From: a virus | IMG/VR virus record: IMGVR_UViG_3300015263_000627 | Length of the DNA stretch: 64,000 nucleotides | Direction: 5' to 3' (one strand) | Part shown: positions 1 through 64,000 of the stretch, one piece after another | How positions within the stretch are numbered: the stretch's first letter is position 1 | Layout of the letters: the number at the start of each line of letters is the position of its first letter | Notes under the pieces: model-generated | Told to the model about the DNA's origin: nothing | The model's database searches: none | What the model saw: only the letters and a program-made list of their open reading frames with translations | Program-made: the position numbers and the translations under genes

Positions 1-366
1 TTTGTTCCCAACCCATTCAATATGTTTGAAAAGGTCTATTATGACGATGTAAGTGGCAAATATCCAAAAGTAAATTTCGATAATTTGAAGGGTAAGATCG
101 TCAAACTTATCATCAAGAGCCAAACCAATAGTGATCAATATAATTGGTTTGTCAATCAAATTGAAGCTGCTGGACCATTGGAATTGGTGCCGGTGCAGGA
201 TCATCTGAATTTCGAAAATATTTCGGATGAAACCATTGTATCGGAAACGAAGGATACTTTGACCTTGATGAAAGAATACATTTCTCAATCCAATAATGTA
301 GTCAATTCATCCAAGCTGGACAAGCTTATAACTGAATTATATCATGAAGCAATGAGTGTGGAATGA
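1..366 (+). CDS. 47: Recombination endonuclease subunit gp47 (Mre11/SbcD-like), C-terminal part; 5' truncated by window
   Basis: Frame open from base 1; FVPNPFNMFEKVYYDD...KLIIK...LMKEYI...ELYHEA tail typical of gp47; upstream of gp46. Confidence 0.85.
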   Translation, partial: FVPNPFNMFEKVYYDDVSGKYPKVNFDNLKGKIVKLIIKSQTNSDQYNWFVNQIEAAGPLELVPVQDHLNFENISDETIVSETKDTLTLMKEYISQSNNVVNSSKLDKLITELYHEAMSVE

Positions 367-815
367 TTAAGCAAAAATTTGGTAAATGGATTATAATAGA
401 TAAAGCTCCCGATAGGAGAGGAGAAAAATATTGGCTATGTCAATGTGAATGTGGTAATACATCAGAAGTTTATGCATTTTCTTTGAAATATGGATCATCT
501 ACTCAATGTAAATCGTGTGCGAAAAAAGGCAAAGCTCCCCGCCTTACACATAATATGACACATAGTAGAGAATATGATAGTTGGCAAAGTATGAAAACTC
601 GTTGTTATAATTCTAATCATAAGTTTTATAATTATTATGGAGGTCGTGGAATACGAGTTTGTAGAAGATGGAAAAATAGTTTTGAGAATTTCTATGCTGA
701 TATGGGAAAACGTCCATTAGGTAGATCATTAGATCGAATTAATACCAATGGTAACTATGAACCTTCTAATTGTAAATGGGCTACTCCAAAAGAGCAAATG
801 AGAAATAGACGATGA
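363..815 (+). CDS. Free-standing HNH homing endonuclease
   Basis: WLCQCECG, MKTRCYN, YGGRGIRVC, SLDRINTNGNYEPSNCKWAT motifs; overlaps gp47 stop and gp46 start. Confidence 0.9.
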   Translation: MIKQKFGKWIIIDKAPDRRGEKYWLCQCECGNTSEVYAFSLKYGSSTQCKSCAKKGKAPRLTHNMTHSREYDSWQSMKTRCYNSNHKFYNYYGGRGIRVCRRWKNSFENFYADMGKRPLGRSLDRINTNGNYEPSNCKWATPKEQMRNRR

Positions 816-2524
816 AATTAATTCTGAAAAAGGTGAGATTTGCTAACTTTATGTCATTTGGCAATATGTGGACTGAAATTGACCTGAATACCCATCCTAC
901 TACTTTGATTGTCGGTAAGAACGGTAGCGGAAAATCGTCGGCTATTCTGGATACTATTTCTTTTGCTTTGTTCAATAAGCCATTCCGTAACATCCGGAAG
1001 CCGCAATTGACCAATTCAATAAACAACAAGAACTGCCTTGTCGAGTTATATTTCTCCGTCAACAACAACAATTTCAAGGTTGTTCGGGGTATTAAACCTG
1101 CCGTTTTCGAAATCTATAAGAATGAAGAATTGATCACGCAATCCGCCGATAACAGGGATTATCAGGATGCATTTGAGAAATATATCCTACGGGTCAATCA
1201 TAAGACATTTTGCCAGATTGTTATGCTTGGATCAGCTATATTCACCCCTTTTATGGGATTGCCTGCCCAAGCGCGACGTGATGTTATCGAGGATTTGCTT
1301 GACCTGAAAATCTTCTCGACAATGAATGTATTGTTGAAAACCCGCCTTTCTTCGAATGAAGCTACTTTATCATCTATCCAGACCGAAAAGCGCATTCTTA
1401 CCGAAAAGATAGAAATTACCCGGAAACATATTGCCGAAGCTTTGGAAGCAAAGCGAGTATCGATCCATGAAAAGGAAGAACAAATTAGTTCTCTTGAAAT
1501 GGAGCGACAGACACATAGTATCGATATTGCAGGCATTCAAAAACTAATCAGCGATCTTATCACTAATCTTGGGGATATAAAACACGTCAAAAAAACCAGC
1601 GACGAAATCAACAAATTGTATCATCAGTTGATACATAAGAGCGAATCGATCAAGAAAGAGATTGATTTTCTGACCAATGAAAAAAACTGTCCAACCTGCG
1701 AACAAGTTATCGATAATGACTTTCGAGAACGGAAAGTTGTGGAAAAAACCAAGACCTATGAAGAATTAAATAATGGTATTGCTCAATTGCTCAAGAAACA
1801 AGAGAATTTGAATAATAAGCTGACCCATATTGCCGAAATTCAGGCAAAAATTCAGGAATGGAATGATGTTATCAAGGAACACCGTTCCAAAATGGATGTT
1901 ATTGATATGCAAATCAAACATATCGAAACAGATATTGAGAATATAAGCAAGTCCAAGCGAGAGATTGATCTATCAGGTCTGGAAGGGATGATAAATCAGC
2001 TTGGGGATGTAAAGACCCATCTTGTTCAATTGGAAGATGATCAGAATATCATGGGATTTGCTGCCAATATGCTAAAGGATACCGGAATCAAGGCACGTAT
2101 TATCAAGATGTATATTTCGGTGATCAATACCCTTATTGCCAAATATCTAGCTGCTTTGGATTTCTTCGTTTCCTTTGAATTGGACGAGAATTTCAATGAA
2201 ACTATCAAGAGCCGGTTCCGGGACGAGTTTTCCTATATGTCTTTTTCGGAAGGGGAAAAGTGCCGCCTAAATATTGCTATATTGTTCGCATGGCGGGCAA
2301 TAGCCAAAATGAGGGGGTCAATCGACTGTAATTTGATCGTTTTGGACGAATTGTTCGATTCTTCCTTGGATTTGACCGGTATTGATGATATGATGAAGCT
2401 CTTAAATAACTTGACAAATAACGAGAATGTGTTTATAATAAGTCATCGTGAGGATCAGATTTCGGAAAAATTTGCCCGAGTAATTCGGTTCCAGAAAACC
2501 AAGAACTTTTCGGAGATAGGATGA
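812..2524 (+). CDS. 46: Recombination endonuclease ATPase subunit gp46 (Rad50/SbcC-like)
   Basis: Walker A GKNGSGKS, CPTC zinc hook, signature FSEGEK, Walker B LDELFD, ISH. Confidence 0.97.
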   Translation: MKLILKKVRFANFMSFGNMWTEIDLNTHPTTLIVGKNGSGKSSAILDTISFALFNKPFRNIRKPQLTNSINNKNCLVELYFSVNNNNFKVVRGIKPAVFEIYKNEELITQSADNRDYQDAFEKYILRVNHKTFCQIVMLGSAIFTPFMGLPAQARRDVIEDLLDLKIFSTMNVLLKTRLSSNEATLSSIQTEKRILTEKIEITRKHIAEALEAKRVSIHEKEEQISSLEMERQTHSIDIAGIQKLISDLITNLGDIKHVKKTSDEINKLYHQLIHKSESIKKEIDFLTNEKNCPTCEQVIDNDFRERKVVEKTKTYEELNNGIAQLLKKQENLNNKLTHIAEIQAKIQEWNDVIKEHRSKMDVIDMQIKHIETDIENISKSKREIDLSGLEGMINQLGDVKTHLVQLEDDQNIMGFAANMLKDTGIKARIIKMYISVINTLIAKYLAALDFFVSFELDENFNETIKSRFRDEFSYMSFSEGEKCRLNIAILFAWRAIAKMRGSIDCNLIVLDELFDSSLDLTGIDDMMKLLNNLTNNENVFIISHREDQISEKFARVIRFQKTKNFSEIG

Positions 2525-2697
2525 TAAAAACGCATGAAATCAGGGTCACCCTGTCTATCGATGGTAATAAGACAAGTATGAATCGGCTTGTAGATGATTT
2601 GGAAGTGAAAAACTCCTTAGTTGACGTAATAAAAGAACATACTAAACAAATGTTTGATGAAATAATCAAACATTGGGATGAAATAAAACATAACTGA
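2521..2697 (+). CDS. Hypothetical protein (58 aa)
   Basis: Translated by hand; ATGA overlap with gp46 stop. Confidence 0.55.
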   Translation: MIKTHEIRVTLSIDGNKTSMNRLVDDLEVKNSLVDVIKEHTKQMFDEIIKHWDEIKHN

Positions 2698-2698
2698 T

Positions 2699-2950
2699 AT
2701 GATATATACCATGACCCCCGATCCTCAACCAATATATTCCCGAAAAGCAATCAAAATCTTGCTCCGGAAAGGAGCTATTGGTTCACCCGAGGAATGGAAT
2801 AAGGCTTGTATTCTGGCATTACAGCATGATTGGAGAAAGGAAGAAATCCTCCGTATTCTTTGGTGGTGGAACCCATTCATGATTTTTCTTTATGCTGTAA
2901 TTTTCCTTCTTGTTGGAGCCGGATTAGTAAAATATTTTATAGGATGGTAA
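2699..2950 (+). CDS. Hypothetical membrane protein
   Basis: C-terminal hydrophobic helix; operon packing. Confidence 0.6.
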   Translation: MIYTMTPDPQPIYSRKAIKILLRKGAIGSPEEWNKACILALQHDWRKEEILRILWWWNPFMIFLYAVIFLLVGAGLVKYFIGW

Positions 2951-3048
2951 AGATGAAGTTATACGTGAAACTCATGGATATATCTATCCAGTATTTTTTG
3001 ATAATTCATTCCTTTTCGAAGCAACCCTAAAATTAATAAAGGCAGTAA

Positions 3049-3588
3049 ATGACTATACTACCAATTTTAACCAACGACATACTAAAGTTGACGAAACCCT
3101 CACAAGAATGGGATTTCAACAATCCACCTATGGATGCGGTTGAATTAGCTCGAAATCTAGCCGACACCATGCTCGATTCTAAGGGTCTTGGATTAGCAGC
3201 TATTCAAGTCGATATTCCCTATCGAGTTTTCGTAATGCGAGGATTAGTCAACGAAAAAGGGGCGTTGGAAATTTTTTGTTTTTTCAACCCCCGGATCGTC
3301 ATGCCATCAACCGAGCAAGTAAAGCTGGAAGAAGGGTGTCTTTCTTTTCCCGGTCTTGTTGTTGAAATAAAACGCCCCCGCGATGTTAGGTTCCGATTTA
3401 CCTTACCTAATGGGGAAACAGATACTAAATTATTCACCGGTATGACCGCCCGAGTGATTCAGCATGAAATGGATCATCTGGATGGTCTTTTGTTTTATAA
3501 CAGAGCCAACAAATACAAGCGCAACAAAGCCTTCAAAGAACAGGCTAAATTCATGAAATTTCAAGCTTCAAGAAAGGAACTTGTATAA
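3049..3588 (+). CDS. def: Peptide deformylase
   Basis: GLGLAAIQ, EEGCLS, QHEMDHLDG motifs. Confidence 0.97.
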   Translation: MTILPILTNDILKLTKPSQEWDFNNPPMDAVELARNLADTMLDSKGLGLAAIQVDIPYRVFVMRGLVNEKGALEIFCFFNPRIVMPSTEQVKLEEGCLSFPGLVVEIKRPRDVRFRFTLPNGETDTKLFTGMTARVIQHEMDHLDGLLFYNRANKYKRNKAFKEQAKFMKFQASRKELV

Positions 3589-3845
3589 TGAAGAAAAATG
3601 ATTTGAGGGAAGTAAATAATCTAATTTCTCAATTAGCAATGGCTGAAAATGATTTACGAATGGTGAACGAAGGAATGTCTAAAAAAGGCGATGAATTTTT
3701 ATTATCCGATTCGTTTGGTATTCCTTCATCTATGGTGCATTATGCGCCCCATAATGAATTTGGGGAATTTATTATCCCTTATATTAAAAAAAATATTAAT
3801 AAATTGAAGGAAGAATTACACAAATTTGGTATAGAGGATGCCTAA
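3588..3845 (+). CDS. Hypothetical protein
   Basis: TAATG coupling to def. Confidence 0.6.
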   Translation: MKKNDLREVNNLISQLAMAENDLRMVNEGMSKKGDEFLLSDSFGIPSSMVHYAPHNEFGEFIIPYIKKNINKLKEELHKFGIEDA

Positions 3846-3956
3846 ATAGAGTTTGATATACTATGATAATCGTGAAGGTCTAACTAAAAGAGGTATTCAA
3901 GTGCAATATGTCAAAAAGACACCTGTTAGACCTAATGCCTTTCCTACAAAAGTCGC

Positions 3957-4184
3957 ATGTCCACCTCCGAGATAAAGGAATATAAAATGATATTACATGA
4001 TCCAAATTATGATCTTGTGGAATATCATCCTTTACCTAAAAAAAGGGGACAACAATGTGGCAAATGTGGAATGAAATTTGAGTATGATAAAAGTTATGGT
4101 TATTGGTGTGCTGAAATTGATTGTCCAATGGGTTATGGATCATCCCCTGTTTTTTCGGAGGAAAATAATCCATCTGGATGTTAA
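3957..4184 (+). CDS. Hypothetical Cys-rich protein
   Basis: CGKC...C...CP possible zinc ligands. Confidence 0.45.
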   Translation: MSTSEIKEYKMILHDPNYDLVEYHPLPKKRGQQCGKCGMKFEYDKSYGYWCAEIDCPMGYGSSPVFSEENNPSGC

Positions 4185-4249
4185 CATGAAACTGCACACT
4201 AACTCTATCAATGTTAGTGTGCAGTTTAATAATAAGAATGGAGTAAATT

Positions 4250-5119
4250 ATGCCACAAATCAAAGTCCCTATGTCAGAGTTACAAAAAGACAAAATATTT
4301 CTAGCTACCCCTTGTTATGGTGGAATGTGTGGAGGAATGTTTGCTAAATCTGTTGCTGATTTATCTTCATTATGCACTCGATTTCAAATTCCCCTTCAAA
4401 TTTATTTTCTATTCAATGAAAGTTTGATTACTCGCGCTCGAAATTATGCATGTGATGAATTTATGCGTTCGGGAGCTTCTCATTTGGTTTTTATTGATGC
4501 TGATATTGGATTTGATGCTAATGATGTTATTGGAATGGTTGCTCTCCAGCGTCAAAATTCTTCCTATGATATTATGGGTGGACCATATCCCAAGAAAACT
4601 ATTTCATGGGAAAAAATAAAAATAGCTGTTGATAAAGGAAAAGCTGATAATAATCCCAATGATCTTGAAAAATATGTTGGAGATTATGTTTTCAATCCCA
4701 AAAGCGGACAAAATCAAATTTCTATTGTTGATCCTGTTGAAGTGTTAGAAGTTGGAACTGGATTTATGTCGATTCAAAGATCAGCTATGCAAAAATTTGT
4801 CGAACAGTATCCACAATATATGTATCGTCCTGATCATGTTCGAACTCAACATTTTGATGGTAGTCGAGAAATCATGCAATTTTTTCAAGCTGAAATCGAC
4901 TCAAAATCCAAACGATATTTATCAGAAGATTATTGGTTTTGTCAAAAAGCACAGGCAATAAATCTCCGCACATGGTTATGTCCATGGATAAAATTAAACC
5001 ATACTGGAACCTATGTGTTTGGGGGATCATTATTTGATTTGGCTCAAATTCAGGCTCCCGCTACGGCTGATGCTGCGTTATTGAAGAAAAATAATGAAAA
5101 TATAAAACCTACCAATTAA
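4250..5119 (+). CDS. GT-A fold glycosyltransferase-like protein
   Basis: FLATPCYGG, SLITRARN, FIDADIGF (DxD), VGTGFM, LSEDYWFC, LNHTG. Confidence 0.7.
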   Translation: MPQIKVPMSELQKDKIFLATPCYGGMCGGMFAKSVADLSSLCTRFQIPLQIYFLFNESLITRARNYACDEFMRSGASHLVFIDADIGFDANDVIGMVALQRQNSSYDIMGGPYPKKTISWEKIKIAVDKGKADNNPNDLEKYVGDYVFNPKSGQNQISIVDPVEVLEVGTGFMSIQRSAMQKFVEQYPQYMYRPDHVRTQHFDGSREIMQFFQAEIDSKSKRYLSEDYWFCQKAQAINLRTWLCPWIKLNHTGTYVFGGSLFDLAQIQAPATADAALLKKNNENIKPTN

Positions 5120-5126
5120 AGAACGC

Positions 5127-5155
5127 TTGACTTAGGTAGGATAGTGTGATATTAT
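5127..5155 (+). promoter_or_regulatory. sigma70-type promoter for gp45 operon
   Basis: TTGACT-17 nt-TATTAT. Confidence 0.75.
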
Positions 5156-5187
5156 AGACGATATCATTATAGATTATGGAGATGTGA

Positions 5188-5856
5188 ATGCAATTAACGC
5201 CGCGAACGTTGGCTATCCTGAAAAATTTTGTATATTTAAATCCCGGGATTGTTTTTAAACCCGGGATAGAAATCAGTACAGGAACGGTAACCATGGATGT
5301 GGTTGCCTTGGCGCAGTCAGAAAACAAATTTATAAAACAATTTGCTATTTCTGACCTTTCCCAATTTTTACAAGTAATGTCCTCATTTTCTAATCCTGAG
5401 TTGGAATTTGATGAAAAGGTCCTTTTTATTCGGGAAGGGGAAAAAGAAATTCGTTATACTTATGGGGATGAACAAAGCATCAAAACTCCCCCCGGCAAAT
5501 CCATCAATATGCCGAAAATTCTTGCATCATTTTCCTTGACGGAATCCGAGCTAACAGGATTGACCCGGATAGCAGGTGTTATGCATTTTACTGAAATTGC
5601 TATTGTTAGTGATAAGAAAAAATTGACCCTGCAAGCATTGGATATGAAAAATCCCACCGGGAACATCTATAAACAAAAATGCACTAATGGGGAAGGAACA
5701 AGCAAATTCATTAGTGCCTTTGCGGCTGAGAAAATCAATCTTCTAATGTCAATGGATTATAATGTAACAATAGGCAAGGGAGTTGCCGAGTTCAAGGGTA
5801 AGGATGTTACCTATTGGATTGCTCCGCAAGCAAAGTTTTCAACATATGAAGATTAA
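5188..5856 (+). CDS. 45: Sliding clamp gp45
   Basis: TLAILKNF..NPGI, FAISDLSQFL, YWIA; precedes gp44/gp62. Confidence 0.93.
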   Translation: MQLTPRTLAILKNFVYLNPGIVFKPGIEISTGTVTMDVVALAQSENKFIKQFAISDLSQFLQVMSSFSNPELEFDEKVLFIREGEKEIRYTYGDEQSIKTPPGKSINMPKILASFSLTESELTGLTRIAGVMHFTEIAIVSDKKKLTLQALDMKNPTGNIYKQKCTNGEGTSKFISAFAAEKINLLMSMDYNVTIGKGVAEFKGKDVTYWIAPQAKFSTYED

Positions 5857-5859
5857 AAA

Positions 5860-6243
5860 ATGAAAAAAATTGAAATTGGTTTGAATACAGCGGTTGATTT
5901 TTTCCACACTTTGAATCAAAAGGCTGGATGGTGGGATGATCCGGAAACGGGTGAAAGTCTTCGAACAAATCCATATGTTATCGGAACCAAATTAGGTCTA
6001 ATTCATTCGGAAATATCCGAAGCATTGGAAGCGTATCGCAAGGATACTATGGATGATCATTTACCGAATCGAAGGGGGGTCGCTGTTGAATTAGCCGATG
6101 CCTTTATTCGATTGTTTGATATTTGCGGAGTATTGGGTATCGATAATATCGGAACTGTTATTATAGAAAAACACAATTACAACCAAAAGAGAGCCGATCA
6201 CAAGGTAGATAATCGTCGCAAAAAGGGTGGAAAGAAATTCTAA
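5860..6243 (+). CDS. MazG-like NTP pyrophosphohydrolase
   Basis: LIHSEISEALEA...ELADAFIR acidic helical motif. Confidence 0.8.
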   Translation: MKKIEIGLNTAVDFFHTLNQKAGWWDDPETGESLRTNPYVIGTKLGLIHSEISEALEAYRKDTMDDHLPNRRGVAVELADAFIRLFDICGVLGIDNIGTVIIEKHNYNQKRADHKVDNRRKKGGKKF

Positions 6244-6485
6244 TGATTTCTATATGTAAAAATTGCAGGTTTCATGAAAAAGTTTCAAGCTATGTCGGAG
6301 TACCATTTCACCATTGTTTACATCCATTTTTACGAAAAACAGATATAGTAACAGGTGAAAAAGTTGCAACTGGATCACTTAATTGTTATGATGTAAGAGC
6401 TAACAAAGATAAGTGTGGTCTAACAGGTAAATGGTATGAATCAAAAAGTGGGTTTAAATTTGGGGGTACGATACTACATGAATAA
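6243..6485 (+). CDS. Hypothetical Cys/His protein
   Basis: CKNC...HHC...C...C; coupled to neighbours. Confidence 0.55.
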   Translation: MISICKNCRFHEKVSSYVGVPFHHCLHPFLRKTDIVTGEKVATGSLNCYDVRANKDKCGLTGKWYESKSGFKFGGTILHE

Positions 6486-7413
6486 AGATTTTGTATGGGC
6501 TGAAAAATATCGTCCTGCTACAATAGATGAATGTATTCTTCCCAAAGAATTGAAAGAAACCTTTCATTCTTTTGTAAAAAACGGCGATATTCCCAATCTA
6601 TTGTTGATTGGTCCCCCGGGTTGTGGAAAAACCACCATTGCCATTGCCATGCTCAAAGAACTTGAGTGTGATTATATGGTTATTGACGGATCGCTTAAGG
6701 GGGATATGGATACCCTTCGAAATGAGATTGCTAATTTTGCTTCGACTGTCTCGTTTGTCGGCAAGCGCAAGTATATTATTCTGGATGAAGCGGATTATAT
6801 CAATTGGCGCACCCAACCAGCATTGCGAAATTTTACCGAGACTTATAGCTCGAATTGTGGGTTTATCCTGACGTGTAATTACGCTAACCGCATTCTAAAG
6901 GAACTACGTTCGCGTTGTGCTAATATTGAGTTTACCATTGCCAAGGATGAACGTCCAGTTCTGGCTAAACAATTCCTGAAACGTTTGACCCAAATCCTTG
7001 ATGCCGAGGGGGTAAAATACGATAAGACTACATTGGTTGAAGTGATCACCAAGTATTTCCCCGATTGGCGGCGAATGCTCAATGAAATTCAGCGTTATGC
7101 CGTTAACGGTAAAATTGATTATGGTATTCTTACTAGCCTATCATCTATTTCAATCAAGGAATTGGTTGGATATATGAAGAATAAGGATTTTACCAAAGTA
7201 AGGCAATGGGCGGCAGAAAATTTGGCTAATGATTCTCAATCTATTTTCCGAGAGTTTTACAATGAAGCTTCAGTTTATTTTGAACCTTCCTATATTCCGG
7301 AATTAGTTGTTACCCTTGCCAAGTATCAACATCAGGCTTTGTTTAGTGCCGATCAGGAAATCAACCTTGCAGCCTTTTTGGTTGAAGTTATGGTAGAGGC
7401 GATCTGGAAATGA
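6478..7413 (+). CDS. 44: Clamp loader large subunit gp44
   Basis: WAEKYRP, GPPGCGKTT, ILDEAD, LRSRC; start moved to ATG 6478. Confidence 0.97.
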   Translation: MNKDFVWAEKYRPATIDECILPKELKETFHSFVKNGDIPNLLLIGPPGCGKTTIAIAMLKELECDYMVIDGSLKGDMDTLRNEIANFASTVSFVGKRKYIILDEADYINWRTQPALRNFTETYSSNCGFILTCNYANRILKELRSRCANIEFTIAKDERPVLAKQFLKRLTQILDAEGVKYDKTTLVEVITKYFPDWRRMLNEIQRYAVNGKIDYGILTSLSSISIKELVGYMKNKDFTKVRQWAAENLANDSQSIFREFYNEASVYFEPSYIPELVVTLAKYQHQALFSADQEINLAAFLVEVMVEAIWK

Positions 7414-7787
7414 CAGAACCATTTGACTATTTGAACAGTATAATGTTCAAGAAAGAATACTTGATGGATGATGAAGATAACGAAAAAAAGTATCCTCCAT
7501 TCATGGTCAATCGTGGTTTGTCTCAACATATTGATTGTTTACTTTTTTCCAATGAAATGAATATTCATTATGATTTGGATAATAAATTGCAATATGATTA
7601 CCTGTATCATTCTATTCGCAAGATGCATCGTAAGCTTGGAAAATGGGCAAAACGTCCGGATGATGATATTGTAGGAGTAATATCGAAATATTTCAAGGTC
7701 AATATCCGTCGAGCAAGAGAATTTGCATCTCTAATGACAGAGAAACAAAAACGTGAAGTCATGATGAAGGGAGAAACAAATGGCTGA
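7410..7787 (+). CDS. 62: Clamp loader small subunit gp62
   Basis: PFDYLNSI, YPPFMVNRGLS, QYDYL; follows gp44. Confidence 0.93.
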   Translation: MTEPFDYLNSIMFKKEYLMDDEDNEKKYPPFMVNRGLSQHIDCLLFSNEMNIHYDLDNKLQYDYLYHSIRKMHRKLGKWAKRPDDDIVGVISKYFKVNIRRAREFASLMTEKQKREVMMKGETNG

Positions 7788-8046
7788 AAATGAAACTGAT
7801 AAACTTTTGGCAGCATTCGCAGGCTTGTTTTTGCTTCCATTTATATTGTTCTTTGCTACGATAATTGGAACCGTAGCAGGAGCAATTGGAGGATGGGCTG
7901 TTGGTTTATTCTATGGGGATACTATTCTTTTTATTCTGAACCAATTGGGTGTCCATGGAGTAACCATGGGACAATTCGGAGCCTTTTTGGGATTTGTGGG
8001 GGGATTTTTCAAATCAGTATATATGTTTAGAAATCCTAAAAAATAA
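7780..8046 (+). CDS. Hypothetical membrane protein
   Basis: Gly-rich hydrophobic helices. Confidence 0.6.
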   Translation: MAENETDKLLAAFAGLFLLPFILFFATIIGTVAGAIGGWAVGLFYGDTILFILNQLGVHGVTMGQFGAFLGFVGGFFKSVYMFRNPKK

Positions 8047-8555
8047 TGAATTTTCGAAAAGCTAATCTGGACGATATTGACGATATCCTTCGTTTGGAAA
8101 GACTTGGTTTTGGAGAGCATCGATTTTCTCGTAATGCCCTTCGAAACCAGTTGAAATCCAAGAGCGTTGATGTTTTGGTAGCCGAAGATTTCAAAACAAT
8201 AGGATTTACTAAACAATATAGTAATTCTAAATTTAGTATTGTTCCATCCAAGGTTTTTAGAAGTGAAAAATGTATTGGATATGTAAGTGTTTTCTATAGG
8301 TCCAATAGTTCCAAGGCTCTAATAGCCTCAATTACGGTTGATCCAGCTTATAGACATAAAGGAATAGCCACAAAATTGATGGAAAAAGCTATAATATATG
8401 CTTATGACCGGGATATTACCCAAATCAAGCTACAGGTAGCCAAAACCAATACCAATGCTATAAAGATAAATACTAAGTTCGATTTCAAAATTGAAAAAAC
8501 ATTATCGAATTATTATGGTAAAGGAAAATCTGCTTACCTGATGGTCAAGAATTAG
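8046..8555 (+). CDS. GNAT (RimI-like) N-acetyltransferase
   Basis: IASITVDPAYRHKGIATKLM acetyl-CoA motif; LQVAKTNTNA; NYYG. Confidence 0.85.
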   Translation: MNFRKANLDDIDDILRLERLGFGEHRFSRNALRNQLKSKSVDVLVAEDFKTIGFTKQYSNSKFSIVPSKVFRSEKCIGYVSVFYRSNSSKALIASITVDPAYRHKGIATKLMEKAIIYAYDRDITQIKLQVAKTNTNAIKINTKFDFKIEKTLSNYYGKGKSAYLMVKN

Positions 8556-8564
8556 GAGAGAAAA

Positions 8565-8723
8565 ATGGAACCACTTGTTGGATTAATAGTAGCAGTTGCT
8601 TGGCTAATTGGAACCATTTGGTTATTCAAGGAACAACATTGGGGATGGGGAATTGCCGGAATATTTATTCCTATCATTTCTATTATCTATCTAGTATATC
8701 GGTATTTACCAAAGGGAACCTAA
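8565..8723 (+). CDS. Small membrane protein (52 aa)
   Basis: GGAG RBS; two hydrophobic helices; hand-translated. Confidence 0.6.
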   Translation: MEPLVGLIVAVAWLIGTIWLFKEQHWGWGIAGIFIPIISIIYLVYRYLPKGT

Positions 8724-8724
8724 G

Positions 8725-9135
8725 ATGAAATTTTTAGTATATGGAATACTCGCTCTATTTTTAGGAACTGGTTTAGTTTATGCGGCTCCGACTTCTGAAA
8801 AAGAAAAACCAATAACCCAAGAATTGAAACCCGGGGAAAAACCTTTAGAAGATCAAGGAAAAGATGGAATTATCATTTATTCTGTTCCGACTAAGGTTAC
8901 CTGTATGACTAAAGAGGATGGGGATAATTTTGTAAAATACAGTATGTTGCAACCATATTTTGTTGCTAAGTCAAATAATCAAGCGTTTTTAGTAATGGTA
9001 AATCCTGTTAATAAAACATGGGCAATAATGATTGTTCCTGAGCCGGGAAAACAAACTATGATTTGTATAGCAGGAGGGGGTACTGGTTTTGCAATCAATC
9101 CTGATGGAGCAAAAGAAACTAATGAAACAAAATAA
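8725..9135 (+). CDS. Hypothetical exported protein
   Basis: Signal peptide ending VYA-AP. Confidence 0.65.
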   Translation: MKFLVYGILALFLGTGLVYAAPTSEKEKPITQELKPGEKPLEDQGKDGIIIYSVPTKVTCMTKEDGDNFVKYSMLQPYFVAKSNNQAFLVMVNPVNKTWAIMIVPEPGKQTMICIAGGGTGFAINPDGAKETNETK

Positions 9136-9322
9136 TTGGCGACCTCTTGATATCAAGAATTTTCTCCCCGGAATGTATTATGATTTCAAAATGAAGGATA
9201 ATACAATAATTGAGGGGGGTATGTTCAAAGGTGGGAAATTCGGCAATCGATATGGTCTTCCAATCGGTAAACCCCGATTTTTCCGATATCAAAAATTCGT
9301 CGTTCAGGAACTTAAGATATGA
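9122..9322 (+). CDS. Hypothetical protein
   Basis: Overlapping start; operon packing. Confidence 0.45.
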   Translation: MKQNNWRPLDIKNFLPGMYYDFKMKDNTIIEGGMFKGGKFGNRYGLPIGKPRFFRYQKFVVQELKI

Positions 9323-9534
9323 TCGATAAAAGGGTCTTAAAACTATTAGAGGAATATCTTCAAAATCCTGACCTTTCGGATGATATTCGGGAACATTATC
9401 AAAAATTCGTAAAAATGGTGCAGGAAAACAAGCCTCTACCTACGGGGAAACGCCTAAAGGTTAGAAATAAGCTGTAGAATAAATACTATACTGGCTATGT
9501 CGCTCATATAATAATAAAAAGAATGGAGTGAAAA

Positions 9535-9945
9535 ATGAATGAAACTGACAGTTTATTTCGAGGTTATGGAATTGAAGTTATCCTACCTGACGATCAAGCA
9601 TTTCTAAAAATCCGAGAAACATTACAACGTATTGGCGTTGCTTCCCGTAAAGATAAGACTTTGTATCAATCTGCTCATATTCTACATAAACAGGGACAAT
9701 ATGCGATTCTACATTTTAAGGAATTGTTTGCTCTGGATGGAAAGAAAACCGATTTTTCGGAAGATGATCGCCAACGTCGAAACGCGATTGCGTCACTTTT
9801 GGAAGAATGGAATTTGGTCAAGATTAAAAACCCTGACCTAGTAATTGACAAGGCTCCGATGAGTCATATCAAGGTAGTCCGTTACAAGGAAAAAAACGAT
9901 TGGGTTTTAAAGTGTAAATATTCCGTAGGAAGGAAAAAAGTCTGA
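9535..9945 (+). CDS. regA: Translational repressor RegA
   Basis: FLKIRETLQRIGVAS, YQSAHILHKQGQYAILHFKELFALDG, RRNAIASLLEEW. Confidence 0.96.
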   Translation: MNETDSLFRGYGIEVILPDDQAFLKIRETLQRIGVASRKDKTLYQSAHILHKQGQYAILHFKELFALDGKKTDFSEDDRQRRNAIASLLEEWNLVKIKNPDLVIDKAPMSHIKVVRYKEKNDWVLKCKYSVGRKKV

Positions 9946-10012
9946 TGGTCTTGGGATCGCCACGGCTTCTAATCTGTATGGCAGACGGGTTCGAATCCCG
10001 TATCAGACGCCA
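9940..10012 (+). tRNA. Atypical tRNA / tRNA-like RNA (loop CUUCUAAU; degenerate Arg-UCU or 4-nt UCUA anticodon)
   Basis: 7-bp acceptor GTCTGAT/ATCAGAC + G + CCA; T arm ACGGG-TTCGAAT-CCCGT; reduced D arm; 8-nt anticodon loop. Confidence 0.65.
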
Positions 10013-10110
10013 ATTTAAGAGGACAATAAGATGATCAGATAGATGCATTAGGGCACCACCTTTTACTCTCCAAAATAAATTCAACCAAATTTATAACAAA
10101 GGAGAGTAAA

Positions 10111-10500
10111 ATGAAAGATTATCTTAAAACAAAATGTTGTTCACTGGCAGAAGAAGCCAAAATTATTCGCAGACTTGAACGTTCCCGTATCAAAAAGGGA
10201 CGGCGAGCCGCGTCATTAGGTAAAACCGAGGCGGCAAATTATCACTATTCAGTCTTATTCGGATTGCGCGACCATCGCACTAGAGATGTGCGACAGGAAT
10301 CTCGTCATTCGAATTTGGCGTATGGTTTTATAAAAGGTCGCGAATATAATGAAATTGAACAGTCGGCTTTCAAACAACCAAATTGGAAACGTGTTCAAAC
10401 ATTAGTGGAAAAATATGGCGAGGGGGATAAAACAATCCTACTCGAAAATTTTGCTACGTGGAAAAACAAGGCTATCGTTTCATTCGAAAAGAAAGCCTAA
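10111..10500 (+). CDS. Conserved basic hypothetical phage protein
   Basis: GGAG RBS; LKTKCCSLAEEAKIIR, VRQESRHSNLAYGFIKGR. Confidence 0.75.
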   Translation: MKDYLKTKCCSLAEEAKIIRRLERSRIKKGRRAASLGKTEAANYHYSVLFGLRDHRTRDVRQESRHSNLAYGFIKGREYNEIEQSAFKQPNWKRVQTLVEKYGEGDKTILLENFATWKNKAIVSFEKKA

Positions 10501-10508
10501 AATAAAAA

Positions 10509-10540
10509 CAGGTCCGGGGTTTATTCCGGACCTGTACTTT
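10509..10540. terminator. Intrinsic terminator between convergent units
   Basis: CAGGTCCGG/CCGGACCTG stem with A-run before and T-run after. Confidence 0.75.
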
Positions 10541-10594
10541 CACCCGCATTTAGACAATCAGGAGGTGATACAAAAACGCAGGTGAGGGGCGAGC

Positions 10595-10798
10595 TTAGGA
10601 AGCCATTCGGTAATAATTTACCCGATTGCCGTTCGAACCCCGCGTATTCAGGTAAATGGTATTACCCTCATTACGAAGATCACGAACTGCCGCCGAAACG
10701 CTATTCAAGCCGGTCTTACGCTGGCATTGCGTAACCGGATGGTTCTTACTATCGCTTAGAAGCCTGAATAGCTTGTCGATCTTAGTCAGCTTAGTCAT
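10595..10798 (-). CDS. Small winged-HTH DNA-binding protein
   Basis: SVSAAVRDLRNEGNTI helix plus wing; GGAG RBS; own promoter. Confidence 0.6.
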   Translation of the reverse strand: MTKLTKIDKLFRLLSDSKNHPVTQCQRKTGLNSVSAAVRDLRNEGNTIYLNTRGSNGNRVNYYRMAS

Positions 10799-10856
10799 TA
10801 TTAATTTCTCCTTGTTTTAAATTCGCCGCGAATAAAGATTCACAAGCCTATTGTCT

Positions 10857-10885
10857 ATAGTATCACACCTTGGGATCAGAGTCAA
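10857..10885 (-). promoter_or_regulatory. sigma70-type promoter
   Basis: TTGACT-17 nt-TACTAT on minus strand. Confidence 0.75.
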
Positions 10886-11039
10886 GCGTTTTTTTCACGT
10901 CCCTTACATATATTTTCCACAAATTTTTATGGACATATTTATAAGGTCCCAATAATTGTTTTACGTTGACTAGGCGATAAGCTTCATCATCCGGACGGCG
11001 TAATATTTCACCGGTTTTTATATTTTGAATTGTTTTCAT

Positions 11040-11489
11040 TTAGTTATCAAACCAAAATACAATGCGATAATTATCGAAAAATTTATCATCATTTTCATCA
11101 TATTTTTCTACCCCGAAATAATAACTTTCGGGATATTTTTCTCTATATCCATTTTCTTCGGCAAGTTGATATTCAGTTTCCAAGAATATTTTAGAAGCCT
11201 CTTTCAATGGCAACCATGAATGAGAATGACCATCCCCACCCCATTGAGCAACCATTTCTTGGGTAGTTTCGGAAATATCAAGGGGAAGTCCACGCGCCGC
11301 AGGTCCGTTTCCTCTTACTCCTGCCAATGCAGCAAAACGTTCATAATTCCGCCCTCTGGCTACGGGAGAATCCCAATCAAATTCGCCTTTTTTGGCATAT
11401 AACCGATGATGACCAAGGAAGGTATCAATCCCCACCCATTTGCCGTCTTTTCGGCGTTTTTCTAAAACTAGATGAATATCGCAACTCAT
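11040..11489 (-). CDS. Conserved hypothetical phage protein
   Basis: MSCDIH, RNYERFAALAGVR, DGHSHSWL, YRIVFWFDN. Confidence 0.75.
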   Translation of the reverse strand: MSCDIHLVLEKRRKDGKWVGIDTFLGHHRLYAKKGEFDWDSPVARGRNYERFAALAGVRGNGPAARGLPLDISETTQEMVAQWGGDGHSHSWLPLKEASKIFLETEYQLAEENGYREKYPESYYFGVEKYDENDDKFFDNYRIVFWFDN

Positions 11490-11490
11490 T

Positions 11491-11721
11491 TTATCCCTCT
11501 ACTGTCTCTATTGGTTGCCATGTAATCTCTCCCGTAGAACGATTCCAATATGCCTGTTCGAGAACTTTTTCATCAGGTATATAATTACCCGTAAGAGGAT
11601 CAGTTGTCCAATGCCTAATAATTCGCCAACGCAAGGCAGTTGTTCTTTCTATAATAGCACTTTCTTCCGGTTTATTCATTACGATTTTCATATTCTTTTG
11701 CCCGTTCTTCAAGATCATCAA
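11491..11721 (-). CDS. Hypothetical protein
   Basis: LRW...VLEQAYW...WQPIETV; operon packing. Confidence 0.55.
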   Translation of the reverse strand: MMILKNGQKNMKIVMNKPEESAIIERTTALRWRIIRHWTTDPLTGNYIPDEKVLEQAYWNRSTGEITWQPIETVEG

Positions 11722-12265
11722 TAGAACAATCGAAGATCATTTCTTCATTTTCAGGATTAGCGTTATCCCAAAAATTGGTAGAAAATGCTTTCACCCGCAA
11801 TTCATTTTGATTGCCTTTATAAATTTCATAGCGATATTCGATATCGCCCGGGGCTACATCATAAACCTCTTGACCCCTTCCGGAATGAAGCAAACGAACA
11901 CCCCCACCCGATAAATCGGAATCCGGATAAGGATTTTCTAATTTTACAATTGCTTCACCAATATTTCCTCCGAAACGATTAGCGTTCGATTTTTTTAAAT
12001 TTTCGGGTTTTCTTGTTTTCTCTATTCCCTCAATAAATTGATCATCACACCACCAAGGTAATTTATTGGCAGTTATAAATGCAGCCGCAAATTCGTCCGC
12101 TTCATAACGGGGCAAATGCCATGCAAAGATTAGAGCTTGTTTTATTGATTTTGCGGCTCTGGTGGGATAATTATCCGAATGTTTATAAACGTGGTAAGTG
12201 CGACCATCGCCCATACCCCATTCAGGATCGTTATCGATAAATGAATAAACTCCGCGTGTGGACAT
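11672..12265 (-). CDS. Conserved hypothetical phage early protein
   Basis: MSTRGVYSF...YKHSDNYP...DIEYRYEI. Confidence 0.7.
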   Translation of the reverse strand: MSTRGVYSFIDNDPEWGMGDGRTYHVYKHSDNYPTRAAKSIKQALIFAWHLPRYEADEFAAAFITANKLPWWCDDQFIEGIEKTRKPENLKKSNANRFGGNIGEAIVKLENPYPDSDLSGGGVRLLHSGRGQEVYDVAPGDIEYRYEIYKGNQNELRVKAFSTNFWDNANPENEEMIFDCSIDDLEERAKEYENRNE

Positions 12266-12372
12266 TTCAACCCCTATACATATTGATTGCTGTTCCAATT
12301 AGAAAGCACAATGATCCAGCAATATAAAACCAATTTGCCATAATTCTTCCTGTGCCGAATCCAGTTTGTTAT

Positions 12373-12476
12373 ATCGGCTTTAGTGCACGGATTTACCCCA
12401 CACCGCTGGAAATAACGTCAGGTGTTTAGGAGGCGACCTGACGCGCCTATTTCGCGGACTGAGCTTAAGTGCCGAC
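12373..12476 (-). ncRNA. Candidate structured RNA / attenuator
   Basis: GC-rich intergenic stretch with nested stems GUCGGC/GCCGAU, CCGC/GCGG, GAAAUA/UAUUUC, CGUCAGG/CCUGACG. Confidence 0.4.
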
Positions 12477-12488
12477 CACGCCTAACTT

Positions 12489-12968
12489 TTACGCTACTCC
12501 TGCCAGCTTTTGCTTCGCTGCCCGTAACTGGGCGCGAATATCATCCATTGCCTTTTTCTTTTCAACAACCGGGGCGGTAGCCTTGACCGGCTTTACCTTT
12601 GGCTTGATTTCAACAATGACTTGCTTGACCGGCTTTTCTACCGTTTTCTTGGCTTTGTTCTTGCTGCCCTTGGGACGACCACGCTTCCTCGGAACCTTAT
12701 TCAATTCCGCTTCAGCTTGGGCGATCTTGCCACGCAAAAACTCCACCATTCCCGCTTGCGTAATGTGCTGCACCAAATGCTTCATGGCATCCAGCTTAGA
12801 CATTACATGGGGAAGGTGGACAAACCGAAATTCGGTATGACCTTTGGTTGCAACTTGGAATAGCTGCAACTTTTCTGTCCGACCCGACACGTTCAACTTA
12901 TACGTGCCATTGATGCAGGACACACCCGCGACCTTTATCTGTCGGGGCTTCTTTGTTTTATCGCTCAT
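12489..12968 (-). CDS. Lys-rich protein with AT-hook motif
   Basis: RKRGRPKG, histone-like C-terminal tail; first gene after an early promoter. Confidence 0.7.
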   Translation of the reverse strand: MSDKTKKPRQIKVAGVSCINGTYKLNVSGRTEKLQLFQVATKGHTEFRFVHLPHVMSKLDAMKHLVQHITQAGMVEFLRGKIAQAEAELNKVPRKRGRPKGSKNKAKKTVEKPVKQVIVEIKPKVKPVKATAPVVEKKKAMDDIRAQLRAAKQKLAGVA

Positions 12969-13010
12969 TATATAAAGTTTTCCTCATAGGTTGTAGTCAC
13001 CATGGTTCTA

Positions 13011-13071
13011 AGTATGCCTGAAAACTGGTTCAAAGTCAAGTTTTTTATTTTTCAATGATATCAATGGGTTA
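13011..13071 (-). promoter_or_regulatory. Early promoter with upstream IHF-consensus site
   Basis: TTGACT-17-CATACT on minus strand; TATCAATGGGTTA at 13059-13071. Confidence 0.75.
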
Positions 13072-13165
13072 TAGAGCCATGCTTTTTTTGTAATAGAGCT
13101 ATGCGTTTAGGACATACCAATCAGGGTTGTATTTGAAATAATTATAAAATTTCTGATTATCCGGC

Positions 13166-13226
13166 TAACTCATTGATATCATTATGAAACAAAATTGTTG
13201 ACTTAGGGGTGGGGCTATGGTAGGCT
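13166..13226 (+). promoter_or_regulatory. Early promoter with upstream IHF-consensus site
   Basis: TAACTCATTGATA at 13166; TTGACT-17-TAGGCT at 13198-13226. Confidence 0.7.
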
Positions 13227-13234
13227 TTATTCAC

Positions 13235-13408
13235 ATGAAAATAATGTCCTTCAATGAACGATTCACCCGCGCCTTTCTTACGGCGATTTTATATATGTTA
13301 GCTATACATTATATAGCTCCAAATAATGGATCATTCAATGCTGTAGTGCTTTATATAACTTTTATGTTTTTGAGCGCAATGCAATATTTCGAAGGGAAAG
13401 TGTCTTGA
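13235..13408 (+). CDS. Small membrane protein
   Basis: Two hydrophobic helices; first gene after promoter. Confidence 0.5.
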   Translation: MKIMSFNERFTRAFLTAILYMLAIHYIAPNNGSFNAVVLYITFMFLSAMQYFEGKVS

Positions 13409-13611
13409 CTGAAACGCCAAAATTATGCACTACCTATGTCCGTCCCGCGCAAGCGAACAATTCATGGGAATATGGAATCGTCGCGCCGCTAGGTGATGGC
13501 AGGGAGCGATTTATTCCGCGCGGTTGGGCGAGCAAGGATATTGCTGATGCCCGCGCCGCCGATCTTGCGGCTACCGGCGATGAATATTTAGAAAGTCTAA
13601 AGAGGCTATAA
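13405..13611 (+). CDS. Hypothetical early protein
   Basis: TTG start with AGGGA RBS; coupled. Confidence 0.55.
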   Translation: MTETPKLCTTYVRPAQANNSWEYGIVAPLGDGRERFIPRGWASKDIADARAADLAATGDEYLESLKRL

Positions 13612-13865
13612 TGACTCAAAAACCTGAATTGTTAGGATACATTGTGTCCGATACCCCGTATAACCGGGAATTTTTTCCATATCTAATTGGGCGCGGCTTT
13701 GCGGCTCCCCCGGGATATGAACAAATTTTGCCCTATCGGTCCATCAAAACCGAAGGGTTTTATGCTATCCCCAAGGCGGTGGAACCGGAGAAATCCGATC
13801 CAATTTTAGAAACCATTGACCCATCTTGGGCTGACGATGGTTCCGATCCGGGAAAATCCGAATAA
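13611..13865 (+). CDS. Hypothetical early protein
   Basis: TAATG coupling. Confidence 0.55.
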   Translation: MTQKPELLGYIVSDTPYNREFFPYLIGRGFAAPPGYEQILPYRSIKTEGFYAIPKAVEPEKSDPILETIDPSWADDGSDPGKSE

Positions 13866-13922
13866 CCCCTTGATTTTCCATCGTTCTTAGTTCTTGACTC
13901 GAACCCGAATCTATGGTAAAAT
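13863..13922 (+). promoter_or_regulatory. Early promoter module with IHF-consensus site
   Basis: TAACCCCTTGATTTT...TTCTTAGTTCTTGACT-17-TAAAAT. Confidence 0.75.
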
Positions 13923-13930
13923 TATAAACA

Positions 13931-14134
13931 ATGTCGAGATATTCTGACCGCTTCGAAGAAATCTATATGCCGATCCCGGCAGGCACAAAAGTCCGGGACC
14001 ATCATGGCGACCTTGGCATTATTGTTCGCTGTCTTTCCCCTAAAAACACAAAATACACTGTTCGCTTCGAAGATGGCGATGCTATTCGATTTGTGGGCGA
14101 TCTAACCGTTATATATGATAACGACAAATACTGA
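13931..14134 (+). CDS. Hypothetical early protein (SH3-like beta barrel possible)
   Basis: GTKVRD...GII...YTVRFEDG. Confidence 0.55.
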   Translation: MSRYSDRFEEIYMPIPAGTKVRDHHGDLGIIVRCLSPKNTKYTVRFEDGDAIRFVGDLTVIYDNDKY

Positions 14135-14379
14135 TGGAAACATTTATTTTCAAACGTTATCGAATTGTCCGCATTGATACAATGAACGGTAAACGGACAT
14201 TTTTATGGTCATATGACCATGAAGATGATGCCAAAGCTTGTCTAAATGACTACCAAAACGATCCGGATAAATTATCGTTTCATAGCTATGAAATGGTAGA
14301 TTCGGGGGTTCCATACGTTGAGATTGAATTGCTCGATATACCCCGATCCATCTTAGCTAAATTTGAGGAAAAGAAATGA
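14134..14379 (+). CDS. Hypothetical early protein
   Basis: Coupled start/stop. Confidence 0.6.
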   Translation: METFIFKRYRIVRIDTMNGKRTFLWSYDHEDDAKACLNDYQNDPDKLSFHSYEMVDSGVPYVEIELLDIPRSILAKFEEKK

Positions 14380-14996
14380 ACGTCGAACCTGTTGAAACAA
14401 AAACCGTTGGACTTTTTACCGTAAAGATATTTCCCGATTATGGAAATGATCAAGAATGTCCCCTTGATGGTTGGGATAATGATATCAAATTTGTAACATT
14501 TGAAAGACGTTCTACTCTCTCAAATTATCACGATTTTGATAAACCTGACGATGTTGAAAAGTGGGCGAAAAAGAATCGTTATGAAGTCTTTCCGCTTTTC
14601 AAGTATGAACATGGCTTAGTTTCCTATTCAACTAGTTCATTCCGGGGGCGAGCGCATCATGCCGAATGGGATTCAGGACCGGTAGGGTTTGTTCTGATCA
14701 AGAAATCGGCATATCGCAAGCCTGCTAAACGTGCCGAGATTGCCGAAAGCATTTGCCAAAGTGTGACCAAATGGTGCAACGGTGAGTATTACGGTTACAC
14801 TATTGAACAGGACGATGAAATTATTGAATCCTGTTGGGGATTTGAAGATTCCGATTATTGTCTTTCGGAAGCTATGAATTTGGCTAAATTTCTTACCAAA
14901 GAACCAAAAATGTGTGATGAATGTGGAGTCAATAGAGCCGATCCACCCTCAAAACTTTGTCCCGGTTGCCAAGCTTATAAGGAACATACCCAATGA
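14376..14996 (+). CDS. Conserved hypothetical early protein
   Basis: YEHGLVSYS, WDSGPVG, WCNGEYYGY, ESCWGF; C-terminal CxxC-CxxC. Confidence 0.7.
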   Translation: MNVEPVETKTVGLFTVKIFPDYGNDQECPLDGWDNDIKFVTFERRSTLSNYHDFDKPDDVEKWAKKNRYEVFPLFKYEHGLVSYSTSSFRGRAHHAEWDSGPVGFVLIKKSAYRKPAKRAEIAESICQSVTKWCNGEYYGYTIEQDDEIIESCWGFEDSDYCLSEAMNLAKFLTKEPKMCDECGVNRADPPSKLCPGCQAYKEHTQ

Positions 14997-15244
14997 ACAA
15001 TTTTGATATATTTTTTGTAATATTTTATATAATTTTGGGAGTTCCAGCTATGGCTTGGGTAATGATTCAATCTTTTCAACAAACTTTGACTTGGGGTATT
15101 CTCTTATATTCTATCGTAATTGGTCCGTTTATCGGATTACCCATTCTTCTTCTTGTGTTTTTAGTCTTAGGTATAATAAAACTTTTCTCCTATGAATTTT
15201 GGAATAAACCGGTATTCAAAAAAAGGAAAAAATATGCTCAATAA
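14993..15244 (+). CDS. Hypothetical membrane protein
   Basis: Two TM helices, basic tail. Confidence 0.6.
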   Translation: MNNFDIFFVIFYIILGVPAMAWVMIQSFQQTLTWGILLYSIVIGPFIGLPILLLVFLVLGIIKLFSYEFWNKPVFKKRKKYAQ

Positions 15245-15392
15245 GGAAGCCGTCGAAAATTTTATCAAGAATGATCGTCAATGGACTCGTCCTATGCGGA
15301 TAGCTCATGCGAAATATCAGCTATCCATCGCCAAAAACGCCGATGATAAGGAATTTTGGACGGAAATTCTGAATCGTAATGAAGGGGAATGA
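15234..15392 (+). CDS. Hypothetical protein
   Basis: AGGA RBS; coupled. Confidence 0.5.
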   Translation: MLNKEAVENFIKNDRQWTRPMRIAHAKYQLSIAKNADDKEFWTEILNRNEGE

Positions 15393-15393
15393 A

Positions 15394-15876
15394 ATGAGTC
15401 ATACAGTCTCTAATCACGACGAAATCATCGATTCACGCGATGTTATCGATCAGCTTGAAACGTTGGAAGATCAGTATCAAGAATTGAAGGATGCTGTTCA
15501 AGATTCATCCGATCAAATAGATACTATCGATGATGAAGATAATGAATATGATAAAAAAGAACTTATAGAAAGTTATGAAAGTGCCAAGATATCCTTAGAA
15601 CTTTGGGAGCAGGATAATCTTGCTGAATTGAAGGTTTTGCGAGATTTTGCCGAAGAAGGTGAATCATTGTCGCGAGATTGGCGGCATGGCGAAACCCTGA
15701 TTCGTGAGGATTATTGGGTCGATTATGTGAAACAAATGCTTGAGGATTGTGGCGACCTTCCCCGCGATCTTCCGGACTATATCGAAATTGATTGGGATAA
15801 AACCGCCAATAATATTGCGATGGATTATTCTACATTGGAATTTGATGGGGTAACTTACTATATTAGGAGTTCGTGA
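15394..15876 (+). CDS. Highly acidic ArdA-like antirestriction (DNA-mimic) protein
   Basis: Asp/Glu-rich; LPDYIEIDWDKTANNIAMDY resembles the ArdA C-terminal YIDYEAIARDL motif. Confidence 0.6.
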   Translation: MSHTVSNHDEIIDSRDVIDQLETLEDQYQELKDAVQDSSDQIDTIDDEDNEYDKKELIESYESAKISLELWEQDNLAELKVLRDFAEEGESLSRDWRHGETLIREDYWVDYVKQMLEDCGDLPRDLPDYIEIDWDKTANNIAMDYSTLEFDGVTYYIRSS

Positions 15877-16028
15877 TGAATAAAGCAAAAAAGATTGTCG
15901 AAACCATTCTTGACGATATGACAGATCGTGGTGGATTGTCGGGAGTATGGGATATGATTGATGATGATATCCAAGAGGAAATCAAGGAAACTTGGGTCAA
16001 ATTAGTCGAAAAAATATTGAAAAAATGA
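15876..16028 (+). CDS. Small acidic hypothetical protein (50 aa)
   Basis: Hand-translated; TGATG coupling. Confidence 0.6.
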   Translation: MNKAKKIVETILDDMTDRGGLSGVWDMIDDDIQEEIKETWVKLVEKILKK

Positions 16029-16198
16029 CCGATAAATACGTTGAAGTATTACGAAAAATAGCCGAGCAAAAACTACCGTCCGAAATGGATGATGGCGGCG
16101 AGGGTGCTGACTATGAATATGCCTATGAAGCTATTGTAAATCTTGCTCGTTATATTTTGAAAGATGATTCCAAAAATGAATCGCGAAAAGATATATGA
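16025..16198 (+). CDS. Hypothetical protein
   Basis: ATGA coupling. Confidence 0.5.
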   Translation: MTDKYVEVLRKIAEQKLPSEMDDGGEGADYEYAYEAIVNLARYILKDDSKNESRKDI

Positions 16199-16505
16199 AC
16201 AGTATAAAGTAAAAATGGGTTTTATAGCTTCCCCCGGCAAGTTCGAGGGCGAGCCGGTATATGCTCCATATTTCTATGACATTTCCCTATATGATTGTGT
16301 AGAAATGTATAATGAGGATTGTTTTTCGGAGGTTATTATCAAAATTAAACCGGAAGATCGTGAAATGTTTCCGGAAATAACTGCCGTAGCCGAATATGTT
16401 AGTGTGCAGGAAAATGGTGATGGATTTGTAAAAATCCAACTATTAACTGAACAGGATTTTGAAAAAATCCAAGCCTATTATGAATTATGGGATAGTGATT
16501 TTTAA
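16164..16505 (+). CDS. Acidic hypothetical protein
   Basis: SPGKFEGEPVYAPYFY. Confidence 0.6.
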   Translation: MIPKMNREKIYEQYKVKMGFIASPGKFEGEPVYAPYFYDISLYDCVEMYNEDCFSEVIIKIKPEDREMFPEITAVAEYVSVQENGDGFVKIQLLTEQDFEKIQAYYELWDSDF

Positions 16506-17053
16506 GAGCCGTAATTACAAAGCCATCCTTTATGATGGTTATATTTACCTTTTGCAACATGAGTAAGAGCCGCTTGAGAAAGATTGTATTCTCTTGAAAA
16601 TTTACTTAAATTACGAATTTTAAATACTTTATTTTGAGGACTAATTAATATATAATTTTTAGATCGAAGATTGGCGTTTTTAGCAGCAATATTTGGTAAT
16701 TTCATTGGATTGTTTTTATACATTCTTTCTTTTACATGAGGTAAATTATTAGGATTACGTTTATCAAACATATATGGTCCTGCTCCACCACTTCCTTCTT
16801 CTATCCGGAGGTTTGCCCATTGATCAGATTCGACAATATTCCAGACTTTAGAGTAAAAAGTACCAGCTTCTTTTAATTCTTCGGGGGTATTATAAGTTCC
16901 AACAATATAGGTGGATATATCAGTACCATGAATTTTTATATGATTTTTCCAATATTTTCCTGATCCATTATATTGGTAAGGATTATGTTTAGTATAACCC
17001 AAATATTTCAATCTAGTTTTATTATGTTGTTTGATATAAAGATAAAACATCAA
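16502..17053 (-). CDS. GIY-YIG (Seg-like) homing endonuclease with NUMOD1-like tail
   Basis: FYLYIKQH...KYLGYT, YNGSGKYW; C-terminal NLSKFSREYNLS...HHKGW. Confidence 0.85.
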   Translation of the reverse strand: MMFYLYIKQHNKTRLKYLGYTKHNPYQYNGSGKYWKNHIKIHGTDISTYIVGTYNTPEELKEAGTFYSKVWNIVESDQWANLRIEEGSGGAGPYMFDKRNPNNLPHVKERMYKNNPMKLPNIAAKNANLRSKNYILISPQNKVFKIRNLSKFSREYNLSQAALTHVAKGKYNHHKGWLCNYGS

Positions 17054-17352
17054 TTTTTGAATCTTCGTTTAGCATTTGTATAAAATTGTTTAAGAGAAGC
17101 CATACTTGCACCACATACCTTATTGTTTTCATCTAATCGAACAATTAATCGAGCTACCTCTAAATCTGTAAGAGTTTCAGGTTTAGGTAAATTAGCTAAT
17201 TGTGGACAAGAATACATACTATCCGGGGGAGCAACCACGATGTATTTGTCCTGCACGATAATTTGGGGAGGATTCATAAATTTAGCAAGACTTTCACAAC
17301 CACCTAACATCGATCCTAAACCAATAATTAATAATATTCTAAACATGATCAT
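17050..17352 (-). CDS. o-spanin (Rz1-like lipoprotein)
   Basis: Lipobox LGGC, Pro-rich, overlaps i-spanin end. Confidence 0.8.
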   Translation of the reverse strand: MIMFRILLIIGLGSMLGGCESLAKFMNPPQIIVQDKYIVVAPPDSMYSCPQLANLPKPETLTDLEVARLIVRLDENNKVCGASMASLKQFYTNAKRRFKN

Positions 17353-17759
17353 TTTCCTAATTGTCTAATTGTTTCTTTTAATATTTGAGAAGATTCTCGA
17401 TTTGCCTTAGCCGCTTCGGTAGAATCAAGAAATGCATCCAATTTATCATTTTTAGTATTAATATTTTGAATAGTTGCTGCTAATTCGGCGGATAATCTCT
17501 TTTCTGCCTCAACCAAATATTTGGTATCTTCGGCAAATTGTTTTTGGTTTTTTAAAACCTGTTCTAATTGTGCTTTTTGATCTTTTAGTAATTGGGTTTG
17601 AGAAGCATTATGGGAAATTGACCAATACAGACCAGAAATCAAAGCGATAACTCCAATTCCCAATAGTAAATATCCTGAAAGTTCAGCCCAAATACTCCCA
17701 AGACCGGTCCAAACTGCTATACCTGCACCTTTAATAACCTTCAAAAAAGACATTGACAA
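17349..17759 (-). CDS. i-spanin (Rz-like)
   Basis: N-terminal TM helix then coiled coil; upstream of lipoprotein; late-type CTAAATA upstream. Confidence 0.75.
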   Translation of the reverse strand: MSMSFLKVIKGAGIAVWTGLGSIWAELSGYLLLGIGVIALISGLYWSISHNASQTQLLKDQKAQLEQVLKNQKQFAEDTKYLVEAEKRLSAELAATIQNINTKNDKLDAFLDSTEAAKANRESSQILKETIRQLGK

Positions 17760-17781
17760 CCTCCACCAAATGATATATTAT
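17753..17781 (+). promoter_or_regulatory. sigma70-type promoter for deacetylase operon
   Basis: TTGACA-17-TATTAT. Confidence 0.7.
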
Positions 17782-17806
17782 ATTTAGGACAACGGAGAAT
17801 ATAAAA

Positions 17807-18511
17807 ATGAAACTGACTACCCTATTTACTCTTTTTCTTATGATAGCAACTCCAACCTTGGCGGCTGAATGTATTCCGTCCCGGGTTGCTGGTCCTAATC
17901 CTATGGATAAGGTAGGCGAGGAATATGGTAAAACTGTTTCAAGTTTAAAAGATCATCAAGTTATTTTAACATTTGATGATGGTCCAAGTCCGGGAAATAC
18001 CCAAAGAGTTTTGGAAATTTTGAAAAATAATTGTATTTCGGCAGTATTTTTTGTTATTGGAGAAAAAGCACAACGGCATCAAGAGTTAGTCCGGATGATG
18101 GCTAATTATGGTCATATTGTTGGTTCTCATTCTTGGAGCCATCCCCAACCGTTCAATCGATTTTCCAATGTTGTAACAGCATCAGAAATAGATAATGGAG
18201 CCAGTATTGTTCATCAACTTGTGCCGAATAATGACCGATCATTTTTTCGTTATCCGGGATTTGGACACAATTCTTTTACCGAACATTATACTGAACGACA
18301 AGGTTTAACTGTATGGGGAGCCAATATTGATCCTAAAGATTGGAAAGAACCGGGAACAGAAACTTTAGTTCAACGCATTCTTTCGCAGCTATCTAAATTA
18401 CACCGAGGAATTATAGTTCTTCATGAAAATCATACAACTACAGTAGCAGCTTTACCATCTATTATAAAAAGCTTGCGTGAGAATGGTTATGAAATAGTGG
18501 GGATTTTTTGA
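17807..18511 (+). CDS. Exported polysaccharide deacetylase (NodB/CE4 family)
   Basis: Signal peptide; TFDDGP, HSWSHP, FRYPG, DPKDW, IIVLHE. Confidence 0.93.
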   Translation: MKLTTLFTLFLMIATPTLAAECIPSRVAGPNPMDKVGEEYGKTVSSLKDHQVILTFDDGPSPGNTQRVLEILKNNCISAVFFVIGEKAQRHQELVRMMANYGHIVGSHSWSHPQPFNRFSNVVTASEIDNGASIVHQLVPNNDRSFFRYPGFGHNSFTEHYTERQGLTVWGANIDPKDWKEPGTETLVQRILSQLSKLHRGIIVLHENHTTTVAALPSIIKSLRENGYEIVGIF

Positions 18512-18750
18512 TCTATCTTCTAGCATTTTTGGCAATGTTTGCTTTGGATTTTGTATGGGCATATTATACAAAGTCCATTCAAGATAATGCTATTATGATG
18601 GCAGGAATAACTGCCATGCTTATCCTACTTTTGAATAGTGCGGTTACTTTGAGCTATGTTGATGATCAATGGGCGATCATTCCAGCAGCTTTAGGGGCAT
18701 TTTTAGGCACTATTTCCGCCATGAAACTACATGGACCATCAAAAAGCTAA
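18508..18750 (+). CDS. Small multi-pass membrane protein
   Basis: Three hydrophobic helices. Confidence 0.65.
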   Translation: MIYLLAFLAMFALDFVWAYYTKSIQDNAIMMAGITAMLILLLNSAVTLSYVDDQWAIIPAALGAFLGTISAMKLHGPSKS

Positions 18751-18761
18751 ATATTAAAAAG

Positions 18762-18950
18762 GTGGATCATGATTTTGAATACCAAAAAAAAACTGTTATC
18801 AATTTGGATGAAAAAGCCTATGAGGATTTCATCCGATATATCAATAGTCCACCCAAACCGTCAAAGGTTTTAATTGATTTGATGAAACGTGTCACCCTAT
18901 GGGAGAAAAACAAAAAGGATGCGACCAATGACTTTATTTCAGAAGATTAA
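18762..18950 (+). CDS. Possible DUF1778/TacA antitoxin C-terminal fragment (no RHH domain)
   Basis: INLDEKAYEDFIRYINSPPKPSKVLIDLMKRVTLWE matches the L-x-x-x-x-(W/Y)-x-x-F...PP.P...L..LM....WE pattern; start uncertain (GTG 18762). Confidence 0.5.
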   Translation: MDHDFEYQKKTVINLDEKAYEDFIRYINSPPKPSKVLIDLMKRVTLWEKNKKDATNDFISED

Positions 18951-19371
18951 AGATATTTTGTTCGCCAAATCTGAGCATGATAAATTCTTCGAAGAATATA
19001 CAGAATATATGAAAGATATAGCAAAAAATTCTGCTCAAACGGATAAAATAATCGAAGAAATTCAATTAATGCTCAAGAAAATAAAAACAAAAGAAAAACA
19101 AATGGCAAATACCACAATTCAAAACATTATTGAACCTGATTCCCTACCAAAACCTGTCGATATTAGTGAAATCAATATCGAGGTTCCGGAAATGATGATC
19201 CAGCAAGCCGCAGGATCAATTGGAGGGGTCAATAATTTCGTCCGATTATTACAAACGGCGAATTTATATAGAGAAGCCAATTTGACCCCGATTTATCTAA
19301 CCAATGCGTCCCAAACCGCTTTGCGGGTTGTTGCCCGAGAATTTTTAGAAAATCCGTATATTATCAACTAA
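18928..19371 (+). CDS. Hypothetical protein
   Basis: AAGGA RBS; 147 aa. Confidence 0.6.
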   Translation: MTLFQKIKDILFAKSEHDKFFEEYTEYMKDIAKNSAQTDKIIEEIQLMLKKIKTKEKQMANTTIQNIIEPDSLPKPVDISEINIEVPEMMIQQAAGSIGGVNNFVRLLQTANLYREANLTPIYLTNASQTALRVVAREFLENPYIIN

Positions 19372-19420
19372 AAAGGTCTTGACAATCCCCTCTAAATACA
19401 TTATACTACTACCATATACC

Positions 19421-19479
19421 ATAGATGCCAATAATGGGTCTATAAAATATCAACTCGCTTATAAAGGAGAAACAATATG
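19421..19479 (+). promoter_or_regulatory. ROSE-like RNA thermometer upstream of sHsp
   Basis: CUCGCUU-AUA-AAGGAG hairpin with bulged G pairing the SD; upstream hairpin ATAGAT...GTCTAT. Confidence 0.65.
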
Positions 19480-19968
19480 TTTAGTAACCTTCCGTCTATT
19501 TCTGACCAATTCAACAAATATTTCCTTGGCTTTGACGATATGTTCGAGCGTTTGCAGGATTTTGGGGTCAGTGTCCAACATGAAGTCGCCAAAAATTGGC
19601 CACCTTTTAATATCGTAAAGAATAAAGAAAATTCCTACACCATTGAAATGGCTGTAGCAGGTTTCGGCTCTAACGATATCAATGTTGAAATGGGCGATGG
19701 CACCTTGACCATTACAGGCAAGATGCAATCAACTGATGAAAAGGATACCGGTAATTATCTATTCAAGGGAATTGCCGAGCGATCCTTCACCCGCAAGTTT
19801 AGTCTTGCCGACACTGTTGAAGTGAAAAATGCTGAATTAGTCAATGGTATGCTAAAGGTTTATCTTGACAATCTAGTGCCTATGGCAAAAGCTATCAAGA
19901 AAATCCCAATTCTCAATGGAAACGGGAAAACCGAAGATACTCGCGAACTATTGAACGAGAAAGCGTAA
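19477..19968 (+). CDS. hsp20: Small heat-shock protein Hsp20 (IbpA-type)
   Basis: WPPFNIVK, IEMAVAGF, YLFKGIAERSFTRKFSLAD, AELVNGML, IPI. Confidence 0.96.
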   Translation: MFSNLPSISDQFNKYFLGFDDMFERLQDFGVSVQHEVAKNWPPFNIVKNKENSYTIEMAVAGFGSNDINVEMGDGTLTITGKMQSTDEKDTGNYLFKGIAERSFTRKFSLADTVEVKNAELVNGMLKVYLDNLVPMAKAIKKIPILNGNGKTEDTRELLNEKA

Positions 19969-20123
19969 TGTGTCGGAGATTGAATGAGGGATTCAAGGAA
20001 GCATTCAAAAGGCTCTTTGGTCCTAAGAATGAATTGGAAGATTATATAAAAGGGTCCACCAGTATTGCGGAAATAGAACGCCGCCAACAGGAATGGCACT
20101 TTGATCTTCACAATTATCGCTAA
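19968..20123 (+). CDS. Small hypothetical protein (51 aa)
   Basis: TAATG coupling; hand-translated. Confidence 0.5.
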   Translation: MCRRLNEGFKEAFKRLFGPKNELEDYIKGSTSIAEIERRQQEWHFDLHNYR

Positions 20124-20147
20124 TTTATAATAACCAAATAATACTAT

Positions 20148-20173
20148 GGGGGGGCGTTTTGCTCCCCCTTTTT
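20148..20173 (+). terminator. Intrinsic terminator
   Basis: G-run/C-run stem followed by T tract. Confidence 0.7.
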
Positions 20174-20175
20174 AC

Positions 20176-20204
20176 TTGACTTTGCCATATTATTCAAGTA
20201 TAAT
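20176..20204 (+). promoter_or_regulatory. sigma70-type promoter for gp43
   Basis: TTGACT-17-TATAAT. Confidence 0.85.
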
Positions 20205-20227
20205 AGAGGATTATCAAAAGGACAAAT

Positions 20228-22750
20228 ATGGCATTTTTCTATACAAACGTATATCAGCGATCCAATAAAATATACATTCGGGGTTATAATAACGACAAAC
20301 GTTTTCAAGACGTTGCCGATTATGAACCATATTTATTCATTCCAGACAAGGATGGCAAATCAGACTACCATACCTTACAAGGTGAACCGGTAAAAAGAAT
20401 ATCTTTCAATTCTATAAAAGAAGCCCGAGATTTCGTAAAGAAATACGAAGATGTTGAAAATGCCGCTTTTTATGGTATGACCAATTTCCAGTATGTAGCC
20501 TTGAACGACGAATTTCCGGGGATGATCGATTATAATCCCAAGGTTATTTCTGTTGCTTCACTCGATATCGAAGTTCATTCTCCCAACGGATTTCCAGACG
20601 TTGATAAAGCTGATCAAATGGTATCGGCTATTACACTAATCAAACGAGACAAGATCATCACATTTGGATTGAAAGCTTTTACACCATCTGATCCCAATGT
20701 TACCTATATTCTTTGTGATGATGAAAAGGATTTGTTGAAAAAATTTATTGCTATCTGGAGTGATGATCATCCGGATGTGGTTACCGGCTGGAATATTGAA
20801 ATGTTTGATATTCCCTACCTAGTCAACCGAATCCGCAAATTACTTGGTAACAAATGGGTCAATCTTCTTTCGCCATATGGATTCGTTTATCCACGCGAAA
20901 TAATTCGGGGAAAGTATGCCAGTTCCAATTTTGATGACCGAAAAGAAATCGTTTATGATATCACTGGTATTTCCCAATTAGACTATCAACAGCTTTATCG
21001 TAAATTCACTTTCACCAACCATGAAAGTTATGCTCTTGGGCATATTGCTTTTGTGGAATTGGGTGAGAAGAAAATCGACTATTCGGAAGTCCGATCCTTG
21101 GCTGAATTGTATGAGAAGGATCACGACAAATATATAAATTATAACGTCCGGGACGCCGTATTGGTGGACAAGCTAGAAAAGAAACTTGGTTTCATTCAAC
21201 TAGTGTTTGCTTTGGCATACAAAGCTAAAATCAATTACGTTGATGCTTTGACTACCCTTCGTCCATGGGACGTGATCATTCACAATCATTTGATGGAAAA
21301 AAAGATAGTTATTCCGCAAGCATTCAATCAGGATATGCGTCCGTTTGAGGGAGCCTATGTGAAAGACGTTCAAATCGGAATGCATCGATGGGTGGTATCC
21401 TTCGACTTGAACTCTCTATATCCGTCTATTATTTCGCAATGTAACATTTCACCTGAAACGATGGTAAAGAAAATTGAAATTCCATCCATTGATGAAATTC
21501 TCAAGACCAAATCAATCAATACTAAAGATTTTGATAACATCAATATGCTAAAGGATTGTGAACTATCATTGGTCGCCAACGGTTGGTGTTATATCCGAGA
21601 GAAAAAGGGTTTCCTTGGAGAACTGGTCGATATTTTTATTGCTGATCGTTCTTCCATCCGAAAAGAAATCAAGGTTTTACAAAAAGAAAACAATTCCAAG
21701 AACGAAAACAAAATCTCTCAATTACATAATTACCAGTGGGCGCTAAAGATTTTGACCAATGGTTTGTATGGAGCCTTGGGTAACCGTTATTTCCGTTGGT
21801 TCAATGTTGATCTTGCCGAATCAATTACCAAAACAGGACAATTAGCTGATCGATGGATTGCCGATGCACTCAATGATTATCTCAATAAAGAGCTATCTTC
21901 TCAAGATATGGATTACATTATCGCGGGAGATACTGATTCCGTCTATATCAATCTTGAACCGCTGGTCCAAAAGAACTTTGCATCACTCGATGATACAAAG
22001 CGGATCGTTGAATTTTTGGACAAGGTATGTAAGGAAAAACTGGAACCTTTTATTAAGCGACAGTATCTATCTCTTGGCGAGATGCTTAATTCTTATAACC
22101 AAAAACTGATAATGAACCGGGAAGCTATCTGCAATAAAGCAATCTTCCGGGGCAAAAAAATGTATATTCTCAATGTCTGGAATAGTGAAGGTATTGCCTA
22201 TGAAAAACCCAAGCTGAAAATCAAGGGTATTGAAGCTGTCCGTTCCAGCACCCCTATGGTTTGTCGTAATTCTATTCGGGAAGCTTTAAGTGTTATCATG
22301 AACAAGGAAGAAACTGATTTGCATCAGTTTGTTGCTGAGTTTGAAAAGAAATTCATGGAACTACCATTCGAAGATATTGCTTTTCCCCGAACCTTGAACA
22401 ATTTGGAAACCTATTATGATCCAAATACATTGTTCAAATTGCATTGTCCTATCCATGTGCGAGGATCGATCCTTTACAATAAATTGTTGCAGGATAAAAA
22501 GCTTACATCCAAATATCAAGTTATTCATAATAAGGATAAAATCAAATTTGCTTATTTGAAAAAACCCAATCCAATAAATGAACATGTTATAGCTGCCTAT
22601 AATGAACTACCCGAGGAATTAGGATTGACTAAATACATTGATCATGATATGCAGTTTGAAAAGGCATTTCTATCGCCAATTCGTTCCATTACTTCCATTA
22701 TCGGCTGGAACACCGAAAAACAAAACACATTACTAGGATTTTTTCAATAA
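20228..22750 (+). CDS. 43: Family B DNA polymerase gp43
   Basis: DIEV exonuclease, GWNIEMFD, SFDLNSLYPS, KILTNGLYG, AGDTDS; no intron or intein seen. Confidence 0.98.
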   Translation: MAFFYTNVYQRSNKIYIRGYNNDKRFQDVADYEPYLFIPDKDGKSDYHTLQGEPVKRISFNSIKEARDFVKKYEDVENAAFYGMTNFQYVALNDEFPGMIDYNPKVISVASLDIEVHSPNGFPDVDKADQMVSAITLIKRDKIITFGLKAFTPSDPNVTYILCDDEKDLLKKFIAIWSDDHPDVVTGWNIEMFDIPYLVNRIRKLLGNKWVNLLSPYGFVYPREIIRGKYASSNFDDRKEIVYDITGISQLDYQQLYRKFTFTNHESYALGHIAFVELGEKKIDYSEVRSLAELYEKDHDKYINYNVRDAVLVDKLEKKLGFIQLVFALAYKAKINYVDALTTLRPWDVIIHNHLMEKKIVIPQAFNQDMRPFEGAYVKDVQIGMHRWVVSFDLNSLYPSIISQCNISPETMVKKIEIPSIDEILKTKSINTKDFDNINMLKDCELSLVANGWCYIREKKGFLGELVDIFIADRSSIRKEIKVLQKENNSKNENKISQLHNYQWALKILTNGLYGALGNRYFRWFNVDLAESITKTGQLADRWIADALNDYLNKELSSQDMDYIIAGDTDSVYINLEPLVQKNFASLDDTKRIVEFLDKVCKEKLEPFIKRQYLSLGEMLNSYNQKLIMNREAICNKAIFRGKKMYILNVWNSEGIAYEKPKLKIKGIEAVRSSTPMVCRNSIREALSVIMNKEETDLHQFVAEFEKKFMELPFEDIAFPRTLNNLETYYDPNTLFKLHCPIHVRGSILYNKLLQDKKLTSKYQVIHNKDKIKFAYLKKPNPINEHVIAAYNELPEELGLTKYIDHDMQFEKAFLSPIRSITSIIGWNTEKQNTLLGFFQ

Positions 22751-23172
22751 TGAGATTAGAACAATATTGTTATACACGTAAAGATTTCAAGATTGAATGG
22801 TTTTCGGGAACAGGTCCGGGTGGACAAAACCGAAACAAAGTTCAAACTTGTGTTCGTATAACACACATTCCAAGCGGTATAAAATCAATAGGACAGACTG
22901 AGCGAACCCGCACTGGTAATTTTCGTTTAGCCTTTCAAAACCTTGGAAAGAAAATAGAAATGTGGGTCAAAAAACAAATCGCTTTAGAATCTGTTCCCCG
23001 TAAAAAAATAGATGAACGAATAAGAACATATCATTTTGTGGATAATTGGGTCAAAGATCATCTATCTGGACATACCATTCCAGCTTCCCTTTTGGACAAG
23101 AAATTTGGGGAATTGATAACTGCTCGTAATATCGCAAAACACTTGGAGATAGTTAATGAAAGAATTTCTTAA
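22750..23172 (+). CDS. Mini class I release-factor-like peptidyl-tRNA hydrolase (GGQ)
   Basis: SGTGPGGQNRNK, VRITHIPSG, ERIRTYHF...VKDHLSG; lacks RF domains 1 and 2. Confidence 0.85.
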   Translation: MRLEQYCYTRKDFKIEWFSGTGPGGQNRNKVQTCVRITHIPSGIKSIGQTERTRTGNFRLAFQNLGKKIEMWVKKQIALESVPRKKIDERIRTYHFVDNWVKDHLSGHTIPASLLDKKFGELITARNIAKHLEIVNERIS

Positions 23173-23575
23173 AGAAACTATTGGTCTAATTGTGTTGACT
23201 TTGTTGTTTGCTCTAGTATTTGGAGCATTCAATAAATCTCATGCCCGCACTTGGAAACAAGGCGCAATGCGATATATTCATTATCACAATAATTGCCATG
23301 CTGGTAGTAAACCTGTTATTGCTTCGTTTTATTGGCAGGGACAACGGCTGGCATCCGGGGGACGTTTCAATCCCAATGGACATTCAGTTGCCCATCGATC
23401 ATTGCCTTTTGGACATAAACTTCGAGTAACCAATCCTAAAAATAGAAAAAGTGTTTGGGTAGTAGTCAATGATCGCGGTCCTTATGTAAAAGGGGTAACT
23501 CTTGATTTATCACGCGGCGCTGCTCGCCATATCGGAATGACTAGCTCACAATATGTATGTGTGGAGGGACTATGA
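23156..23575 (+). CDS. rlpA: RlpA-like lytic transglycosylase (DPBB)
   Basis: ASGGRFNP, AHRSLPFG, VNDRGPY, LDLSRGAA; signal peptide. Confidence 0.9.
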   Translation: MKEFLKETIGLIVLTLLFALVFGAFNKSHARTWKQGAMRYIHYHNNCHAGSKPVIASFYWQGQRLASGGRFNPNGHSVAHRSLPFGHKLRVTNPKNRKSVWVVVNDRGPYVKGVTLDLSRGAARHIGMTSSQYVCVEGL

Positions 23576-23781
23576 CTATAGCACCCGAAGATCAAAAATT
23601 TTTGAAATTTCTTTTTTATACCGAAGGGGTGGATAGAGAAGCAGGATTTTGTTTGTTAGAAGGAAGATTTTTGGGTTATTTACATTATAAAACGATGTTA
23701 TATCTTATACTATATCCAATAATGTTTATATGGGAATTTTGTCGATTTATAAAATATAAAATATGGAGAAAAATACAATGA
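23572..23781 (+). CDS. Hypothetical protein
   Basis: Coupled; hydrophobic C-terminus. Confidence 0.45.
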   Translation: MTIAPEDQKFLKFLFYTEGVDREAGFCLLEGRFLGYLHYKTMLYLILYPIMFIWEFCRFIKYKIWRKIQ

Positions 23782-24038
23782 AAGAAAACGATTTCGGATT
23801 TACCTTTGTTGATGAAACTGAATACGAAACTTATGAACGTAGTCTGAAAGATCAACTATCAAAAATATCAACAACAACCGATATAACTCAAAAAAAGCTT
23901 GATCAGATTTTGGGGATTATTGCCCCATTCTTGAAACAACTTGCTTCCGACCCATCCAAGATTTATATCAAATGGGAAAATCGAAGCAATAAAATCAAGG
24001 AAATCCAAGACAAAATTGATAAAGTGTTAGGAACATAA
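23763..24038 (+). CDS. Conserved hypothetical T4-like protein
   Basis: DFGFTFVDE...PFLKQL...YIKWENR. Confidence 0.7.
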   Translation: MEKNTMKENDFGFTFVDETEYETYERSLKDQLSKISTTTDITQKKLDQILGIIAPFLKQLASDPSKIYIKWENRSNKIKEIQDKIDKVLGT

Positions 24039-24205
24039 ATGGCACGTTCTGATACATTAACTGCAAAAGCAAATCGTTTACTTGTTCTTGGTGATTATGC
24101 AGTAAATCGTGCCGAGAGTCGCCGCCTCCTTAGAAAATGTCGCCATTATCGACGGTTGGCAAAAGAAGCTCGAAAAATAGAACAAAAGAAATAGGAGAAT
24201 AAATT

Positions 24206-24838
24206 ATGTCAGAAGTAAAAGTTGTAATTGAATTGCCGGGAGATGGCGGTAATTATGAAGTGATTGATGATGCAATAAGCTCTACCAAGGGTGTTCCGGG
24301 TATGGCTCTTGAAATTGGCTTGCGCCGAGGCGGGGGTTGCAAACATATGATTGATATGATGGTTGCCTCTGATCAAAAAAGAGTTTTATTGGCTATCGAT
24401 CCTTATGGTAATATTGACTATGTTACCAAGATTGGGGGTCCTACTACTGTAGTAACTAAAATGGACTATACCAATAAAATGCGTAATGAATGTTTGATAA
24501 ATATGTATCTATATTGTCTGAAAAACAATATAAACTTTATATTTTTCAATCTTGAAGATACTGAGTTTATGAACCGATTTGCTGATGGTATTCCCGTTTA
24601 TGAAGAAAATAAACGGATGGAAACTCAATATGCTGTAATCTATTTTGATGGACCCCATGAAGTTGAGCCGGTTATGAAAGAAGTTGAATTTTTCGAACCT
24701 CGCGCCCCCAAGGGAGCCGTCTTTGTCTTTGACGATGTAACCTATTATGATCATTCAGTGATAGATAAATTTATGCTGGATCGGGGTTGGACTAATAAAC
24801 TAAAGACCCATCATAAGTGGTCATATCTCAAAGGATAA
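24206..24838 (+). CDS. Class I SAM-dependent methyltransferase
   Basis: LEIGLRRGG, IDPYG, YFDGPH, VFDD. Confidence 0.8.
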   Translation: MSEVKVVIELPGDGGNYEVIDDAISSTKGVPGMALEIGLRRGGGCKHMIDMMVASDQKRVLLAIDPYGNIDYVTKIGGPTTVVTKMDYTNKMRNECLINMYLYCLKNNINFIFFNLEDTEFMNRFADGIPVYEENKRMETQYAVIYFDGPHEVEPVMKEVEFFEPRAPKGAVFVFDDVTYYDHSVIDKFMLDRGWTNKLKTHHKWSYLKG

Positions 24839-24839
24839 G

Positions 24840-25658
24840 ATGCTAATTCACATTCTAACTCTAATCGTAGCCCTAATTATTTCGGCTGTAGCAGGATTTT
24901 TTTCTGTTTATGGTATCGGTATTATTTTCTCCGGTTCCTTCATATCGGCTATAATAATGGGTAGCGTTTTAGAATTGGGAAAAGTGGTTGCGGTATCGTG
25001 GCTGTATCGAAATTTCAAAACAGCCACATTCTTATTGAAAAGCTATCTAATCGGGGCTATTGTTGTTCTATCCTTGATAACATCCTTGGGTATATTTGGT
25101 TATCTGTCTCGCGCCCATCTTGAACAAACCATATTGATCAATACGGGAGCCGCCAGCCAGATTTCCCTTATCCAGACAAAGATTGATCAACAAAAAGAGG
25201 CGGTTTCTGATTATGATAAACGAATAGACCTTATAAACAAGGCACAAGATAACCTAGTAAAAACCAATCGATCCAATACAGCGTTACGGAATGAACAACG
25301 GCAAAGAGAAAATCGTAATCAATTATATGATGAACGAAATAAAATTCAGAATACAATAAACGATCTGGAACAACAAAAGGTCAAACTTGAAAATGAAAAC
25401 AAAAAAGTCCAGCTTGATGTTGGACCAATCCGATATGTATCCGATGCTATATTTGGCAATACCGATCAGAATACCGTTGATAAGACTGTTCGTTTTCTTA
25501 TCATAATAATAATGTTTGTGTTCGACCCCCTAGCTATAGCACTAATTGTCGCCGCCAATCATGGTTTAGTATTGATGAAAAAGGAAAAAGACTTGACTCC
25601 TTCGGACGATCCTGATATACTTAGGATAAGAAAGAATAGCCTAAAAGAATTTGAATAA
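24840..25658 (+). CDS. Conserved membrane protein with long coiled coil
   Basis: Three N-terminal TMs, LELGKV, GIFGYLS, VGPIRY, FDPLAI. Confidence 0.75.
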   Translation: MLIHILTLIVALIISAVAGFFSVYGIGIIFSGSFISAIIMGSVLELGKVVAVSWLYRNFKTATFLLKSYLIGAIVVLSLITSLGIFGYLSRAHLEQTILINTGAASQISLIQTKIDQQKEAVSDYDKRIDLINKAQDNLVKTNRSNTALRNEQRQRENRNQLYDERNKIQNTINDLEQQKVKLENENKKVQLDVGPIRYVSDAIFGNTDQNTVDKTVRFLIIIIMFVFDPLAIALIVAANHGLVLMKKEKDLTPSDDPDILRIRKNSLKEFE

Positions 25659-25672
25659 AGGGAAATTATATT

Positions 25673-25936
25673 ATGAGAATGAATAGTAAACAAAAACAAG
25701 ACCTATATTATATAATTCTCGACCATATTTCAGACATAAACAATAAACTTTTAGAAATCAACTCTGATAGTTTATATAATAATTTTACTAGCACCCATAG
25801 GTTGCTATATGATAAAATTTACACGTTTGAATGTCTAATATTTGCTGAAATCAAAAACCTAGAACAAGAAAAACAAAAAGAAATATTGCTCAAAAAGGAA
25901 AAATCTCTCAATGAAAAAGACCCATACCAAGTCTAA
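25673..25936 (+). CDS. Hypothetical protein
   Basis: Operon packing. Confidence 0.45.
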   Translation: MRMNSKQKQDLYYIILDHISDINNKLLEINSDSLYNNFTSTHRLLYDKIYTFECLIFAEIKNLEQEKQKEILLKKEKSLNEKDPYQV

Positions 25937-26981
25937 GAAAACAAAAATCAATAACGAATTACGTGATAGAATCCTCAAAATATCCACTCTTGAAGATACA
26001 TCGATGTTATTGGATAGTATCGTCTTTTCTAAAAAGGATATGATTACGACTCCGGTTCCGATGATGAATGTTGCCCTATCAGGATCATTTGATGGAGGAT
26101 TGTTACCCGGGGCGCTTATGATTGCAGGTCCATCCAAACATTTCAAAACCTTGTTTGGTTTATTGTTGGTATTTTCTTTCTTACAACAATATCCAGACGG
26201 TATTGTATTGTTTTACGATTCCGAATTTGGCACTCCCAAACAATATTTCAAACTATTCGGTATTGATGAAAGTCGAGTCATTCATTCTCCTGTTGCAGTT
26301 GTTGAAGATATGACTACTGATATTCTCAATCAAGTCAACGCAATTGAAAAAGGCGAACATGTATTGATTCTAGTAGATTCTATCGGAAATTTGGCGTCCT
26401 CAAAAGAATTAGATGATGCTACAGCCGGTAAAGATAAGACTGATATGACCCGAGCTAAGAAAATCAAGGCTCTATTCCGGATGCTTATTTCAAAGATCAA
26501 TTTGAAAGGTATTCCAATGATTGTTATCAATCACACATATAAAACATTAGATTTGTTTTCCAAGGATGTTGTCGGAGGCGGAACTGGTCCTATTTACGGA
26601 ACCAATGATATTTGGATCGTAGGTCGTCAACAAGACAAGGATGGCAAAGTATTAGAAGGCTTCAACTTTATCATCAGGATTGAAAAATCTCGCACCGTCA
26701 AGGAAAAGAGCCAAATTCCAATTGAGGTTTCGTTTGAATCCGGTATCCAAAAATGGAGCGGATTTCTTGATCTGGCAATTGAAGCGGGTATTGTGCAACA
26801 ATCAGGCATATGGTATAATATTGCCGAAACCCGGTTTCGCCGGAATGAAATTGAATATAATGGTGAAATTTGGCAGAATTTAATGCCGCAATTACAAGAA
26901 TACGTCGAGAAGAAATACAAGCTTCCCGAGGGTATTATTATAAATGAAGATAAAGTAGAAAGTGAAACTGTTTCCGAATGA
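25911..26981 (+). CDS. uvsX: RecA-like recombinase UvsX
   Basis: AGPSKHFKT, FYDSEFG, VDSIGNLAS, DMTRAK, GGGTG. Confidence 0.96.
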   Translation: MKKTHTKSKKTKINNELRDRILKISTLEDTSMLLDSIVFSKKDMITTPVPMMNVALSGSFDGGLLPGALMIAGPSKHFKTLFGLLLVFSFLQQYPDGIVLFYDSEFGTPKQYFKLFGIDESRVIHSPVAVVEDMTTDILNQVNAIEKGEHVLILVDSIGNLASSKELDDATAGKDKTDMTRAKKIKALFRMLISKINLKGIPMIVINHTYKTLDLFSKDVVGGGTGPIYGTNDIWIVGRQQDKDGKVLEGFNFIIRIEKSRTVKEKSQIPIEVSFESGIQKWSGFLDLAIEAGIVQQSGIWYNIAETRFRRNEIEYNGEIWQNLMPQLQEYVEKKYKLPEGIIINEDKVESETVSE

Positions 26982-28369
26982 TTGAAAGAACTATTCTTTC
27001 CAGTTTAGTCCATGATGAAAACTATGCTCGTAAAGTTCTACCTTATATAAAATCTGAATATTTTCAGAATAAATCCGAGCAAGTTGTTTTCAACATAATT
27101 TTCGATCATATCAATCGGTATAACACTATACCGAGTGTATCGACGCTTTTTGTCGAATTGAACAATCGTAAAACAAATATCGATGAACATGAGTTCAAGG
27201 AAGTCAGTGATATTGTTACGGGTTTACAAACTAAACAGGAATGTGATCTACAATGGCTGGTTGATAAAACCGAAGCATTTTGCCAAGAAAAAGCAATCTA
27301 TAATGGTATTATAGAATCAGTTCGTATTCTAAATGATAAATCGGGAAAAATGACTAAACATGCTATTCCCGGTATTCTACAAAATGCATTGGCAGTATCC
27401 TTTGATACTCATATCGGTGTTGATCTAATCAATGATGCTGATGATTGGTTCGAACGTGTTCGCGCTCCCCATATTCGGGTTCCGTTTGATCTTGATATGA
27501 TGAACAAGATCACCAAGGATGGATTATTGAAAAAAACCTTGAACCTATTCATGGGAGGTGTAGGTTTTGGTAAGACCTTGTGGATGTGTCATCTTGCCGG
27601 GGCTAATCTACTATTAGGTAAAAACGTATTGTATATTACCTTGGAAATGTCGGAAGACCAAATTTCCGAACGTATCTATGCTAATATGCTCAACGTTCCG
27701 CTGGATCAGCTTGATATTATTCCCAAAGATGTATTTTTAGCTAAAGTAGATAAACTAAAGGAAAAGACAACCGGTAAGCTTATTGTTCATGAATATCCAA
27801 CCAGTGGAGCCGGGGCAGCAAATTTCCGACACTTATTGAACGAATTGAAGATCAAGAAGAACTTTATTCCGGATATTGTCTATATTGACTATCTGAATAT
27901 CTGTATTTCCAATCGAGTAAAATTCTCTCCGCAAATTGGTATGTATCTATACGTCAAGATGATTTCCGAAGAAATTCGAGGATTGGCAATTGAACAAAAT
28001 GTCCCAATTGTATCGGCTACGCAAATAAATCGAGAAGGGTTTACAGCGTCCGATCCGGGTATGGAAAACATATCCGAATCATTTGCTCTTGCCGCTACCG
28101 CCGACCTGATCTTGATCATTGTGGTATCGGATGAATTGATCAAGCTAGGGCAATATATGATCAAACAAGTAAAAAATCGATATTCAGATATGAACAAAAA
28201 TAATAAATTTGTTATCGGTGTTGACCGCAGCAAGATGCGACTTTATAATGTAGAACAAAAGGCTCAAACTTTGATTCAACCTCCCACCAGTAATGAACCC
28301 AAAAGTATATCGGAACGAGCAATGGCAATGGTCCATAAACCAAAATTTGACTTTAAGGATTTCAAATGA
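26978..28369 (+). CDS. 41: Replicative helicase gp41
   Basis: GGVGFGKT, ITLEM, IDYLNI, SATQINR, SESFAL, VKNRY. Confidence 0.97.
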   Translation: MIERTILSSLVHDENYARKVLPYIKSEYFQNKSEQVVFNIIFDHINRYNTIPSVSTLFVELNNRKTNIDEHEFKEVSDIVTGLQTKQECDLQWLVDKTEAFCQEKAIYNGIIESVRILNDKSGKMTKHAIPGILQNALAVSFDTHIGVDLINDADDWFERVRAPHIRVPFDLDMMNKITKDGLLKKTLNLFMGGVGFGKTLWMCHLAGANLLLGKNVLYITLEMSEDQISERIYANMLNVPLDQLDIIPKDVFLAKVDKLKEKTTGKLIVHEYPTSGAGAANFRHLLNELKIKKNFIPDIVYIDYLNICISNRVKFSPQIGMYLYVKMISEEIRGLAIEQNVPIVSATQINREGFTASDPGMENISESFALAATADLILIIVVSDELIKLGQYMIKQVKNRYSDMNKNNKFVIGVDRSKMRLYNVEQKAQTLIQPPTSNEPKSISERAMAMVHKPKFDFKDFK

Positions 28370-28848
28370 AAATAGAAGAATTGCCGGAACGCCTACGTTG
28401 GCAACCTCCTACAACTGGCATGGAAAAACAAATAGCTAGATTAGTTGAAATGTTGAGATATGGAGAACATAGACGATCTGAATTTGCCGAAACAATTGAG
28501 GCAACTATGGCATATGCCTATAGCCTTGAAAAACAATTGCGTCACATTTATAAAGAAAAATACGAATTAGAAGAATGTCTTGCCGTTTCAACTCCACCTT
28601 TTACAGCAAAGTGGTCTATTGATCAAGCTATATCTAGGGAAGGTTATATATTTGATTGGTATATAGAACCACTTCATTGGCGTTGTTATTTAAATGAATC
28701 TCAAACAAGAGCCGATGAAAAACTTTGGAAACGAATACGATCCTCAACTTATAAGCAATTACTCAAAAAAGTCCGGAAACAATTCGAAAAAACTTTCCCA
28801 ACATACGCTCCAAAATACGCTCCAAAATACGTCCCTAAAAGTAAATAG
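28366..28848 (+). CDS. Hypothetical protein
   Basis: Coupled to gp41; C-terminal YAPK repeats. Confidence 0.55.
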   Translation: MKIEELPERLRWQPPTTGMEKQIARLVEMLRYGEHRRSEFAETIEATMAYAYSLEKQLRHIYKEKYELEECLAVSTPPFTAKWSIDQAISREGYIFDWYIEPLHWRCYLNESQTRADEKLWKRIRSSTYKQLLKKVRKQFEKTFPTYAPKYAPKYVPKSK

Positions 28849-28860
28849 TTTTCCCCAACT

Positions 28861-28886
28861 AAGCCCCTTCGGGGGCTTCTTTTTTG
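28861..28886 (+). terminator. Intrinsic terminator (UUCG loop)
   Basis: AAGCCCC-TTCG-GGGGCTT then T tract. Confidence 0.9.
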
Positions 28887-28899
28887 TCCTAAATACTAC

Positions 28900-30885
28900 A
28901 TGTTCAACCAACATGTAGGTTTTTTTATGCTCAAAGATGAATATTGTTATCCTGAATCGGTTATTTTGATCGATGAAGCCATAATTTATGAAAAGGCAAA
29001 TGAAGCCAAATCGGTAACCGAACCAGCAGTTCCCAAGCCTACCAAATCCCGTATGTCAAGCCAAAGTCATCTTGACCATGCCGAGGATTTGTTGATTCGT
29101 AAAGGTGAAAGAGGCTTTGATGATATTTTGTCGAGTCTTGGAAAGACCTATGACTATATTCGGGGGCGACACCGAAATGGTTACAGTATTTCCATGAAAT
29201 TTGATGGTAGTCCGGGTATTCTTTGGGGTTATATCAAAGGCAAATTCTTTGTCGCAACCAAATCCTTTTTCAATAAGACCCCCAAAATCAATTTCACCGA
29301 AAAGGATATTGCAACTAATCATGCAAGTTCTTCGAGTATTCAGAAAAAACTTAAATTGATGTTGAAATATCTCCCGGCAGTTACCCCCAAAACAGGTATA
29401 TTTCGGGGAGACTTGATGTTCACTCCCGGTGATGTTTCTCAAGATGGGGATGATATCAATTTTACTCCCAATACCCTGACCTATCATGTTCCTTCGACTA
29501 CCCCGGAAGGAAAAGAACTTCTAAAAGCCAAGATAGGCTTAGTTCCTCACATGATTTATCATGAACAAGAAAATGGCGATCTAAAGGCTACCTTTGATAG
29601 CAGTTTGGCTAAATTCCGTCGAAGTCCTGATGTTTACTTATTCGACCCAAAAATTACTGGACCTTTCGACTTTCCTCCGAATAAACAGCAACAATTTGCT
29701 TCAGAATTGATGAAGGCTCGAAATCTTCAAAAGACCTTGGCTGATCTACATGTATTTGATGCAATAAAGGATCATGAGCCTCTATTATTGAGCTACATCA
29801 ATTCATCAATCAAGGAAAAGAAAGAACGATCCGTTGCAGGTTACATATCTTTTGTTCAAAAATTGTTCAAAAAACATATCGAACATGTAAAATTGGATAA
29901 AACTAAGAACCGTATCCAAAAGGAAGTTGATGCCGAATTATTCCGGATCAATCAGAACAAGAAGGGTATTGAAACCCTATTCGATGCCCATAATCATATC
30001 CAAAACGCCAAGCAAGTTCTTGTTGATGTTCTATCTAAGACTTCTCCCTATAAAGAAACTATTCTAGGCAAACCCTCCAAACCGGAAGGTTTTGTCGTAT
30101 CTGTTCATGGTCAACCGGTCAAGCTTGTGGATCGAAAGGAATTTTCCGCTGCTAATTTTGATTGGAACACTAAGGTCGATCCCGAAGATAATCCAATGGT
30201 CATATCATGGGGACGTATGAATCCTATGACAGCAGGACACGAAAAGATGATGAATATTGGAAGTGATATTGCTCGCCGTATTGGAGCTAAACAAAAGGTC
30301 ATTATGTCCCGAAGTCAGGACCCGGAGAAAAATCCTCTAACTCCTCAAGAAAAATTGAAATGGGCAAAGACTCTATTCCCGGGCAAAGATATTGCTGTTG
30401 CGGGAGAAAATGAACCAACCCTTATTGCTCAATTACAACATATGTATAATAGTGGGGTCAAAGACCTTACTATGGTTGCAGGTAGTGATCGAACCAAAGA
30501 ATATACCAAAATCCTTGCTCGATATAACGGTCCCGGTGAAAACAAGCTATTTAATTTCAAGCGAGTTAGGGTTGTATCAGCAGGCGAGCGTGATCCAGAT
30601 AGTGAAGGTATTGCAGGTATCAGCGCAAGCAAGGTTAGAAGCGCCGCTGCCAAGAATGATTATAAAACCTTCTCGTCAATGATCCCTAAACACGTATCTT
30701 CTCTTGCCCGTCAAGACCTATTCCATACCCTTCGAGCTAATCAAGGATTGGTAAAAATAGGCTCAGATACTCCGGGGATAGCTCTTAGCATATATTCTAA
30801 ACGGAAACAGGGGGATAAGGTGGGTGATGATTCTAGGCGCGAGATTGAAAAACGCAAAAAACAAGGAAATTGGACCGGAAAATAA
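28900..30885 (+). CDS. Fusion of putative ligase-fold nucleotidyltransferase and HIGH-family (cytidyltransferase-like) domain
   Basis: N-terminal KFDG, GDLMF, EGFVV, VKLVDR; C-terminal WGRMNPMTAGHEK, KNPL, MVAGSDR, GERDPD, ISASKVR. Confidence 0.7.
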   Translation: MFNQHVGFFMLKDEYCYPESVILIDEAIIYEKANEAKSVTEPAVPKPTKSRMSSQSHLDHAEDLLIRKGERGFDDILSSLGKTYDYIRGRHRNGYSISMKFDGSPGILWGYIKGKFFVATKSFFNKTPKINFTEKDIATNHASSSSIQKKLKLMLKYLPAVTPKTGIFRGDLMFTPGDVSQDGDDINFTPNTLTYHVPSTTPEGKELLKAKIGLVPHMIYHEQENGDLKATFDSSLAKFRRSPDVYLFDPKITGPFDFPPNKQQQFASELMKARNLQKTLADLHVFDAIKDHEPLLLSYINSSIKEKKERSVAGYISFVQKLFKKHIEHVKLDKTKNRIQKEVDAELFRINQNKKGIETLFDAHNHIQNAKQVLVDVLSKTSPYKETILGKPSKPEGFVVSVHGQPVKLVDRKEFSAANFDWNTKVDPEDNPMVISWGRMNPMTAGHEKMMNIGSDIARRIGAKQKVIMSRSQDPEKNPLTPQEKLKWAKTLFPGKDIAVAGENEPTLIAQLQHMYNSGVKDLTMVAGSDRTKEYTKILARYNGPGENKLFNFKRVRVVSAGERDPDSEGIAGISASKVRSAAAKNDYKTFSSMIPKHVSSLARQDLFHTLRANQGLVKIGSDTPGIALSIYSKRKQGDKVGDDSRREIEKRKKQGNWTGK

Positions 30886-30894
30886 TCTATATTT

Positions 30895-30902
30895 ATAAAT
30901 AC
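30895..30902 (+). promoter_or_regulatory. T4-type late promoter
   Basis: TATAAATA; variants (C/A)TAAATA also at ~9480, 28889, 32002, 35601, 38091, 53082 and on minus strand before the spanins and lysin. Confidence 0.65.
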
Positions 30903-30922
30903 TACGAATAAAGGAGAATTAT

Positions 30923-31888
30923 ATGCCAAATCCACACAAATTATTCCGATTAGGTAAACATCCCAAGAAAACTGACCGTCGCACTTTGCAATTGGCACGA
31001 TACTTGCCTACATTGCCGACACCCCCGACTAAAATTGATCATGCGTCGAAATTACCGGCTAATATCGGAATGATGGGAAATGATGTGTATGGAGATTGCA
31101 CTGTTGCAGCCGCAGGACATATGATTCAATCATGGTCAGTATATGCCGATGGTTTATTGACTATTCCAGATTCCGACATTATAGCAGCTTATAAAATCGT
31201 ATCACCAAATGATGATGGCGCATATTTGTTGGATGTTCTAAATCTCTGGAAAAAAACCGGGGTAGGAGTGGATAAGATCGAAGGATTTGTTGAAACTGGA
31301 ATGGCTGATCTTATTCAAGCAAAGATAAGCATCCAATATTTCGGATCAGCTTATATTGGTATGTCCCTTCCAAACACCAATACTTTTGGTCCTTGGGATG
31401 TTCCTAATCCAACATGGTCCCCCAATCCATACAATGGTCATGCAGTCAATTTGATGGCATATGATGATTCTCGACAAATGTTCAAGGTTGCAACTTGGGG
31501 TGAAATATGGGATATGTCCTATGGCTGGTTCCGCAAGTATTGTGATGAAAGTTATGCAGTTTTGAATGATCTGTCTCTATTGAGTCAAACCGGGAAAACT
31601 CCGGAAGGATTTGATTGGAATGCTCTTGTCTATGACTTGCAGCATATTGGCGATCCGATTGTTGATCCTATTCCGGAACCAACTCCAACTCCAACCCCGA
31701 CACCATCAGGACCAATTGATATTACAGGTTTAGGGGGAGCCTATTGGGTTGTTTATTTGAACGATGTAGCTCAAACCCCGCAACATAGCCAGCAATTCGA
31801 AGCGGTGCAACATATAGATAAATTAAGATGGGAAAATCCAAACGCAAAATTAGAAATTAAACATAACGTTATTTACGTTGTAAAATAA
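30923..31888 (+). CDS. Papain-like (C1-type) cysteine peptidase with PT linker
   Basis: ND.YGDCTVAA (Cys), GHAV (His), ATWG; PEPTPTPTP linker. Confidence 0.75.
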   Translation: MPNPHKLFRLGKHPKKTDRRTLQLARYLPTLPTPPTKIDHASKLPANIGMMGNDVYGDCTVAAAGHMIQSWSVYADGLLTIPDSDIIAAYKIVSPNDDGAYLLDVLNLWKKTGVGVDKIEGFVETGMADLIQAKISIQYFGSAYIGMSLPNTNTFGPWDVPNPTWSPNPYNGHAVNLMAYDDSRQMFKVATWGEIWDMSYGWFRKYCDESYAVLNDLSLLSQTGKTPEGFDWNALVYDLQHIGDPIVDPIPEPTPTPTPTPSGPIDITGLGGAYWVVYLNDVAQTPQHSQQFEAVQHIDKLRWENPNAKLEIKHNVIYVVK

Positions 31889-32035
31889 CGAATTAGACCT
31901 TGAATTTTTGCGTCTTTTCGAGAAAGTAATTCCGACATATAATCCTCTTATATTTCCATAAATAATATCACAAATTAGTAATAAAGTCAATCCCAAAAAA
32001 CCTAAATATCATAGTAGTTAGCCTACGGGAACCCT

Positions 32036-35000
32036 ATGGAGAAAATAATGATAAATGGACCATTCACTCAACCTTTGGACAATATTGCCAAGGCTTATCA
32101 AGAAATCCACAAAAAGACGATAGAAGATGCCGAAAAAGCGGAATCTGCCAAGGTTGAGGCTAATACTCAACCTTTGAAAGAAGGATTTGATGATTATAAC
32201 GAAATCGCCAAGGAACTAATCAAACGTTCCAAAGGTAAAGTCACCAAAGAACATATCCGAGATTTGGAAGATGAGCGTGATTCCCGAGGCTCTTTGGATT
32301 GGGATGAAGTTGCTCATCATATAAAAAAACATGGTGGAACTGTTGTTGAAGAAACCAAAAAGAAAGATAAAAAAAAGGTATGGAGTAAGGATGGCGACCC
32401 CAAGGAATATGGGGTAGATAAAGAACGTGAATTGGCAAAGGAAGAAAAGATTGACGAAATCAGTGTTGCCGCTGAAAAGAATTATTATAAGAAAAGCCAT
32501 GGTTGGATAAGCAAGAAAACCCGCGAATTGAATAAACGGGCTTATCATGCCATTTCGGCTGATGAAGTTCCTTCTAAAAAGGAACGGGATAAAGTCGAAC
32601 AGCGAAAGAAAATCAGCAACAAAGTATATCACAAGTTGATGGATGAAACTCAGCTTGATGAAATTTCCAAAAGAGCTTTAACAACCTACATTGACAAATC
32701 TGCTCAAGATTATAATTCTGCTAATAAAGAACGATATAATCAACTAACTTCATTCTATACAACGGCTGAAAAAAGACGCGATAAAAGATTGAAAGGAATT
32801 GGAACAGCATTCAAAAAATTACAGAATAAAATTTATCATGCTGATGAAGAAACTCAATTTGAGGAAGGATTTGCTCCGGTAACAAAAGACCGTCGAGGAA
32901 AATGGTGGGCTGTTGATGTTGAATCTGGTATGGAACATCATGGTCCTTTCGATACCGAAGATGAAGCTCATTCGGCTCATGAAAAATGGGAAGCTGGTAT
33001 TGCGCGTGAAGCTGAAAGAATGCGTAAAGCTTACATGTTGCAAAAATCCGGAAAAATGGATGAAGCAAAACGTCAATCAGTAATTGATGTATCCAGTGAA
33101 GATGCTGCTCGTTCTATTCGAGATGCAACCCGTAAGAATTACGAAACAGCATCTAAACAAAAATTCCGTACTGATGATGCATATGCCAATGCCTTCCTAT
33201 ATCCGAAAATCATTGGAAAATCAAAGGGATTGAAAATTCCGTTTATGTCCGAGGGTTTGAATGAAGCTCTTGATGTTCCGACTCCTTCCGCCGAAGAACT
33301 AGCCAAAAAATACAAACTATCTCTTGACCAAATCACCCAAATGATCAAGGTTGGAGCGGAAGTCGAGAAAGAACATACAACAACTGAAAAGAATGCCGAG
33401 GAAATTGCCCGTGACCATCTTGGCGAACGTCCTGATTATTATGACAAGTTGAAGAAAATGGAGGATTCTAAGGTTACTAAACCGGTCAAGGAAGAAACAC
33501 TTGATGAAATATCATTTGATAAACTGGATCGATATATGCCCAAAGCACAAAAAGAATTGCAAACATATGGAATGAATAAACCCGAAACCGATCTAAGCAT
33601 TTATGGTGACAGTAAAGCCGAGCAAGCAAGAGGGGCAGCTTATGAAAAGGATATTGATCGTCGCCGCCAAAATCGTAAATCAGGTCTAATGACAGCTTAT
33701 CTCAAGATGAAAGCCCGCGCCAAAATTCCAGCGACTTATAATGATGATGATTTGTATCAAAGGGAAGAAACCGAATTGAATGAACTAAATCGATCCACCC
33801 TTGCATCTTATATTCCTAAAGCATATGCTAGTGGTGTTGATTCAACAAGTGATGCCCAAGCTTATTATGTTGGATGGACTGATCCTGATAAACCAAGACA
33901 ACAACGTAATCTTTATCGAAAATCTATGGAAAAAAACTGGGACAAAGTTGGAAATCGAGCAAGGGGTGTTCGTCTTGCTACTAAAAAACTTCAAGACCCT
34001 AAGTATGGAAGATTTGCGACCACTATTGGATTTCAAGCACATCAAGCTGCTACAAAAGAAGAAACCGAATTGAATGAACTTCAATCCAAGGGTGAATTTC
34101 ATCAAAAATTTAAATATGGAGATTGGCCAAAACCCGAACCAGCACAACTTAGTCTTTTCAAAAAGAAAAGAAAGCCTTTGAATAAAAGACCGACTGAATA
34201 TAAGAAAAAAGAATACAAGAGTTTTCCAATTGAAGTTCAAAAGAAAGCAAAACTTGTTCACAAGATGATGGGACAACAAGCGGTTTCGAGATATGAACCT
34301 GCATATCGTGAAGGTTTGAAAGAAAAAATTGCAAAATCAAAACAACGCCAAACAAAATCAGCTAAAAATTTCAAACTATCCCAAACACAATGGATAAAAA
34401 TGAAGAATGAAGAAACTCAGCTTGATGAATTAAACCGCTCAACTCTTGCATCTTATATCAAGAAGGCTCATGTTAGTGGATTGAAAGCAGCAGCAGAAGG
34501 TGAAGAAGCATATCAAGATAATTATCATTATGGTCGTGGTTGGGATACATTTCTCAAAAAAATGTATAAAGCAAATGCCGTTGGGGAAAAGCGTGAACGT
34601 GGTATCAACCTTGCGGCTAAAAAACTTCAAGACCATAAGTATGGAAGATTTGCAACTACTATTGGATTTCAAGCACACCAAGCTGCTGCCCATCGAAACG
34701 AAGAAACCATAAATGAAGGAAAATTACGTCCGCGTAAGATTTCCAGCATTATGAATGACAAACGTGATTGGCAAGGTAATTCCGAAAGAGCAAGGGGAAA
34801 TCCTGAATATCCAGCGGTTTGGCCAAAATATGATGAAAAGAATATTGGGGGCGGGGTCCTTCGCACAACTCATATTCCCAAGGAAAAAGTTGCGGAATAT
34901 GAAAAGGATGTTGTCAAAAAAGGTGTAGCGGCTGGCAAATTCCTGAAACAACAACGCAAGGATTGGCTTGCTAAGAAAAAAGGTGAACGTGAAAAGGTTA

Positions 35001-35059
35001 AGATAAAGAATTTGGGGGTAGCTTGGGGATTTAACCCGGGCACCATGGGAGTCACCTGA
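32036..35059 (+). CDS. Large charged putative capsid-internal polyprotein with repeats
   Basis: Recurrent EET-x-(L/I)-(D/N)-E motifs; EVEKEHT...IARDHL.ERPDYYDKL (DUF5661-like) module. Confidence 0.7.
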   Translation: MEKIMINGPFTQPLDNIAKAYQEIHKKTIEDAEKAESAKVEANTQPLKEGFDDYNEIAKELIKRSKGKVTKEHIRDLEDERDSRGSLDWDEVAHHIKKHGGTVVEETKKKDKKKVWSKDGDPKEYGVDKERELAKEEKIDEISVAAEKNYYKKSHGWISKKTRELNKRAYHAISADEVPSKKERDKVEQRKKISNKVYHKLMDETQLDEISKRALTTYIDKSAQDYNSANKERYNQLTSFYTTAEKRRDKRLKGIGTAFKKLQNKIYHADEETQFEEGFAPVTKDRRGKWWAVDVESGMEHHGPFDTEDEAHSAHEKWEAGIAREAERMRKAYMLQKSGKMDEAKRQSVIDVSSEDAARSIRDATRKNYETASKQKFRTDDAYANAFLYPKIIGKSKGLKIPFMSEGLNEALDVPTPSAEELAKKYKLSLDQITQMIKVGAEVEKEHTTTEKNAEEIARDHLGERPDYYDKLKKMEDSKVTKPVKEETLDEISFDKLDRYMPKAQKELQTYGMNKPETDLSIYGDSKAEQARGAAYEKDIDRRRQNRKSGLMTAYLKMKARAKIPATYNDDDLYQREETELNELNRSTLASYIPKAYASGVDSTSDAQAYYVGWTDPDKPRQQRNLYRKSMEKNWDKVGNRARGVRLATKKLQDPKYGRFATTIGFQAHQAATKEETELNELQSKGEFHQKFKYGDWPKPEPAQLSLFKKKRKPLNKRPTEYKKKEYKSFPIEVQKKAKLVHKMMGQQAVSRYEPAYREGLKEKIAKSKQRQTKSAKNFKLSQTQWIKMKNEETQLDELNRSTLASYIKKAHVSGLKAAAEGEEAYQDNYHYGRGWDTFLKKMYKANAVGEKRERGINLAAKKLQDHKYGRFATTIGFQAHQAAAHRNEETINEGKLRPRKISSIMNDKRDWQGNSERARGNPEYPAVWPKYDEKNIGGGVLRTTHIPKEKVAEYEKDVVKKGVAAGKFLKQQRKDWLAKKKGEREKVKIKNLGVAWGFNPGTMGVT
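33775..34700 (+). repeat. Internal duplicated module in large late gene
   Basis: L(N/D)ELNRSTLASYI.KA and KKLQD.KYGRFATTIGFQAHQAA each occur twice with near-identical DNA. Confidence 0.9.
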
Positions 35060-35084
35060 AACCGAAAACCTACGGGGAACCGGG

Positions 35085-35654
35085 ATGAGTAAACTATCAA
35101 CCGACAAAATACGCTATCTAGCGGCTCTTGGTCTTGCAGGCGATCAAGTCCATATCGGCTATTATGTCGCCGCTATGGAAAATCCATACGAAACGGTGCG
35201 TGATTCATTCCGTCGTGAATATGCCGCCGATGTTCTCAATAAATTGCTCGATATTGCAGCCGAAGATCAGCTTGTCTATGACCATATTGTATCCAATCTG
35301 ACCAAAGGAAATCCCAACCGTGAACGAGGACGCCCATGGATCAGTGATAGGGCTATGGAAGCTATCGAGGACAAAGCGGTTGAAAGTGGTATTCCGGTTC
35401 CGATATTGCTTGAGTTATATAATCGAGGGTATAACCAACCGCCCAAAATTCACTTAACTAAGGAAAATCAGGCATTCAATTGTATCAATAGCTATATTGC
35501 CAAGGGAAAAGCATGGCGCGACAATCCGGATTTACGATTGGATGGCACTGATTCCCTTCGCCAAATCTATTCCAATGATACCCCCGGGGAGCCTAATAGT
35601 CTAAATACTAAGAAATCGACTATTGATACTATCAAAAGGATTGTGAAAAAATGA
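35085..35654 (+). CDS. Hypothetical late protein (DUF5824-like segment)
   Basis: AIEDKAVESGIP..ILLELYNRG...AFNCINSYI. Confidence 0.65.
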   Translation: MSKLSTDKIRYLAALGLAGDQVHIGYYVAAMENPYETVRDSFRREYAADVLNKLLDIAAEDQLVYDHIVSNLTKGNPNRERGRPWISDRAMEAIEDKAVESGIPVPILLELYNRGYNQPPKIHLTKENQAFNCINSYIAKGKAWRDNPDLRLDGTDSLRQIYSNDTPGEPNSLNTKKSTIDTIKRIVKK

Positions 35655-38074
35655 CTAGACCTTTTCAAAGTCTTGAATCTGTTATTCGAGAACATCTAGC
35701 AAGAAAGGACCTTCATGAAGCTGACAATGTGGGGGAACGGGGAGTTATTGCATCCACCGATACACAAAATGTTTCTACGCCGACTGAAACCGCGCCTGAT
35801 AAAAAGAACAAAAAGAAAAAAGAAGACGCAATTCAGAATGATCCCAACACAATTGAAATAGGAAAAACATCACCAATTGATTTAGCTCCAACAACTGACG
35901 ATCCCAAGATCACTGATTTGGTTGATAAAAAAGACAAGAAAATAGTTGAAGAAAAAGAAAAAACTTTGGGTAAGGGCATTCATTATCGTAATTATCATAA
36001 TCATATTCGTAAAGAAGTAATGAGAATTTTATCAGCTAATCAAAATTTAGCGGATAAACACGAAATAAGACCAAGAGGGGACCAAAAAAATGAAGAAAAG
36101 ACTTCGCAAATTATGGACCAAAGCAAAAAGATTCTTACCCAAGAAATCCAAGAAACGCCCATCATCGATCAAAATCGAAATGCCGAAGAAAAAATTTCGC
36201 ATTTAGATGAACGTAAAGACCAAACTGCCGAAGATGAACGTGTTTCAATGTATCATCGTGCCGGAAACGCCGAAGCCACTAAGAAACACCGAAAAGAAAA
36301 GATAGTTCATCGAACCCGACAAACTATCAACGGAATACGTTTGCGTCAAAGAAAGATCAAGGAAGAAACCATTGATGAAACAAGTGATGTAGCGTTGAAA
36401 CGTTATAGACTTGCCCTTGCGCGAAGGCTTGGAATACCGGAAAATAAAATCCCCAAAATGAAAGGGGAATACAAAGATCATGAACATATTCCAATTGCTC
36501 CAACCCCATTGCTTGATAAAGGAAAATATCAACGAGTAGATTCGCATGGTGTTGTGCGTGAGGATACATTTGATCCATTTGCTGCTACTGGACAGTTGAT
36601 TTCAAATATTATCAAAACAATTGCTCAAGCAAGAATGACACATAATAAACGAGCTAAAAACTCGCAATATAAAAATCATCCCCATCAAACTCAAAAAGCT
36701 CCTCCACCAGCTTCGGTTCCTCCGATACAGTCGGTCCAAAAACCTCCTCCGACACAATCAGCGTTGCCTCCACAATCGGGACAACCATCTGTGCAAGCCC
36801 CGGCTCCAAAACCAAAGAAACCAAAGTCTCCAACAGTATCTTATAAGATTGGACAAAAATGGAAACCGGCTCGACAAAAATTTAGAAACAAAGCCGAAGC
36901 TAATGCATTTATTCTATCAGCACTCAAAAGCAAGGGAGCAGGCTCCGGAGTTACATGGCGAATCAACGAAGGAATGATGAAGCGTTGGTTGATGGATATG
37001 GAATACCATGCCGATACTGTTCTACAAGCCAAGAAAGGTGACCGCAAAGCTGCTAAACAGGAATTTTTGAAGAAATTCCCCAACCAAGGTCATGTATTCG
37101 ATAATCATATGAAAGCTAATGATGAATACAATAGCGGACAGCAACAAGAAGAAACCATCAATGAACTTTATGGAAAAGGAACAGATTTATTCAATATTTA
37201 TCGTCACTGGAAAGATGAAGCTGAGAATGACGAAACAAAAACTAGTGCCGAAGCTAGAACAAAAACAAATAGAGCAGCTAATCTTATAAATCGTGGTAGA
37301 AATTACAAGAATTGGAAAAAGAATGTAGCTTCAACTTCTAAAAAGTTTTATCAACAAGATTTAGAACGTAATAAAAAGGAAATGTCCGAAGAAACTATCA
37401 ATGAAATCTCCAAAAGGAGAGCCTTGGATTATATTGGGGGAGCCGTTGGATCAGTTGCCAATAAAAACATGAATTTGGGATATGAAATTGGTATTGGTAA
37501 AAAGGACGAAAAACGTTCCGAAAAAACCCGTAAACTAGGAAATAGGCAAGCATATATATCAATAGCAGCAAATAAGCTTGCTAAAAAGTGGGTCCGGGTT
37601 CCGGCAACCGAAGAAGTTGTTATGGAAGCAAAAAGAGCCGGTCTAACCCCGCGCGATACCGGCGATCAGCATATCATTAACCAACTAAGAACAGCCCAAG
37701 ATTTTGGTACTCATTCCCTTCGATTCAAGGATAATTCAACCCTTGACGTTGATCGAGCAACGGCTGACAAGATTTTGGACAAATATGAGGGATTGCGAAC
37801 CTCTATTGACAAAGAATCCATGACCAATAGGCTATGGGCTTCGAAGCAATCCTTTAACGATTATATGAGTGGAAAGCCGGAAACTGTCCAAAAATCCGGA
37901 CCTTCCATGCCGTTTGGATTTGTTCCCAAGGGTCTAAAAGCCGGTAAAACCGGAGCATCTCGTAATCCAAGTCCTCTTGACCATAAAATAGCCAAGCCTT
38001 TTAGCTCAAAAGAGCTTGAAGATAAGGGAATCAAGTATCGAGAAGGGGAAAAGGACCCGAAATTTTGGACATAA
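35651..38074 (+). CDS. Second large charged putative internal polyprotein
   Basis: EETIDE, EETINE (x2), LHE, VME motifs; Pro-rich linker. Confidence 0.7.
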   Translation: MTRPFQSLESVIREHLARKDLHEADNVGERGVIASTDTQNVSTPTETAPDKKNKKKKEDAIQNDPNTIEIGKTSPIDLAPTTDDPKITDLVDKKDKKIVEEKEKTLGKGIHYRNYHNHIRKEVMRILSANQNLADKHEIRPRGDQKNEEKTSQIMDQSKKILTQEIQETPIIDQNRNAEEKISHLDERKDQTAEDERVSMYHRAGNAEATKKHRKEKIVHRTRQTINGIRLRQRKIKEETIDETSDVALKRYRLALARRLGIPENKIPKMKGEYKDHEHIPIAPTPLLDKGKYQRVDSHGVVREDTFDPFAATGQLISNIIKTIAQARMTHNKRAKNSQYKNHPHQTQKAPPPASVPPIQSVQKPPPTQSALPPQSGQPSVQAPAPKPKKPKSPTVSYKIGQKWKPARQKFRNKAEANAFILSALKSKGAGSGVTWRINEGMMKRWLMDMEYHADTVLQAKKGDRKAAKQEFLKKFPNQGHVFDNHMKANDEYNSGQQQEETINELYGKGTDLFNIYRHWKDEAENDETKTSAEARTKTNRAANLINRGRNYKNWKKNVASTSKKFYQQDLERNKKEMSEETINEISKRRALDYIGGAVGSVANKNMNLGYEIGIGKKDEKRSEKTRKLGNRQAYISIAANKLAKKWVRVPATEEVVMEAKRAGLTPRDTGDQHIINQLRTAQDFGTHSLRFKDNSTLDVDRATADKILDKYEGLRTSIDKESMTNRLWASKQSFNDYMSGKPETVQKSGPSMPFGFVPKGLKAGKTGASRNPSPLDHKIAKPFSSKELEDKGIKYREGEKDPKFWT

Positions 38075-38120
38075 CAACAAAAAAATTTGATAAATATAAT
38101 ATAAACTAAGGAGAATAAAC

Positions 38121-38969
38121 ATGGCACAATGGGGAAATACTGACGTTGTATCTAATTCCGTGACTTGGGCGGCTGAAACTATTCAGGCTGGTAGCGGAAA
38201 AACTGCGATTGCAGCTAATAATACAGCTTTATACCAAAATACCACACCCAATGCATTCGTTGCAGGATTGACCATTGGTCAGTTTGGAGCTTCCAAGACT
38301 GAAATGAAGGTGACTTCCGGGGAAGGTCCCAAGGTCCATGCTCCGGGTTGGCAACTACGCCGAGTTGGTCAGGGACCGCTTATTGGTCTTACTGTTTCGG
38401 ATGGATCGAATTTCGTCAACGGGGAAACTCTTATAGTCAGTGGCGGAACAGTCAATGCTACTTTGGTTCTAACCACCAACGCAACAGGCAATCTTGTTTC
38501 GGCAACGCCGATTGGTGGCGGTGTCTTTGATGCTGATGCAACTTTAGTTTACACTTACACCCATGAAAAGCATTTGGAAGATTTGACCGTTACGGGTGGA
38601 ACAACCGCTTATAACAACACCGATTACATTGTTGTATCAAATGGTATTGCTGATGCATACTCTACCGTAGTGACTAACGCAACCGGTTACATGACCAATA
38701 CAACTCTTACAGGATTGATTACCAATCCGGGATTGTTTGGAAACACCGAAGCTAATACTGATGTTGTCATTACTGTTTATGCGGCAAATGGTGCAGCATC
38801 GAATGGTACAGGCGCAACATTGGTTGCTAACCTTGCAGCATCTTCGGGAGGAACCAATACGGCTCCGATCCTTGGTGGTCGCGCTGGTCGTGTTACCTAT
38901 GAAGCGTTGGCAGTTGTAAAGAAGATTTCGGACGGCGTAGCTGATGATGCAATTCTTCCTAACTCTTAA
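38121..38969 (+). CDS. Virion structural protein
   Basis: MAQWGNTD start, Gly/Thr/Asn-rich beta composition, GRAGRVTYEALA end; late promoter. Confidence 0.7.
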   Translation: MAQWGNTDVVSNSVTWAAETIQAGSGKTAIAANNTALYQNTTPNAFVAGLTIGQFGASKTEMKVTSGEGPKVHAPGWQLRRVGQGPLIGLTVSDGSNFVNGETLIVSGGTVNATLVLTTNATGNLVSATPIGGGVFDADATLVYTYTHEKHLEDLTVTGGTTAYNNTDYIVVSNGIADAYSTVVTNATGYMTNTTLTGLITNPGLFGNTEANTDVVITVYAANGAASNGTGATLVANLAASSGGTNTAPILGGRAGRVTYEALAVVKKISDGVADDAILPNS

Positions 38970-38984
38970 TAGGAAGGATATATT

Positions 38985-39275
38985 ATGACTGAACAAAGTC
39001 AGACCGTTCTGGAATTACCAACCAAATCGTCGGCTAATTCAACCGACAAGATTCTGATTATTTCCGATGCAGCCAGTGCCAATGGCGGTAACGTAGCTCT
39101 TATTCTCGTCAGTAATCTTTTTGGTAATTCTAATGCTGTTCCGGTAGGTCAAGATAATCCAGCTAATTCCTCCAGTTGGACCGGACCTTCCGGAACAGTT
39201 TTTTTCAGCAATACTTATGGCTATGTTGCAATAGCTAACAATACACTTCGGAGATTTGCAATCGAAGATTTCTAA
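38985..39275 (+). CDS. Small structural-type protein
   Basis: PANSS...GTVFFSNTYGYVAIANNT. Confidence 0.6.
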   Translation: MTEQSQTVLELPTKSSANSTDKILIISDAASANGGNVALILVSNLFGNSNAVPVGQDNPANSSSWTGPSGTVFFSNTYGYVAIANNTLRRFAIEDF

Positions 39276-39290
39276 TTATGACGGGTTATA

Positions 39291-39680
39291 ATGTTACAAG
39301 TGCTTAATGATAAAAATTTCCTCATATATTGTGCTTCAGTTTATGACAATCCCAATTGTCGAGACACGAAGGAGTTTCTTGAGGACCTGCAAAGGATCAA
39401 ATATATCAAAAAGTTAATAACTCGTTATGTGGAATCCGGAAATCTCAAGGAAAGGTTAATTCTTAATCATCTCATCGTTCTTTCCAATGTTTTTCCCGCT
39501 GAAGCTCTTGCCCGTATATTATATCTGAAAATGGAGGCTCAAATGCCTTATTTGAAGCCTTTTTTAGTAATGATGGGTCTTTTACCCCGGTTTATCTATA
39601 ATATTGGGGAGATAAATAGAATAGACACCGATTTAATATTGCTTGATAAAGGAATCGTTGAACGATTGAGAAAGATATGA
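39291..39680 (+). CDS. Conserved hypothetical T4-like protein
   Basis: YDNPNC...EFLEDLQRIKYIKKL, LKERLILNHLIVLSNVF. Confidence 0.8.
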   Translation: MLQVLNDKNFLIYCASVYDNPNCRDTKEFLEDLQRIKYIKKLITRYVESGNLKERLILNHLIVLSNVFPAEALARILYLKMEAQMPYLKPFLVMMGLLPRFIYNIGEINRIDTDLILLDKGIVERLRKI

Positions 39681-39868
39681 ATAGGAAACATATAGTCGAA
39701 AATGTCCCAACTAACTCTATGGGGTTGTCGAGTGCAACCCCCGGCTCCGGTCCTATTGATACCTTCAATCCCATTCTCAATCGTAATAAAGTTATACGCC
39801 GGTTCATGACTGTTTGGAAAAAAAGAAAGGAAAAGAATAGTCATGACCATAGTAAAGAGTCCTCCTAA
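39677..39868 (+). CDS. Hypothetical protein
   Basis: IVE-NVPTNSMG start. Confidence 0.5.
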   Translation: MNRKHIVENVPTNSMGLSSATPGSGPIDTFNPILNRNKVIRRFMTVWKKRKEKNSHDHSKESS

Positions 39869-40370
39869 CAACAACGGAAACGGTAACGGGGCTACCGCCT
39901 ACTATCATTACCTAAGCTGGCAAAATGTCGTTGCTACAGCTACCTTGATTCTGTTGATTGGGGGAGCTTTTTGGGCATTGGCATATAATCCAATTCAAAA
40001 CGATATCAAGGACCTGAAGTCAATAGTCAATGAAATACGAAGATCAGATGTCGAGAATTATGAAAAATTACGAAATGAAATAGGTGGTCATTCTAAAATT
40101 GACGAAAGCATTTATGTGACAAACAAAGAATATAAAGAATTTCGAGAACGTCAAGCAAAAACAAATGATGAAGTTTCCAAATTACTTGAACATATGGAAA
40201 ATCGCCTAGATGCTTTACATAATCAACAGCAGGTATTGATTGAATTTAAGAATAATCTTGTTGCTGATTTGGTAAGACTAAAAAATCGAGTTCTATATAT
40301 TGAACGTATTGTCTTAAGATATGTTGGACCAAAACACAATGATGTCACTATTCCTCCACCCGAAAAGTAA
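39843..40370 (+). CDS. Single-TM coiled-coil protein (holin-like candidate)
   Basis: One TM helix then long coiled coil. Confidence 0.5.
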   Translation: MTIVKSPPNNNGNGNGATAYYHYLSWQNVVATATLILLIGGAFWALAYNPIQNDIKDLKSIVNEIRRSDVENYEKLRNEIGGHSKIDESIYVTNKEYKEFRERQAKTNDEVSKLLEHMENRLDALHNQQQVLIEFKNNLVADLVRLKNRVLYIERIVLRYVGPKHNDVTIPPPEK

Positions 40371-40704
40371 TATCATAAAAGTTCCTTGTTTTGTAAACGT
40401 CATTTATTATCGACCACAATCTTTATTACTTCAACAATTTGGTTGGGAAACCTTGGATGAACCCCCGAGATATCCCCGTATTATAAAATTCTTCAATTAC
40501 TGGCATCATAATATTCATGCTGTAATACAAGAAGCAACTATTACCGAGAGAAATAACTCCAAAATTATAAACGTGGATCGTCTTATCAAGTTATCATAAC
40601 AAAAGATTCCACTTGACAAGTTTTTGAGGTGTGTTATACTCAATTCTGTGAAAAATATAGTAATAAAGACATTGTAAATCATTACCTACTAGATGTAGTA
40701 TAAC

Positions 40705-41721
40705 ATGTATATTGAAAAAAAGTATATATCATTCCTATCCAGCCGTTTATTGAAATTTAAATGGAAATCCGGTATATTAGCCAATTGTCGTTGTCCTTTT
40801 TGTGGTGATTCCAAGACTAATCCCAATAAAGCTAGGTTCTATTTTTATACTCGATCCAATAAATGGTTCACAGTATGTCATAATTGTTCCTATAGTGCTA
40901 CTTTTCCAAAATTTCTCAAAAAAATTGATGAAAAGCTTTATTCCGAATATATCATTGAGGTTTTGAGTGATAATAAGCCTATTATTGAAGATTCTCAATT
41001 TGTTGATGAATTACGCTTTGATAATGAAGATGCATTCAAGACTTTTATAAAACTTGACAAGATATCTTCCTTACCCTTGTATCATCCTGCCAAGAAATAT
41101 GTGGATTCTCGTAAAATCCCCAATCCTTATCATGCTATATTCAGATGGTGTCCTAATTTCATGGAATGGAGCAATAAAAGAATACCGGGAAAATTCAAAC
41201 CAGAAGCCCTTGAGCATGATGAAGGAAGAATATTAATCCCATTCTTTAATAAAAACAACCATTTTTTTGCTTATACAGGACGATCATTATCTCCAATAGC
41301 CGAGGTCCGCTATATCACTATTGTTTTAAATTCCAAGGAATTATTGTTATGGGGAGCGAATAAAATCGACTATGAACGCCCAATCAAGGTAACCGAAGGT
41401 CCTATCGATGCTACATTTTTGAATAATTGTATTGCTTTAGCGGGAAATAGCATTTCTTCCTTGACAAATCTAGCCGAACGTGATAGATTCATTATAGTTC
41501 TGGATAATGAACCCCACTCAAAAGAGGCGAAGAAAAAATTCTCGCGGGCAATTGACCAAGGTTTTAAAGTTGTCCTTTTTCCCAATAATATAAAGGAAAA
41601 AGATATAAATGCCATGGTATTAGCAGGATATTCACCGGATTATCTGGAATATGTTATCAACAACAATATCTATTCGGATATTGAAGCTCGAATGAAACTA
41701 GAGGAATGGTCTAAACGATGA
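40705..41721 (+). CDS. 61: DNA primase gp61
   Basis: CRCPFCGDS...CHNC zinc domain, TEGPID, LDNEP, KDIN. Confidence 0.96.
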   Translation: MYIEKKYISFLSSRLLKFKWKSGILANCRCPFCGDSKTNPNKARFYFYTRSNKWFTVCHNCSYSATFPKFLKKIDEKLYSEYIIEVLSDNKPIIEDSQFVDELRFDNEDAFKTFIKLDKISSLPLYHPAKKYVDSRKIPNPYHAIFRWCPNFMEWSNKRIPGKFKPEALEHDEGRILIPFFNKNNHFFAYTGRSLSPIAEVRYITIVLNSKELLLWGANKIDYERPIKVTEGPIDATFLNNCIALAGNSISSLTNLAERDRFIIVLDNEPHSKEAKKKFSRAIDQGFKVVLFPNNIKEKDINAMVLAGYSPDYLEYVINNNIYSDIEARMKLEEWSKR

Positions 41722-42056
41722 AAGTAGAATTGGAATTTAAACCCGTAACATCTGATCCCCTTCCCACTGTTATAATGGACCTTGATAAAGTTTTCTTTCA
41801 TTATCCGCTTATATGGTCGATAATAGTAAGTTTCTTTTCGGCTGTAATATTTGGAATATTTGTTCTTCCAATTATTCAGCTTGGCTGGTTACAAGGATTA
41901 TTGTTACTTGGAGGAACTTTTGGTTCCTTTGGATTAATACTTGTTGTTGCTTATTTTTTGGGAGAATATATCACCAAAGATACCAATGTATTCAAGGTAA
42001 TGTATCGGTCATGGAAAGAAAATTGGTGCGCTCCCGTGGAGTTTACCAATGACTGA
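41718..42056 (+). CDS. Hypothetical membrane protein
   Basis: Two TM helices. Confidence 0.55.
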   Translation: MKVELEFKPVTSDPLPTVIMDLDKVFFHYPLIWSIIVSFFSAVIFGIFVLPIIQLGWLQGLLLLGGTFGSFGLILVVAYFLGEYITKDTNVFKVMYRSWKENWCAPVEFTND

Positions 42057-42357
42057 TATTACCAATTGGGCTGATACCGTTCATATAATGAAATATCCGG
42101 GAAGAAATGCATTTACCGGAGAGGAAGAATATCTCATTGAACGTATCATGGTTCCCCTTGATCATTATCAGATGGGTAATTTGATTGATGCTATTGGACA
42201 GGTTCAAGATACCGGTGATTGGTGGCATGAAATTTGCCATATTGTTGCCCGGGCTATGCAAGTAGCTCGTTTGGATAAATTACATAGTAATAGAGGAAAT
42301 ACCTTTACCTTGCAAGACGTAATCGATGGAAACATCCGGAGAGAAAATGGACCTTGA
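42049..42357 (+). CDS. Hypothetical protein
   Basis: Coupled. Confidence 0.55.
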   Translation: MTDITNWADTVHIMKYPGRNAFTGEEEYLIERIMVPLDHYQMGNLIDAIGQVQDTGDWWHEICHIVARAMQVARLDKLHSNRGNTFTLQDVIDGNIRRENGP

Positions 42358-42526
42358 AAAAATGGCATTTGATTATTTTATGAAAAAAGTGGTGCCGGAA
42401 GCTGATCTTGTTACAGCCAATTCCGAGGAAGCATATGTAACCCCGGATGGTTCTGATAAATTTGAAATAACAAAAACTACAGCGTCTTATGATTTTCAAA
42501 AGTGGCTCAATCCAAGGATGATATAA
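42347..42526 (+). CDS. Hypothetical protein
   Basis: GGAG RBS. Confidence 0.5.
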   Translation: MDLEKMAFDYFMKKVVPEADLVTANSEEAYVTPDGSDKFEITKTTASYDFQKWLNPRMI

Positions 42527-42895
42527 ATGATCGATATTGGCAGCTTGGTGGTTTGTATTACTGATTGGGAACATCTAAAACAAACTATGCCTTATTGGTA
42601 TTACAATGTTCCAAATAAACCCGTAAAAGGTTTGATTTATACAATAAGAGGATTTTCGAAACCTGTTTATTGTGAAGAATATAAAGAAACAATTCAAGGT
42701 ATCTTTCTTGAAGAAATTTATAATCCGGCTGTTAATTGGGAATGGGGTTTGAATACTAAAGATGAAAATAAACTGGAAGGTAATTTTGATATAAAAGGTT
42801 TTGTCCCTGTTCAAAAACCAAGTATCGAAAATATCCGTGAATTATTGACCAAACCTCCCTCTCCTGAATTATTGGAAGAATATGAAAAAGCCTAA
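42527..42895 (+). CDS. Hypothetical protein
   Basis: GSLVVCI...GLIYTIRG...GIFLEEI. Confidence 0.6.
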   Translation: MIDIGSLVVCITDWEHLKQTMPYWYYNVPNKPVKGLIYTIRGFSKPVYCEEYKETIQGIFLEEIYNPAVNWEWGLNTKDENKLEGNFDIKGFVPVQKPSIENIRELLTKPPSPELLEEYEKA

Positions 42896-43088
42896 AATAC
42901 CTTCAAACCTGAAAGATGCTCATGATATTCTAATCATGAAATGTGCAGCTACTTTAGCTGATGGTCGAATTGGGTGGATTAAAAATGTAAGACGACTTAT
43001 TCATTTGCTTGAAGTTTATAATCCGGCTCTTTCATATCAATATGAAGATGTAAAAAAATTGTATGAACCAAAAAATCGTTCAAGATGA
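42882..43088 (+). CDS. Hypothetical protein
   Basis: Coupled. Confidence 0.45.
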   Translation: MKKPKIPSNLKDAHDILIMKCAATLADGRIGWIKNVRRLIHLLEVYNPALSYQYEDVKKLYEPKNRSR

Positions 43089-43698
43089 AGCAAACGTAAG
43101 ACGATTGATTGAAGCCCTCCCGGACGATGCCCCGGGGGTAGCTTTTGATATTGGAGCTAACTTTGGTATATACACGAAAATTCTAGCAACTAAATTTCAG
43201 GATGTATATGCTTTTGAACCTGATCCAAGCAATATGTTTGTTTTACAGGAAAATATAAAAGAACCCAATGTTCATTTTGTGCGAGCCGCATTGGGAAGAA
43301 ATCCAGCCGGAATGGTAAATCTTTATCGTTGTTGGAATCCCGGAGGAAGCACAATCAATGAAGAATGTCCAAGATTTGCAGGATGGGGTCATACATGGGA
43401 TAATTTCATATCGGTGCCGGAAACTACCTTGGACACGTTTACTAAATCCTATATTCCGTGGAACAATCTCAAATTCATCAAGTGTGATGTTGAAGGGGCT
43501 GAAACTTTCCTGTTCGAACATGGAAAGGATACCTTACTAAATAATCGATTGACTATGGTTTTGGAAGTGCATCAAACAGTCAATTTTGCTCGCCTTTACC
43601 AATTATTCAAGGAAGTGGGATATCAAGTATATGATATATTTCATCAACCCGTTTCCGAATTAACCTATGATGCATATTATATAGTGACCAATGAGTGA
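43063..43698 (+). CDS. FkbM-family methyltransferase
   Basis: FDIGANFG, AFEPD, FIKCDVEGAE. Confidence 0.9.
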   Translation: MNQKIVQDEANVRRLIEALPDDAPGVAFDIGANFGIYTKILATKFQDVYAFEPDPSNMFVLQENIKEPNVHFVRAALGRNPAGMVNLYRCWNPGGSTINEECPRFAGWGHTWDNFISVPETTLDTFTKSYIPWNNLKFIKCDVEGAETFLFEHGKDTLLNNRLTMVLEVHQTVNFARLYQLFKEVGYQVYDIFHQPVSELTYDAYYIVTNE

Positions 43699-44299
43699 AG
43701 AAAACGTAAAAAATTATATAGAAGATTTACCTGATAACCAACCCGGGGCAGCGTTGGATATTGGAGCCTGTATTGGACAATATACCGGCTTGTTGGCAAA
43801 AAAATTTGAAATGGTGTATGCGGTTGAAGCTGACCTTTTGAATGTCAGTCGTTTGACCGAGAATATACGAAACATCGAAAATGTTACAATCATTCCCAAA
43901 GCTATGGCGGCTAATGATGGTCATGTGAAATTATTTACAGCCCATCATCCCGGGTGTCATACTATTGTGGAAAAGGAAGAACATTTAAAAAAATGGGGAT
44001 TTTCTCTCGAAAGACATAGGGTGGTTCCAGCAACTACTTTGAATACCATTTATAAAAGATACAAGAATATAAAATTCATCAAATGTGACATAGAAGGCGG
44101 GGAAGATTACATTTTTTACGAGGCTAAAGAATTGTTGACTTCAACCAAGCTAACTGTTATACTTGAAACACATGTAAGTATCGATCATAAGAAATTATAT
44201 ACCTTTTATAAAGATATGGGATATTCCATTTACAGCCTAGACAAAATGGAACCAGTAGATAATTTTCTCCATGAACAACATTATTTATTGAGGAATTAA
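43691..44299 (+). CDS. FkbM-family methyltransferase (tandem paralog)
   Basis: LDIGACIG, AVEAD, FIKCDIEGGE. Confidence 0.9.
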   Translation: MSEENVKNYIEDLPDNQPGAALDIGACIGQYTGLLAKKFEMVYAVEADLLNVSRLTENIRNIENVTIIPKAMAANDGHVKLFTAHHPGCHTIVEKEEHLKKWGFSLERHRVVPATTLNTIYKRYKNIKFIKCDIEGGEDYIFYEAKELLTSTKLTVILETHVSIDHKKLYTFYKDMGYSIYSLDKMEPVDNFLHEQHYLLRN

Positions 44300-44529
44300 T
44301 GGCAGACGTTTTCAAAGAGGGAATTGAAACATCACGTTTTTATTCAGATAGCGGCGATAAGGAAGCCGTGGTAAAAAGAGATGCTTATGGAATGTATTTT
44401 ATCGAGTTCTATAATCAGGGAAATATGATAGATATGACGGAATATCCGAAACTAACCTTCAATACAGTCGAGGATATTGCCGAGGATTATGTAAGTAATG
44501 GAAAAGCGCGTCATGAATCTGTTGAGTAA
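44299..44529 (+). CDS. Conserved small hypothetical protein
   Basis: VEDIAEDYV C-terminus. Confidence 0.6.
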   Translation: MADVFKEGIETSRFYSDSGDKEAVVKRDAYGMYFIEFYNQGNMIDMTEYPKLTFNTVEDIAEDYVSNGKARHESVE

Positions 44530-44989
44530 ATTTTTTTTAGTATTAATCCTGATTATCTTTGGATTGTTTGTTTTTAGTGTCTTTTTTGAATTTCGAAAAG
44601 CATATGCGGCTGATTACCGGGAGCCTGATGTAATAAATTATTATGATACTCTTAAACAACCTGATGATGATACAACAGGATGTTGTGGTCCCGGAGATGT
44701 TTATCAAGCAGATAAAACAGATAATTGTAATCCAAGTATAAGAAATGAAAGAATTGATTGCGCTCTTGTTGCGATCATTACCGATACAAGACCGGATGAG
44801 GTTCATTTGCAAAATGGGAGAATTATTAGGAGAGCGCATATTCCGGTAGGAACTAGAATACCGATTCCCCACAAAAAGATAAGGAAACACCCTATTCCTA
44901 ATCCAACCGAACATAATATAATTTTTGTGAAGTTTTATGAAGATGGGGGTTCTATTGTTTATTGTTGGGAGCCAGCAGTAGGTATATGA
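44513..44989 (+). CDS. Exported Cys-containing hypothetical protein
   Basis: Signal peptide; CCGPGD, PNPT, VYCWEP. Confidence 0.65.
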   Translation: MNLLSKFFLVLILIIFGLFVFSVFFEFRKAYAADYREPDVINYYDTLKQPDDDTTGCCGPGDVYQADKTDNCNPSIRNERIDCALVAIITDTRPDEVHLQNGRIIRRAHIPVGTRIPIPHKKIRKHPIPNPTEHNIIFVKFYEDGGSIVYCWEPAVGI

Positions 44990-45390
44990 TCAATCCATTA
45001 TTACAAACACTTCCGAAACGTCCTTATTCCAATTATATGGAATTTGTTCAGATTCGAAGGGAAAAACATGGAAAACATTTTGGAGTTGTTCTAAAATATC
45101 CATGTTTGTATTGTGATGGATATTATCGAATTGTAGCTCCATGGGAACGTCCCGACCCCGTTGAAGGATATAAGATGGCTGATCGAATTGATTGTCCTCA
45201 TTGTGCCAAAGGGGAATCCAATGAAGCAGTTTATAAAAAACATTATAAAAAGATCATTGCCGAATGGAAAGACAAATATCAAAAAGCCAAGGCGGCAAGA
45301 AAAATTCAAAAAAGCGCCTTTGTTAAGATCAAGAAATATCTATCGAAGGAAGAATTGAAGGCAGTTGGATTTGGTGTGTTATGGAAATGA
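44986..45390 (+). CDS. Hypothetical zinc-binding protein
   Basis: CLYC...CPHC. Confidence 0.55.
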   Translation: MINPLLQTLPKRPYSNYMEFVQIRREKHGKHFGVVLKYPCLYCDGYYRIVAPWERPDPVEGYKMADRIDCPHCAKGESNEAVYKKHYKKIIAEWKDKYQKAKAARKIQKSAFVKIKKYLSKEELKAVGFGVLWK

Positions 45391-45806
45391 AAGTAGAAGC
45401 ATTCCGGGGAAAATATAGATTCCTATCGAATTTCTATCCGGCTATTGTAAGTTATGGGGAAATTGATTTTCCAACCGTCGAACATGCTTATCAAGCTGCA
45501 AAGTTTGATACAGATGAAGAACGGAAACATATCGCTAATTTAGCGACCCCGGTTGAAGCTAAAAGAGCAGGAAAACGTGGTCATAAGGTAACCGATGAAA
45601 TAAAACTAGGAACTATGAAGCTTTTGGTGTTTCGTAAATTCTTTGCTCATGAAAATTTGAGACAAAGATTATTGGAAACAGGAGAAGCTGAATTGATTGA
45701 AGGAAATTATTGGCATGACACCTTTTGGGGTCAATGTCCAATTGGAACCGGAGAAAACCATCTTGGTCGTATTTTGATGAAAGTAAGAGAGGCTTTTAGG
45801 AATTGA
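45381..45806 (+). CDS. NADAR/YbiA family protein
   Basis: FLSNFY, FPTVEHAYQAAKF, LIEGN..HDTFWG, GENHLGRILMKVRE. Confidence 0.92.
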   Translation: MEMKVEAFRGKYRFLSNFYPAIVSYGEIDFPTVEHAYQAAKFDTDEERKHIANLATPVEAKRAGKRGHKVTDEIKLGTMKLLVFRKFFAHENLRQRLLETGEAELIEGNYWHDTFWGQCPIGTGENHLGRILMKVREAFRN

Positions 45807-45807
45807 A

Positions 45808-46287
45808 ATGAATCCAATACTATATCTACTAATGCGTAATGATATTCCGAGCATGAACCCGGGTAAGCTTGCGGCTCAAGCTGCACATGTTGCCAATGCT
45901 TTCGAATATGAGTTCAATAAGAGTGGTTCAGCCAAGAAAAATCTTGGTAAGCTGTATAAGGCATGGAAGAACCAAACCAAGCAAGGATTTGGAACAACCA
46001 TTTGTCTTGGAGCTAATGAAGATCAGTTTTTGTTTCAAGGAAGAAATCTTGGCAATGGTTATTTGAATGGATGTTTTTCGGGAGAGGTTTATGATCCGAC
46101 CTATCCTTGTTCTATTCCTATTGAAGTTGCGGATTATTTGAATCAATCTAATTTGTCTCAACAAATCATTTTTAAGGAAGATTCAGCTATTTTTCTTCGA
46201 AATGAATTGGTTGGAATGTATGTCTTTGGAGACAAGGAAAATGAGGAAGTTCAATTTCTTGTTGGTGGTTTGGAGTTATATCCATGA
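45808..46287 (+). CDS. Peptidyl-tRNA hydrolase 2 (Pth2)-like protein
   Basis: LYLLMRNDIPSMNPGKLAAQAAHVA matches Pth2 N-terminal motif; W...GFGTTICL; G...L.L end. Confidence 0.7.
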   Translation: MNPILYLLMRNDIPSMNPGKLAAQAAHVANAFEYEFNKSGSAKKNLGKLYKAWKNQTKQGFGTTICLGANEDQFLFQGRNLGNGYLNGCFSGEVYDPTYPCSIPIEVADYLNQSNLSQQIIFKEDSAIFLRNELVGMYVFGDKENEEVQFLVGGLELYP

Positions 46288-46796
46288 AGAAATTTTCTAT
46301 CATAAAAGATGGAAAAAAATTATGTATGCATTGTAAAGAAATGAAATCTCTTGAGCAATTTAGTGTTGCAAAACGAGGATTGGGTGGTGTAGCCGCATAT
46401 TGCAAACCTTGTTTCGTTATTAGGTATAAATCCTCTCCGGAATTATCACGAAAACGGACATATGCTTATCGTAAAAGAAATAGAGAAAAATGGTTATCAA
46501 TGCATCGCATTCACCAATTTCGTCGTAGAACACAACAAAAATTTTTAGATGATGGAACCGTAACTGAAAATTTTTTGATTGGATTATATAAAACAGAAAA
46601 TTGTTTTTATTGTGAAAAATATATACAACCTGAAAAACGAACGGCTGATCATAAAATACCTCTTGCAAGAAACGGTTGGCATTCAGCATCTAATATAGTT
46701 ATGGCTTGTTTTTCTTGTAATTCATCAAAAAGCGCCCTAACTTCTGAAGAATATATGGAGAAAATAAATGACCATAACTGCCAAAATAATTTGTGA
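46284..46796 (+). CDS. HNH homing endonuclease
   Basis: CMHC...CKPC; CFYC, TADHKIPL.RNGWH..SNIVMACFSCNSSK. Confidence 0.9.
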   Translation: MKKFSIIKDGKKLCMHCKEMKSLEQFSVAKRGLGGVAAYCKPCFVIRYKSSPELSRKRTYAYRKRNREKWLSMHRIHQFRRRTQQKFLDDGTVTENFLIGLYKTENCFYCEKYIQPEKRTADHKIPLARNGWHSASNIVMACFSCNSSKSALTSEEYMEKINDHNCQNNL

Positions 46797-47682
46797 TAGT
46801 ATTAGTCCCGAAGGTATCCGACTTACAACTATGCAACTTAGATACCCGAGATTCATACATGCAGAGGTAATGACCCATCGCCAATTTTCACGTAATGCTT
46901 CATCATCCCGGGCAGTTCCGGTTGAAAAACTGATTGAGGATATCAAGAACGATACAGCCGGTCCAATTTTTTGGGGAAAAAACCAACCGGGAATGCAAGC
47001 ATTCGAAGAATGTACTAATTTAGTATATGGAACATATTCAAATGAACAAGCATGGTTGGTAGCTAGGGATCGTGCTATTGATATGGCTCAAGAATTTCAC
47101 AAAGCTGGTTATCACAAGCAAATAGTGAACCGTTTGCTTGAACCATTTTCCCATATCAATGTTGTTGTTACATCAACCGAATGGTCGAATTTCTTTGCCC
47201 TTCGTATTCATCCAAGTGCCCAACCTGAAATCCAGCAATTGGCTCGCAGTATGAAACTAGCAATGGATATCAGTACACCTAAAAAACTTGATTATGGACA
47301 TTGGCACCTTCCTTATATTACTGAGGAAGATAAAACACAACTGGAAGGTGATTTGAAAGCCTTGAAATATGCGGGTGGTGATCAAGGTGTACCAAAACTA
47401 AATGTTGAAAAAGAATTTATTGATACTTTGATAAAATGTTCTGTTGCCCGTTGTGCCCGAGTTTCCTATATGACTTATGAAATGAAGAAACCAACCGTTG
47501 CCGAAGATTTGAAATTGTATGAACGTCTTTTAGGAGCGCAACCAATCCACGCTAGTCCTGCGGAGCATATGGCTTATCCTGACATGAAAGATTCCCTAAA
47601 TAATTGGCACCATCCGGAATTACATGGTAATTTCAGAGGATGGATTCAATATCGAAAAACTTTAGAAGGGGAATGTCAATGA
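46768..47682 (+). CDS. thyX: Flavin-dependent thymidylate synthase ThyX
   Basis: AEVMTHRQFSRNASSSRA motif, HKQIVNRLLEP, HASPAEH. Confidence 0.9.
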   Translation: MTITAKIICDSISPEGIRLTTMQLRYPRFIHAEVMTHRQFSRNASSSRAVPVEKLIEDIKNDTAGPIFWGKNQPGMQAFEECTNLVYGTYSNEQAWLVARDRAIDMAQEFHKAGYHKQIVNRLLEPFSHINVVVTSTEWSNFFALRIHPSAQPEIQQLARSMKLAMDISTPKKLDYGHWHLPYITEEDKTQLEGDLKALKYAGGDQGVPKLNVEKEFIDTLIKCSVARCARVSYMTYEMKKPTVAEDLKLYERLLGAQPIHASPAEHMAYPDMKDSLNNWHHPELHGNFRGWIQYRKTLEGECQ

Positions 47683-48212
47683 ATTTATCAAAAAAGGAAA
47701 AAAATGCATGGGTTGCTGGACTATTAGAAGGCGAAGGATGTTTTCGAATAAATGAAAATTATCCAAGAATTACATGTGAAATGACTGATGAAGATACAAT
47801 TAGGCGTTTACATAAAATTATAGGAAAAGGATCGATTTTATATAATAAGCCTCGAATAATACAATCTTATCAAAATATAAAAAAACGAAAACCAACTTGG
47901 TGTTGGGGTGTTTCATCAGCTAATGATGTTTTAGATATTTCAAATAAAATTATTCCATATATGAGTGATCGTCGTCAACAAAAAATACAAGAAATTAGGG
48001 AACTTGCTTCACAAATACTTGAAAGACGAAAAGAACGGAAAAATAATGTAATATGTAGAAAATGTGGAATAAAACTTCACAAAAAAAATCAACATCCTTC
48101 TCGAATAAAACGCGGAGAACGTATTTGTTTGAAATGTTTATATACATATGAACATCATTATCATGAAACTGTTAGAAAACCAAAAAAGAGGGTGAATGCC
48201 AATGAATCCTGA
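47679..48212 (+). CDS. LAGLIDADG homing endonuclease
   Basis: AWVAGLLEGEGCF; MTDEDTI; C-terminal CxxC pairs. Confidence 0.85.
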   Translation: MNLSKKEKNAWVAGLLEGEGCFRINENYPRITCEMTDEDTIRRLHKIIGKGSILYNKPRIIQSYQNIKKRKPTWCWGVSSANDVLDISNKIIPYMSDRRQQKIQEIRELASQILERRKERKNNVICRKCGIKLHKKNQHPSRIKRGERICLKCLYTYEHHYHETVRKPKKRVNANES

Positions 48213-48361
48213 TATCAAAATGATTCAAGATGCTCTTATGCGTGAGGGCATATTGAGGGAGATTATGTAATTGTTCCGGAGGATTTTTTCTTTCGTCTAA
48301 ATAGAGCATTGAATCCTCCCCGGGAAAGTATTTTAGACCAACTTATAGAAAAGGAAACACA

Positions 48362-48556
48362 ATGACTAAATGGGAATATACATCAATACCAATTGCAAAA
48401 ATGCAAGTGCAACAATTGAATGAAATGGGACAATTGGGATGGGAGCTAGTGACTGTTGTTTCAGTTCCGACTCGTAATGATTTGGATTTTGTTTTCAAAC
48501 GACCTATTGAAATTTTTGAAGCAGGACCGGAAATTGGGAAATCTCTAACTGGATAA
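48362..48556 (+). CDS. DUF4177-like small protein
   Basis: KWEY...LNEMGQLGWELV...FKRP. Confidence 0.75.
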   Translation: MTKWEYTSIPIAKMQVQQLNEMGQLGWELVTVVSVPTRNDLDFVFKRPIEIFEAGPEIGKSLTG

Positions 48557-48644
48557 ATAGAGGCAACGTATCTTCCTTAACGATGCCCATCCCGATCATA
48601 ATTTCTATTATGATTGCAAAAAATTTTATAAAAAGGAGTCCTCA

Positions 48645-50723
48645 ATGTCGGCTGTTGCTTCCCCTCAAATTGTTGAAACCCCAAAAAATATTGCGCCAAT
48701 CATGCCCCAAACGAAAGAAATAGAAACAATAGAAAAAGAAGCACAACCGGAAATAACCAATTCAACATTTTTCCCTTCTTTGTTTCAAGAATATGTCTAT
48801 ATCAGTCGATATGCTCGTTATTCCTATGAAAATGGAAGACGAGAAAAATGGGATGAAACAGTAGCTCGCTATTTCAATTTTTACAAGAACCATTTGAAAG
48901 AACGTTGTGGTTATAATCTAACCGACAAGATAAGAAAAGAACTGGAAACATCTATTTTGAATCTTGAAGTTATGCCAAGTATGCGTTGCCTAATGACCGC
49001 AGGACCGGCTCTGGAACGTGATGAAATGGCAGGCTTCAATTGTTCTTACCTAGTCATTGATAATCCCAAAGCTTTTTCCGAAGCATTATATATTTTGATG
49101 GTGGGAACCGGCGTCGGTTTTTCAGTTGAACGTCAATATGTGCAAAAGCTTCCGGAAGTTCCCGAAGAATTACATCCATCTGATACAACCATTATTGTTG
49201 CGGATTCCAAAATTGGTTGGGCAAAGGGTTTGAATGAATTGATTTCTATGTTGTATATGGGTTCAATTCCCAAGTATGATTTGAGTAAGCTAAGACCAGC
49301 GGGTGCGCCGCTAAAGACCTTCGGAGGGCGATCATCTGGACCTGAACCCTTAGATCGATTGTATAAATTCGTTATTGAAATTTTCAAGGAAGCCAAGGGC
49401 AATAAACTAACATCTTTACAATGCTATGATATTGTTTGCATGGTTGGAGAATGTGTGGTTTCAGGAGGGGTTCGACGTTCCGCTACTATTTCCTTGTCTA
49501 ATTTGTCCGATGATCGAATGAGAACAGCAAAATCCGGACAATGGTGGACCTTGACCCCATGGCGATCTATTGCCAATAATAGTGCAGTTTATAATGACCG
49601 CCGCCCAACTATGGATACATTCATGGCGGAATGGAAATCTCTTTATGATTCCAAATCAGGCGAACGGGGTATATTTTCGCGTTATGCAGCCCGAAATGTT
49701 ATTGAAAGAGGAAATGCATTTAGAAAGCAACATTTCGAAAAAGTCAAAGGTGTCCGTTATCGTGATACCGAGCATGAATGGGGATGCAACCCATGTTCTG
49801 AAATCCTTTTGCGACCAAATGAAGTCTGCAATTTGACCGAAGTGATTGTTCGTCCAAGTGATGATTTGGAAGAATTGAAATATAAAGTCCGGATGGCAGC
49901 TACCCTTGGAACATATCAGTCAACATTGACTAACTATCGTTTCCTTTCCAAGAAATGGAGTCAGAATGCCAATGATGAACGATTGTTGGGTGTTTCCTTG
50001 ACCGGTATCATGGATCATAAGGTCCTGTCCGGACAAGCTGGCAAAGAAAAACTAAAAGATATGCTGACTGAACTGCGAAAGGAAGCTATCAAGACTAACA
50101 TTGCAGTTGCCAATGAATTAGGTATTGAAGCGGCGACGGCAGTAACTTGTGTGAAACCATCCGGAACCGTATCATCATTGGTTGATTCAGCGGCAGGCAT
50201 TCATGGTCGCCATTCGCCTTATTACATTCGCACTGTTCGTTCCGATAAGAAAGACCCTGTAGCTCAATTGCTTATTGAGGCAGGTGTTCCTTATGAGGAA
50301 GATCAAATGCGCCCGACACACAATTGGGTATTCTCGTTTCCGCAGAAATCTCCCAAGTCGGCTGTATTGCGTGATAATTTGACGGCTCTTGATCAATTGG
50401 ATGTTTGGTTAGTCTATCAGATGTATTGGGCGGATCATAAACCATCGATCACAGTGTCGGTAAAAGAGGAAGAATGGCTTGATGTAGGAGCATGGGTTTA
50501 TCGTCATTTCGAATATATGTCGGGAGTATCGTTCCTGCCATATTCCGATCATTCCTACGCTCAAGCGCCATATCAGGAAATTACCGAAGAACAATATCAT
50601 GAATGGGTGAAGAAAATGCCCAAGGCTATCAATTGGGCGCACCTTTCGAATTATGAAAAGAACGATACTACAACAGCAAGTCAGGAATTAGCTTGTAGTT
50701 CCGCCGAAGGATGTAATATATAA
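48645..50723 (+). CDS. nrdJ: Class II (B12-dependent) ribonucleotide reductase
   Basis: PSMR, NCSY, GTGVGFS, GGVRRSA, NPCSEI, CNLTEV, KPSGTVS, C-terminal CxxxxC. Confidence 0.93.
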   Translation: MSAVASPQIVETPKNIAPIMPQTKEIETIEKEAQPEITNSTFFPSLFQEYVYISRYARYSYENGRREKWDETVARYFNFYKNHLKERCGYNLTDKIRKELETSILNLEVMPSMRCLMTAGPALERDEMAGFNCSYLVIDNPKAFSEALYILMVGTGVGFSVERQYVQKLPEVPEELHPSDTTIIVADSKIGWAKGLNELISMLYMGSIPKYDLSKLRPAGAPLKTFGGRSSGPEPLDRLYKFVIEIFKEAKGNKLTSLQCYDIVCMVGECVVSGGVRRSATISLSNLSDDRMRTAKSGQWWTLTPWRSIANNSAVYNDRRPTMDTFMAEWKSLYDSKSGERGIFSRYAARNVIERGNAFRKQHFEKVKGVRYRDTEHEWGCNPCSEILLRPNEVCNLTEVIVRPSDDLEELKYKVRMAATLGTYQSTLTNYRFLSKKWSQNANDERLLGVSLTGIMDHKVLSGQAGKEKLKDMLTELRKEAIKTNIAVANELGIEAATAVTCVKPSGTVSSLVDSAAGIHGRHSPYYIRTVRSDKKDPVAQLLIEAGVPYEEDQMRPTHNWVFSFPQKSPKSAVLRDNLTALDQLDVWLVYQMYWADHKPSITVSVKEEEWLDVGAWVYRHFEYMSGVSFLPYSDHSYAQAPYQEITEEQYHEWVKKMPKAINWAHLSNYEKNDTTTASQELACSSAEGCNI

Positions 50724-50852
50724 TGAAAAAGAAATCTATTCTGGATGATGAAGAATGGAATCGTCATTATTCCCCATCTTTGGTTCAAAGTATCCTTGAA
50801 ACGGAAAATGATCGTATTTTACAAGAGATATATAAGACGTATGAGGAAATGA

Positions 50853-51092
50853 ATGAAAAAATTCTGGAAATATATAAATCACAGTAATATAAAGCTGGCA
50901 ATTGACCTCAATCCCTTCGTTTGGTCATTCCGCTATATGCATCAGGGACCGACTGAAAGTGATCCAACTTTAAATATTTGGTATATTAGATTCCTTCCCC
51001 TAAGTATTATCTTGACTATTGATGATGGAACTGTTATACTAATAGATGATGCGGAAAATTATGAATTAGTGGATATTGTATCGGATTTATAA
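50853..51092 (+). CDS. Hypothetical protein
   Basis: ORF track; AGGA RBS. Confidence 0.5.
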   Translation: MKKFWKYINHSNIKLAIDLNPFVWSFRYMHQGPTESDPTLNIWYIRFLPLSIILTIDDGTVILIDDAENYELVDIVSDL

Positions 51093-51319
51093 AATATGGC
51101 AATAGAATGGTATGAACATTTCAGTTATTTGCATTATACTGATAAAATTATTGAATATTTAGAGAAGAAAGAAAATGACTGATACAGACGTATTAGATGT
51201 TGATATTTCTGATGAAGAACTAGAAAGAATAGCATTAGGAACAAAAGAACGAAATGATACTGGTTGGATGACTACCTGTCCAGCAAATTGTTTGGTAATG
51301 CTTTGTATGGGGAATAAAA

Positions 51320-51520
51320 ATGATACCCGGGGGTGAAATGAAATTGCCTAAAATGAACGGCAAGGAAATATCGCCCGGGATTTGGATAATAGGGGAACCG
51401 ACTCCCGTTATTGGAACCGATAAATTGCGATGTTTGGCTGATGTTTATGGAATGCTTGCTTTGGTTGAACTTAAAATTACATTTTCGGAAAATGGTATAT
51501 GTTTAGACCAAAATCCATAG
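51320..51520 (+). CDS. Hypothetical protein
   Basis: LRCLADVYGMLALVEL. Confidence 0.5.
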   Translation: MIPGGEMKLPKMNGKEISPGIWIIGEPTPVIGTDKLRCLADVYGMLALVELKITFSENGICLDQNP

Positions 51521-52034
51521 AAGAAGCAATTGCGCGAATTATTTTTGAAAATATTCCCGATATAGATGGGGCTGCTGCTCATTGGCTATTTTATAAAGAG
51601 GATTTGATAATGGCGGCACAAGAAATTCTAAGACGATATCCATTGAAAATAGGAGATGAAAATGGCAAATAGTTATTATCCACCCGATCCATATAATGGT
51701 TGGAGAAATTTGGATTCATCAGGTAATTATCCAGCATCCCGAATTATGACCGACACATCCGGACAATGGCAATGTGTCTATTATTCCAGTTTCCTTCGGA
51801 TATATCAACAAAGATAATACCAATGGACCCAACATCTGCCGGGGATATGCGAGCCGATCTTATGCGTCGGTGGTATGAACGCAATCGTGAAGGTTGGTTT
51901 GACAGACATAGACCTAGTGCTGACCGCAAAGGTTATCATGCTGATGAATGGATGTTGGGATTGATGAATGAAGCCCGCCGTATAGATTCTCTTTCCGATA
52001 AAGAACTTATCAAAGAATGTAATGGAGACATAAA

Positions 52035-52235
52035 ATGAACGAAAGCACCCTTTTGGTATTACTCGAAGATATGATCAATATCATCATGGAAAATGTTGAG
52101 GATGAACGTCAACGTGCCGAAATATACACCGAAATGTTACAATCCTTCGAGGCGGCTGGTCTGGAAGATTATGAAGCAACATTGGGTTTTGATCCGGTGT
52201 TTGATAATGTAATATCGGAGAATTATATTGCGTAA
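52035..52235 (+). CDS. Small acidic hypothetical protein
   Basis: GGAG RBS; acidic. Confidence 0.6.
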   Translation: MNESTLLVLLEDMINIIMENVEDERQRAEIYTEMLQSFEAAGLEDYEATLGFDPVFDNVISENYIA

Positions 52236-52620
52236 CCGATGGTGTGAGCGAAAACCTGTGGAGCCTGAAATGATGGAATCTGAATGTAGTGAAGTTCCTG
52301 ATGCTATGACTAAAGATTTTTGGGAGAAAGCGAGATTAGTTATGCCGGATATTCCCAAGGAAGCTCTTGATGCGGCATTAGAAGCATTCAGTACGGCTAG
52401 TGGATATCCAATACCCGCCGCTGTCGCAACAGGATCACGTCTTGAAACTGGTATGGAAGCCGCCCTCAAAGCCGCCGCGCCGTACATAACACAAGGCTAT
52501 TATGAAGAATGCACTAAATTGCGTCCAGTAATTGAAACACTTAGTAAAGAAAATACTCGTTTGAAAACAATAATTGATCAACAACAACGTGACGCTAGAA
52601 CTGGAATTAGATCATGGTAG
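52228..52620 (+). CDS. Hypothetical protein
   Basis: ORF track; IPKEA segment shared with next gene. Confidence 0.5.
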   Translation: MRNRWCERKPVEPEMMESECSEVPDAMTKDFWEKARLVMPDIPKEALDAALEAFSTASGYPIPAAVATGSRLETGMEAALKAAAPYITQGYYEECTKLRPVIETLSKENTRLKTIIDQQQRDARTGIRSW

Positions 52621-53006
52621 AAATTCCCAAGGAAGCAATTGCAATTGTAAAAGAAAAACTAAAACTAACTGATAGTTTAGTTGAATATGTTCTCGAAGCT
52701 GTGTATCCTATAATCTTTGAAAAAATTATAAATGATTCTAAAGTTTTACAGGAATCAGCATGGCAGCTTGGTTATAATAGTGGAAAAGCAATAACTGAAG
52801 ATGCTGAATTGCCAATTGAACCATGGGTTCATCCCGGAATGAGCGAATCCGAAGAAACGGAACATTATGTCGAAGTTTGTGTTTATAATGAAGGTGTGGA
52901 AGCAGCGGCGAAAGAAATAGAAAACAGTATTGGGCGGGGATTTCGATCATCATTGACGCTAAGTGAACTCGCCGCCGCTGTCCGCGATATCAAGAAAATC
53001 CCCTAA
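52614..53006 (+). CDS. Hypothetical protein
   Basis: ORF track. Confidence 0.5.
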   Translation: MVEIPKEAIAIVKEKLKLTDSLVEYVLEAVYPIIFEKIINDSKVLQESAWQLGYNSGKAITEDAELPIEPWVHPGMSESEETEHYVEVCVYNEGVEAAAKEIENSIGRGFRSSLTLSELAAAVRDIKKIP

Positions 53007-53053
53007 TTTTATAAAAAATCGTATATAATCACGAAAAAGTGATCAAAAAACCC

Positions 53054-53089
53054 TTGACTTTACCCCTAAGAAGGCTTATATTATAAATA
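53054..53089 (+). promoter_or_regulatory. Overlapping sigma70-type and late promoters for NAD operon
   Basis: TTGACT-17-TATATT followed by TATAAATA. Confidence 0.7.
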
Positions 53090-53137
53090 ACATAGCGGTG
53101 GAGTATCGCTATCCTCAGACAGTAAGGGAGACTTACT

Positions 53138-54187
53138 ATGACGAAAAAATATAATTTTCTAGTTTTTATTGGACGATTTCAACCTTTTCATGCTGGACAC
53201 CAACATGTTCTCGAAAAGGCTCTTAGTTTATCCGACAATGTAATAGTTTTGGTTGGTTCATCCAACGTTCACCGATCCGTCGAAAATCCATGGTCATTTG
53301 AAGAACGCGAAGGCATGATAAAAAATGCCTTGGTTCATAAACTTTCGGCTTATCAGGAATTAGTTATAAAACCTCTTGAAGATTTTCATAACGATACCGC
53401 TTGGGTTATGTCCGTTCAAGATATAGTCGATAAAGTCGCAAATGAATGGGAAACCCATAATACCAAGATTGGTCTAATTGGTTATGATAAGGATTCCACG
53501 TCATATTACCTAAAGATGTTTCCGACTTGGGATGTTGTCGAAATCGATACCCAATATGGAACCATCAACGCTACCCAAATCCGCGAACAGTATTTCCAAG
53601 ACGCCCCGATCATTTCCGAATTTCTTCCGGATACGGTTAGATCGTTTTTGCGAGAGTTTGCTCTTGGTGACACCTTCAAATGGGTGTTGAAAGAATACAA
53701 ATACATTCGCGATTATAAAAAGATTTGGGAAAACGCACCCTTCCCGCCGACATTCGTAACAGTTGACCCCGTTGTGGTTCAATCTGGTAATATCCTTTTG
53801 GTTACCCGAAAGGAACCTCCCTATGCTGGTTCCTTAGCATTGCCGGGAGGCTTTCTCAATGTAAACGAAACATTGGAAAACGCCGTTGTCCGGGAATTGA
53901 AAGAGGAAACCCGTATTAGAGACAATAAGGGCGAAATTCCCCCCGCTATGTTGAAATCGTTCATCACTAAGCGAGAGGTGTTTGATAACCCGAATAGATC
54001 GAAACGGGGTCGAACAATTACCCATGCCTTCCTATTCGATCTTCCCAAAAAGGATGATCTATATATGGTCAAGGGTGATGATGATGCCGAACATGCCGCA
54101 TGGTATAGCTTGGCAGAACTAAAGAATGAGGATTTCATGGAAGATCACGCTTTCATAATCCAGAAAATGTTAGAGATAAAGTTCTGA
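53138..54187 (+). CDS. nadM: Bifunctional NMN adenylyltransferase / Nudix ADP-ribose pyrophosphatase
   Basis: GRFQPFHAGH, SSN...ENPW, ATQIR; Nudix GGF...ETLENAVVRELKEET, GDDDA. Confidence 0.95.
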   Translation: MTKKYNFLVFIGRFQPFHAGHQHVLEKALSLSDNVIVLVGSSNVHRSVENPWSFEEREGMIKNALVHKLSAYQELVIKPLEDFHNDTAWVMSVQDIVDKVANEWETHNTKIGLIGYDKDSTSYYLKMFPTWDVVEIDTQYGTINATQIREQYFQDAPIISEFLPDTVRSFLREFALGDTFKWVLKEYKYIRDYKKIWENAPFPPTFVTVDPVVVQSGNILLVTRKEPPYAGSLALPGGFLNVNETLENAVVRELKEETRIRDNKGEIPPAMLKSFITKREVFDNPNRSKRGRTITHAFLFDLPKKDDLYMVKGDDDAEHAAWYSLAELKNEDFMEDHAFIIQKMLEIKF

Positions 54188-54235
54188 AAGGGGTAGGGGA
54201 GTCCTATTCCTAGTAAATGAGAAGGAGAAAATCTC

Positions 54236-55651
54236 ATGATGTATCGTAAAAATCCAATCCTAAACACCGATAGCTACAAGGCTTCGCACTATCTGCAATA
54301 TCCCCCGGGAACAACCAATGTATCATCGTATATTGAAAGCCGGGGCGGGGAATACGATGAAGTTGTATTCTTCGGTTTGCAAGCTTGGCTCAAGGAAAAT
54401 TTGATGAATGAGGCAAGCCTAGTTACTATGGCAGATATTGACGATGCCGAGGCGGTCTTTACAGCCCATGGTGAACCTTTCAACCGTAAAGGTTGGGAGC
54501 GCATTGTAAAAGAACACAAGGGTCGATTGCCCCTAAAAATCGAGGCAGTTGATGAAGGGACTGTAATGCCCCCGAGCAACGTTTTGGTTCAGGTGTATAA
54601 TACCGATCCGGAATTGCCTTGGCTAACGTCATATATCGAAACATCCCTGCTACGGGGAATTTGGTATCCGACTACGGTAGCAACCCGATCCCGATTTATC
54701 AAGAAATTGATCAAGCGATATCTTGATGAAACGGCGGATAATTCCGATGGTTTACCATTCAAGCTACATGATTTTGGGTTTAGGGGTGTTTCATCCTATG
54801 AATCCGGTGTCTTGGGTGGAATGGGACACTTGGTAAACTTCCTTGGCACCGATACTGTCGGAGCATTAGAAGGGGCAAGAGCCTACTATGATGAACCAAT
54901 CGCTGGTTTCTCAATTCCAGCGGCGGAACACTCGACAATTACCGCTTGGGGTAAGGAAAACGAATATAAAGCCTATGAGAATATGATTGATCGATTTGGG
55001 GGTCCGGGAAAACTTGTTGCCGTTGTCTCTGACTCTTACAATATCATGAATGCGGTCAATCAGATTTGGGGTAATGAACTACGGAATAAGATTATGAGAT
55101 TTGGCGGAACGTTGGTTATCCGTCCGGACTCTGGAACTCCGTGGATTATTGTTCCGGAAATTCTCAATGCTCTAGGAGAAAAGTTTCCGACTACGGTAAA
55201 CTCCAAGGGTTATAAAATGCTTCCGGATTATCTCCGTATCATTCAGGGGGATGGTATCAATCAGGTATCAATTGGTAAAATTCTTGAAGCCGTCAAGAAA
55301 AATGGTTGGTCCACTGATAATGTCGCCTTCGGAATGGGAGGAGCAATGTTGCAGGATTTGACTAGAGATACGTTGAGTTTTGCAATGAAAGCAAACGCAA
55401 TCCTGACGGAAGAATCAATGACCTATGAGGGACATTCCGGATGGATCGATGTTTACAAAAAGCCGGTTGGAGATAATGGAAAATCTTCGAAGGCAGGTCG
55501 ATTAGCACTGATCAATCGCAAGGGTAAGTTCGAAACGGTGCCAGTTGAAGTTGCTGACGATTATCCAAATCTCTTGAAGGTTCGTTATAATAAGTATCAG
55601 CTAGAAAATACCACTACCTTCAAGGAAATCCGCGAAAGAGCGGCATTATAA
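54236..55651 (+). CDS. nadV: Nicotinamide phosphoribosyltransferase
   Basis: TDSYKASH, LHDFGFRG, PAAEHS, VSDSY, IRPDSG, IQGDG, FGMGG. Confidence 0.96.
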   Translation: MMYRKNPILNTDSYKASHYLQYPPGTTNVSSYIESRGGEYDEVVFFGLQAWLKENLMNEASLVTMADIDDAEAVFTAHGEPFNRKGWERIVKEHKGRLPLKIEAVDEGTVMPPSNVLVQVYNTDPELPWLTSYIETSLLRGIWYPTTVATRSRFIKKLIKRYLDETADNSDGLPFKLHDFGFRGVSSYESGVLGGMGHLVNFLGTDTVGALEGARAYYDEPIAGFSIPAAEHSTITAWGKENEYKAYENMIDRFGGPGKLVAVVSDSYNIMNAVNQIWGNELRNKIMRFGGTLVIRPDSGTPWIIVPEILNALGEKFPTTVNSKGYKMLPDYLRIIQGDGINQVSIGKILEAVKKNGWSTDNVAFGMGGAMLQDLTRDTLSFAMKANAILTEESMTYEGHSGWIDVYKKPVGDNGKSSKAGRLALINRKGKFETVPVEVADDYPNLLKVRYNKYQLENTTTFKEIRERAAL

Positions 55652-55663
55652 AATAACCAAGAT

Positions 55664-55699
55664 AAATACCCCATGGTAACAACCGTGGGGTATTTTTTA
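55664..55699. terminator. Bidirectional intrinsic terminator
   Basis: AAATACCCCATGG/CCGTGGGGTATTT stem between convergent genes. Confidence 0.8.
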
Positions 55700-56419
55700 T
55701 GTTGTAATCCATGATTTTACGAAGAATGCGTTTTTTCTTTGTTCCCAATACAGTTTTCGAGCTTTACTCATTTTTTGTTTAGCTTCATCTGTTTGTTGTT
55801 TTCCAAACATTGGATTATTTGATCCGAGATTATTTTCTTTATGTAAATTATAAGATTTTTTTCTTGCATCTCGCATTTTTTGTTTATGTTCTTCAGATTT
55901 AGGTCTGCCACGTTGAAAATTACTTATTTTGTTTTTTGTTTCTTCTGAAAGTTTTTTACCCAAATTACCTTGTCTGATTTTTTCTATAGTTTCTTTAGAA
56001 TGATTCCGTCCTGTTGATGCAACAAAAAATCGATTCATTATGTTACGATTATAAAACGCTCTTTCTCCATTTGGTAATTTAGCATTGAGAACATCATGGC
56101 GAAATTGTTCTGCGACCTCAGTATATGATAATTCTCTTTTAGTTTCACATAATTTTAGAAATTGAAATCTAAAATTTTCTTTTCCTAATCGTTGAATATC
56201 TTCATTCAACTCGTCTGATGAACTAGTATATTCTTTCCAATCGCTATCTTTTATAATAACCTTACGATTTTTTTTACCCTTTATTTTTTTTCTTTTTCTA
56301 AAACGAAATTGTTTTTTCCCAATATAAGCCTGTCCCGAAAGGATATTTGTAATAATATAAACAACCCCAAAATATTTATTTGGGTCAAAATCGGTATCAA
56401 CTTCCCAATGTCCGTACAT
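55697..56419 (-). CDS. GIY-YIG homing endonuclease with NUMOD3 repeats
   Basis: GVVYIITN...AYIGKK, WKEYTSSS; HSKETIEKIR, SEETKNKIS, NPMFGK. Confidence 0.9.
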   Translation of the reverse strand: MYGHWEVDTDFDPNKYFGVVYIITNILSGQAYIGKKQFRFRKRKKIKGKKNRKVIIKDSDWKEYTSSSDELNEDIQRLGKENFRFQFLKLCETKRELSYTEVAEQFRHDVLNAKLPNGERAFYNRNIMNRFFVASTGRNHSKETIEKIRQGNLGKKLSEETKNKISNFQRGRPKSEEHKQKMRDARKKSYNLHKENNLGSNNPMFGKQQTDEAKQKMSKARKLYWEQRKNAFFVKSWITT

Positions 56420-56450
56420 AAATAGTTCCTCAGTTTATAATATATTTATC

Positions 56451-56479
56451 TTGACTTAGAGGGTTTCTTGTGTTACACT
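56451..56479 (+). promoter_or_regulatory. sigma70-type promoter
   Basis: TTGACT-17-TACACT. Confidence 0.7.
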
Positions 56480-56507
56480 TTATCCATACTTAGAAAAGAG
56501 AGGAATA

Positions 56508-56846
56508 GTGCGAAAGTTTTTTATAATATTGGCTTCTTTTTTCATATTCTCCCACACCGCAAACGCTCTAACATCCAAGTTTGATGGGGAATGGGATTTT
56601 ACCATTTATAGCGCCTGTGATAAATCCGAAAATAAAATCAGCATTACTATAAAAGCACCGCGAGTTAATTCGTCTGAAAAAGTTCTTGACTTGGTGGGCG
56701 GAATAAGCGATAATGGTAAGATAGATATCGTTGCTGTTTATAATGGTAAGACCTTTTATACAAAAGGGATTATTATGCAAAAGACCGGAAGCGGTGAATG
56801 GGTATCCGATAATTGTTCCGGAACATGGAAAGCGGAAAAGAAATAA
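56508..56846 (+). CDS. Exported hypothetical beta-rich protein
   Basis: Signal peptide ANA; FDGEW...CSGTWKA. Confidence 0.65.
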   Translation: MRKFFIILASFFIFSHTANALTSKFDGEWDFTIYSACDKSENKISITIKAPRVNSSEKVLDLVGGISDNGKIDIVAVYNGKTFYTKGIIMQKTGSGEWVSDNCSGTWKAEKK

Positions 56847-57118
56847 TGGTAATTGAAACTATAAAAACTATCAAGGCATTCAAATGTAGTTCAGGACATC
56901 TTCATGAATCATTTGAAGAAGCAAAAGATTGTGAATTTGATGAATTGGTTTTTGATGCTTTTCAATCTTCTCCGTCCGGGTTTTATCGTGATATAGGTGG
57001 AGATAAAAGAATTAGAGAATTTGCTCAACTTTTACGAGGAAATGTTTATCCAAATTTTCGCAAAAAATTGATAAAAGCTTTGGAATATCTTCAAATACAT
57101 TTTGGATTCAATGAATGA
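56846..57118 (+). CDS. Hypothetical protein
   Basis: TAATG coupling. Confidence 0.5.
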   Translation: MVIETIKTIKAFKCSSGHLHESFEEAKDCEFDELVFDAFQSSPSGFYRDIGGDKRIREFAQLLRGNVYPNFRKKLIKALEYLQIHFGFNE

Positions 57119-57293
57119 GCAATAAACGCCAAAAATATGCTAATCCCCCCGATTCGGTAACAATGGTGTTCCGCCCCCGAGGAAAATCTCTCAAAAAAGG
57201 TTCTCAAAATCGTCGCGTTATTGCGATTGGTTTGGACGAAAAACGCGAATATTTTTTACATTCAACCAAAGGCTACCGTAATAGGAGAAAATA

Positions 57294-57764
57294 ATGCCTT
57301 ATGTGCCAAGTGAAAAGACCGAAGGAAAACTCGATGATCGTTTTTATCTTGATCCAACAATAAAACAATTAGCCGAAGATATTGCTACTGTAAGTGCAAG
57401 ACACGGTTATGAGGGAGCCTTTGCAGGTGAATTGAATTATTCTCTTACTCGTTTATTGCAAGAACTTCCCCGGGAACTTATCAAACAAAACCAAATCAAG
57501 GAAGAATTGCGTTATTGGATGCAGCCCTTGATGTATGGGGTATTGCTTGATGTTGCCTTAGAGCATAAGCGTCGGGTAAATGTTGCATACGAAGCCGAAC
57601 AGATTGTAAAATCCGGTGATTGTTATGATACCCCATATTATACCCGACTTGTTGAAGTAGTCGATAAGGAAGGGAAACATATCGGTTATCAGGAAATTAT
57701 GATGAAACGTTCAAATGATACGCTTTTTGAAGATAAACTACCCCAAAAAATGGTAGTGGAGTGA
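57294..57764 (+). CDS. Conserved hypothetical phage protein
   Basis: MPYV, GELNYSLTRL, RRVNVAYEAEQIVKSGD. Confidence 0.75.
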   Translation: MPYVPSEKTEGKLDDRFYLDPTIKQLAEDIATVSARHGYEGAFAGELNYSLTRLLQELPRELIKQNQIKEELRYWMQPLMYGVLLDVALEHKRRVNVAYEAEQIVKSGDCYDTPYYTRLVEVVDKEGKHIGYQEIMMKRSNDTLFEDKLPQKMVVE

Positions 57765-58252
57765 GGAGAAAAATGACTTATAAGTATGTTTATCTTGCTG
57801 GTCCTATTATGGGCTGCACTGAGGGGGAAGCGAAAGATTGGCGAAAATTCGTAGCCGACAAGATTGCTCCATATGGAATTGTTGGGGTATCACCTTTACG
57901 GTGTGAACCAATTGTTGGCGAACGTTATAATTTGACGTATGATACCGATCCAAAATTTGGCGCACCCCGAGCAATTGCCGGTAAGAATTATTTCGATGTT
58001 CGCAATTGTGATATGACCTTAGCATATCTTCCCAAACCCGAAGCGGGTAAATATCCATCCCTTGGAACAGTCGGAGAAATTTTCTGGACCAATGGGGTTG
58101 GAAAGCAAACAATTCTAGTTTCAGATGATCCTCTTATCATGAAACATCCGGTTATTGATTCGGTTGTGGCATGGAAATTGGAAAAGCTTCAAGATGCCTG
58201 TGAAGTTATTGTAGGTGTTATGGGAGCATATACGGGAGGAAAAAATGTTTAG
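57761..58252 (+). CDS. Nucleoside 2-deoxyribosyltransferase / nucleotide N-hydrolase-like protein
   Basis: VYLAGPI, DWR, SPLR, DVRNCD, GTVGEI. Confidence 0.8.
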   Translation: MRRKMTYKYVYLAGPIMGCTEGEAKDWRKFVADKIAPYGIVGVSPLRCEPIVGERYNLTYDTDPKFGAPRAIAGKNYFDVRNCDMTLAYLPKPEAGKYPSLGTVGEIFWTNGVGKQTILVSDDPLIMKHPVIDSVVAWKLEKLQDACEVIVGVMGAYTGGKNV

Positions 58253-58655
58253 GACAATTTATCTTTGTGGTCCAATATTTGGATGCACCGATGAAGAATG
58301 TAAGGATTGGCGTGATTATGTAACCAATTTGTGGAAAGATGATTTTCCATTATCTGAACGAAAAACATTGGACCCAATGCGTCGGGATTATCGGGGTCGC
58401 ACCGATGATTTTTACGAAGAACTTGTTGAATTGGACAAGATTGATGTTATGAATAGTGATGTTATTTTGGTCAATTATGATAAGCCTAGCGTTGGCACTA
58501 GTATGGAAATTATGTATGCATGGGAACGAGGTAAATTGGTGGTAGTTGTTACCAAGGAAGGCACCCCGATCAGTCCGTGGATGTTATATCATAGCCATAA
58601 AATTGCTCATTCATTTTTAGATGCAATCAATTATATAGAGGGATTGAATAAATGA
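58245..58655 (+). CDS. Second NDT / DNPH1-like protein
   Basis: IYLCGPI, DWR, DPMRRD, DVMNSD, SVGTSMEIMYA. Confidence 0.85.
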   Translation: MFRTIYLCGPIFGCTDEECKDWRDYVTNLWKDDFPLSERKTLDPMRRDYRGRTDDFYEELVELDKIDVMNSDVILVNYDKPSVGTSMEIMYAWERGKLVVVVTKEGTPISPWMLYHSHKIAHSFLDAINYIEGLNK

Positions 58656-59125
58656 CCAAAATAACCGAGAAATGGGATCGCTTTTATCTGGAATTAGCCG
58701 AGTTTGTTGCAACTAAACTATCCAAAGACCCTTCAACTAAAGTGGGGGCAGTTCTAGTAAATTACGATCATAATAAAGAATTTCTTGGTTATAATGGTTT
58801 TCCCCGGGGTGTGGACGACGATCCAGCCCGATATGATAATCGGGAATTGAAATACAAGATGGTTGTTCATGCCGAAGTGAATGCCATCCTCAAGGCAGGA
58901 TTTTATTCTAAAGGTGGAACATTATATGTTTATCCAGCTTTTTCCCTTCCTCCAATTTGCAATGAATGTGTAAAGTATGCAATTCAAAGTGGAGTCAAGG
59001 AAATTGTTGGATTTGTTCCGACTCCTGAAGATGCCGAAAGAGCAAAACGTTGGCAGGAATCAATTGATATTGCCCGAACAATGTGTGATGAAGCCGGGGT
59101 TACTTATAGAGGCGTTGTAAGATAA
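58652..59125 (+). CDS. cd: dCMP deaminase
   Basis: SKDPSTKVGAV, GYNGFP, VHAEVNAI, PICNEC. Confidence 0.93.
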   Translation: MTKITEKWDRFYLELAEFVATKLSKDPSTKVGAVLVNYDHNKEFLGYNGFPRGVDDDPARYDNRELKYKMVVHAEVNAILKAGFYSKGGTLYVYPAFSLPPICNECVKYAIQSGVKEIVGFVPTPEDAERAKRWQESIDIARTMCDEAGVTYRGVVR

Positions 59126-59169
59126 TGGATTTACGTTACATATCGGAACTAAAAAAGGAATGAAACCAA

Positions 59170-59658
59170 ATGAACCAAAAATCAGTACAAAAATTCGTCA
59201 AAAGAGAGAAGAACTTCAAACAGAACTTAAAACCCTCAATAGTAAAGGGAAAAAATATAGCTGATGGAAGTGGTTTAAGATATAATACTGGTAAAAATAA
59301 ACTTGAATTAATTCCTTCAGAATGGGAATGGGCGTTGGGTATGATCTTGACCCGAGGTGCAATAAAATATGATGTAAGAAACTGGGAAAAAGGAATGAGT
59401 CATTCTTATGTTCTTGGTTCAGGACGCCGCCATTTAGTCAAGTATTTGGCGGGTGAGAGATATGATCCTGAAACTGGTTGCCATCATCTGGCAATGGTTG
59501 CATGGAACATGTTGGCTCTAATGACCTATGACATTCGGGGTATTGGAGAGGATGATCTAAAGGATGTTGGGAACTTGGAATGGTTGGAAAAAACAGCCGT
59601 CGATCCCGGTCCTGCGTTACAGAAACTAATGGAAGAAAAGAATTTGCAACCTAAATAA
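59170..59658 (+). CDS. DUF5664 dATP/dGTP diphosphohydrolase-like protein
   Basis: GLRYNTGK, GAIKY..RNWEKG, RHL, DPETGCHHLA..AWN. Confidence 0.85.
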   Translation: MNQKSVQKFVKREKNFKQNLKPSIVKGKNIADGSGLRYNTGKNKLELIPSEWEWALGMILTRGAIKYDVRNWEKGMSHSYVLGSGRRHLVKYLAGERYDPETGCHHLAMVAWNMLALMTYDIRGIGEDDLKDVGNLEWLEKTAVDPGPALQKLMEEKNLQPK

Positions 59659-59862
59659 ATGCTAAATTTGGAAAAAACAATAGTTATAATTGTTGTGGGA
59701 TTTATGCTTTCGAATTGTACCATATCAAAAGATTACTCATTGAGTTTGAGTATTCCAAGCATTCCTCATGATGAAATAGTTCATCCAGATGCATTAGTCT
59801 CATTGGATAGTTCGCCAGATTTTTCAGGTTTACAAGTAACAATTACTAGGACATTTCCATGA
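59659..59862 (+). CDS. Small exported/lipoprotein-like hypothetical
   Basis: Hydrophobic N-terminus, LSNC. Confidence 0.45.
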   Translation: MLNLEKTIVIIVVGFMLSNCTISKDYSLSLSIPSIPHDEIVHPDALVSLDSSPDFSGLQVTITRTFP

Positions 59863-60422
59863 AAAAGATTATAATTTTTTTCTTATTGGGTCTGATTCTT
59901 GGAAGCTGTGCAGCTACACCCGAAGAAAGACAATTAGTGCGTCAAACTGCGGGTGAAAGTACAACCTTCCAATTACAAGGTACTGATGTAGCTTTAAATC
60001 GTTTGCATCCAATATTTGCAAAACGGTTGTCGTCTGCAATCAAGGAAGCTCGAAAACAAGGATTGAATGTTGGATGTTTTTCAGCATATCGTCCCCCGGG
60101 ATTCAATATCGGGAAATATATAGACAAATATAATTCCCTTCATGCCTATGGTTTGGCTTGTGATGTATATGGTTTGGGGGGTCCAGATGATATAAGGGCA
60201 TTTGTATGGTATCATATTGCCAAGAGACATAATCTTTGGAATCCTTACTATGGAACCAAATCATGGGCATGGGAATATAACCATTATCAGATGTATAAGA
60301 ATATAAAGAAAATTCCCGCCAAATATAAACTTCGGGAAACTATCAAAGATGAAGGTCCTAAAAATATAGTCGATATGTGGCACGAAGGAACTGTGTTATT
60401 CTTTACTCAAATCTTTCATTGA
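59859..60422 (+). CDS. Peptidase M15-family peptidoglycan peptidase (lipoprotein)
   Basis: Lipobox LGSC; SAYR, SLHAYGLACDV, WEYNHYQ. Confidence 0.8.
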   Translation: MKKIIIFFLLGLILGSCAATPEERQLVRQTAGESTTFQLQGTDVALNRLHPIFAKRLSSAIKEARKQGLNVGCFSAYRPPGFNIGKYIDKYNSLHAYGLACDVYGLGGPDDIRAFVWYHIAKRHNLWNPYYGTKSWAWEYNHYQMYKNIKKIPAKYKLRETIKDEGPKNIVDMWHEGTVLFFTQIFH

Positions 60423-60431
60423 GGATATATT

Positions 60432-60707
60432 ATGGTTGTAACTAAAAATCCTGAAAAATTTACCTTAGATCAGGTTGTTTTCGATGTTCGTGAAGAATTA
60501 GAACGGGCTACATCAATTCATGGTCCGTTCTATTCTCCCCATGAAGGATATGCCGTCTTATTAGAGGAAGTCGATGAATTATGGGACGAAATTAAAAAAG
60601 GAAAGGGTCGTTCTTTATCTTATAAGGGAATGACCGAAGCAATTCAAGTAGCAGCAATGGCAATGCGTTTAGCAATGGACTTATATTATGCCAAACCCAA
60701 GGAATAA
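60432..60707 (+). CDS. Short MazG-like protein
   Basis: HEGYAVLLEEVDELWDEI...EAIQVAAMAMR. Confidence 0.75.
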   Translation: MVVTKNPEKFTLDQVVFDVREELERATSIHGPFYSPHEGYAVLLEEVDELWDEIKKGKGRSLSYKGMTEAIQVAAMAMRLAMDLYYAKPKE

Positions 60708-60909
60708 ACCTCAAGCCAGAAACCTATTGGATGGAACGGGGGTCACCTATTCCAATCTTTTACGGTTCCTTGAAAATGCAACCAAAGATTTGGAAACGGA
60801 AGGTAAGGAAGATGCTGCCTTTTATTTCGGTCAGTTTCATGATTGGTTGCGAAATCACTACCACCCAAGCAAAAGTTTTATTTATGAATCTCGCATTTTG
60901 GGGTTATGA
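60688..60909 (+). CDS. Hypothetical protein
   Basis: Coupled. Confidence 0.55.
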   Translation: MPNPRNKPQARNLLDGTGVTYSNLLRFLENATKDLETEGKEDAAFYFGQFHDWLRNHYHPSKSFIYESRILGL

Positions 60910-61112
60910 TGATTTATCCAATCTATAGGAAAATTTGGGAAGAATTTCATAATAAAAAAATTCCAAATGGTTGGCATATACATCATGGAGTAAAAAGAAT
61001 ATATAAGGAGAAATCAAGTGCCTTGGCCCCGAAAACATAAACCCCGAACTGGACGCCGCAAGATTGGTTCGAAGAAACGTCGCGCCCGTCATAAGAACAA
61101 ACATAGGTAAAA

Positions 61113-61388
61113 ATGCAAAAGATAGTTTTTTATTGTGATCGATGTGGCACTGATATAATGCATAATGGTGTCTATGATCTTCAGCTAAATTTACATTATA
61201 GTGGTTTGGCTAACGATATAATTTACTTATCCGGAGATTTTTGTGCAGAATGTTATAATATTATCAAACAAAAAATCGGTAAGGAATTAGAATTTAACCG
61301 TTTTCAAACTTATGAGAATATAAGAAAAATTATGGAATGGGATGTTACACCCAAGCCGCCCGAAGATCATCATCCGACAGATTCGTAA
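61113..61388 (+). CDS. Hypothetical zinc-binding protein
   Basis: CDRCG...DFCAEC. Confidence 0.55.
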   Translation: MQKIVFYCDRCGTDIMHNGVYDLQLNLHYSGLANDIIYLSGDFCAECYNIIKQKIGKELEFNRFQTYENIRKIMEWDVTPKPPEDHHPTDS

Positions 61389-61992
61389 CATTTAGATCAA
61401 GACCTTTGTTACCCGGACAACGAATACCGGGAACCCAATGAGGTTCAGGACCTACCCCATCACCAGTATATTGCCATAAGAAGAAATCATCAAACCCATT
61501 CGGGAAACGATAACGCGATCCATATTGGGCAAGCCAAAGCTTATGGGATGTGATGTAATCCCGATCCACTCGATTTAGATCATCAATTGTTTCTTTCAGC
61601 TTATTACCCGAATAGATAATAGCCTTGCGACCCATCTTTTCTTCGATAAGATGCAAGAAATCGACGGCTTGATGAATGGTCATATCAGACCTGCGATTTT
61701 CTTCATAGTCTAAGGCTAAAAGGGTTCGAGGATCAGGTTGAGATGCATCAAGGAATTTATTGACTTGAGCAACGACATTTTCGGCGGAATTGAAATGATA
61801 GGCTCCCCATTCTAATCCAACCGACAAGGCTCCCTCTCTAAATTCATCATACATGGGGTCTTTATAATTGGTGCCTTGGCTGGCTTTGCAAATTATTCCG
61901 ACAATGCCATAATCCTTGACTTTTTGCCAATCTTGACGGTCAATTTCTTCATAATGTGAAATATCGACCACTTTGGGAATGAAATCGGTCAT
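61345..61992 (-). CDS. GH25 muramidase endolysin
   Basis: VDISHY, KASQG, GAYHF, LDYE, IYS, LWLAQY, WQYT, DLN; late ATAAATA upstream. Confidence 0.93.
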   Translation of the reverse strand: MTDFIPKVVDISHYEEIDRQDWQKVKDYGIVGIICKASQGTNYKDPMYDEFREGALSVGLEWGAYHFNSAENVVAQVNKFLDASQPDPRTLLALDYEENRRSDMTIHQAVDFLHLIEEKMGRKAIIYSGNKLKETIDDLNRVDRDYITSHKLWLAQYGSRYRFPNGFDDFFLWQYTGDGVGPEPHWVPGIRCPGNKGLDLNVTNLSDDDLRAAWV

Positions 61993-62041
61993 TTTGTTGT
62001 TCTCCATTTTCCTAAATACTATTTATTAGGGGAGGGCTTCT

Positions 62042-62254
62042 ATGGCATCTACAACCGAGGAACGGAAAGCGAAACGTTTGAAACAATTACAAGAAAATGT
62101 CGAAGCCCAAATTCTTATGACGGACGGTCCCGAAGATTTGCTGTTATTAGCCACTATATTCCTAGCTACTGCCAAAAACATCTTTTTATCGAATTTTCCC
62201 AAAGAACATACCCGCGACGTTTTGCATAAGTATGTGGACGATGTTACAAAATGA
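62042..62254 (+). CDS. Hypothetical protein
   Basis: GGGAGG RBS; late-type CTAAATA upstream. Confidence 0.6.
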   Translation: MASTTEERKAKRLKQLQENVEAQILMTDGPEDLLLLATIFLATAKNIFLSNFPKEHTRDVLHKYVDDVTK

Positions 62255-62314
62255 TAACCCATTGATTTTCCACGTTTCTTAGTTCTTGACTCTACCCCTT
62301 TTATGTGATAAATT
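62255..62314 (+). promoter_or_regulatory. Repeated early promoter module (IHF site + -35/-10)
   Basis: TAACCCATTGATTTTCCACGTTTCTTAGTTCTTGACT-17-TAAATT. Confidence 0.8.
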
Positions 62315-62320
62315 CTTATC

Positions 62321-62590
62321 ATGACTGAAAAATGCAAATACATAGTATTCGAAGATGATCTTGGTTTAGAGGTCATTATAGTCTTTCCAAATGTAGTAAA
62401 ACATTCGGATATCAAAGTAAATGGCAACATAGTGAGTGCTGGTTTTATTACTAGATGGGAAAATGGACTTAATTATGACTGTGGCTATACTTGCTATGGT
62501 AAGTCGATTAGTTTAGGCGTCGAAAGTCGCCCTGAAAAAGATGCAAAAATAGCTAAAAGACAGCTTGCCACTATGTTGATTAGTGATTGA
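62321..62590 (+). CDS. Hypothetical early protein
   Basis: KYIVF...VSAGF...CYGKSISLGVESR. Confidence 0.65.
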   Translation: MTEKCKYIVFEDDLGLEVIIVFPNVVKHSDIKVNGNIVSAGFITRWENGLNYDCGYTCYGKSISLGVESRPEKDAKIAKRQLATMLISD

Positions 62591-62593
62591 ATT

Positions 62594-62872
62594 ATGAAGA
62601 AAACTCTCAAATTTGGCAAATACCCCGCCGATGGTTTTGTTGCCACCCTTGAAGAATATTACAAGGATGGTTTTGAAACTGGTGCCTCTTGGAAAGAGGA
62701 TTATATTCCGGGGGGTCCGTGGGTTTGCTCCTATGGTTTCATTTTGACGCATGATGCCGATTGGCAGGCTTATTGCCAGCATACCAAGGATGGCAACGCC
62801 GAATGGCTCCGGGGGTTCAAGGCAGGATTAGATTCTCAATCCTCTAACCCATTGAAATCTCACGTTTCTTAG
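62594..62872 (+). CDS. Hypothetical early protein
   Basis: YIPGGPW...WLRGF..G. Confidence 0.6.
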   Translation: MKKTLKFGKYPADGFVATLEEYYKDGFETGASWKEDYIPGGPWVCSYGFILTHDADWQAYCQHTKDGNAEWLRGFKAGLDSQSSNPLKSHVS

Positions 62873-62904
62873 TTCTTGACATCATAAGAACATTCTGCTA
62901 TGAT
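62845..62904 (+). promoter_or_regulatory. Repeated early promoter module
   Basis: TAACCCATTGAAATCTCACGTTTCTTAGTTCTTGACA-17-TATGAT. Confidence 0.8.
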
Positions 62905-62910
62905 TAGCTT

Positions 62911-63050
62911 ATATGTGACGGTGTTACTCCACCTCCCTTGCCCCGGGGGTCGAAGCGTGGTAGCCGAGAGGGAAAAGAGGGCTAACCGGAAAAAAGTCCT
63001 ATTTCCGGGGATGGCAGGGGGGACGCAGCCCATTCAAAAGGCTAGGCAAA
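62911..63050 (+). ncRNA. Candidate ~140-nt structured small RNA with its own promoter
   Basis: GC-rich; closing stem 62933-62942/63013-63022 with internal hairpins TAGCC/GGCTA and CCGGAAA/TTTCCGG; no RBS-led ORF. Confidence 0.55.
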
Positions 63051-63054
63051 CTTC

Positions 63055-63114
63055 TAACCCATTGATTTTCCACGTTTCTTAGTTCTTGACATAGACAAAA
63101 TCTTGTGCTAGGAT
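63055..63114 (+). promoter_or_regulatory. Repeated early promoter module
   Basis: TAACCCATTGATTTTCCACGTTTCTTAGTTCTTGACA-17-TAGGAT. Confidence 0.8.
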
Positions 63115-63119
63115 TAGTT

Positions 63120-63338
63120 ATGATGACAAAAAGCAAGATCAATACCGCAAGGCTCCGGAACAAGGAACCTTCGACGTATCAGAAAATGCGAGCTATTGTC
63201 CGTAAATGGGATGATTTAATACATTTTATGCATTATGATTATCGCCAAGTTGATACAATTGACCTAAACAGTCACGCTCGTATTCGTATGTCCAAAACAG
63301 CCGAAGGTCACACACTCTTAGAGATTTTGGAAAGCTAA
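63120..63338 (+). CDS. Hypothetical early protein (near-leaderless)
   Basis: ATG just after promoter -10. Confidence 0.5.
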   Translation: MMTKSKINTARLRNKEPSTYQKMRAIVRKWDDLIHFMHYDYRQVDTIDLNSHARIRMSKTAEGHTLLEILES

Positions 63339-63339
63339 C

Positions 63340-63534
63340 ATGACAAAACGTCAAGGATATTACCGCTTTTATAATGCAGGTAAATTCAATGGTCGCGGTG
63401 AGGATCATATTATGTTTTGTTTTTATGGTCCTGATAAAACTCCCGGGCAATGTCAACTTGTTCCGGCTTCACATGCTGCCGCAGAACTTGCAGCAATAAA
63501 GGCAAACCGAGATTATTTACCATTAACGGAATAA
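63340..63534 (+). CDS. Hypothetical early protein
   Basis: Operon packing. Confidence 0.55.
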   Translation: MTKRQGYYRFYNAGKFNGRGEDHIMFCFYGPDKTPGQCQLVPASHAAAELAAIKANRDYLPLTE

Positions 63535-63541
63535 TTCACAT

Positions 63542-63853
63542 ATGACAAAAACAGACCTAATTCGACAAGATGCGCTTGATCACGCCCGTAATGGCGAGTC
63601 GATGCGAAATTATGCTCTCATTATTGAGGGCTTCATGGACAAGGGAATCGCGGAAGATGACATTCTTCCGCGTGAGAATGTGTTCACCTATAATGCATGG
63701 ATGGCACAAGGTCGCCGCGTCAAGCGGGGCGAGCATGGTGTGAAGATCACCACGTTTATCCCGAAAAAGGATAAAAAGACCGGCGAGAAAAAGGGTGTCC
63801 GTCCGTGGATTTCGACAGTGTTCCATGTGACGCAAACGGAGAAGGTAGCGTGA
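63542..63853 (+). CDS. ArdC-like N-terminal ssDNA-binding domain protein (stand-alone)
   Basis: FTYNAWMAQGRRVKRGEHG...TVFHVTQTE. Confidence 0.8.
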   Translation: MTKTDLIRQDALDHARNGESMRNYALIIEGFMDKGIAEDDILPRENVFTYNAWMAQGRRVKRGEHGVKITTFIPKKDKKTGEKKGVRPWISTVFHVTQTEKVA

Positions 63854-64000
63854 CAAATTTACCGGAACTGTGTTATACGCGCATTCTTGGCGCTGCCCCG
63901 GGTCACCGCATGGGCGTGATCAAATGTGATGTATCGGGATATTATCCTTGTGATTATGATCAAGCGAAATATTCCGATGAACAAATTGAGGATTGGGTTC

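Follow-up and report, generated by a model that had tools for sequence, protein, structure and literature searches.

Translation and antitoxin genes dispersed in a marine-sediment T4-like phage are probably separate accessory genes rather than one anti-toxin machine

A T4-like phage of marine sediment, with a genome of 181 kb, carries six dispersed items related to translation, its rescue, or toxin neutralization within the analyzed window (the whole stretch of 64,000 nucleotides), raising the question of whether they act together. The original prediction held that they form one layered system against GNAT toxins that acetylate aminoacyl-tRNAs. A TacA-like tail would block the toxin, a Pth2-like hydrolase would strip acetylated aminoacyl-tRNA, and a GGQ mini release factor would free stalled ribosomes; a ligase and a tRNA would replace damaged tRNA, and a peptide deformylase (PDF) would support restart. 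Five of the six flagged items (PDF, TacA tail, GGQ protein, ligase fold, and Pth2) proved to be real, and the sixth, a tRNA-like element, was not recognized by standard tRNA detection. The reading that we favor, with a probability of about three in four, is that this T4-like phage gained the genes separately, at different times, and that each acts alone.

The gene at positions 3049 to 3588 (plus strand) encodes a 179-residue PDF. Membership was judged by curated cut-offs together with the metal-binding and catalytic motifs G-x-G-x-AA-x-Q, EGC-x-S, and HE-x-x-H. The protein scored 130.8 bits against Pfam PF01327 (E = 4.4e-38; cut-off 22.8) and 122.1 bits against TIGR00079 (cut-off 103.95), and all three motifs were read in its sequence as GLGLAAIQ, EGCLS, and HEMDH. 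By these scores and motifs, the predicted PDF is canonical. Homologues were present in 112 phage records; the gene is an auxiliary one common among phages, and its product would strip the N-formyl group off nascent proteins.

The proposed atypical tRNA was upheld only in part. The element at positions 9940 to 10012 (plus strand), which overlaps the regA stop codon, has a canonical acceptor stem (7 bp), a canonical T arm whose loop reads TTCGAAT, and canonical G73 and CCA; its D arm and its anticodon arm are both abnormal, and CUUCUAAU may form an anticodon loop of 8 nt. Its MFE z-score was -1.6. ARAGORN detected zero tRNAs in the window, and no Rfam match on the window reached its gathering score, the best for this element being tRNA-Sec at 18.3 bits (E = 0.7; gathering score 47). 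The element was also missing among the 25 tRNA (RF00005) matches of the 181-kb genome, whose tRNA genes lie at the genome ends. A standard tRNA was rejected because the element failed both ARAGORN and the Rfam gathering score. It is part of a local leader cassette of tRNA-like RNA, short leader, and unknown ORF.

The 140-residue GGQ protein (positions 22750 to 23172, plus strand) matched the Pfam RF-1 domain (E = 1.1e-17) and aligned to RF1 positions 213 to 337, the C-terminal half of RF1, comprising domain 3 and part of domain 4. Its own C-terminal half aligned with RF1 domain 4 and kept the segment IRTYxF..V.DH. The nearest Atlas clusters consisted of RF-1 proteins of approximately 130 residues that were 93 to 97% viral. 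A full class I release factor (RF1/RF2) was rejected at 64.8 bits (cut-off 400), only RF1 positions 213 to 337 being covered; the protein lacks domains 1 and 2, including the codon-recognition motif. ArfB (NF006718) was rejected at 18 bits (cut-off 100), the match covering no more than residues 10 to 38, and the PrfH/RtcB2 ribosome repair pair at 53.3 bits for the PrfH model (cut-off 166.65). Thus, the predicted GGQ mini release factor is real, and it corresponds to the catalytic, C-terminal half of RF1 rather than to ArfB.

In ArfB, a linker joins the GGQ domain to a basic C-terminal helix, which probes the mRNA channel when this is empty. Like the stop-codon-independent rescue factors ArfB/ICT1 and PrfH, the phage protein is small and carries GGQ but no codon-reading domains; unlike ArfB, it does not have the ArfB C-terminal tail, and unlike PrfH, it has no RtcB partner in the genome. 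Since codon-reading domains are absent, release is probably codon independent, and the protein most likely hydrolyzes peptidyl-tRNA on stalled ribosomes with no need of a stop codon. Its start codon and the stop codon of the DNA polymerase gene overlap in the sequence TAATG, a translational coupling by which the two proteins would be made together.

The ligase-fold nucleotidyltransferase was likewise substantiated. The gene at positions 28900 to 30885 (plus strand) encodes a fusion of a DUF6267 ligase-fold nucleotidyltransferase (approximately residues 51 to 425; E = 3.7e-81 against DUF6267) and a cytidylyltransferase-like domain (approximately residues 427 to 616). The sequence MKFDG supplies the motif I lysine of KxDG, and K50, D52, and G53 were invariant in alignment A2. 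In comparisons of the AF2 model (pLDDT 93.6), VIA Z-scores were 8.9 for Naegleria RNA ligase, 7.6 for T4 Rnl2, 7.5 for Trl1, and 7.0 for Rnl1, with DNA ligases almost as high at 6.0 to 6.6; Foldseek probabilities against ligases reached 0.96, with E-values no better than 5e-3. The model thus points to a nucleotidyltransferase fold with a motif I lysine whose closest solved folds are RNA and DNA ligases.

DUF6267 was present in all relatives checked, namely those at 71%, 55%, and 50% identity and the complete relative G001, and the DUF6267-cytidylyltransferase gene pair is conserved in cyanomyophages and pelagiphage HTVC008M. It is a core gene of the lineage. It is the sole ligase-like gene in the genome, where neither a PNK3P-type phosphatase (the Pnkp marker) nor RtcB was found. 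The covalent nucleotidyltransferase fold resembles T4 Rnl1, T4 Rnl2, and Trl1, and thereby the tRNA repair by T4 Pnkp and Rnl1 that opposes the PrrC anticodon nuclease. Unlike the Pnkp/Rnl1 genes, however, the present gene lies within the replication module, belongs to the core of marine T4-like phages, and is fused to a cytidylyltransferase-like domain. The fusion would be an RNA-ligase-like nick or end joiner within that module.

The 159-residue protein encoded at positions 45808 to 46287 (plus strand) scored 25.9 bits against Pfam PTH2 (PF01981; cut-off 23). It had 334 homologues, with PF01981 in most among the matches listed. K20, Q24, H27, and D96, possible equivalents of the archaeal Pth2 catalytic residues, were invariant in 42 family members (alignment A1). 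The AF2 model (pLDDT 94.5) had a predicted Pth2 alpha/beta fold with insertions, and its top 11 Foldseek matches were all Pth2/Bit1 (probability 1.0; target-normalized TM 0.6 to 0.7). The predicted Pth2-like hydrolase was thereby confirmed by Pfam, AF2, and Foldseek. The enzyme most likely hydrolyzes peptidyl-tRNA or N-acyl-aminoacyl-tRNA off the ribosome, and clearance of N-acetyl-aminoacyl-tRNA is, in principle, within the reach of a hydrolase of the Pth type.

The antitoxin fragment lies in a 62-residue orphan ORF with a GTG start (positions 18762 to 18950, plus strand). The match to Pfam TacA1 (PF08681) scored 21.9 bits, barely over the cut-off of 21, and placed residues 40 to 75 of the long ORF on profile positions 43 to 78 of 80; positions 1 to 42 were unmatched, and the N-terminal ribbon-helix-helix (RHH) is thus absent. 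The ORF has coding potential in frame 3, and the called gene (P0001) begins 9 residues ahead of the matched segment. A longer reading from the ATG at 18669 was rejected, as it runs over a holin-like gene where frame 3 carries no coding signal. The fragment aligned with solved TacA C-terminal peptides (PDB 7ak7_C, 7zg6_A, and the TacA1 peptide 7ak8_G). These similarities support the call of a TacA-like antitoxin fragment, limited to the predicted toxin-neutralizing tail of TacA/DUF1778. Of the six items, only this one points specifically to tRNA-acetylating GNAT toxins.

When co-folded with Salmonella TacT1, the TacA tail scored 0.77, while the best of three controls scored 0.00; of 78 solved complexes, 51 attained the mark of 0.77, as did 2 of 108 mismatched pairs. 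Between runs, at least 90% of contacts agreed, partner pLDDT was at least 69, and the modeled interface comprised peptide residues 10 to 50, the TacA-homologous segment. Because TacA-TacT complexes are already solved, the co-fold speaks for likeness and is not proof of binding, and the score may reflect memory of those complexes. The model suggests that, early in infection, the tail would most likely bind and block a GNAT toxin of the TacT/AtaT type in the host.

Alternatively, the ORF may have no part in counter-defense, its similarity to TacA being due to chance or its peptide regulating the single GNAT that the phage itself encodes (positions 8046 to 8555). The marginal Pfam score, pairwise PDB E-values of 0.1 to 0.3, and possible memory in the co-fold are consistent with this explanation, as is the lack of homologues in a word-index search of 5.8 billion proteins and in 50,697 phage records. 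However, the segment was the sole six-frame PF08681 match in the whole 181-kb genome (E = 4.3e-5), three independent TacA structures were among the top four PDB matches, all on the same segment, and the modeled interface fell on that segment with controls at 0.00. Further, the phage GNAT is 10 kb away and resembles N-alpha-acetyltransferases of the RimI/Ard1 type, with no TacT or AtaT chain among its 39 PDB matches. No GNAT toxin gene adjoins the tail, whose neighbors are a polysaccharide deacetylase, the holin-like ORF, and an unknown ORF. We consider this alternative unlikely.

Lone antitoxin-derived genes that serve phages as counter-defense have been described in T4-like phages: AdfN/NADAR, which counters DarTG1 (PMC11825919), and a TacA that has been annotated in cyanophage S-CREM1 (PMC9964418) also occur with the toxin partner absent. 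AdfN is an experimentally tested enzyme, whereas the tail described here is a 62-residue predicted binding fragment without RHH or homologues. The window holds other counter-defense modules, namely the single gene of an orphan NADAR (AdfN-type; positions 45381 to 45806) and a Nampt and Nmnat pair (compare bioRxiv 10.1101/2024.02.11.579819).

The arrangement of the six items does not resemble that of a single system. They occupy several transcription units across 43 kb, with no adjacency or co-transcription of the six as one system. Sigma-70-like promoters were located at 17753 (deacetylase, holin-like gene, and TacA tail), 19379 (Hsp20), and 20176 (polymerase and GGQ protein), with a strong terminator at 20148 and, immediately upstream of 28900, a GC-rich hairpin that precedes a T run.

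The distributions of the genes among relatives also differed gene by gene. DUF6267 was found in all relatives checked, Pth2 in some, the GGQ gene in the nearest only, and, within the protein and phage records searched, the TacA tail in this phage only. An RF-1 gene behind the polymerase was found in the nearest relative (71%) and was absent in the relatives at 55% and 50% as well as in G001; none lay within 10 kb of the polymerase in 41 of 41 polymerase-related loci. Pth2-like genes occurred in relatives at 59 to 79% identity, with synteny to an upstream FkbM or a downstream ThyX, and Pth2 was absent from G001. The TacA tail was missing in 33 of 33 other records checked (32 bearing Pth2, plus G001), by a method that recovered it in its own genome. 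Among cultured phages, GGQ matches were mostly in mycobacteriophages and Pth2 matches all in phages of alphaproteobacteria, and the two lists barely overlapped. The co-occurrence check proposed with the original prediction thus found independently patchy genes, the outcome named there as counting against it. Given the 43-kb spread and the unrelated distributions, the grouping of the six is no more than chance.

These results leave the layered anti-abortive-infection system unsupported. In its favor are the TacA tail with its predicted TacT1 interface, early-type promoters that appear to drive the genes, and reports (PMC4942678 and PMC9241777) that overexpressed Pth counters TacT. Against it stand not only the dispersal over several promoter and terminator units and the independent distributions, on which a single multi-gene counter-defense system was rejected, but also the nonstandard tRNA, the absence of the TacA tail from the 33 other records checked, and the widespread occurrence of PDF and DUF6267 in phages where nothing suggests a TacT link. 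In addition, no demonstration of GNAT-RHH modules as phage defense was found in the literature. One system of six parts is therefore very improbable.

A looser connection was also considered, in which the GGQ protein, Pth2, PDF, and the approximately 25 tRNAs keep ribosomes and tRNAs available to phage translation once host mRNA has been destroyed, with no defense system involved and the TacA tail unrelated. The 25 tRNA genes and the coupling of the GGQ gene to the polymerase fit this idea, and PTH2 has been proposed to help rescue jammed ribosomes in jumbo phages (Iyer et al. 2021, PMC7824862). The translation genes of those large phages resemble the present set in their archaeo-eukaryotic-type Pth2, bacterial release factor peptidyl-hydrolase domain, and deformylase, as well as in the tRNAs. 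In contrast to those jumbo phages, the present phage is a 181-kb T4-like one, its Pth2 has insertions (159 residues against about 115), and its release factor fragment immediately follows the DNA polymerase.

RF-1 was present in 7 of 13 complete phage records that bear Pth2, PDF in 5, and TacA in none; these counts cover Pth2-bearing records alone. The RF-1 and Pth2 genes lay 1.4 kb apart in one 328-kb record and about 4.5 kb apart in two others, and PDF and Pth2 occurred together in a few jumbo phages of alphaproteobacteria. Functional coupling of RF-1-domain genes and Pth2 is thus conceivable. However, RF-1 and PDF occurred together in 3 of the 13 records against 2.7 expected under independence, in line with independent assortment in large genomes, and close relatives kept one gene without the other. 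A loose translation set is accordingly possible, although it is probably not the explanation.

Collectively, the data favor separate genes joined by no shared pathway step, in a phage that would invest heavily in translation and counter-defense. The six are ordinary accessory genes, gained and kept individually, and not one anti-toxin machine. It is quite unlikely that the phage counters GNAT toxins at two independent levels, with the TacA tail plugging the toxin and Pth2 stripping residual N-acetyl-aminoacyl-tRNA. If this were true, GNAT-RHH toxin-antitoxin modules would be real anti-phage defenses in sediment bacteria.

The viral record, 181,157 bp long, has direct terminal repeats, and the window covers its bases 111557-175556. 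The phage is T4-like, with sliding clamp, clamp loader, regA and a family-B DNA polymerase in that order; next come a RecA/UvsX-like protein and a DnaB-like helicase. About 25 ordinary tRNA genes lie at both ends of the record, all outside the window. Identical pieces were present in metagenomes of several studies, from marine sediment, sediment and mangrove, and contigs from four sequencing runs matched the window wherever they overlapped it, except in the length of a G run at 20147. This run, in the stem of a strong terminator between Hsp20 and pol, varied by +1, +3 or +4 G between metagenomes. The sole difference between the window and the whole-genome record over 64,000 bases was T in the window versus C at 45553, inside the NADAR gene. 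The DNA polymerase was at most 50% identical to any IMG/VR polymerase; nearer relatives were found in ENA and JGI assemblies, and their DUF6267 proteins are 71%, 55% and 50% identical to the one here.

The original prediction had joined six items (a peptide deformylase, a tRNA-like element, a C-terminal TacA/DUF1778 segment, a GGQ protein, a DUF6267 protein and a Pth2-like protein) into one layered anti-abortive-infection system against GNAT toxins such as TacT and AtaT. Such a multi-gene system was not supported, given the spread of the items across 43 kb, their separate units and their differing distributions. Strong sigma-70-like promoters and a strong terminator split three units, consisting of the deacetylase, holin-like gene and TacA tail, of Hsp20, and of pol with the GGQ gene. 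Just 5' of DUF6267 is a GC-rich hairpin with a T run after it, and Pth2 is 15 kb beyond DUF6267, behind the NADAR gene. T4-type late promoter motifs (TATAAATA) were found upstream of none of the six items, and a PADLOC scan of six proteins gave no match.

DUF6267 was present in every relative examined and, in cyanomyophages and pelagiphage HTVC008M, forms part of a conserved gene pair. The RF-1 gene followed pol directly, with overlapping stop and start codons, in the 71% relative only; it was missing at that place from the 55% and 50% relatives, and was absent from the complete 162-kb relative and from 41 of 41 polymerase-centred loci. The Pth2-like gene was also absent from the complete relative, and Pth2-like genes of 59-79% identity were found on short metagenomic contigs that kept the downstream ThyX or upstream FkbM gene. 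Among cultured phages, Pth2-like genes occurred only in phages of alphaproteobacteria, and GGQ matches mostly in mycobacteriophages. In 13 complete Pth2-bearing IMG/VR records, RF-1 was present in 7, PDF in 5 and both in 3, versus 2.7 expected if independent; TacA was present in none of the 13. RF-1 and Pth2 were separated by about 4.5 kb in two phages and by 1.4 kb in one 328-kb phage, distances that come from Pth2-bearing phages only. In the 328-kb record, a 172-aa RF fragment (1132-1650), made up of RF-1 and the end of the PCRF domain and sharing 40% identity with the GGQ protein, lies upstream of the Pth2-like gene (2983-3495). Across related phages the genes showed the independent, patchy distribution that the prediction itself had named as evidence against it. 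Collectively, the underlying observation was largely right, its gene calls standing apart from that of the tRNA, and the unifying interpretation was not supported; the proposed system splits into known kinds of single genes of modest interest.

Among the six items, only the TacA tail points specifically to GNAT toxins. It is best read as a 62-aa ORF from a GTG at 18762 (18762-18950, plus strand), matching the C-terminal segment of PF08681; a gene was called at this position, and the frame 3 coding signal begins only past the end of the holin-like gene. In a six-frame PF08681 search of the whole genome it was the single match (E 4.3e-5), and with the TacA1 profile it scored 21.9 bits against a cut-off of 21, over positions 43-78 of 80 only. 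Its four best PDB matches included three solved TacA chains, one of them the 39-residue TacA1 neutralizing peptide, and these three all aligned over the same segment. A word-index search of 5.8 billion proteins returned only the tail itself, and 50,697 phage records gave nothing at E up to 1. Since TacA-TacT complexes have already been solved, the score of 0.77 obtained on co-folding with Salmonella TacT1 (best of three controls, 0.00) indicates that the peptide resembles a TacA tail to the model and is not proof of binding. Among solved complexes, 51 of 78 attained that mark, and among mismatched pairs 2 of 108 did. Contact agreement between runs was at least 90%, partner pLDDT was at least 69, and the interface comprised peptide residues 10-50.

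The TacA tail has neither an RHH (ribbon-helix-helix) domain nor a toxin partner, and these absences suggest that its most likely role would be that of an early-expressed blocker of a host toxin. The sole GNAT in the genome (8046-8555, plus strand), 10 kb from the tail, was rejected as a TacT-type toxin on account of its RimI/Ard1-like character; its nearest solved structures were archaeal and eukaryotic N-alpha-acetyltransferases and RimI. The PDF (3049-3588, plus strand) is a canonical peptide deformylase in which all three motifs are present, and 112 phage records spanning many host groups carry homologues of it. This PDF and the GNAT together suggest that the phage reshapes protein N-termini. 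The tail has a precedent in the TacA of cyanophage S-CREM1, annotated as a possible anti-toxin device (PMC9964418). Searches of the literature found no paper in which GNAT-RHH modules defend against phages and none pairing DUF1778 with cyanophage.

The interval between regA and pol (9945-20228) is a hypervariable accessory region. Regulator and polymerase genes stand 2-3 kb apart in 27 related loci and 10 kb apart here, the surplus comprising minus-strand ORFs of higher GC, a polysaccharide deacetylase, a holin-like ORF, the TacA tail and Hsp20. The tRNA-like element (9940-10012, plus strand) overlaps the regA stop codon, and has a perfect acceptor stem, T arm, G73 and CCA together with aberrant D and anticodon arms; an 8-nt anticodon loop, CU-UCUA-AU, is possible. 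The element was missed by ARAGORN, at Rfam gathering thresholds and in a genome-wide RF00005 search (best score, 18.3 bits), and ARAGORN and Rfam at gathering score reported no tRNA in the whole window. Eighteen nucleotides past the CCA is an SD-led leader, ATG ATC AGA TAG A, whose +1 frame reads CIRAPPFTLQ... and ends in a stop over the Shine-Dalgarno of a 129-aa ORF, possibly a membrane protein. With this leader and ORF adjoining it, the element is therefore part of a local cassette, and the region 9940-10500 (plus strand) looks like a translational switch. The ORF at 10111-10500 was rejected as a hidden Pth2 (hhalign probability 0.15%; no usable Atlas match).

The Pth2-like protein (45808-46287, plus strand; 159 aa) had no match in the PDB by sequence, and a fold search was therefore needed. 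Its model (pLDDT 94.5) has the Pth2 fold, and the best 11 Foldseek matches were all Pth2/Bit1. There were 334 homologues, with PF01981 on most of those listed, and Lys20, Gln24, His27 and Asp96 were invariant across the family alignment. Fold and motifs suggest a generic peptidyl-tRNA hydrolase that would act off the ribosome; an earlier paper discussed Pth2 in phages as an aid to ribosome rescue (PMC7824862). The GGQ protein (22750-23172, plus strand) covers RF1 positions 213-337, corresponding to domain 3 and some of domain 4. ArfB and PrfH were rejected as identities because the protein failed both models, and the nearest Atlas clusters were RF-1-domain proteins of about 130 aa that were 93-97% viral. 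This RF1 half, judged by the same features, would be a generic peptidyl-tRNA hydrolase acting on the ribosome. Downstream of its gene, here and in the 71% relative, lies a DPBB_1 (lytic transglycosylase-like) protein (23156-23575, plus strand).

The DUF6267 protein (28900-30885, plus strand; 661 aa) carries a KxDG motif and is joined to a cytidylyltransferase-like domain. By sequence, its PDB matches were spurious interferon hits only, and DUF6267 was mentioned in no paper found. Because Foldseek gave nothing at E 1e-3 or better, VIA wide was used; the nearest solved structures to the N-terminal domain (fold pLDDT 93.6) were RNA ligases, at Z 8.9 to 7.0, closely followed by DNA ligases at Z 6.0-6.6. 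The gene lies in the replication module, and the genome has no other ligase-like gene; searches of the whole genome found no ATP- or NAD-dependent DNA ligase, Rnl2, PNK3P-type phosphatase (taken as a marker for Pnkp), RtcB or CCA-adding enzyme. A general joining role would fit better than dedicated tRNA repair. The picture of DUF6267 is now clearer, as a lineage core gene with an RNA-ligase-like fold and no other ligase-like gene in this genome.

The NADAR-domain protein (45381-45806, plus strand; Pfam E 2.2e-24), whose gene stops 1 nt short of the Pth2-like gene, is similar to AdfN-type orphan antitoxins, which reverse DarT1 ADP-ribosylation of DNA (PMC11825919). NADAR and Pth2 were rejected as a conserved pair, adjacency being found in 0 of 80 other Pth2 loci. 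Upstream of both are two tandem FkbM-type methyltransferases (43063-44299, plus strand), and one FkbM also lies upstream of Pth2 in a related soil-metagenome contig. An Nmnat (cytidylyltransferase-like)-Nudix fusion (53138-54187) stands beside Nampt (54236-55651, both plus strand), matching the published NARP2 NAD+ reconstitution pair (bioRxiv 10.1101/2024.02.11.579819); four further viral contigs had Nampt or Nmnat genes no more than 3 kb from Pth2-like genes. The accessory genes are flanked by mobile endonucleases, an HNH endonuclease directly 3' of Pth2 (46284-46796, plus strand) and a SegE-like GIY-YIG homing endonuclease after Nampt (55697-56419, minus strand). With an orphan NADAR and an Nampt/Nmnat-Nudix pair in one window, this phage collects single-gene counter-defences, a habit that the TacA tail fits.

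Had it held, the six-item system would have been a new multi-layer counter-defence. Pth2, the RF1 half, PDF, NADAR and the NAD+ salvage genes provide an example of piecemeal entry into a T4-like genome. Of all the parts, only the TacA tail merits testing at the bench: without an RHH domain, it is a clean candidate orphan antitoxin, and may be used to ask whether GNAT-RHH modules restrict phages.

What the first reader, a model, noticed from the sequence alone, without database searches (positions are those of the whole stretch)
9940..10012. Atypical 73-nt tRNA with 8-nt anticodon loop overlapping the regA stop codon
The acceptor stem, T arm and encoded CCA are perfect. The D arm is a 4-bp stem with a 4-nt loop and no connector. 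The anticodon arm pairs best as GCCA-CGG/CUG-(UA)-UGGC closing CU-UCUA-AU, which would give a 4-nt anticodon for UAGA. Options: a +1 frameshift/amber-context suppressor, a degenerate Arg-UCU tRNA, or a decoy for anticodon nucleases or CCA/aaRS sensing. Intact ends with a broken middle suggest selection on shape rather than decoding.
Basis: partly seen in the sequence, partly recalled or inferred. Interest (0 to 1): 0.7.

Follow-up and report, generated by a model that had tools for sequence, protein, structure and literature searches.

The report
Four-base-codon tRNA gating a phage gene
This odd phage tRNA is probably not a broken gene: it looks like a dedicated reader of the four-base codon UAGA in the tiny leader next to it, and that reading should stall the ribosome and switch on the next gene, a natural use of four-base decoding that I could not find described.

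Summary
The 73-nt element is real: 7-bp acceptor, T arm, G73-CCA, shrunken D hairpin and an 8-nt anticodon loop C-U-UCUA-A-U. It starts 3 nt before the regA stop codon TGA, which forms its nt 4-6. ARAGORN and Rfam miss it.

It is conserved, not decaying. Relatives keep an 8-nt-loop tRNA at this spot, and 8 of 12 acceptor/T pairs show compensatory changes.

Eighteen nt after the CCA lies a Shine-Dalgarno-led mini-ORF, AUG AUC AGA UAG-A. In the +1 frame it encodes C-I-R-A-P-P, a known RAPP ribosome-arrest core. A hairpin next to the Pro codons hides the ribosome-binding site of the next gene, an uncharacterised 129-aa protein.

In 27 homologous phage modules the parts co-vary:
- UCUA loops go with UAGA and a +1-frame PP motif (8 modules).
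- UUCA loops go with UGAA and a +1-frame PP motif (15).
- Normal 7-nt CUA loops go with UAG and an in-frame motif (4).

Best reading: a dedicated quadruplet-decoding tRNA gates an arrest-peptide switch. All evidence is comparative; expression, charging and the protein's function are unknown. I found no published description. This scan has reported the same kind of module on other phage DNA.

The parts
9535..9945 (+). regA (translational repressor). Its TGA stop at 9943-9945 lies inside the tRNA's 5' acceptor strand.
   Evidence: Pfam PF01818, E 2.3e-40. Phage regA hits.
9940..10012 (+). Compact 73-nt tRNA with an 8-nt anticodon loop (9966-9973). The four-base anticodon UCUA is at 9968-9971. 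T arm 9985-10001, G73 at 10009, CCA at 10010-10012.
   Evidence: Sequence. Conserved at the same spot with compensatory changes. RF00005 gives only 15.9 bits.
10017..10023 (+). Shine-Dalgarno sequence (AAGAGGA) of the leader, 7 nt before its AUG.
   Evidence: Sequence. An SD-led start was also found by script.
10031..10043 (+). Leader mini-ORF AUG AUC AGA UAG plus A. The quadruplet UAGA is at 10040-10043.
   Evidence: UAGA is kept in L161, L172, L175, L190, L203, L213 and L232.
10044..10109 (+). +1-frame ORF with no start codon of its own. It encodes C-I-R-A-P-P (10044-10061), then 15 more codons and a TAA stop one nt before the next gene's AUG.
   Evidence: CIRAPP is kept through synonymous changes (AGG/AGA/CGU for Arg, GCA/GCG, CCA/CCC) in L161 and L172. 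RAPP/RGPP are arrest cores (PMC10951233, PMC12992588).
10061..10071 (+). 5' arm (UUUUACUCUCC) of the hairpin, the anti-SD strand. It begins at the last base of the second Pro codon.
   Evidence: The fold of 10056-10113 gives -14.9 kcal/mol, z -7.45. One search agrees.
10101..10111 (+). 3' arm (GGAGAGUAAAA) of the hairpin. It covers the SD and the first base of the next gene's AUG.
   Evidence: The same geometry appears in all 10 modules folded.
10111..10500 (+). Gated gene 'X': a 129-aa all-helical protein with a long helical hairpin, from a large uncharacterised family.
   Evidence: AlphaFold2 pLDDT 95. No hit in Pfam, PHROGs or PDB. 3,585 representative clusters in the profile search. Usually found next to suppressor-type tRNAs.

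Best explanation
The element is a functional, structurally compact phage tRNA. Its 8-nt anticodon loop presents the four-base anticodon 5'-UCUA-3'. Its apparent target is the quadruplet UAGA that ends a three-codon, SD-led mini-ORF 18 nt after its CCA.

If release factor 1 reads the UAG, translation ends. The next gene then stays silent, because its ribosome-binding site is paired in an 11-bp hairpin.

If the charged tRNA reads UAGA (or otherwise forces a four-base step), the ribosome enters the +1 frame and makes M-I-R-x-C-I-R-A-P. [quoted passage not shown] The arrested ribosome sits on the 5' arm of the hairpin, which begins at the last base of the second Pro codon. That frees the SD, so the downstream 129-aa protein is translated.

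The tRNA is thus the key and the leader the lock of a translational switch. The switch reports whether the phage's own stop-plus-one-reading tRNA is made, matured, charged and able to outcompete termination.

Shown by comparison:
- the tRNA is under selection;
- the +1 frame is under peptide-level selection;
- anticodon, codon and frame co-vary;
- the SD-hiding hairpin is conserved.

Inferred: charging, actual four-base decoding, the arrest, the unmasking, and what protein X does.
For: (1) Synteny and covariation.
- Contigs with RegA of 67-83% identity carry an 8-nt-loop tRNA at the same place: L161-163, L172 and L175, plus L170 and L171 without the leader.
- Their acceptor stems are entirely different but still pair: GUCUGAU, GAGCGUG, GCGCGGU, GGGCGGG.
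- Formally, 98% of cells pair, 8 of 12 pairs are compensatory, and 0 of 500 shuffles reach that.
- The three loop-closing pairs also co-vary (CGG/CUG, AGG/CCU, CGG/CCG, UGG/CUA), while the loop stays N-U-UCUA-A-N.

(2) The +1 frame is translated.
- After UAGA the +1 frame reads CIRAPP in the window and L161, CIRGPP in L172 and YPRGPP in L175.
- The differences are synonymous or switch between Arg codon families (AGG, AGA, CGU).
- That frame has no start codon of its own, and the 0 frame is not conserved.

(3) Lock-and-key covariation in homologues of gene X.
- 8 modules: UCUA loop, UAGA, PP motif in the +1 frame.
- 15 modules: UUCA loop, UGAA, PP motif in the +1 frame.
- 4 modules: ordinary 7-nt CUA loop, UAG followed by C or G, motif in the 0 frame.
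- 30 of 80 X loci have R[AG]PP within 260 nt upstream.

(4) The arrest motif is established. RAPP and RGPP are the strongest, context-tolerant, EF-P-resistant arrest cores, and RSPP and RDPP are partly permissive (PMC12992588). [quoted passage not shown]

(5) The hairpin. In all 10 modules folded, the SD pairs with an arm next to the PP codons. z is -2.4 or lower in 8 of 10, and -7.45 in the window.

(6) UAGA read by a UCUA tRNA is a working engineered four-base pair in E. coli (PMC9094753, PMC4764823).

(7) A crude genome scan found no other credible UAGA-dependent gene, which fits a dedicated tRNA.
Against: - There are no expression, processing, charging or proteomic data. Everything is comparative.
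- The tRNA scores below Rfam's tRNA threshold and lacks the usual D-arm features, so which synthetase could charge it is unknown. D-arm-reduced tRNAs are not known to work on bacterial ribosomes.
- L170 and L171 keep the tRNA, with a degenerate T loop and UCA instead of CCA in L171, but have no leader and no X.
- L214 pairs a loop AUUUUAAA with UGAA, which leaves a U.G at the second codon base.
- Five loci with a CUA tRNA showed no PP motif with my heuristic (L202, L216, L218, L234, L240).
- For many UUCA tRNAs a 7-nt Glu-like fold has as many closing pairs as the 8-nt fold. ARAGORN reads L161 and L175 as 7-nt CUA tRNAs. There the loop size rests on the better stem and on the frame of the motif.
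- An 8-nt loop need not mean four-base reading: yeast mitochondrial tRNA-Thr(UAG) reads triplets (PMC7609411).
- The X tree is poorly resolved. The number of independent anticodon/codon switches is at least two but is not well bounded.
Confidence: 0.75

Rival explanations
1. The tRNA acts on the leader by RNA-RNA pairing rather than by decoding. Its anticodon loop would pair with the UAGA 'specifier' in the leader mRNA, as in a T-box, and change the leader's fold or block termination there.
For: Anticodon-codon complementarity and covariation would also be expected under direct pairing. The tRNA and leader are adjacent and probably co-transcribed.
Against: Pairing alone does not predict three observed features. 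The matched 4-mer is always the stop of an SD-led mini-ORF. The arrest motif lies in the +1 frame for 8-nt loops and in the 0 frame for 7-nt loops. The +1 peptide is conserved through synonymous changes. I saw no T-box-like element able to pair with the NCCA end.
Confidence: 0.07
2. The +1 shift at UAG-A is made by the host, either by tRNA-Arg(UCU) binding out of frame to AGA or by slippage at a slowly read stop, as in prfB. The neighbouring phage tRNA would then have another job, such as ordinary AGA or amber reading.
For: UAGA is U+AGA and UGAA is U+GAA, so a normal Arg or Glu tRNA could in principle bind in the +1 frame. ARAGORN reads L161 and L175 as CUA and some others as Glu-UUC.
Against: The codon before the stop is not conserved (AGA, ACC, UCU, UUG), so P-site slippage is not the conserved feature. 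The adjacent tRNA's 4-mer tracks the leader's 4-mer across UCUA/UAGA and UUCA/UGAA. Where the tRNA has a 7-nt CUA loop, the motif moves to the 0 frame and the fourth base is no longer A.
Confidence: 0.07
3. The element is a decaying tRNA-Arg(UCU) pseudogene left behind when the tRNA cluster moved. The downstream leader would be unrelated.
For: It is below threshold in ARAGORN and Rfam. More distant regA relatives have tRNA-Arg(TCT) 1.2-2 kb downstream of regA. L170 and L171 look partly degraded.
Against: The 8-nt loop and full pairing persist across lineages whose acceptor stems have completely changed. The matched UAGA leader is kept. The same design recurs next to X in unrelated phages.
Confidence: 0.03
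4. The tRNA-like shape serves mainly as an RNase P/RNase Z processing or stabilising signal at the 3' end of the regA message, or as a decoy for tRNA-targeting host nucleases.
For: It overlaps the regA stop, so RNase P cleavage of a co-transcript would remove that stop. In L170 and L171 regA runs into the element. The phage encodes its own RNase P RNA.
Against: Processing or decoy roles do not need a conserved anticodon 4-mer that matches a neighbouring leader. In other phages the same tRNA-leader-X module occurs away from regA (L176, L177 and the IMG/VR loci).
Confidence: 0.05

Closest known systems
+1 frameshift-suppressor tRNAs (sufD/tRNA-Gly, SufB2/tRNA-Pro, SufJ/tRNA-Thr) and engineered UAGA-decoding qtRNAs
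   Same: An extra nucleotide gives an 8-nt anticodon loop, and a four-base anticodon matches a four-base codon. UCUA/UAGA is itself a working engineered pair (PMC9094753, PMC4764823, PMC4238358).
   Different: Those are laboratory mutants or designs that rescue frameshift mutations. This one is wild-type, conserved, encoded with its own target site, structurally compact (reduced D arm, 7-bp bulged anticodon stem), and apparently regulatory.
RAPP/RGPP arrest-peptide leaders (ApdA, ApdP, ApcA; SecM with RAGP)
   Same: An R-A/G-P-P core lies upstream of the regulated gene, and the stalled ribosome is placed to melt an SD-hiding hairpin (PMC10951233, PMC12992588, PMC7897499).
   Different: The known ones are 50-170-aa 'monitoring substrates', whose stall is relieved by secretion or insertion. 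Here the nascent chain is about 9 residues. The motif is reachable only through a stop codon (or stop plus one), and the input is a tRNA.
Phage-encoded suppressor tRNAs of stop-codon-recoded phages
   Same: The phage carries its own tRNA that reads a stop codon (bioRxiv 10.1101/2021.08.26.457843; PMC9523058).
   Different: Those tRNAs recode many structural and lytic genes by triplet reading. This genome reads normally under code 11, and I found no other UAGA-dependent gene.
prfB (RF2) autoregulatory +1 frameshift at CUU-UGA-C
   Same: Competition between termination and a +1 event at an early in-frame stop sets gene output (own knowledge; review PMC5009743).
   Different: prfB relies on P-site slippage, an upstream SD and a low RF2 level. 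It has no dedicated tRNA and no arrest peptide.
Compact tRNAs (tRNA-Pyl, mammalian mitochondrial tRNA-Ser(UCN)) and 8-nt-loop yeast mitochondrial tRNA-Thr(UAG)
   Same: Missing or short connector, small D loop, lengthened anticodon stem and short variable region. An 8-nt loop also occurs in a natural tRNA (PMC7609411, PMC4267643).
   Different: There is no PylS in the phage and the anticodon is not CUA. The yeast tRNA reads triplets, so it is a caution rather than a precedent for four-base reading.
Synthetic UAG-readthrough translational switches
   Same: Gene output is made conditional on a suppressor tRNA reading an early stop codon (PMC6412442).
   Different: Those are engineered, use triplets, and lack the arrest-peptide amplifier.

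Membership tests
Canonical tRNA (Rfam RF00005 / ARAGORN cloverleaf) | 7-bp acceptor stem and a 5-bp T stem with a 7-nt T loop of the UUCRANY type | tested here: met
   GUCUGAU/AUCAGAC and ACGGG-UUCGAAU-CCCGU. Compensatory changes in relatives.
Canonical tRNA (Rfam RF00005 / ARAGORN cloverleaf) | Score at or above the family threshold | tested here: not met
   RF00005 gives 15.9 bits against 29. ARAGORN finds none. Rfam gathering scan finds none.
Canonical tRNA (Rfam RF00005 / ARAGORN cloverleaf) | Two-nucleotide connector, D arm with a 7-11-nt loop, 5-bp anticodon stem, 7-nt anticodon loop, 4-5-nt variable loop | tested here: not met
   No connector, 4-bp D stem with a 4-nt loop, 7-bp bulged anticodon stem, 8-nt loop, 2-nt variable region.
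Quadruplet-decoding / +1 frameshift-suppressor tRNA | 8-nt anticodon loop of the form N-U-NNNN-R-N | tested here: met
   C-U-UCUA-A-U is closed by G-C, G.U and C-G. The loop is kept and the closing pairs co-vary in L161, L170, L171, L172 and L175.
Quadruplet-decoding / +1 frameshift-suppressor tRNA | A cognate four-base codon at a site where a +1 step is needed to reach a conserved reading frame | tested here: met
   UAGA at 10040-10043, with CIRAPP in the +1 frame. The 4-mers co-vary (UCUA/UAGA, UUCA/UGAA), with 7-nt CUA / 0-frame controls.
Quadruplet-decoding / +1 frameshift-suppressor tRNA | Aminoacylation and demonstrated +1 decoding on the ribosome | not testable with these tools
   Needs an acid gel or tRNA-seq, reporters, and mass spectrometry.
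RAPP-type arrest-peptide leader | R-A/G-P-P core with Arg and both Pro residues kept | tested here: met
   RAPP in the window, L161 and L177; RGPP in L172, L175 and L176. 30 of 80 X loci have the motif.
RAPP-type arrest-peptide leader | The stall site is placed so that the ribosome disrupts a structure hiding the downstream SD | tested here: met
   The 5' arm starts at the last base of the second Pro codon. z is -7.45. 10 of 10 modules show the pairing.
RAPP-type arrest-peptide leader | Long N-terminal part with a localisation signal, whose engagement releases the stall (monitoring substrate) | tested here: not met
   The nascent chain is only about 9 residues and has no signal sequence.
RAPP-type arrest-peptide leader | Arrest shown biochemically | not testable with these tools
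   Needs toeprinting, PURE translation or ribosome profiling.
tRNA-Pyl / PylRS pair | CUA anticodon and a pyrrolysyl-tRNA synthetase partner | tested here: not met
   The anticodon 4-mer is UCUA in an 8-nt loop. TIGR02367 finds nothing in the 181-kb genome.
T-box-like tRNA-sensing leader | A specifier that pairs with the anticodon, plus a bulge that pairs with the NCCA end | tested here: inconclusive
   Anticodon complementarity is present. I noticed no NCCA-pairing element by eye and ran no dedicated search. Rfam found no T-box. The frame-dependence favours decoding.

The most novel reading that the evidence does not exclude
Phages have evolved natural, dedicated four-base codon-anticodon pairs: UAGA/UCUA, UGAA/UUCA and perhaps others, derived from Arg-UCU and Glu-UUC tRNAs by drawing A37 into the anticodon. 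Many are carried on D-arm-reduced mini-tRNAs that still work on bacterial ribosomes. The pairs serve as orthogonal lock-and-key switches: reading the quadruplet leads into an R-A/G-P-P arrest that turns on a widespread uncharacterised protein family (over 3,500 clusters). That protein is itself likely to act on termination, readthrough or stalled ribosomes.
Probability: 0.6. Interest if true: 0.95.

Novelty: categorically new. Interest (0 to 1): 0.9.

Why it matters
Four-base decoding is known from laboratory suppressor mutants and from synthetic biology. The papers I could search state that natural quadruplet tRNAs or codes are not known (PMC9094753).

A conserved, wild-type tRNA/quadruplet pair would show three things. 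Evolution has used four-base decoding on purpose. Natural, already optimised qtRNA scaffolds exist, including unusually small ones, which are directly useful for genetic-code expansion. And there is a new class of translational switch whose input is a tRNA.

It also gives a first handle on a very large uncharacterised phage protein family that travels with suppressor tRNAs. The idea is testable at once with reporters, and in cultured phages that carry related modules (Agrobacterium phage OLIVR1, Stenotrophomonas phage DLP_5).

Tried and rejected
- ARAGORN and Rfam (gathering and E-value modes) do not call the element. The single-sequence fold is not significant.
- An exact 26-mer of the T arm plus acceptor is absent from IMG/VR. 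blastn of the element against cultured phages gave only generic T-arm hits.
- 160 loci around RegA relatives of at most 70% identity (IMG/VR and JGI metagenomes) have no tRNA after regA. Closer relatives came only from the protein index plus contig look-ups. Two of those contigs had no DNA available (P0005, P0011).
- A single-sequence search for X in IMG/VR found nothing; the alignment search worked.
- The leader pattern TAGATGCATWMGNGNNCCNCC gave two chance hits.
- The genome-wide TAGA scan gave two long +1 continuations, both antisense 'shadow' frames with nonsense peptides.
- The tRNA-Pyl idea was rejected because there is no PylS.
- A Pth2-like gene, linked to such leaders in other phages according to earlier notes, exists at window 45808-46287. 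It sits in a tight operon without a leader.
- Fold and sequence searches for X were uninformative.
- The X tree is too weak to count independent switches.
- The script machine was lost. As a result the leaders of L178/179, L184, L236, OLIVR1 and DLP_5, and the five CUA loci without a detected PP motif, were not examined further.

Full report
**1. The observation**

The window is part of a complete 181,157-bp T4-like phage genome (38.6% G+C, direct terminal repeats). Clamp-loader genes 44 and 62, a GNAT gene and regA precede the finding.

- a perfect 7-bp acceptor stem;
- the hairpin GGUC-UUGG-GAUC directly after it, with no connector;
- a 7-bp anticodon stem with a UA bulge;
- an 8-nt loop C-U-U-C-U-A-A-U;
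- a 2-nt variable region;
- a perfect T arm, then G73 and an encoded CCA.

The regA stop TGA forms tRNA nt 4-6.

ARAGORN and Rfam do not report it. The tRNA model gives 15.9 bits against a threshold of 29. Its fold alone is not better than shuffles (z -1.6). The element therefore had to be judged by comparison.

The genome's other 25-30 tRNAs lie in one cluster that spans the contig ends. That cluster has no canonical tRNA-Arg(UCU).

**2. It is conserved, not decaying**

RegA relatives of at most 70% identity (160 loci) have nothing at this spot. Closer ones, found through the protein index, do.

L161-163 (RegA 83% identical), L175 and L172 carry a tRNA right after regA. In L172 one small ORF lies between. 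L170 and L171 carry one that regA runs into.

The acceptor stems are completely different in sequence yet paired. T-stem pairs change in a compensatory way. Over the five regA-linked copies aligned (the window, L161, L170, L171 and L172), 98% of cells pair, 8 of 12 pairs show double changes, no shuffle reaches this, and slid controls reach at most 55%.

In every copy the anticodon loop is 8 nt, N-U-UCUA-A-N, and the three closing pairs co-vary.

Two body plans occur. The window, L170 and L171 have the compact one. L161 and L172 have a normal-length D arm. Both carry the enlarged loop. This refutes the 'recent pseudogene' reading.

**3. The target**

An earlier AI note (e1-5874904) pointed to a UAGA just downstream. 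I tested that lead.

Eighteen nt after the CCA, an SD (AAGAGGA) leads the mini-ORF AUG AUC AGA UAG-A (10031-10043). The +1 frame after UAGA has no start codon of its own. It reads C-I-R-A-P-P and ends one nt before the next gene's AUG.

The relatives have:
- L161: AUG ACC UAG-A, then CIRAPP;
- L172: AUG UCU UAG-A, then CIRGPP;
- L175: AUG UUG UAG-A, then YPRGPP.

Differences between them are at third positions of the +1 frame, or switch Arg codon family (AGG, AGA, CGU). The 0 frame is not conserved, and neither is the codon before the stop. So the +1 frame is under peptide-level selection and can be entered only by a four-base step at UAGA.

RAPP and RGPP are the strongest known stand-alone arrest cores. 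They tolerate varied upstream sequence and resist EF-P, and RSPP and RDPP are partly active (PMC12992588). [quoted passage not shown]

**4. The output**

An 11-bp hairpin pairs 10061-10071 with 10101-10111. The first arm starts at the last base of the second Pro codon. The second arm covers the SD and the first base of the AUG of the next gene. The fold gives z -7.45 for 10056-10113 and z -4.0 for the whole leader.

A ribosome arrested on Pro-Pro would cover the 5' arm and so expose the SD. In all ten modules folded, the SD pairs with an arm next to the PP codons, and eight have z of -2.4 or lower.

**5. Lock-and-key covariation**

The gated gene (X, 129 aa) belongs to a family with no Pfam, PHROG or PDB relative. 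The family has 3,585 representative clusters.

Its homologues in distant phage contigs repeat the design:
- L176 has an 8-nt loop CC-UUCA-AU, a leader ending UGA-A and FARGPP in the +1 frame.
- L177 has an ordinary 7-nt loop CU-CUA-AA, a leader AUG CUG UAG and QARAPP in the same frame.

Across 80 IMG/VR loci, 30 have R[AG]PP within 260 nt upstream. ARAGORN calls many adjacent tRNAs with the anticodons cta, tca, ttca and tcta. My scanner plus an SD-led leader finder, with manual reading for L172, L176 and L183, gave:

| tRNA loop | Leader stop | Frame of PP motif | Modules |
|---|---|---|---|
| 8-nt, UCUA | UAGA | +1 | 8 |
| 8-nt, UUCA | UGAA | +1 | 15 |
| 7-nt, CUA | UAG followed by C or G | 0 | 4 |

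The quadruplets are U+AGA and U+GAA. The anticodons therefore look like Arg-UCU and Glu-UUC with A37 drawn into the pairing, which suggests their origin. Many of these tRNAs are 66-69 nt with a reduced D arm and a long anticodon stem, like the window's.

The X tree is weakly resolved. It places the window's UCUA clade next to a UUCA locus (support 92/85) and a second UCUA pair next to another UUCA locus (93/81). Several coordinated switches are therefore likely, but only two are forced.

**6. Exceptions and limits**

- L170 and L171 keep a partly degraded tRNA without a leader or X.
- L214 pairs AUUUUAAA with UGAA.
- Five CUA loci showed no PP motif with my heuristic.
- For many UUCA tRNAs a Glu-like 7-nt fold has as many closing pairs, and ARAGORN forces L161 and L175 into 7-nt CUA loops. 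There the motif's frame decides.
- An 8-nt loop can read triplets, as yeast mitochondrial tRNA-Thr does (PMC7609411).
- Whether all four bases pair in the A site, or the shift happens during translocation as proposed for SufB2, cannot be told.
- Nothing shows expression or charging.
- The script machine was lost, which ended further scripted checks.

**7. What it is for**

A crude scan found no other UAGA-dependent gene in this genome, so the tRNA seems dedicated to this leader. X is then made only when the phage's own tRNA is matured, charged and able to beat release factor 1. Because the arrest holds the hairpin open, it would amplify an inefficient decoding event.

X is a confidently predicted long helical hairpin plus a small helical bundle (pLDDT 95) of unknown function. 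Its constant company with suppressor-type tRNAs, including in Agrobacterium phage OLIVR1 and Stenotrophomonas phage DLP_5, suggests a role in readthrough, termination or stalled-ribosome handling. That is inference only.

The phage has its own RNase P RNA (139 bits) and no PylS. It has a Pth2-like gene elsewhere, which is not leader-gated.

**8. Comparison and novelty**

The parts resemble frameshift-suppressor tRNAs, RAPP arrest leaders, phage suppressor tRNAs and the prfB frameshift. None of those combines a wild-type dedicated four-base tRNA with a matched leader.

Four searches of the held full-text literature found no description. PMC9094753 says natural quadruplet tRNAs or codes are not known.

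Other agents of this scan have reported the same kind of module on other phage genomes. That agrees with my reading but is not independent proof.

Noticed in passing
own genome C1:4212-4290, 5299-5377 and 5533-5614 (outside the window); L023:5461-5539: Three tRNA-like genes lie in the tRNA cluster, with anticodon loops CUUCGAA, CUUCUAA and UGUUCUAA. Each has a normal acceptor, T arm and CCA but no D arm in the usual place, and a 23-25-nt region with a D-loop-like GUAxUGG motif after the anticodon arm. Two of them pass the Rfam tRNA threshold (35.6 and 34.6 bits). A distant relative (L023) has the same layout with a UCU anticodon.
   Followed up: partly
own genome C1:3348-3679 (outside the window): A bacterial type-A RNase P RNA (RF00010, 139 bits, E 8e-46) is encoded inside the phage tRNA cluster.
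   Followed up: partly
own genome C1:488-559 and C1:178188-178308 (outside the window): Two further odd tRNAs that ARAGORN misses. One is Asp-GUC-like with a 6-bp D stem and a 4-nt D loop. The other is a 121-nt tRNA scaffold with a large insertion in the anticodon arm.
   Followed up: no
L170:552-980 and L171:318-746: In two relatives the regA reading frame runs 31 nt into the tRNA and ends at the UAA inside the anticodon loop (CUUCUAAU / AUUCUAAA). Their T loop is AUCGUUA, and L171 ends UCA instead of CCA.
   Followed up: partly
window 10028-10036 with 10117-10125: In the leader's minimum-energy fold, an outer 9-bp stem pairs the leader's own start region (AAGAUGAUC) with codons 3-5 of gene X (GAUUAUCUU). 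This could hide the leader's AUG or be chance.
   Followed up: no
window 45808-46287: A PTH2-like (peptidyl-tRNA hydrolase 2) gene: 25 bits, only the N-terminal part of the profile matched. It sits in a tightly packed operon without any leader. Earlier notes on other phages place such a gene behind the same kind of leader.
   Followed up: partly
L214:816-960: A module whose tRNA loop reads AUUUUAAA and whose 3' end is not CCA. Its leader nevertheless ends UGA-A, with RGPP in the +1 frame. It is an imperfect match to the lock-and-key rule.
   Followed up: partly
L258 (Agrobacterium phage OLIVR1, MT234338.1 40274-40918); L259 (Stenotrophomonas phage DLP_5, MG189906.1 49873-50342): Cultured phages carry X homologues next to tRNAs. 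OLIVR1 gp84 is annotated 'putative structural protein' and has a tRNA, annotated Val, directly upstream. DLP05_071 is followed directly by tRNA-Sup-CTA. Both are usable for experiments.
   Followed up: partly
window 8046-8555: A GNAT-family acetyltransferase gene sits between the clamp-loader genes and regA, and also in the nearest relative's contig.
   Followed up: no
proteins P0137, P0141, P0147, P0153, P0170 and P0218: Some X-family gene calls carry N-terminal extensions of 70-80 residues, and others of about 28. They may be leader frames fused in frame to X, as the +1 frame is in L176, or real extra domains.
   Followed up: no

Follow-up and report, generated by a model that had tools for sequence, protein, structure and literature searches.

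A phage-encoded catalytic half of release factor RF1 without a basic tail as a candidate ribosome rescue factor

An uncultured T4-like phage encodes a small protein, hereafter named mini release factor (mini-RF), that comprises domain 3 and helix alpha7 of RF1, followed by a shorter switch loop, the strands of domain 4 and the C-terminal helix. Its family is abundant and apparently phage-only; the members keep this catalytic half of RF1 and have no basic tail. We consider the chances to be slightly better than even that mini-RF rescues stalled ribosomes during infection as a codon-independent peptidyl-tRNA hydrolase whose sensor is unlike that of the known rescue factors. The gene and its features (Table 1) are located in a window of 64,000 nucleotides; the complete genome comprises 181,157 bp.

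Mini-RF corresponds to the C-terminal half of RF1

The earlier note on this DNA had described the open reading frame as a 140-aa release factor that keeps the GGQ domain and an RF1-like IRTY(N/H)F...V.DH segment and lacks both the PxT/SPF decoding domain and the long basic tail of ArfB. All of these features held up. The ATG of mini-RF is the first start codon past an upstream in-frame stop. The Pfam RF-1 profile (PF00472) matches residues 10-104 with 64.5 bits (cut-off 35, E 1.1e-17), GGQ included, which places the protein in the class I release-factor GGQ superfamily. Against the full-length RF1 models TIGR00019 and NF001859 it scores 60-65 bits, where the cut-offs are 400-423, and only positions 213-337 of 347 in the RF1 model align with it. 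The aligned parts of two RF1 chains are residues 228-357 of 371 and 196-318 of 342. RF1 domain 1, which contacts RF3, and domain 2, the PxT codon reader, are absent. No PxT/SPF region is found in the 140 residues and the PCRF domain (PF03462, domain 1/2) has no match in the complete genome, even at E<=1, which rules out a split-gene release factor with a separately encoded decoder. Mini-RF is predicted to be unable to read stop codons.

The C-terminal half of bacterial RF1 (PrfA) is the best match in sequence and in fold, including the IRTY(N/H)F..V.DH strands. The AlphaFold2 (AF2) model of mini-RF reached a pLDDT of 92.9, with 95-98 in the domain 4 region. A structure prediction had been called for in the earlier note; the best Foldseek matches of this model were ribosome-bound RF1, RF2 and mtRF1a (E ~1e-8). 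The 70S-bound chains at ranks 1-33 superposed at an rmsd of 5-9 Å, compared with 17-21 Å for crystal forms of the free factors and for two pre-accommodated complexes; the pre-accommodated complex 5mdy also lay at 18.6 Å. Mini-RF has an equivalent of helix alpha7, which in RF1 moves domain 3 towards the peptidyl-transferase centre. Compared with the aligned RF1s, the loop that follows has 7-9 residues fewer and no G(T/S)G(D/E)RS segment. The last 29 residues have a net charge of +1, about neutral and unlike an ArfB-type basic tail.

Table 1. Features of the mini-RF gene and of its surroundings in the window
Feature	Position	Strand	Description
Family B DNA polymerase, gp43-type	20228..22750	+	840 aa; PF00136/PF03104; upstream, overlaps mini-RF
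TAATG	22748..22752	+	polymerase TAA (22748-22750) overlapping mini-RF ATG (22750-22752)
Mini release factor gene	22750..23172	+	140 aa; RF1 domain 3, short switch loop, domain 4 remnant, C-terminal helix
GGQ motif, catalytic (GGT GGA CAA)	22819..22827	+	residues 24-26, within family motif GxGGQxRNK
Long helix, RF1 helix alpha7 equivalent	22909..22989	+	residues 54-80; AF2 model and RF1 alignments
Short switch-loop equivalent	22990..23022	+	residues 81-91
IRTYHFVDNWVKDH, two beta strands, RF1 domain 4 homologue	23020..23061	+	residues 91-104; alignment and AF2
C-terminal helix, homologue of RF1 C-terminal helix	23083..23166	+	residues 112-139; alignment and AF2
DPBB/RlpA-like gene, hydrophobic N-terminus	23156..23575	+	downstream; 17-nt overlap with mini-RF
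PTH2-like peptidyl-tRNA hydrolase	45808..46287	+	partial N-terminal match; second such hydrolase in this phage

A phage family of conserved length and active-site residues

We found 196 relatives of mini-RF, 119-168 aa in length and at 40-75% identity. At the level of 50%-identity clusters, 160 reached E<=1e-10, and 424 IMG/VR contigs encode a relative. The family was defined by alignment as proteins of 125-150 aa with the motif GxGGQxRNK, a loop of 10-11 residues, the domain 4 motif (I/V)R(T/N/S)Y..(D/E/R/G)N.V.D(H/K/N/S) and a non-basic C-terminal helix, and the protein of this phage fits the definition. In a sample of 38 members, 11 residues are invariant (including G24, G25, Q26, N29, R92, Y94, N99 and D103), the switch-loop equivalent comprises 10-11 residues in every member (38/38), and the C-terminal tail has a median net charge of -1.

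Other RF1-like genes are carried by phages, either full-length (~330-350 aa) or without domain 1 (~180-235 aa), and mini-RF could be a non-functional remnant of a full-length phage RF1 gene. This is barely credible and is contradicted by the selection data: hundreds of relatives hold their length at 125-150 aa, catalytic and domain 4 residues are invariant, and the median dN/dS of the family is ~0.1. A decaying fragment, which would have undone the earlier reading, is thus not what was found. The domain 1-less proteins share the GGQxRNK and (I/V)RTY motifs with mini-RF, but three of them (P0179, P0229 and P0238) have a domain 2 with the codon-reading motif P(P/K)TE and a full switch loop, GSGMRG, and are presumably still able to read stop codons.

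Viral proteins make up 93-97% of the nearest ESM Atlas clusters. Among 185,579 bacterial and archaeal species genomes scanned, no stand-alone domain 3+4 form was found; the best matches were mostly ArfB-type proteins of 110-130 aa with basic tails. The family looks phage-restricted. A literature search for a phage GGQ mini-factor returned just general mentions of phage release factors and of an RF-1 in mycobacteriophage tRNA arrays, in which Pth and tmRNA genes were noted as well (PMC5966550). The “RF-1 peptide chain release factor” of cluster C mycobacteriophages (for example BackyardAgain gp206; PHROG 3122) is likewise a small decoder-less phage GGQ protein, whose gene comes after that of the replicative polymerase and before that of RecA, which parallels the position of mini-RF. 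However, this protein has 118 aa, is 36% identical to mini-RF over the GGQ domain and helix only, lacks the IRTY..DH domain 4 segment and has an acidic tail. The two proteins are different subtypes.

Related loci are associated with tRNA and RNA-repair genes

Analysis of 80 related phage loci revealed a tRNA gene within 500 bp of the mini-RF gene at 27 loci, at least three tRNA or tmRNA genes within 6 kb at 37 and a tmRNA at 5. Recurrent neighbours encode a metallophosphoesterase, a DSP phosphatase, an Rnl1-type RNA ligase, an AAA_33 kinase, an HD_4 protein and DUF2828/DUF7788. Since the tRNA and RNA-repair genes were contributed for the most part by one subset of related phages, the locus counts are not independent. 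In whole records, the mini-RF gene was located inside a tRNA array in five of five, the array covering 3-14% of the genome. Clustering of 735 neighbour ORFs from ~70 loci revealed no universally linked gene.

Three roles had been suggested for the protein, and this context of tRNA arrays, tmRNA and RNA-repair genes speaks for one of them, the rescue factor; for a dominant competitor of host release factors or a part in host shut-off, nothing was found in support. Such a competitor or modulator of host termination, or shut-off factor, could act by blocking the A site, by titrating PrmC or RF3, or by an indiscriminate release of nascent chains that halts protein synthesis in the host. PrmC recognises the GGQ domain of RF1, as seen in the RF1-PrmC complex, and mini-RF has this target; its placement with early or middle replication genes would also suit a take-over of the host. 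We nevertheless regard this role as improbable, since the phage needs the same ribosomes and would be harmed by an unselective releaser, the invariant domain 4 residues would be superfluous in a decoy, and the tRNA, tmRNA and RNA-repair neighbours point to the maintenance of translation.

Mini-RF differs from the known rescue factors

The ribosome rescue systems known so far, tmRNA-SmpB, ArfA, ArfB, BrfA, PrfH, ICT1 and mtRF-R, are those of bacteria and organelles. When known proteins were scored with the profile of the phage family, RF1 obtained 99.9 bits, RF2 ~90, PrfH 64.7, C12orf65 57.9 and ArfB 29, the ArfB match being limited to the GGQ motif. ArfB (YaeJ) and mitochondrial ICT1 are also stand-alone GGQ proteins of ~140 aa, and mini-RF is predicted to share their codon-independent action. 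However, mini-RF lacks the flexible linker and the basic C-terminal helix that ArfB inserts in the mRNA channel. It scores 18 bits with the ArfB model NF006718 (cut-off 100), with just residues 10-38 aligned, and its nearly neutral tail, like that of its family, contrasts with the long Arg/Lys-rich C-terminal tails of bacterial ArfB-type proteins.

Like mini-RF, PrfH is a homologue of RF1/2 that is shortened, carries a GGQ motif and reads no stop codons. It pairs with RtcB2 and rescues ribotoxin-damaged ribosomes, so that a release-factor homologue working alongside RNA repair has a precedent (PMC9304027, PMC6514570). Relatives of mini-RF are found near an Rnl1 ligase, a kinase and phosphoesterases. 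The N-terminal, domain 2-like domain with which PrfH recognises rRNA is missing in mini-RF, which scores 53.3 bits with the PrfH model TIGR03072 (cut-off 166.65) over PrfH positions 104-186 only. The operon partner RtcB2 is absent as well, as PF01139 (RtcB) has no match in this genome.

The similarity to C12orf65 raises the question of the substrate. Like mtRF-R (C12orf65)/MTRES1, mini-RF could free nascent chains from split 50S-peptidyl-tRNA complexes instead of 70S ribosomes, a setting in which a sensor in the mRNA channel, and with it a basic tail, would not be needed. Yet the likeness to C12orf65, a detectable relative, does not extend beyond the GGQ domain and its helix (profile positions 13-88), the invariant IRTY..DH segment corresponds to the part of RF1 at the 30S decoding region, which favors a 70S substrate, and the neighbours include no conserved partner gene. 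A 50S substrate is therefore unlikely in our view.

Proposed role in ribosome rescue

In the rescue role that we favor, mini-RF would enter the A site of ribosomes in which this site remains vacant. The sources of stalling could be truncated or cleaved mRNA, codons starved of tRNA after attack by host anticodon nucleases, or other damage. The GGQ loop would then reach the peptidyl-transferase centre, the nascent chain would be freed and the ribosome would return to phage translation. In RF1, domain 2 and the switch-loop insert link stop-codon reading to the opening of the factor, a role described for the switch loop (PMC6561943). Because both are gone from mini-RF, release is expected to be codon-independent and the factor constitutively open. 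Since the tail is not basic, stalled ribosomes would be recognised either by contacts of the domain 4 remnant in the decoding-centre/H69 region or simply through kinetic competition with aminoacyl-tRNA. This mode would differ from that of SmpB, ArfB, ArfA, BrfA and PrfH-CT, which enter the empty mRNA channel with a basic tail.

Several points count against rescue. The known nonstop rescue factors all depend on a C-terminal tail of positive charge that lies in the mRNA channel (PMC12829566), and the family has no such tail. Phage translation would also suffer from a release factor that is unselective. The domain 4 strands of RF1 belong to a sheet to which domain 2 contributes as well, and the remnant would have to dock on the 30S subunit without the domain 2 part of this sheet. 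An adaptor from the phage or the host, comparable to ArfA, BrfA or ArfT, could take the place of domain 2, complete the domain 4 sheet and sense the stall. The strands of domain 4 pair with domain 2 in both RF1 and RF2, ArfA contributes a strand to the domain 2/4 sheet (PMC5378476), and the absence of a basic tail must be made up for. We consider an adaptor rather unlikely, given that none of the clustered neighbour genes is universally linked and that AF2 folds mini-RF alone with confidence, domain 4 included.

More tentatively, and with somewhat less than an even chance, the family could be a phage class of rescue factor of its own that forms a counter-defence kit with tRNAs, tmRNA and RNA repair, as a counterpart of PrfH-RtcB. 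Because mini-RF has no basic mRNA-channel tail, its targets in such a kit would be stalled ribosomes whose A site still contains mRNA, for example at codons starved by host anticodon nucleases. Phage counter-defence against immunity that cleaves tRNA, mRNA or rRNA, so far made up of tRNA supply and RNA repair, would then reach the unjamming of ribosomes. To our knowledge, in every solved nonstop case recognition of the stalled ribosome relies on a basic tail that occupies the empty mRNA channel; if active, the mini-RF family would represent a different principle of recognition.

The polymerase link is specific to this lineage

In this phage, the stop codon of the DNA polymerase gene, whose product is ~44% identical to the gp43 polymerases of cyanomyoviruses, overlaps the mini-RF start codon as previously noted. 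The overlap suggests translational coupling of the two genes; an AGGA is located at 22735-22738, 11 nt 5' of the mini-RF start. The mini-RF gene would be co-transcribed with the replication module and thus expressed early or in the middle of infection. The order polymerase, mini-RF, DPBB was retained only in the closest relative, which has a plain 4-nt overlap, and a conserved polymerase linkage was therefore rejected. A tblastn search with the window neighbours detected polB within 6 kb at 2 of the 80 related loci, adjacent to the mini-RF gene in neither; at other loci the neighbours are RNR or terminase/portal genes. Since the link is absent from almost all of these loci, it is lineage-specific, and co-expression with the replication module is a more probable cause than a functional tie to gp43. 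A fusion of the polymerase and mini-RF by a -1 frameshift was considered from a T-run before the overlap and 30 open codons upstream. It was dropped, as the heptamer is non-canonical and the closest relative has the plain overlap.

The genome of this phage carries 25 tRNA genes according to ARAGORN, with no suppressor tRNA or tmRNA among these calls, and its mini-RF gene is located outside the tRNA island. For Rnl1 there is just a weak, sub-threshold match inside a DUF6267 protein. The PTH2-like gene is part of a translation-maintenance context and is separate from the mini-RF gene. A megablast search of INPHARED with 6 kb returned no near-identical phage record. No RNA run is among the public runs listed as containing this DNA; those that contain it are marine-sediment metagenomes, possibly from the source sample.

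A complete virus with a gene-dense mini-RF region

The record holding the window is a complete virus of 181,157 bp with direct terminal repeats. The mini-RF ORF is real: it starts at the first start codon past an upstream in-frame stop and contains both GGQ and, as its RF1-like segment, IRTYHFVDNWVKDH. Its ATG shares bases with the TAA of the upstream polymerase gene, and the described TAATG junction with a gp43-type polymerase is indeed present; this polymerase shares ~44% identity with its gp43 counterparts from T4-like cyanophages. Because successive small ORFs overlap, including those beyond the DPBB/RlpA-like gene, the region forms one tightly packed transcription unit.

The mini-RF reading frame is open over 30 codons upstream of the ATG. 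A PolB/mini-RF frameshift fusion was considered, and no evidence for it was found; the closest relative has a plain 4-nt overlap. The DPBB/RlpA-like protein has a lytic transglycosylase fold and a hydrophobic N-terminus. It also adjoins the mini-RF in the closest relative, and another locus (L002) carries a copy of it (48% identical) ~2 kb downstream of its own mini-RF, with tRNAs between. Close upstream of the polymerase, the phage encodes a polysaccharide deacetylase and a small heat-shock protein of the Hsp20/alpha-crystallin type. The DUF6267 protein (273.8 bits) gave a weak, sub-threshold match to the nucleotidyltransferase region of the T4 Rnl1 RNA ligase, a resemblance by which it may be a ligase-like enzyme of the replication module.

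Coordinates of the mini-RF, its neighbors and features of compared loci
Feature	Source	Position	Strand	Details
Polysaccharide deacetylase	Window	17807-18511	+	
Hsp20/alpha-crystallin protein	Window	19477-19968	+	
Family B DNA polymerase	Window	20228-22750	+	PF00136 and PF03104 domains; upstream of mini-RF
GGATTTTTTCAATAATG	Window	22736-22752		Six-T run immediately 5' of stop/start overlap
TAATG	Window	22748-22752		Polymerase stop/mini-RF start
Mini-RF	Window	22750-23172	+	140 aa
GGQ motif, mini-RF	Window	22819-22827	+	Residues 24-26
IRTYHFVDNWVKDH, mini-RF	Window		+	Residues 91-104
DPBB/RlpA-like gene	Window	23156-23575	+	17-nt overlap with mini-RF end
DUF6267 protein	Window	28900-30885	+	661 aa
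PTH2-like ORF	Window	45808-46287	+	159 aa
DPBB/RlpA-like copy	L002	8532-8792		
tRNA-array gene set	L047	7648-8208		
tRNA-array gene set	L054	1202-2614		
tRNA-array gene set	L074	4132-4623		
tmRNA gene	L073	6354-6867		
tRNA, anticodon CTA	L073	9833-9909		
RF-1 gene	L082	3974-4330		
Third GGQ type	L099, L102, L107, L111, L113, L119, L120, L129, L135, L136, L149, L157			Bacterial contigs

[quoted passage not shown]

The Pfam RF-1 model matched residues 10-104 of the mini-RF with 64.5 bits (cut-off 35). NCBIfam models placed it on RF1 positions 213-337 of 347, with lower scores for PrfH and RF2; the ArfB model reached 18 bits (cut-off 100), confined to 29 residues around GGQ. Among PDB sequences, RF1 was the best alignment for both the single protein and the profile of 38 diverse family members. 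The profile scored 99.9 bits against RF1 (profile positions 6-124), ~90 against RF2, 64.7 against PrfH, 57.9 against C12orf65 and 29 against ArfB, the last over the GGQ motif only. In these alignments, the stretch from the long helix to IRTY is 7-9 residues shorter in the mini-RF than in RF1, the G(T/S)G(D/E)RS portion of the switch loop being absent; across the 38 aligned members, the loop always measures 10-11 residues.

A confident AlphaFold2 model built from the family alignment (pLDDT 92.9) runs from the GGQ alpha/beta domain through a 27-residue helix and a loop to two short strands, and ends in a C-terminal helix of 28 residues. Its top Foldseek matches were ribosome-bound RF1, RF2 and mtRF1a (E ~1e-8). 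Superposition gave an rmsd of 5-9 Å on 70S-bound chains (ranks 1-33) versus 17-21 Å on free crystal forms and two pre-accommodated complexes, with 5mdy, a pre-accommodated complex, likewise high (18.6 Å). PrfH came at rank 43, and ArfB was not among the significant matches. Together, alignments and structural matches identify the mini-RF as RF1 domain 3 with a trimmed switch loop and a domain 4 remnant, domains 1 and 2 being gone. The decoding domain is thus missing, as the earlier note held; since a PCRF domain is absent from the entire 181,157-bp genome, the gene is not half of a split gene. By the membership tests, the mini-RF is not an RF1, an ArfB or a PrfH, and it is classed among GGQ release-factor-derived peptidyl hydrolases as a variant outside all three.

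The family is under selection

A word-indexed search recovered 196 relatives (119-168 aa, 40-75% identity, on contigs up to 384 kb), and an exhaustive search 160 clusters at 50% identity (E<=1e-10), mostly of 120-145 aa; 424 IMG/VR contigs encode a relative. Eleven residues are invariant across the 38 diverse members (G24, G25, Q26, N29, H39, N57, A61, R92, Y94, N99 and D103), and the median pairwise Nei-Gojobori dN/dS among related loci is ~0.1. Conserved lengths, invariant residues and dN/dS contradict a decaying RF fragment, one of the outcomes that would have undone the earlier proposal; these selection data make a dead remnant of an RF gene highly improbable.

tRNA islands are the recurrent genomic context

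The closest relative (75% identity, 173-kb contig) has the order PolB, mini-RF, DPBB, RecA-like, DnaB-like, with 4-nt overlaps at both mini-RF ends. The link to the polymerase is lineage-specific: of 80 related viral loci, just two have polB within 6 kb, and in neither is it adjacent. Neighbors of other members include ribonucleotide reductase and terminase/portal genes. The setting that recurs is a phage tRNA island. A tRNA lies within 500 bp of the gene in 27/80 loci, often just 10-30 bp off, at least three tRNA or tmRNA genes lie within 6 kb in 37/80, tRNAs occupy both flanks in 27/80 and a tmRNA is present in five, although these phages are mutually related and the counts are non-independent events. 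In five whole records (104-374 kb), the tRNA array makes up only 3-14% of the sequence, yet contains the mini-RF gene each time. In one case, the 363-kb phage contig L073, the tmRNA gene begins 45 bp past the mini-RF gene, and an amber-reading tRNA (anticodon CTA, called 'Pyl' by ARAGORN) follows 3.5 kb downstream.

The studied phage has 25 tRNA genes, at its genome ends, and neither a suppressor tRNA nor a tmRNA is among its tRNA gene calls. It also encodes an ORF whose N-terminal 55 residues match PTH2, the archaeo-eukaryotic peptidyl-tRNA hydrolase, just above the Pfam cut-off, and therefore has two unrelated peptidyl-tRNA hydrolase candidates.

Clustering of 735 neighboring ORFs gave recurrent families, several of them typical RNA-repair enzymes: calcineurin-like phosphoesterase (9 loci), DUF2828/DUF7788 (8), dual-specificity phosphatase (8), an RNaseH-like PF04308 protein (5), VWA (5), Rnl1-type RNA ligase (4), HD_4 (3) and AAA_33 kinase (3). 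None occurred at every locus, which speaks against an obligatory protein partner; dependence on an adaptor standing in for domain 2 is accordingly unlikely. A repeated set beside the mini-RF in tRNA arrays (L047, L054, L074 and relatives) consists of a DUF2828/DUF7788 protein of ~471 aa, a 187-aa metallophosphoesterase and a 164-aa dual-specificity phosphatase, joined in some loci by the Rnl1 ligase and AAA_33 kinase; it looks like an RNA-repair module.

A predicted ribosome rescue factor

In class I factors, stop codons are recognized by domain 2, and the GGQ loop triggers peptidyl-tRNA hydrolysis in the peptidyl-transferase center. The switch loop stabilizes the open, active form, packing on S12, 16S rRNA, the domain 2 sheet, A1493 and A1913 (PMC6561943). 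As the reader and switch-loop insert are missing from the mini-RF while its GGQ domain, long helix and domain 4 strands are strongly constrained, we infer a constitutively open, codon-independent releaser, which would act on ribosomes in which the A site remains vacant. Every nonstop rescue factor characterized so far detects the empty mRNA channel by means of a positively charged tail (PMC12829566). The long basic ArfB tail is missing here, in agreement with the earlier note: the C-terminal 19-32 residues have a net charge of +1 in the mini-RF and a median of -1 in the family. If a rescuer, it must recognize stalled ribosomes differently, either via what is left of domain 4, close to the decoding center and H69, or solely by competition with ternary complex, and might also work with mRNA still filling the A site.

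Surroundings rich in tRNA, tmRNA and RNA-repair genes fit two mutually compatible uses: the protein could recycle ribosomes stranded on host mRNAs degraded during take-over, or unjam ribosomes stalled by host nucleases cutting tRNA, mRNA or rRNA. Aravind and colleagues put forward the same unjamming logic for PrfH-RtcB and phage PTH2 (PMC6514570, PMC7824862), and Morgado and Vicente reported that the tRNA arrays of mycobacteriophages include genes for RF-1, Pth and tmRNA (PMC5966550). Overall, the mini-RF is probably, if far from certainly, a ribosome rescue factor. Action on split 50S-peptidyl-tRNA, like mtRF-R, appears improbable, and so does a role in competing with host termination or in host shut-off, also proposed earlier.

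In databases, such proteins already carry the names 'RF-1 domain' or 'peptide chain release factor', and phage RFs come up in reviews of huge phages (PMC7162821). The searchable literature returned no description of the domain 3+4 architecture, its phage restriction, the absent basic tail or the embedding in tRNA and RNA-repair islands. The family is abundant and simple to test, and could uncover a new mode of stalled-ribosome recognition.

Other small GGQ proteins

In the ESM Atlas, the nearest clusters consist of RF-1 proteins 130-131 aa long and are 93-97% viral. A pattern scan of 185,579 bacterial and archaeal species (one genome each) returned no stand-alone domain 3+4 form. Most best matches were of the ArfB type (GGQ domain only, 110-130 aa), whose long Arg/Lys-rich tails contrast with the non-basic C-terminus of the phage family; a few were PrfH-type or longer RF-like proteins. 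Other phage forms are full-length RF1-like or miss domain 1 only, the latter retaining, unlike the mini-RF, the P(P/K)TE reader and full switch loop. The 118-aa 'RF-1' protein of cluster C mycobacteriophages is a different subtype, matching the mini-RF over the GGQ domain and helix only, with an acidic end and without IRTY..DH. In BackyardAgain (L082), the order DnaE polymerase, small ORF, RF-1, RecA parallels PolB, mini-RF, several ORFs, UvsX here, despite the differing subtypes. A third small bacterial GGQ type (~165-226 aa) occurs on contigs mostly of Planctomycetota; toward the C-terminus it has a conserved segment similar to 'G(V/T)S(T)SQL(V/I)K(F/L)(L/I)K...R...GL', distinct from both the ArfB tail and domain 4 of RFs.
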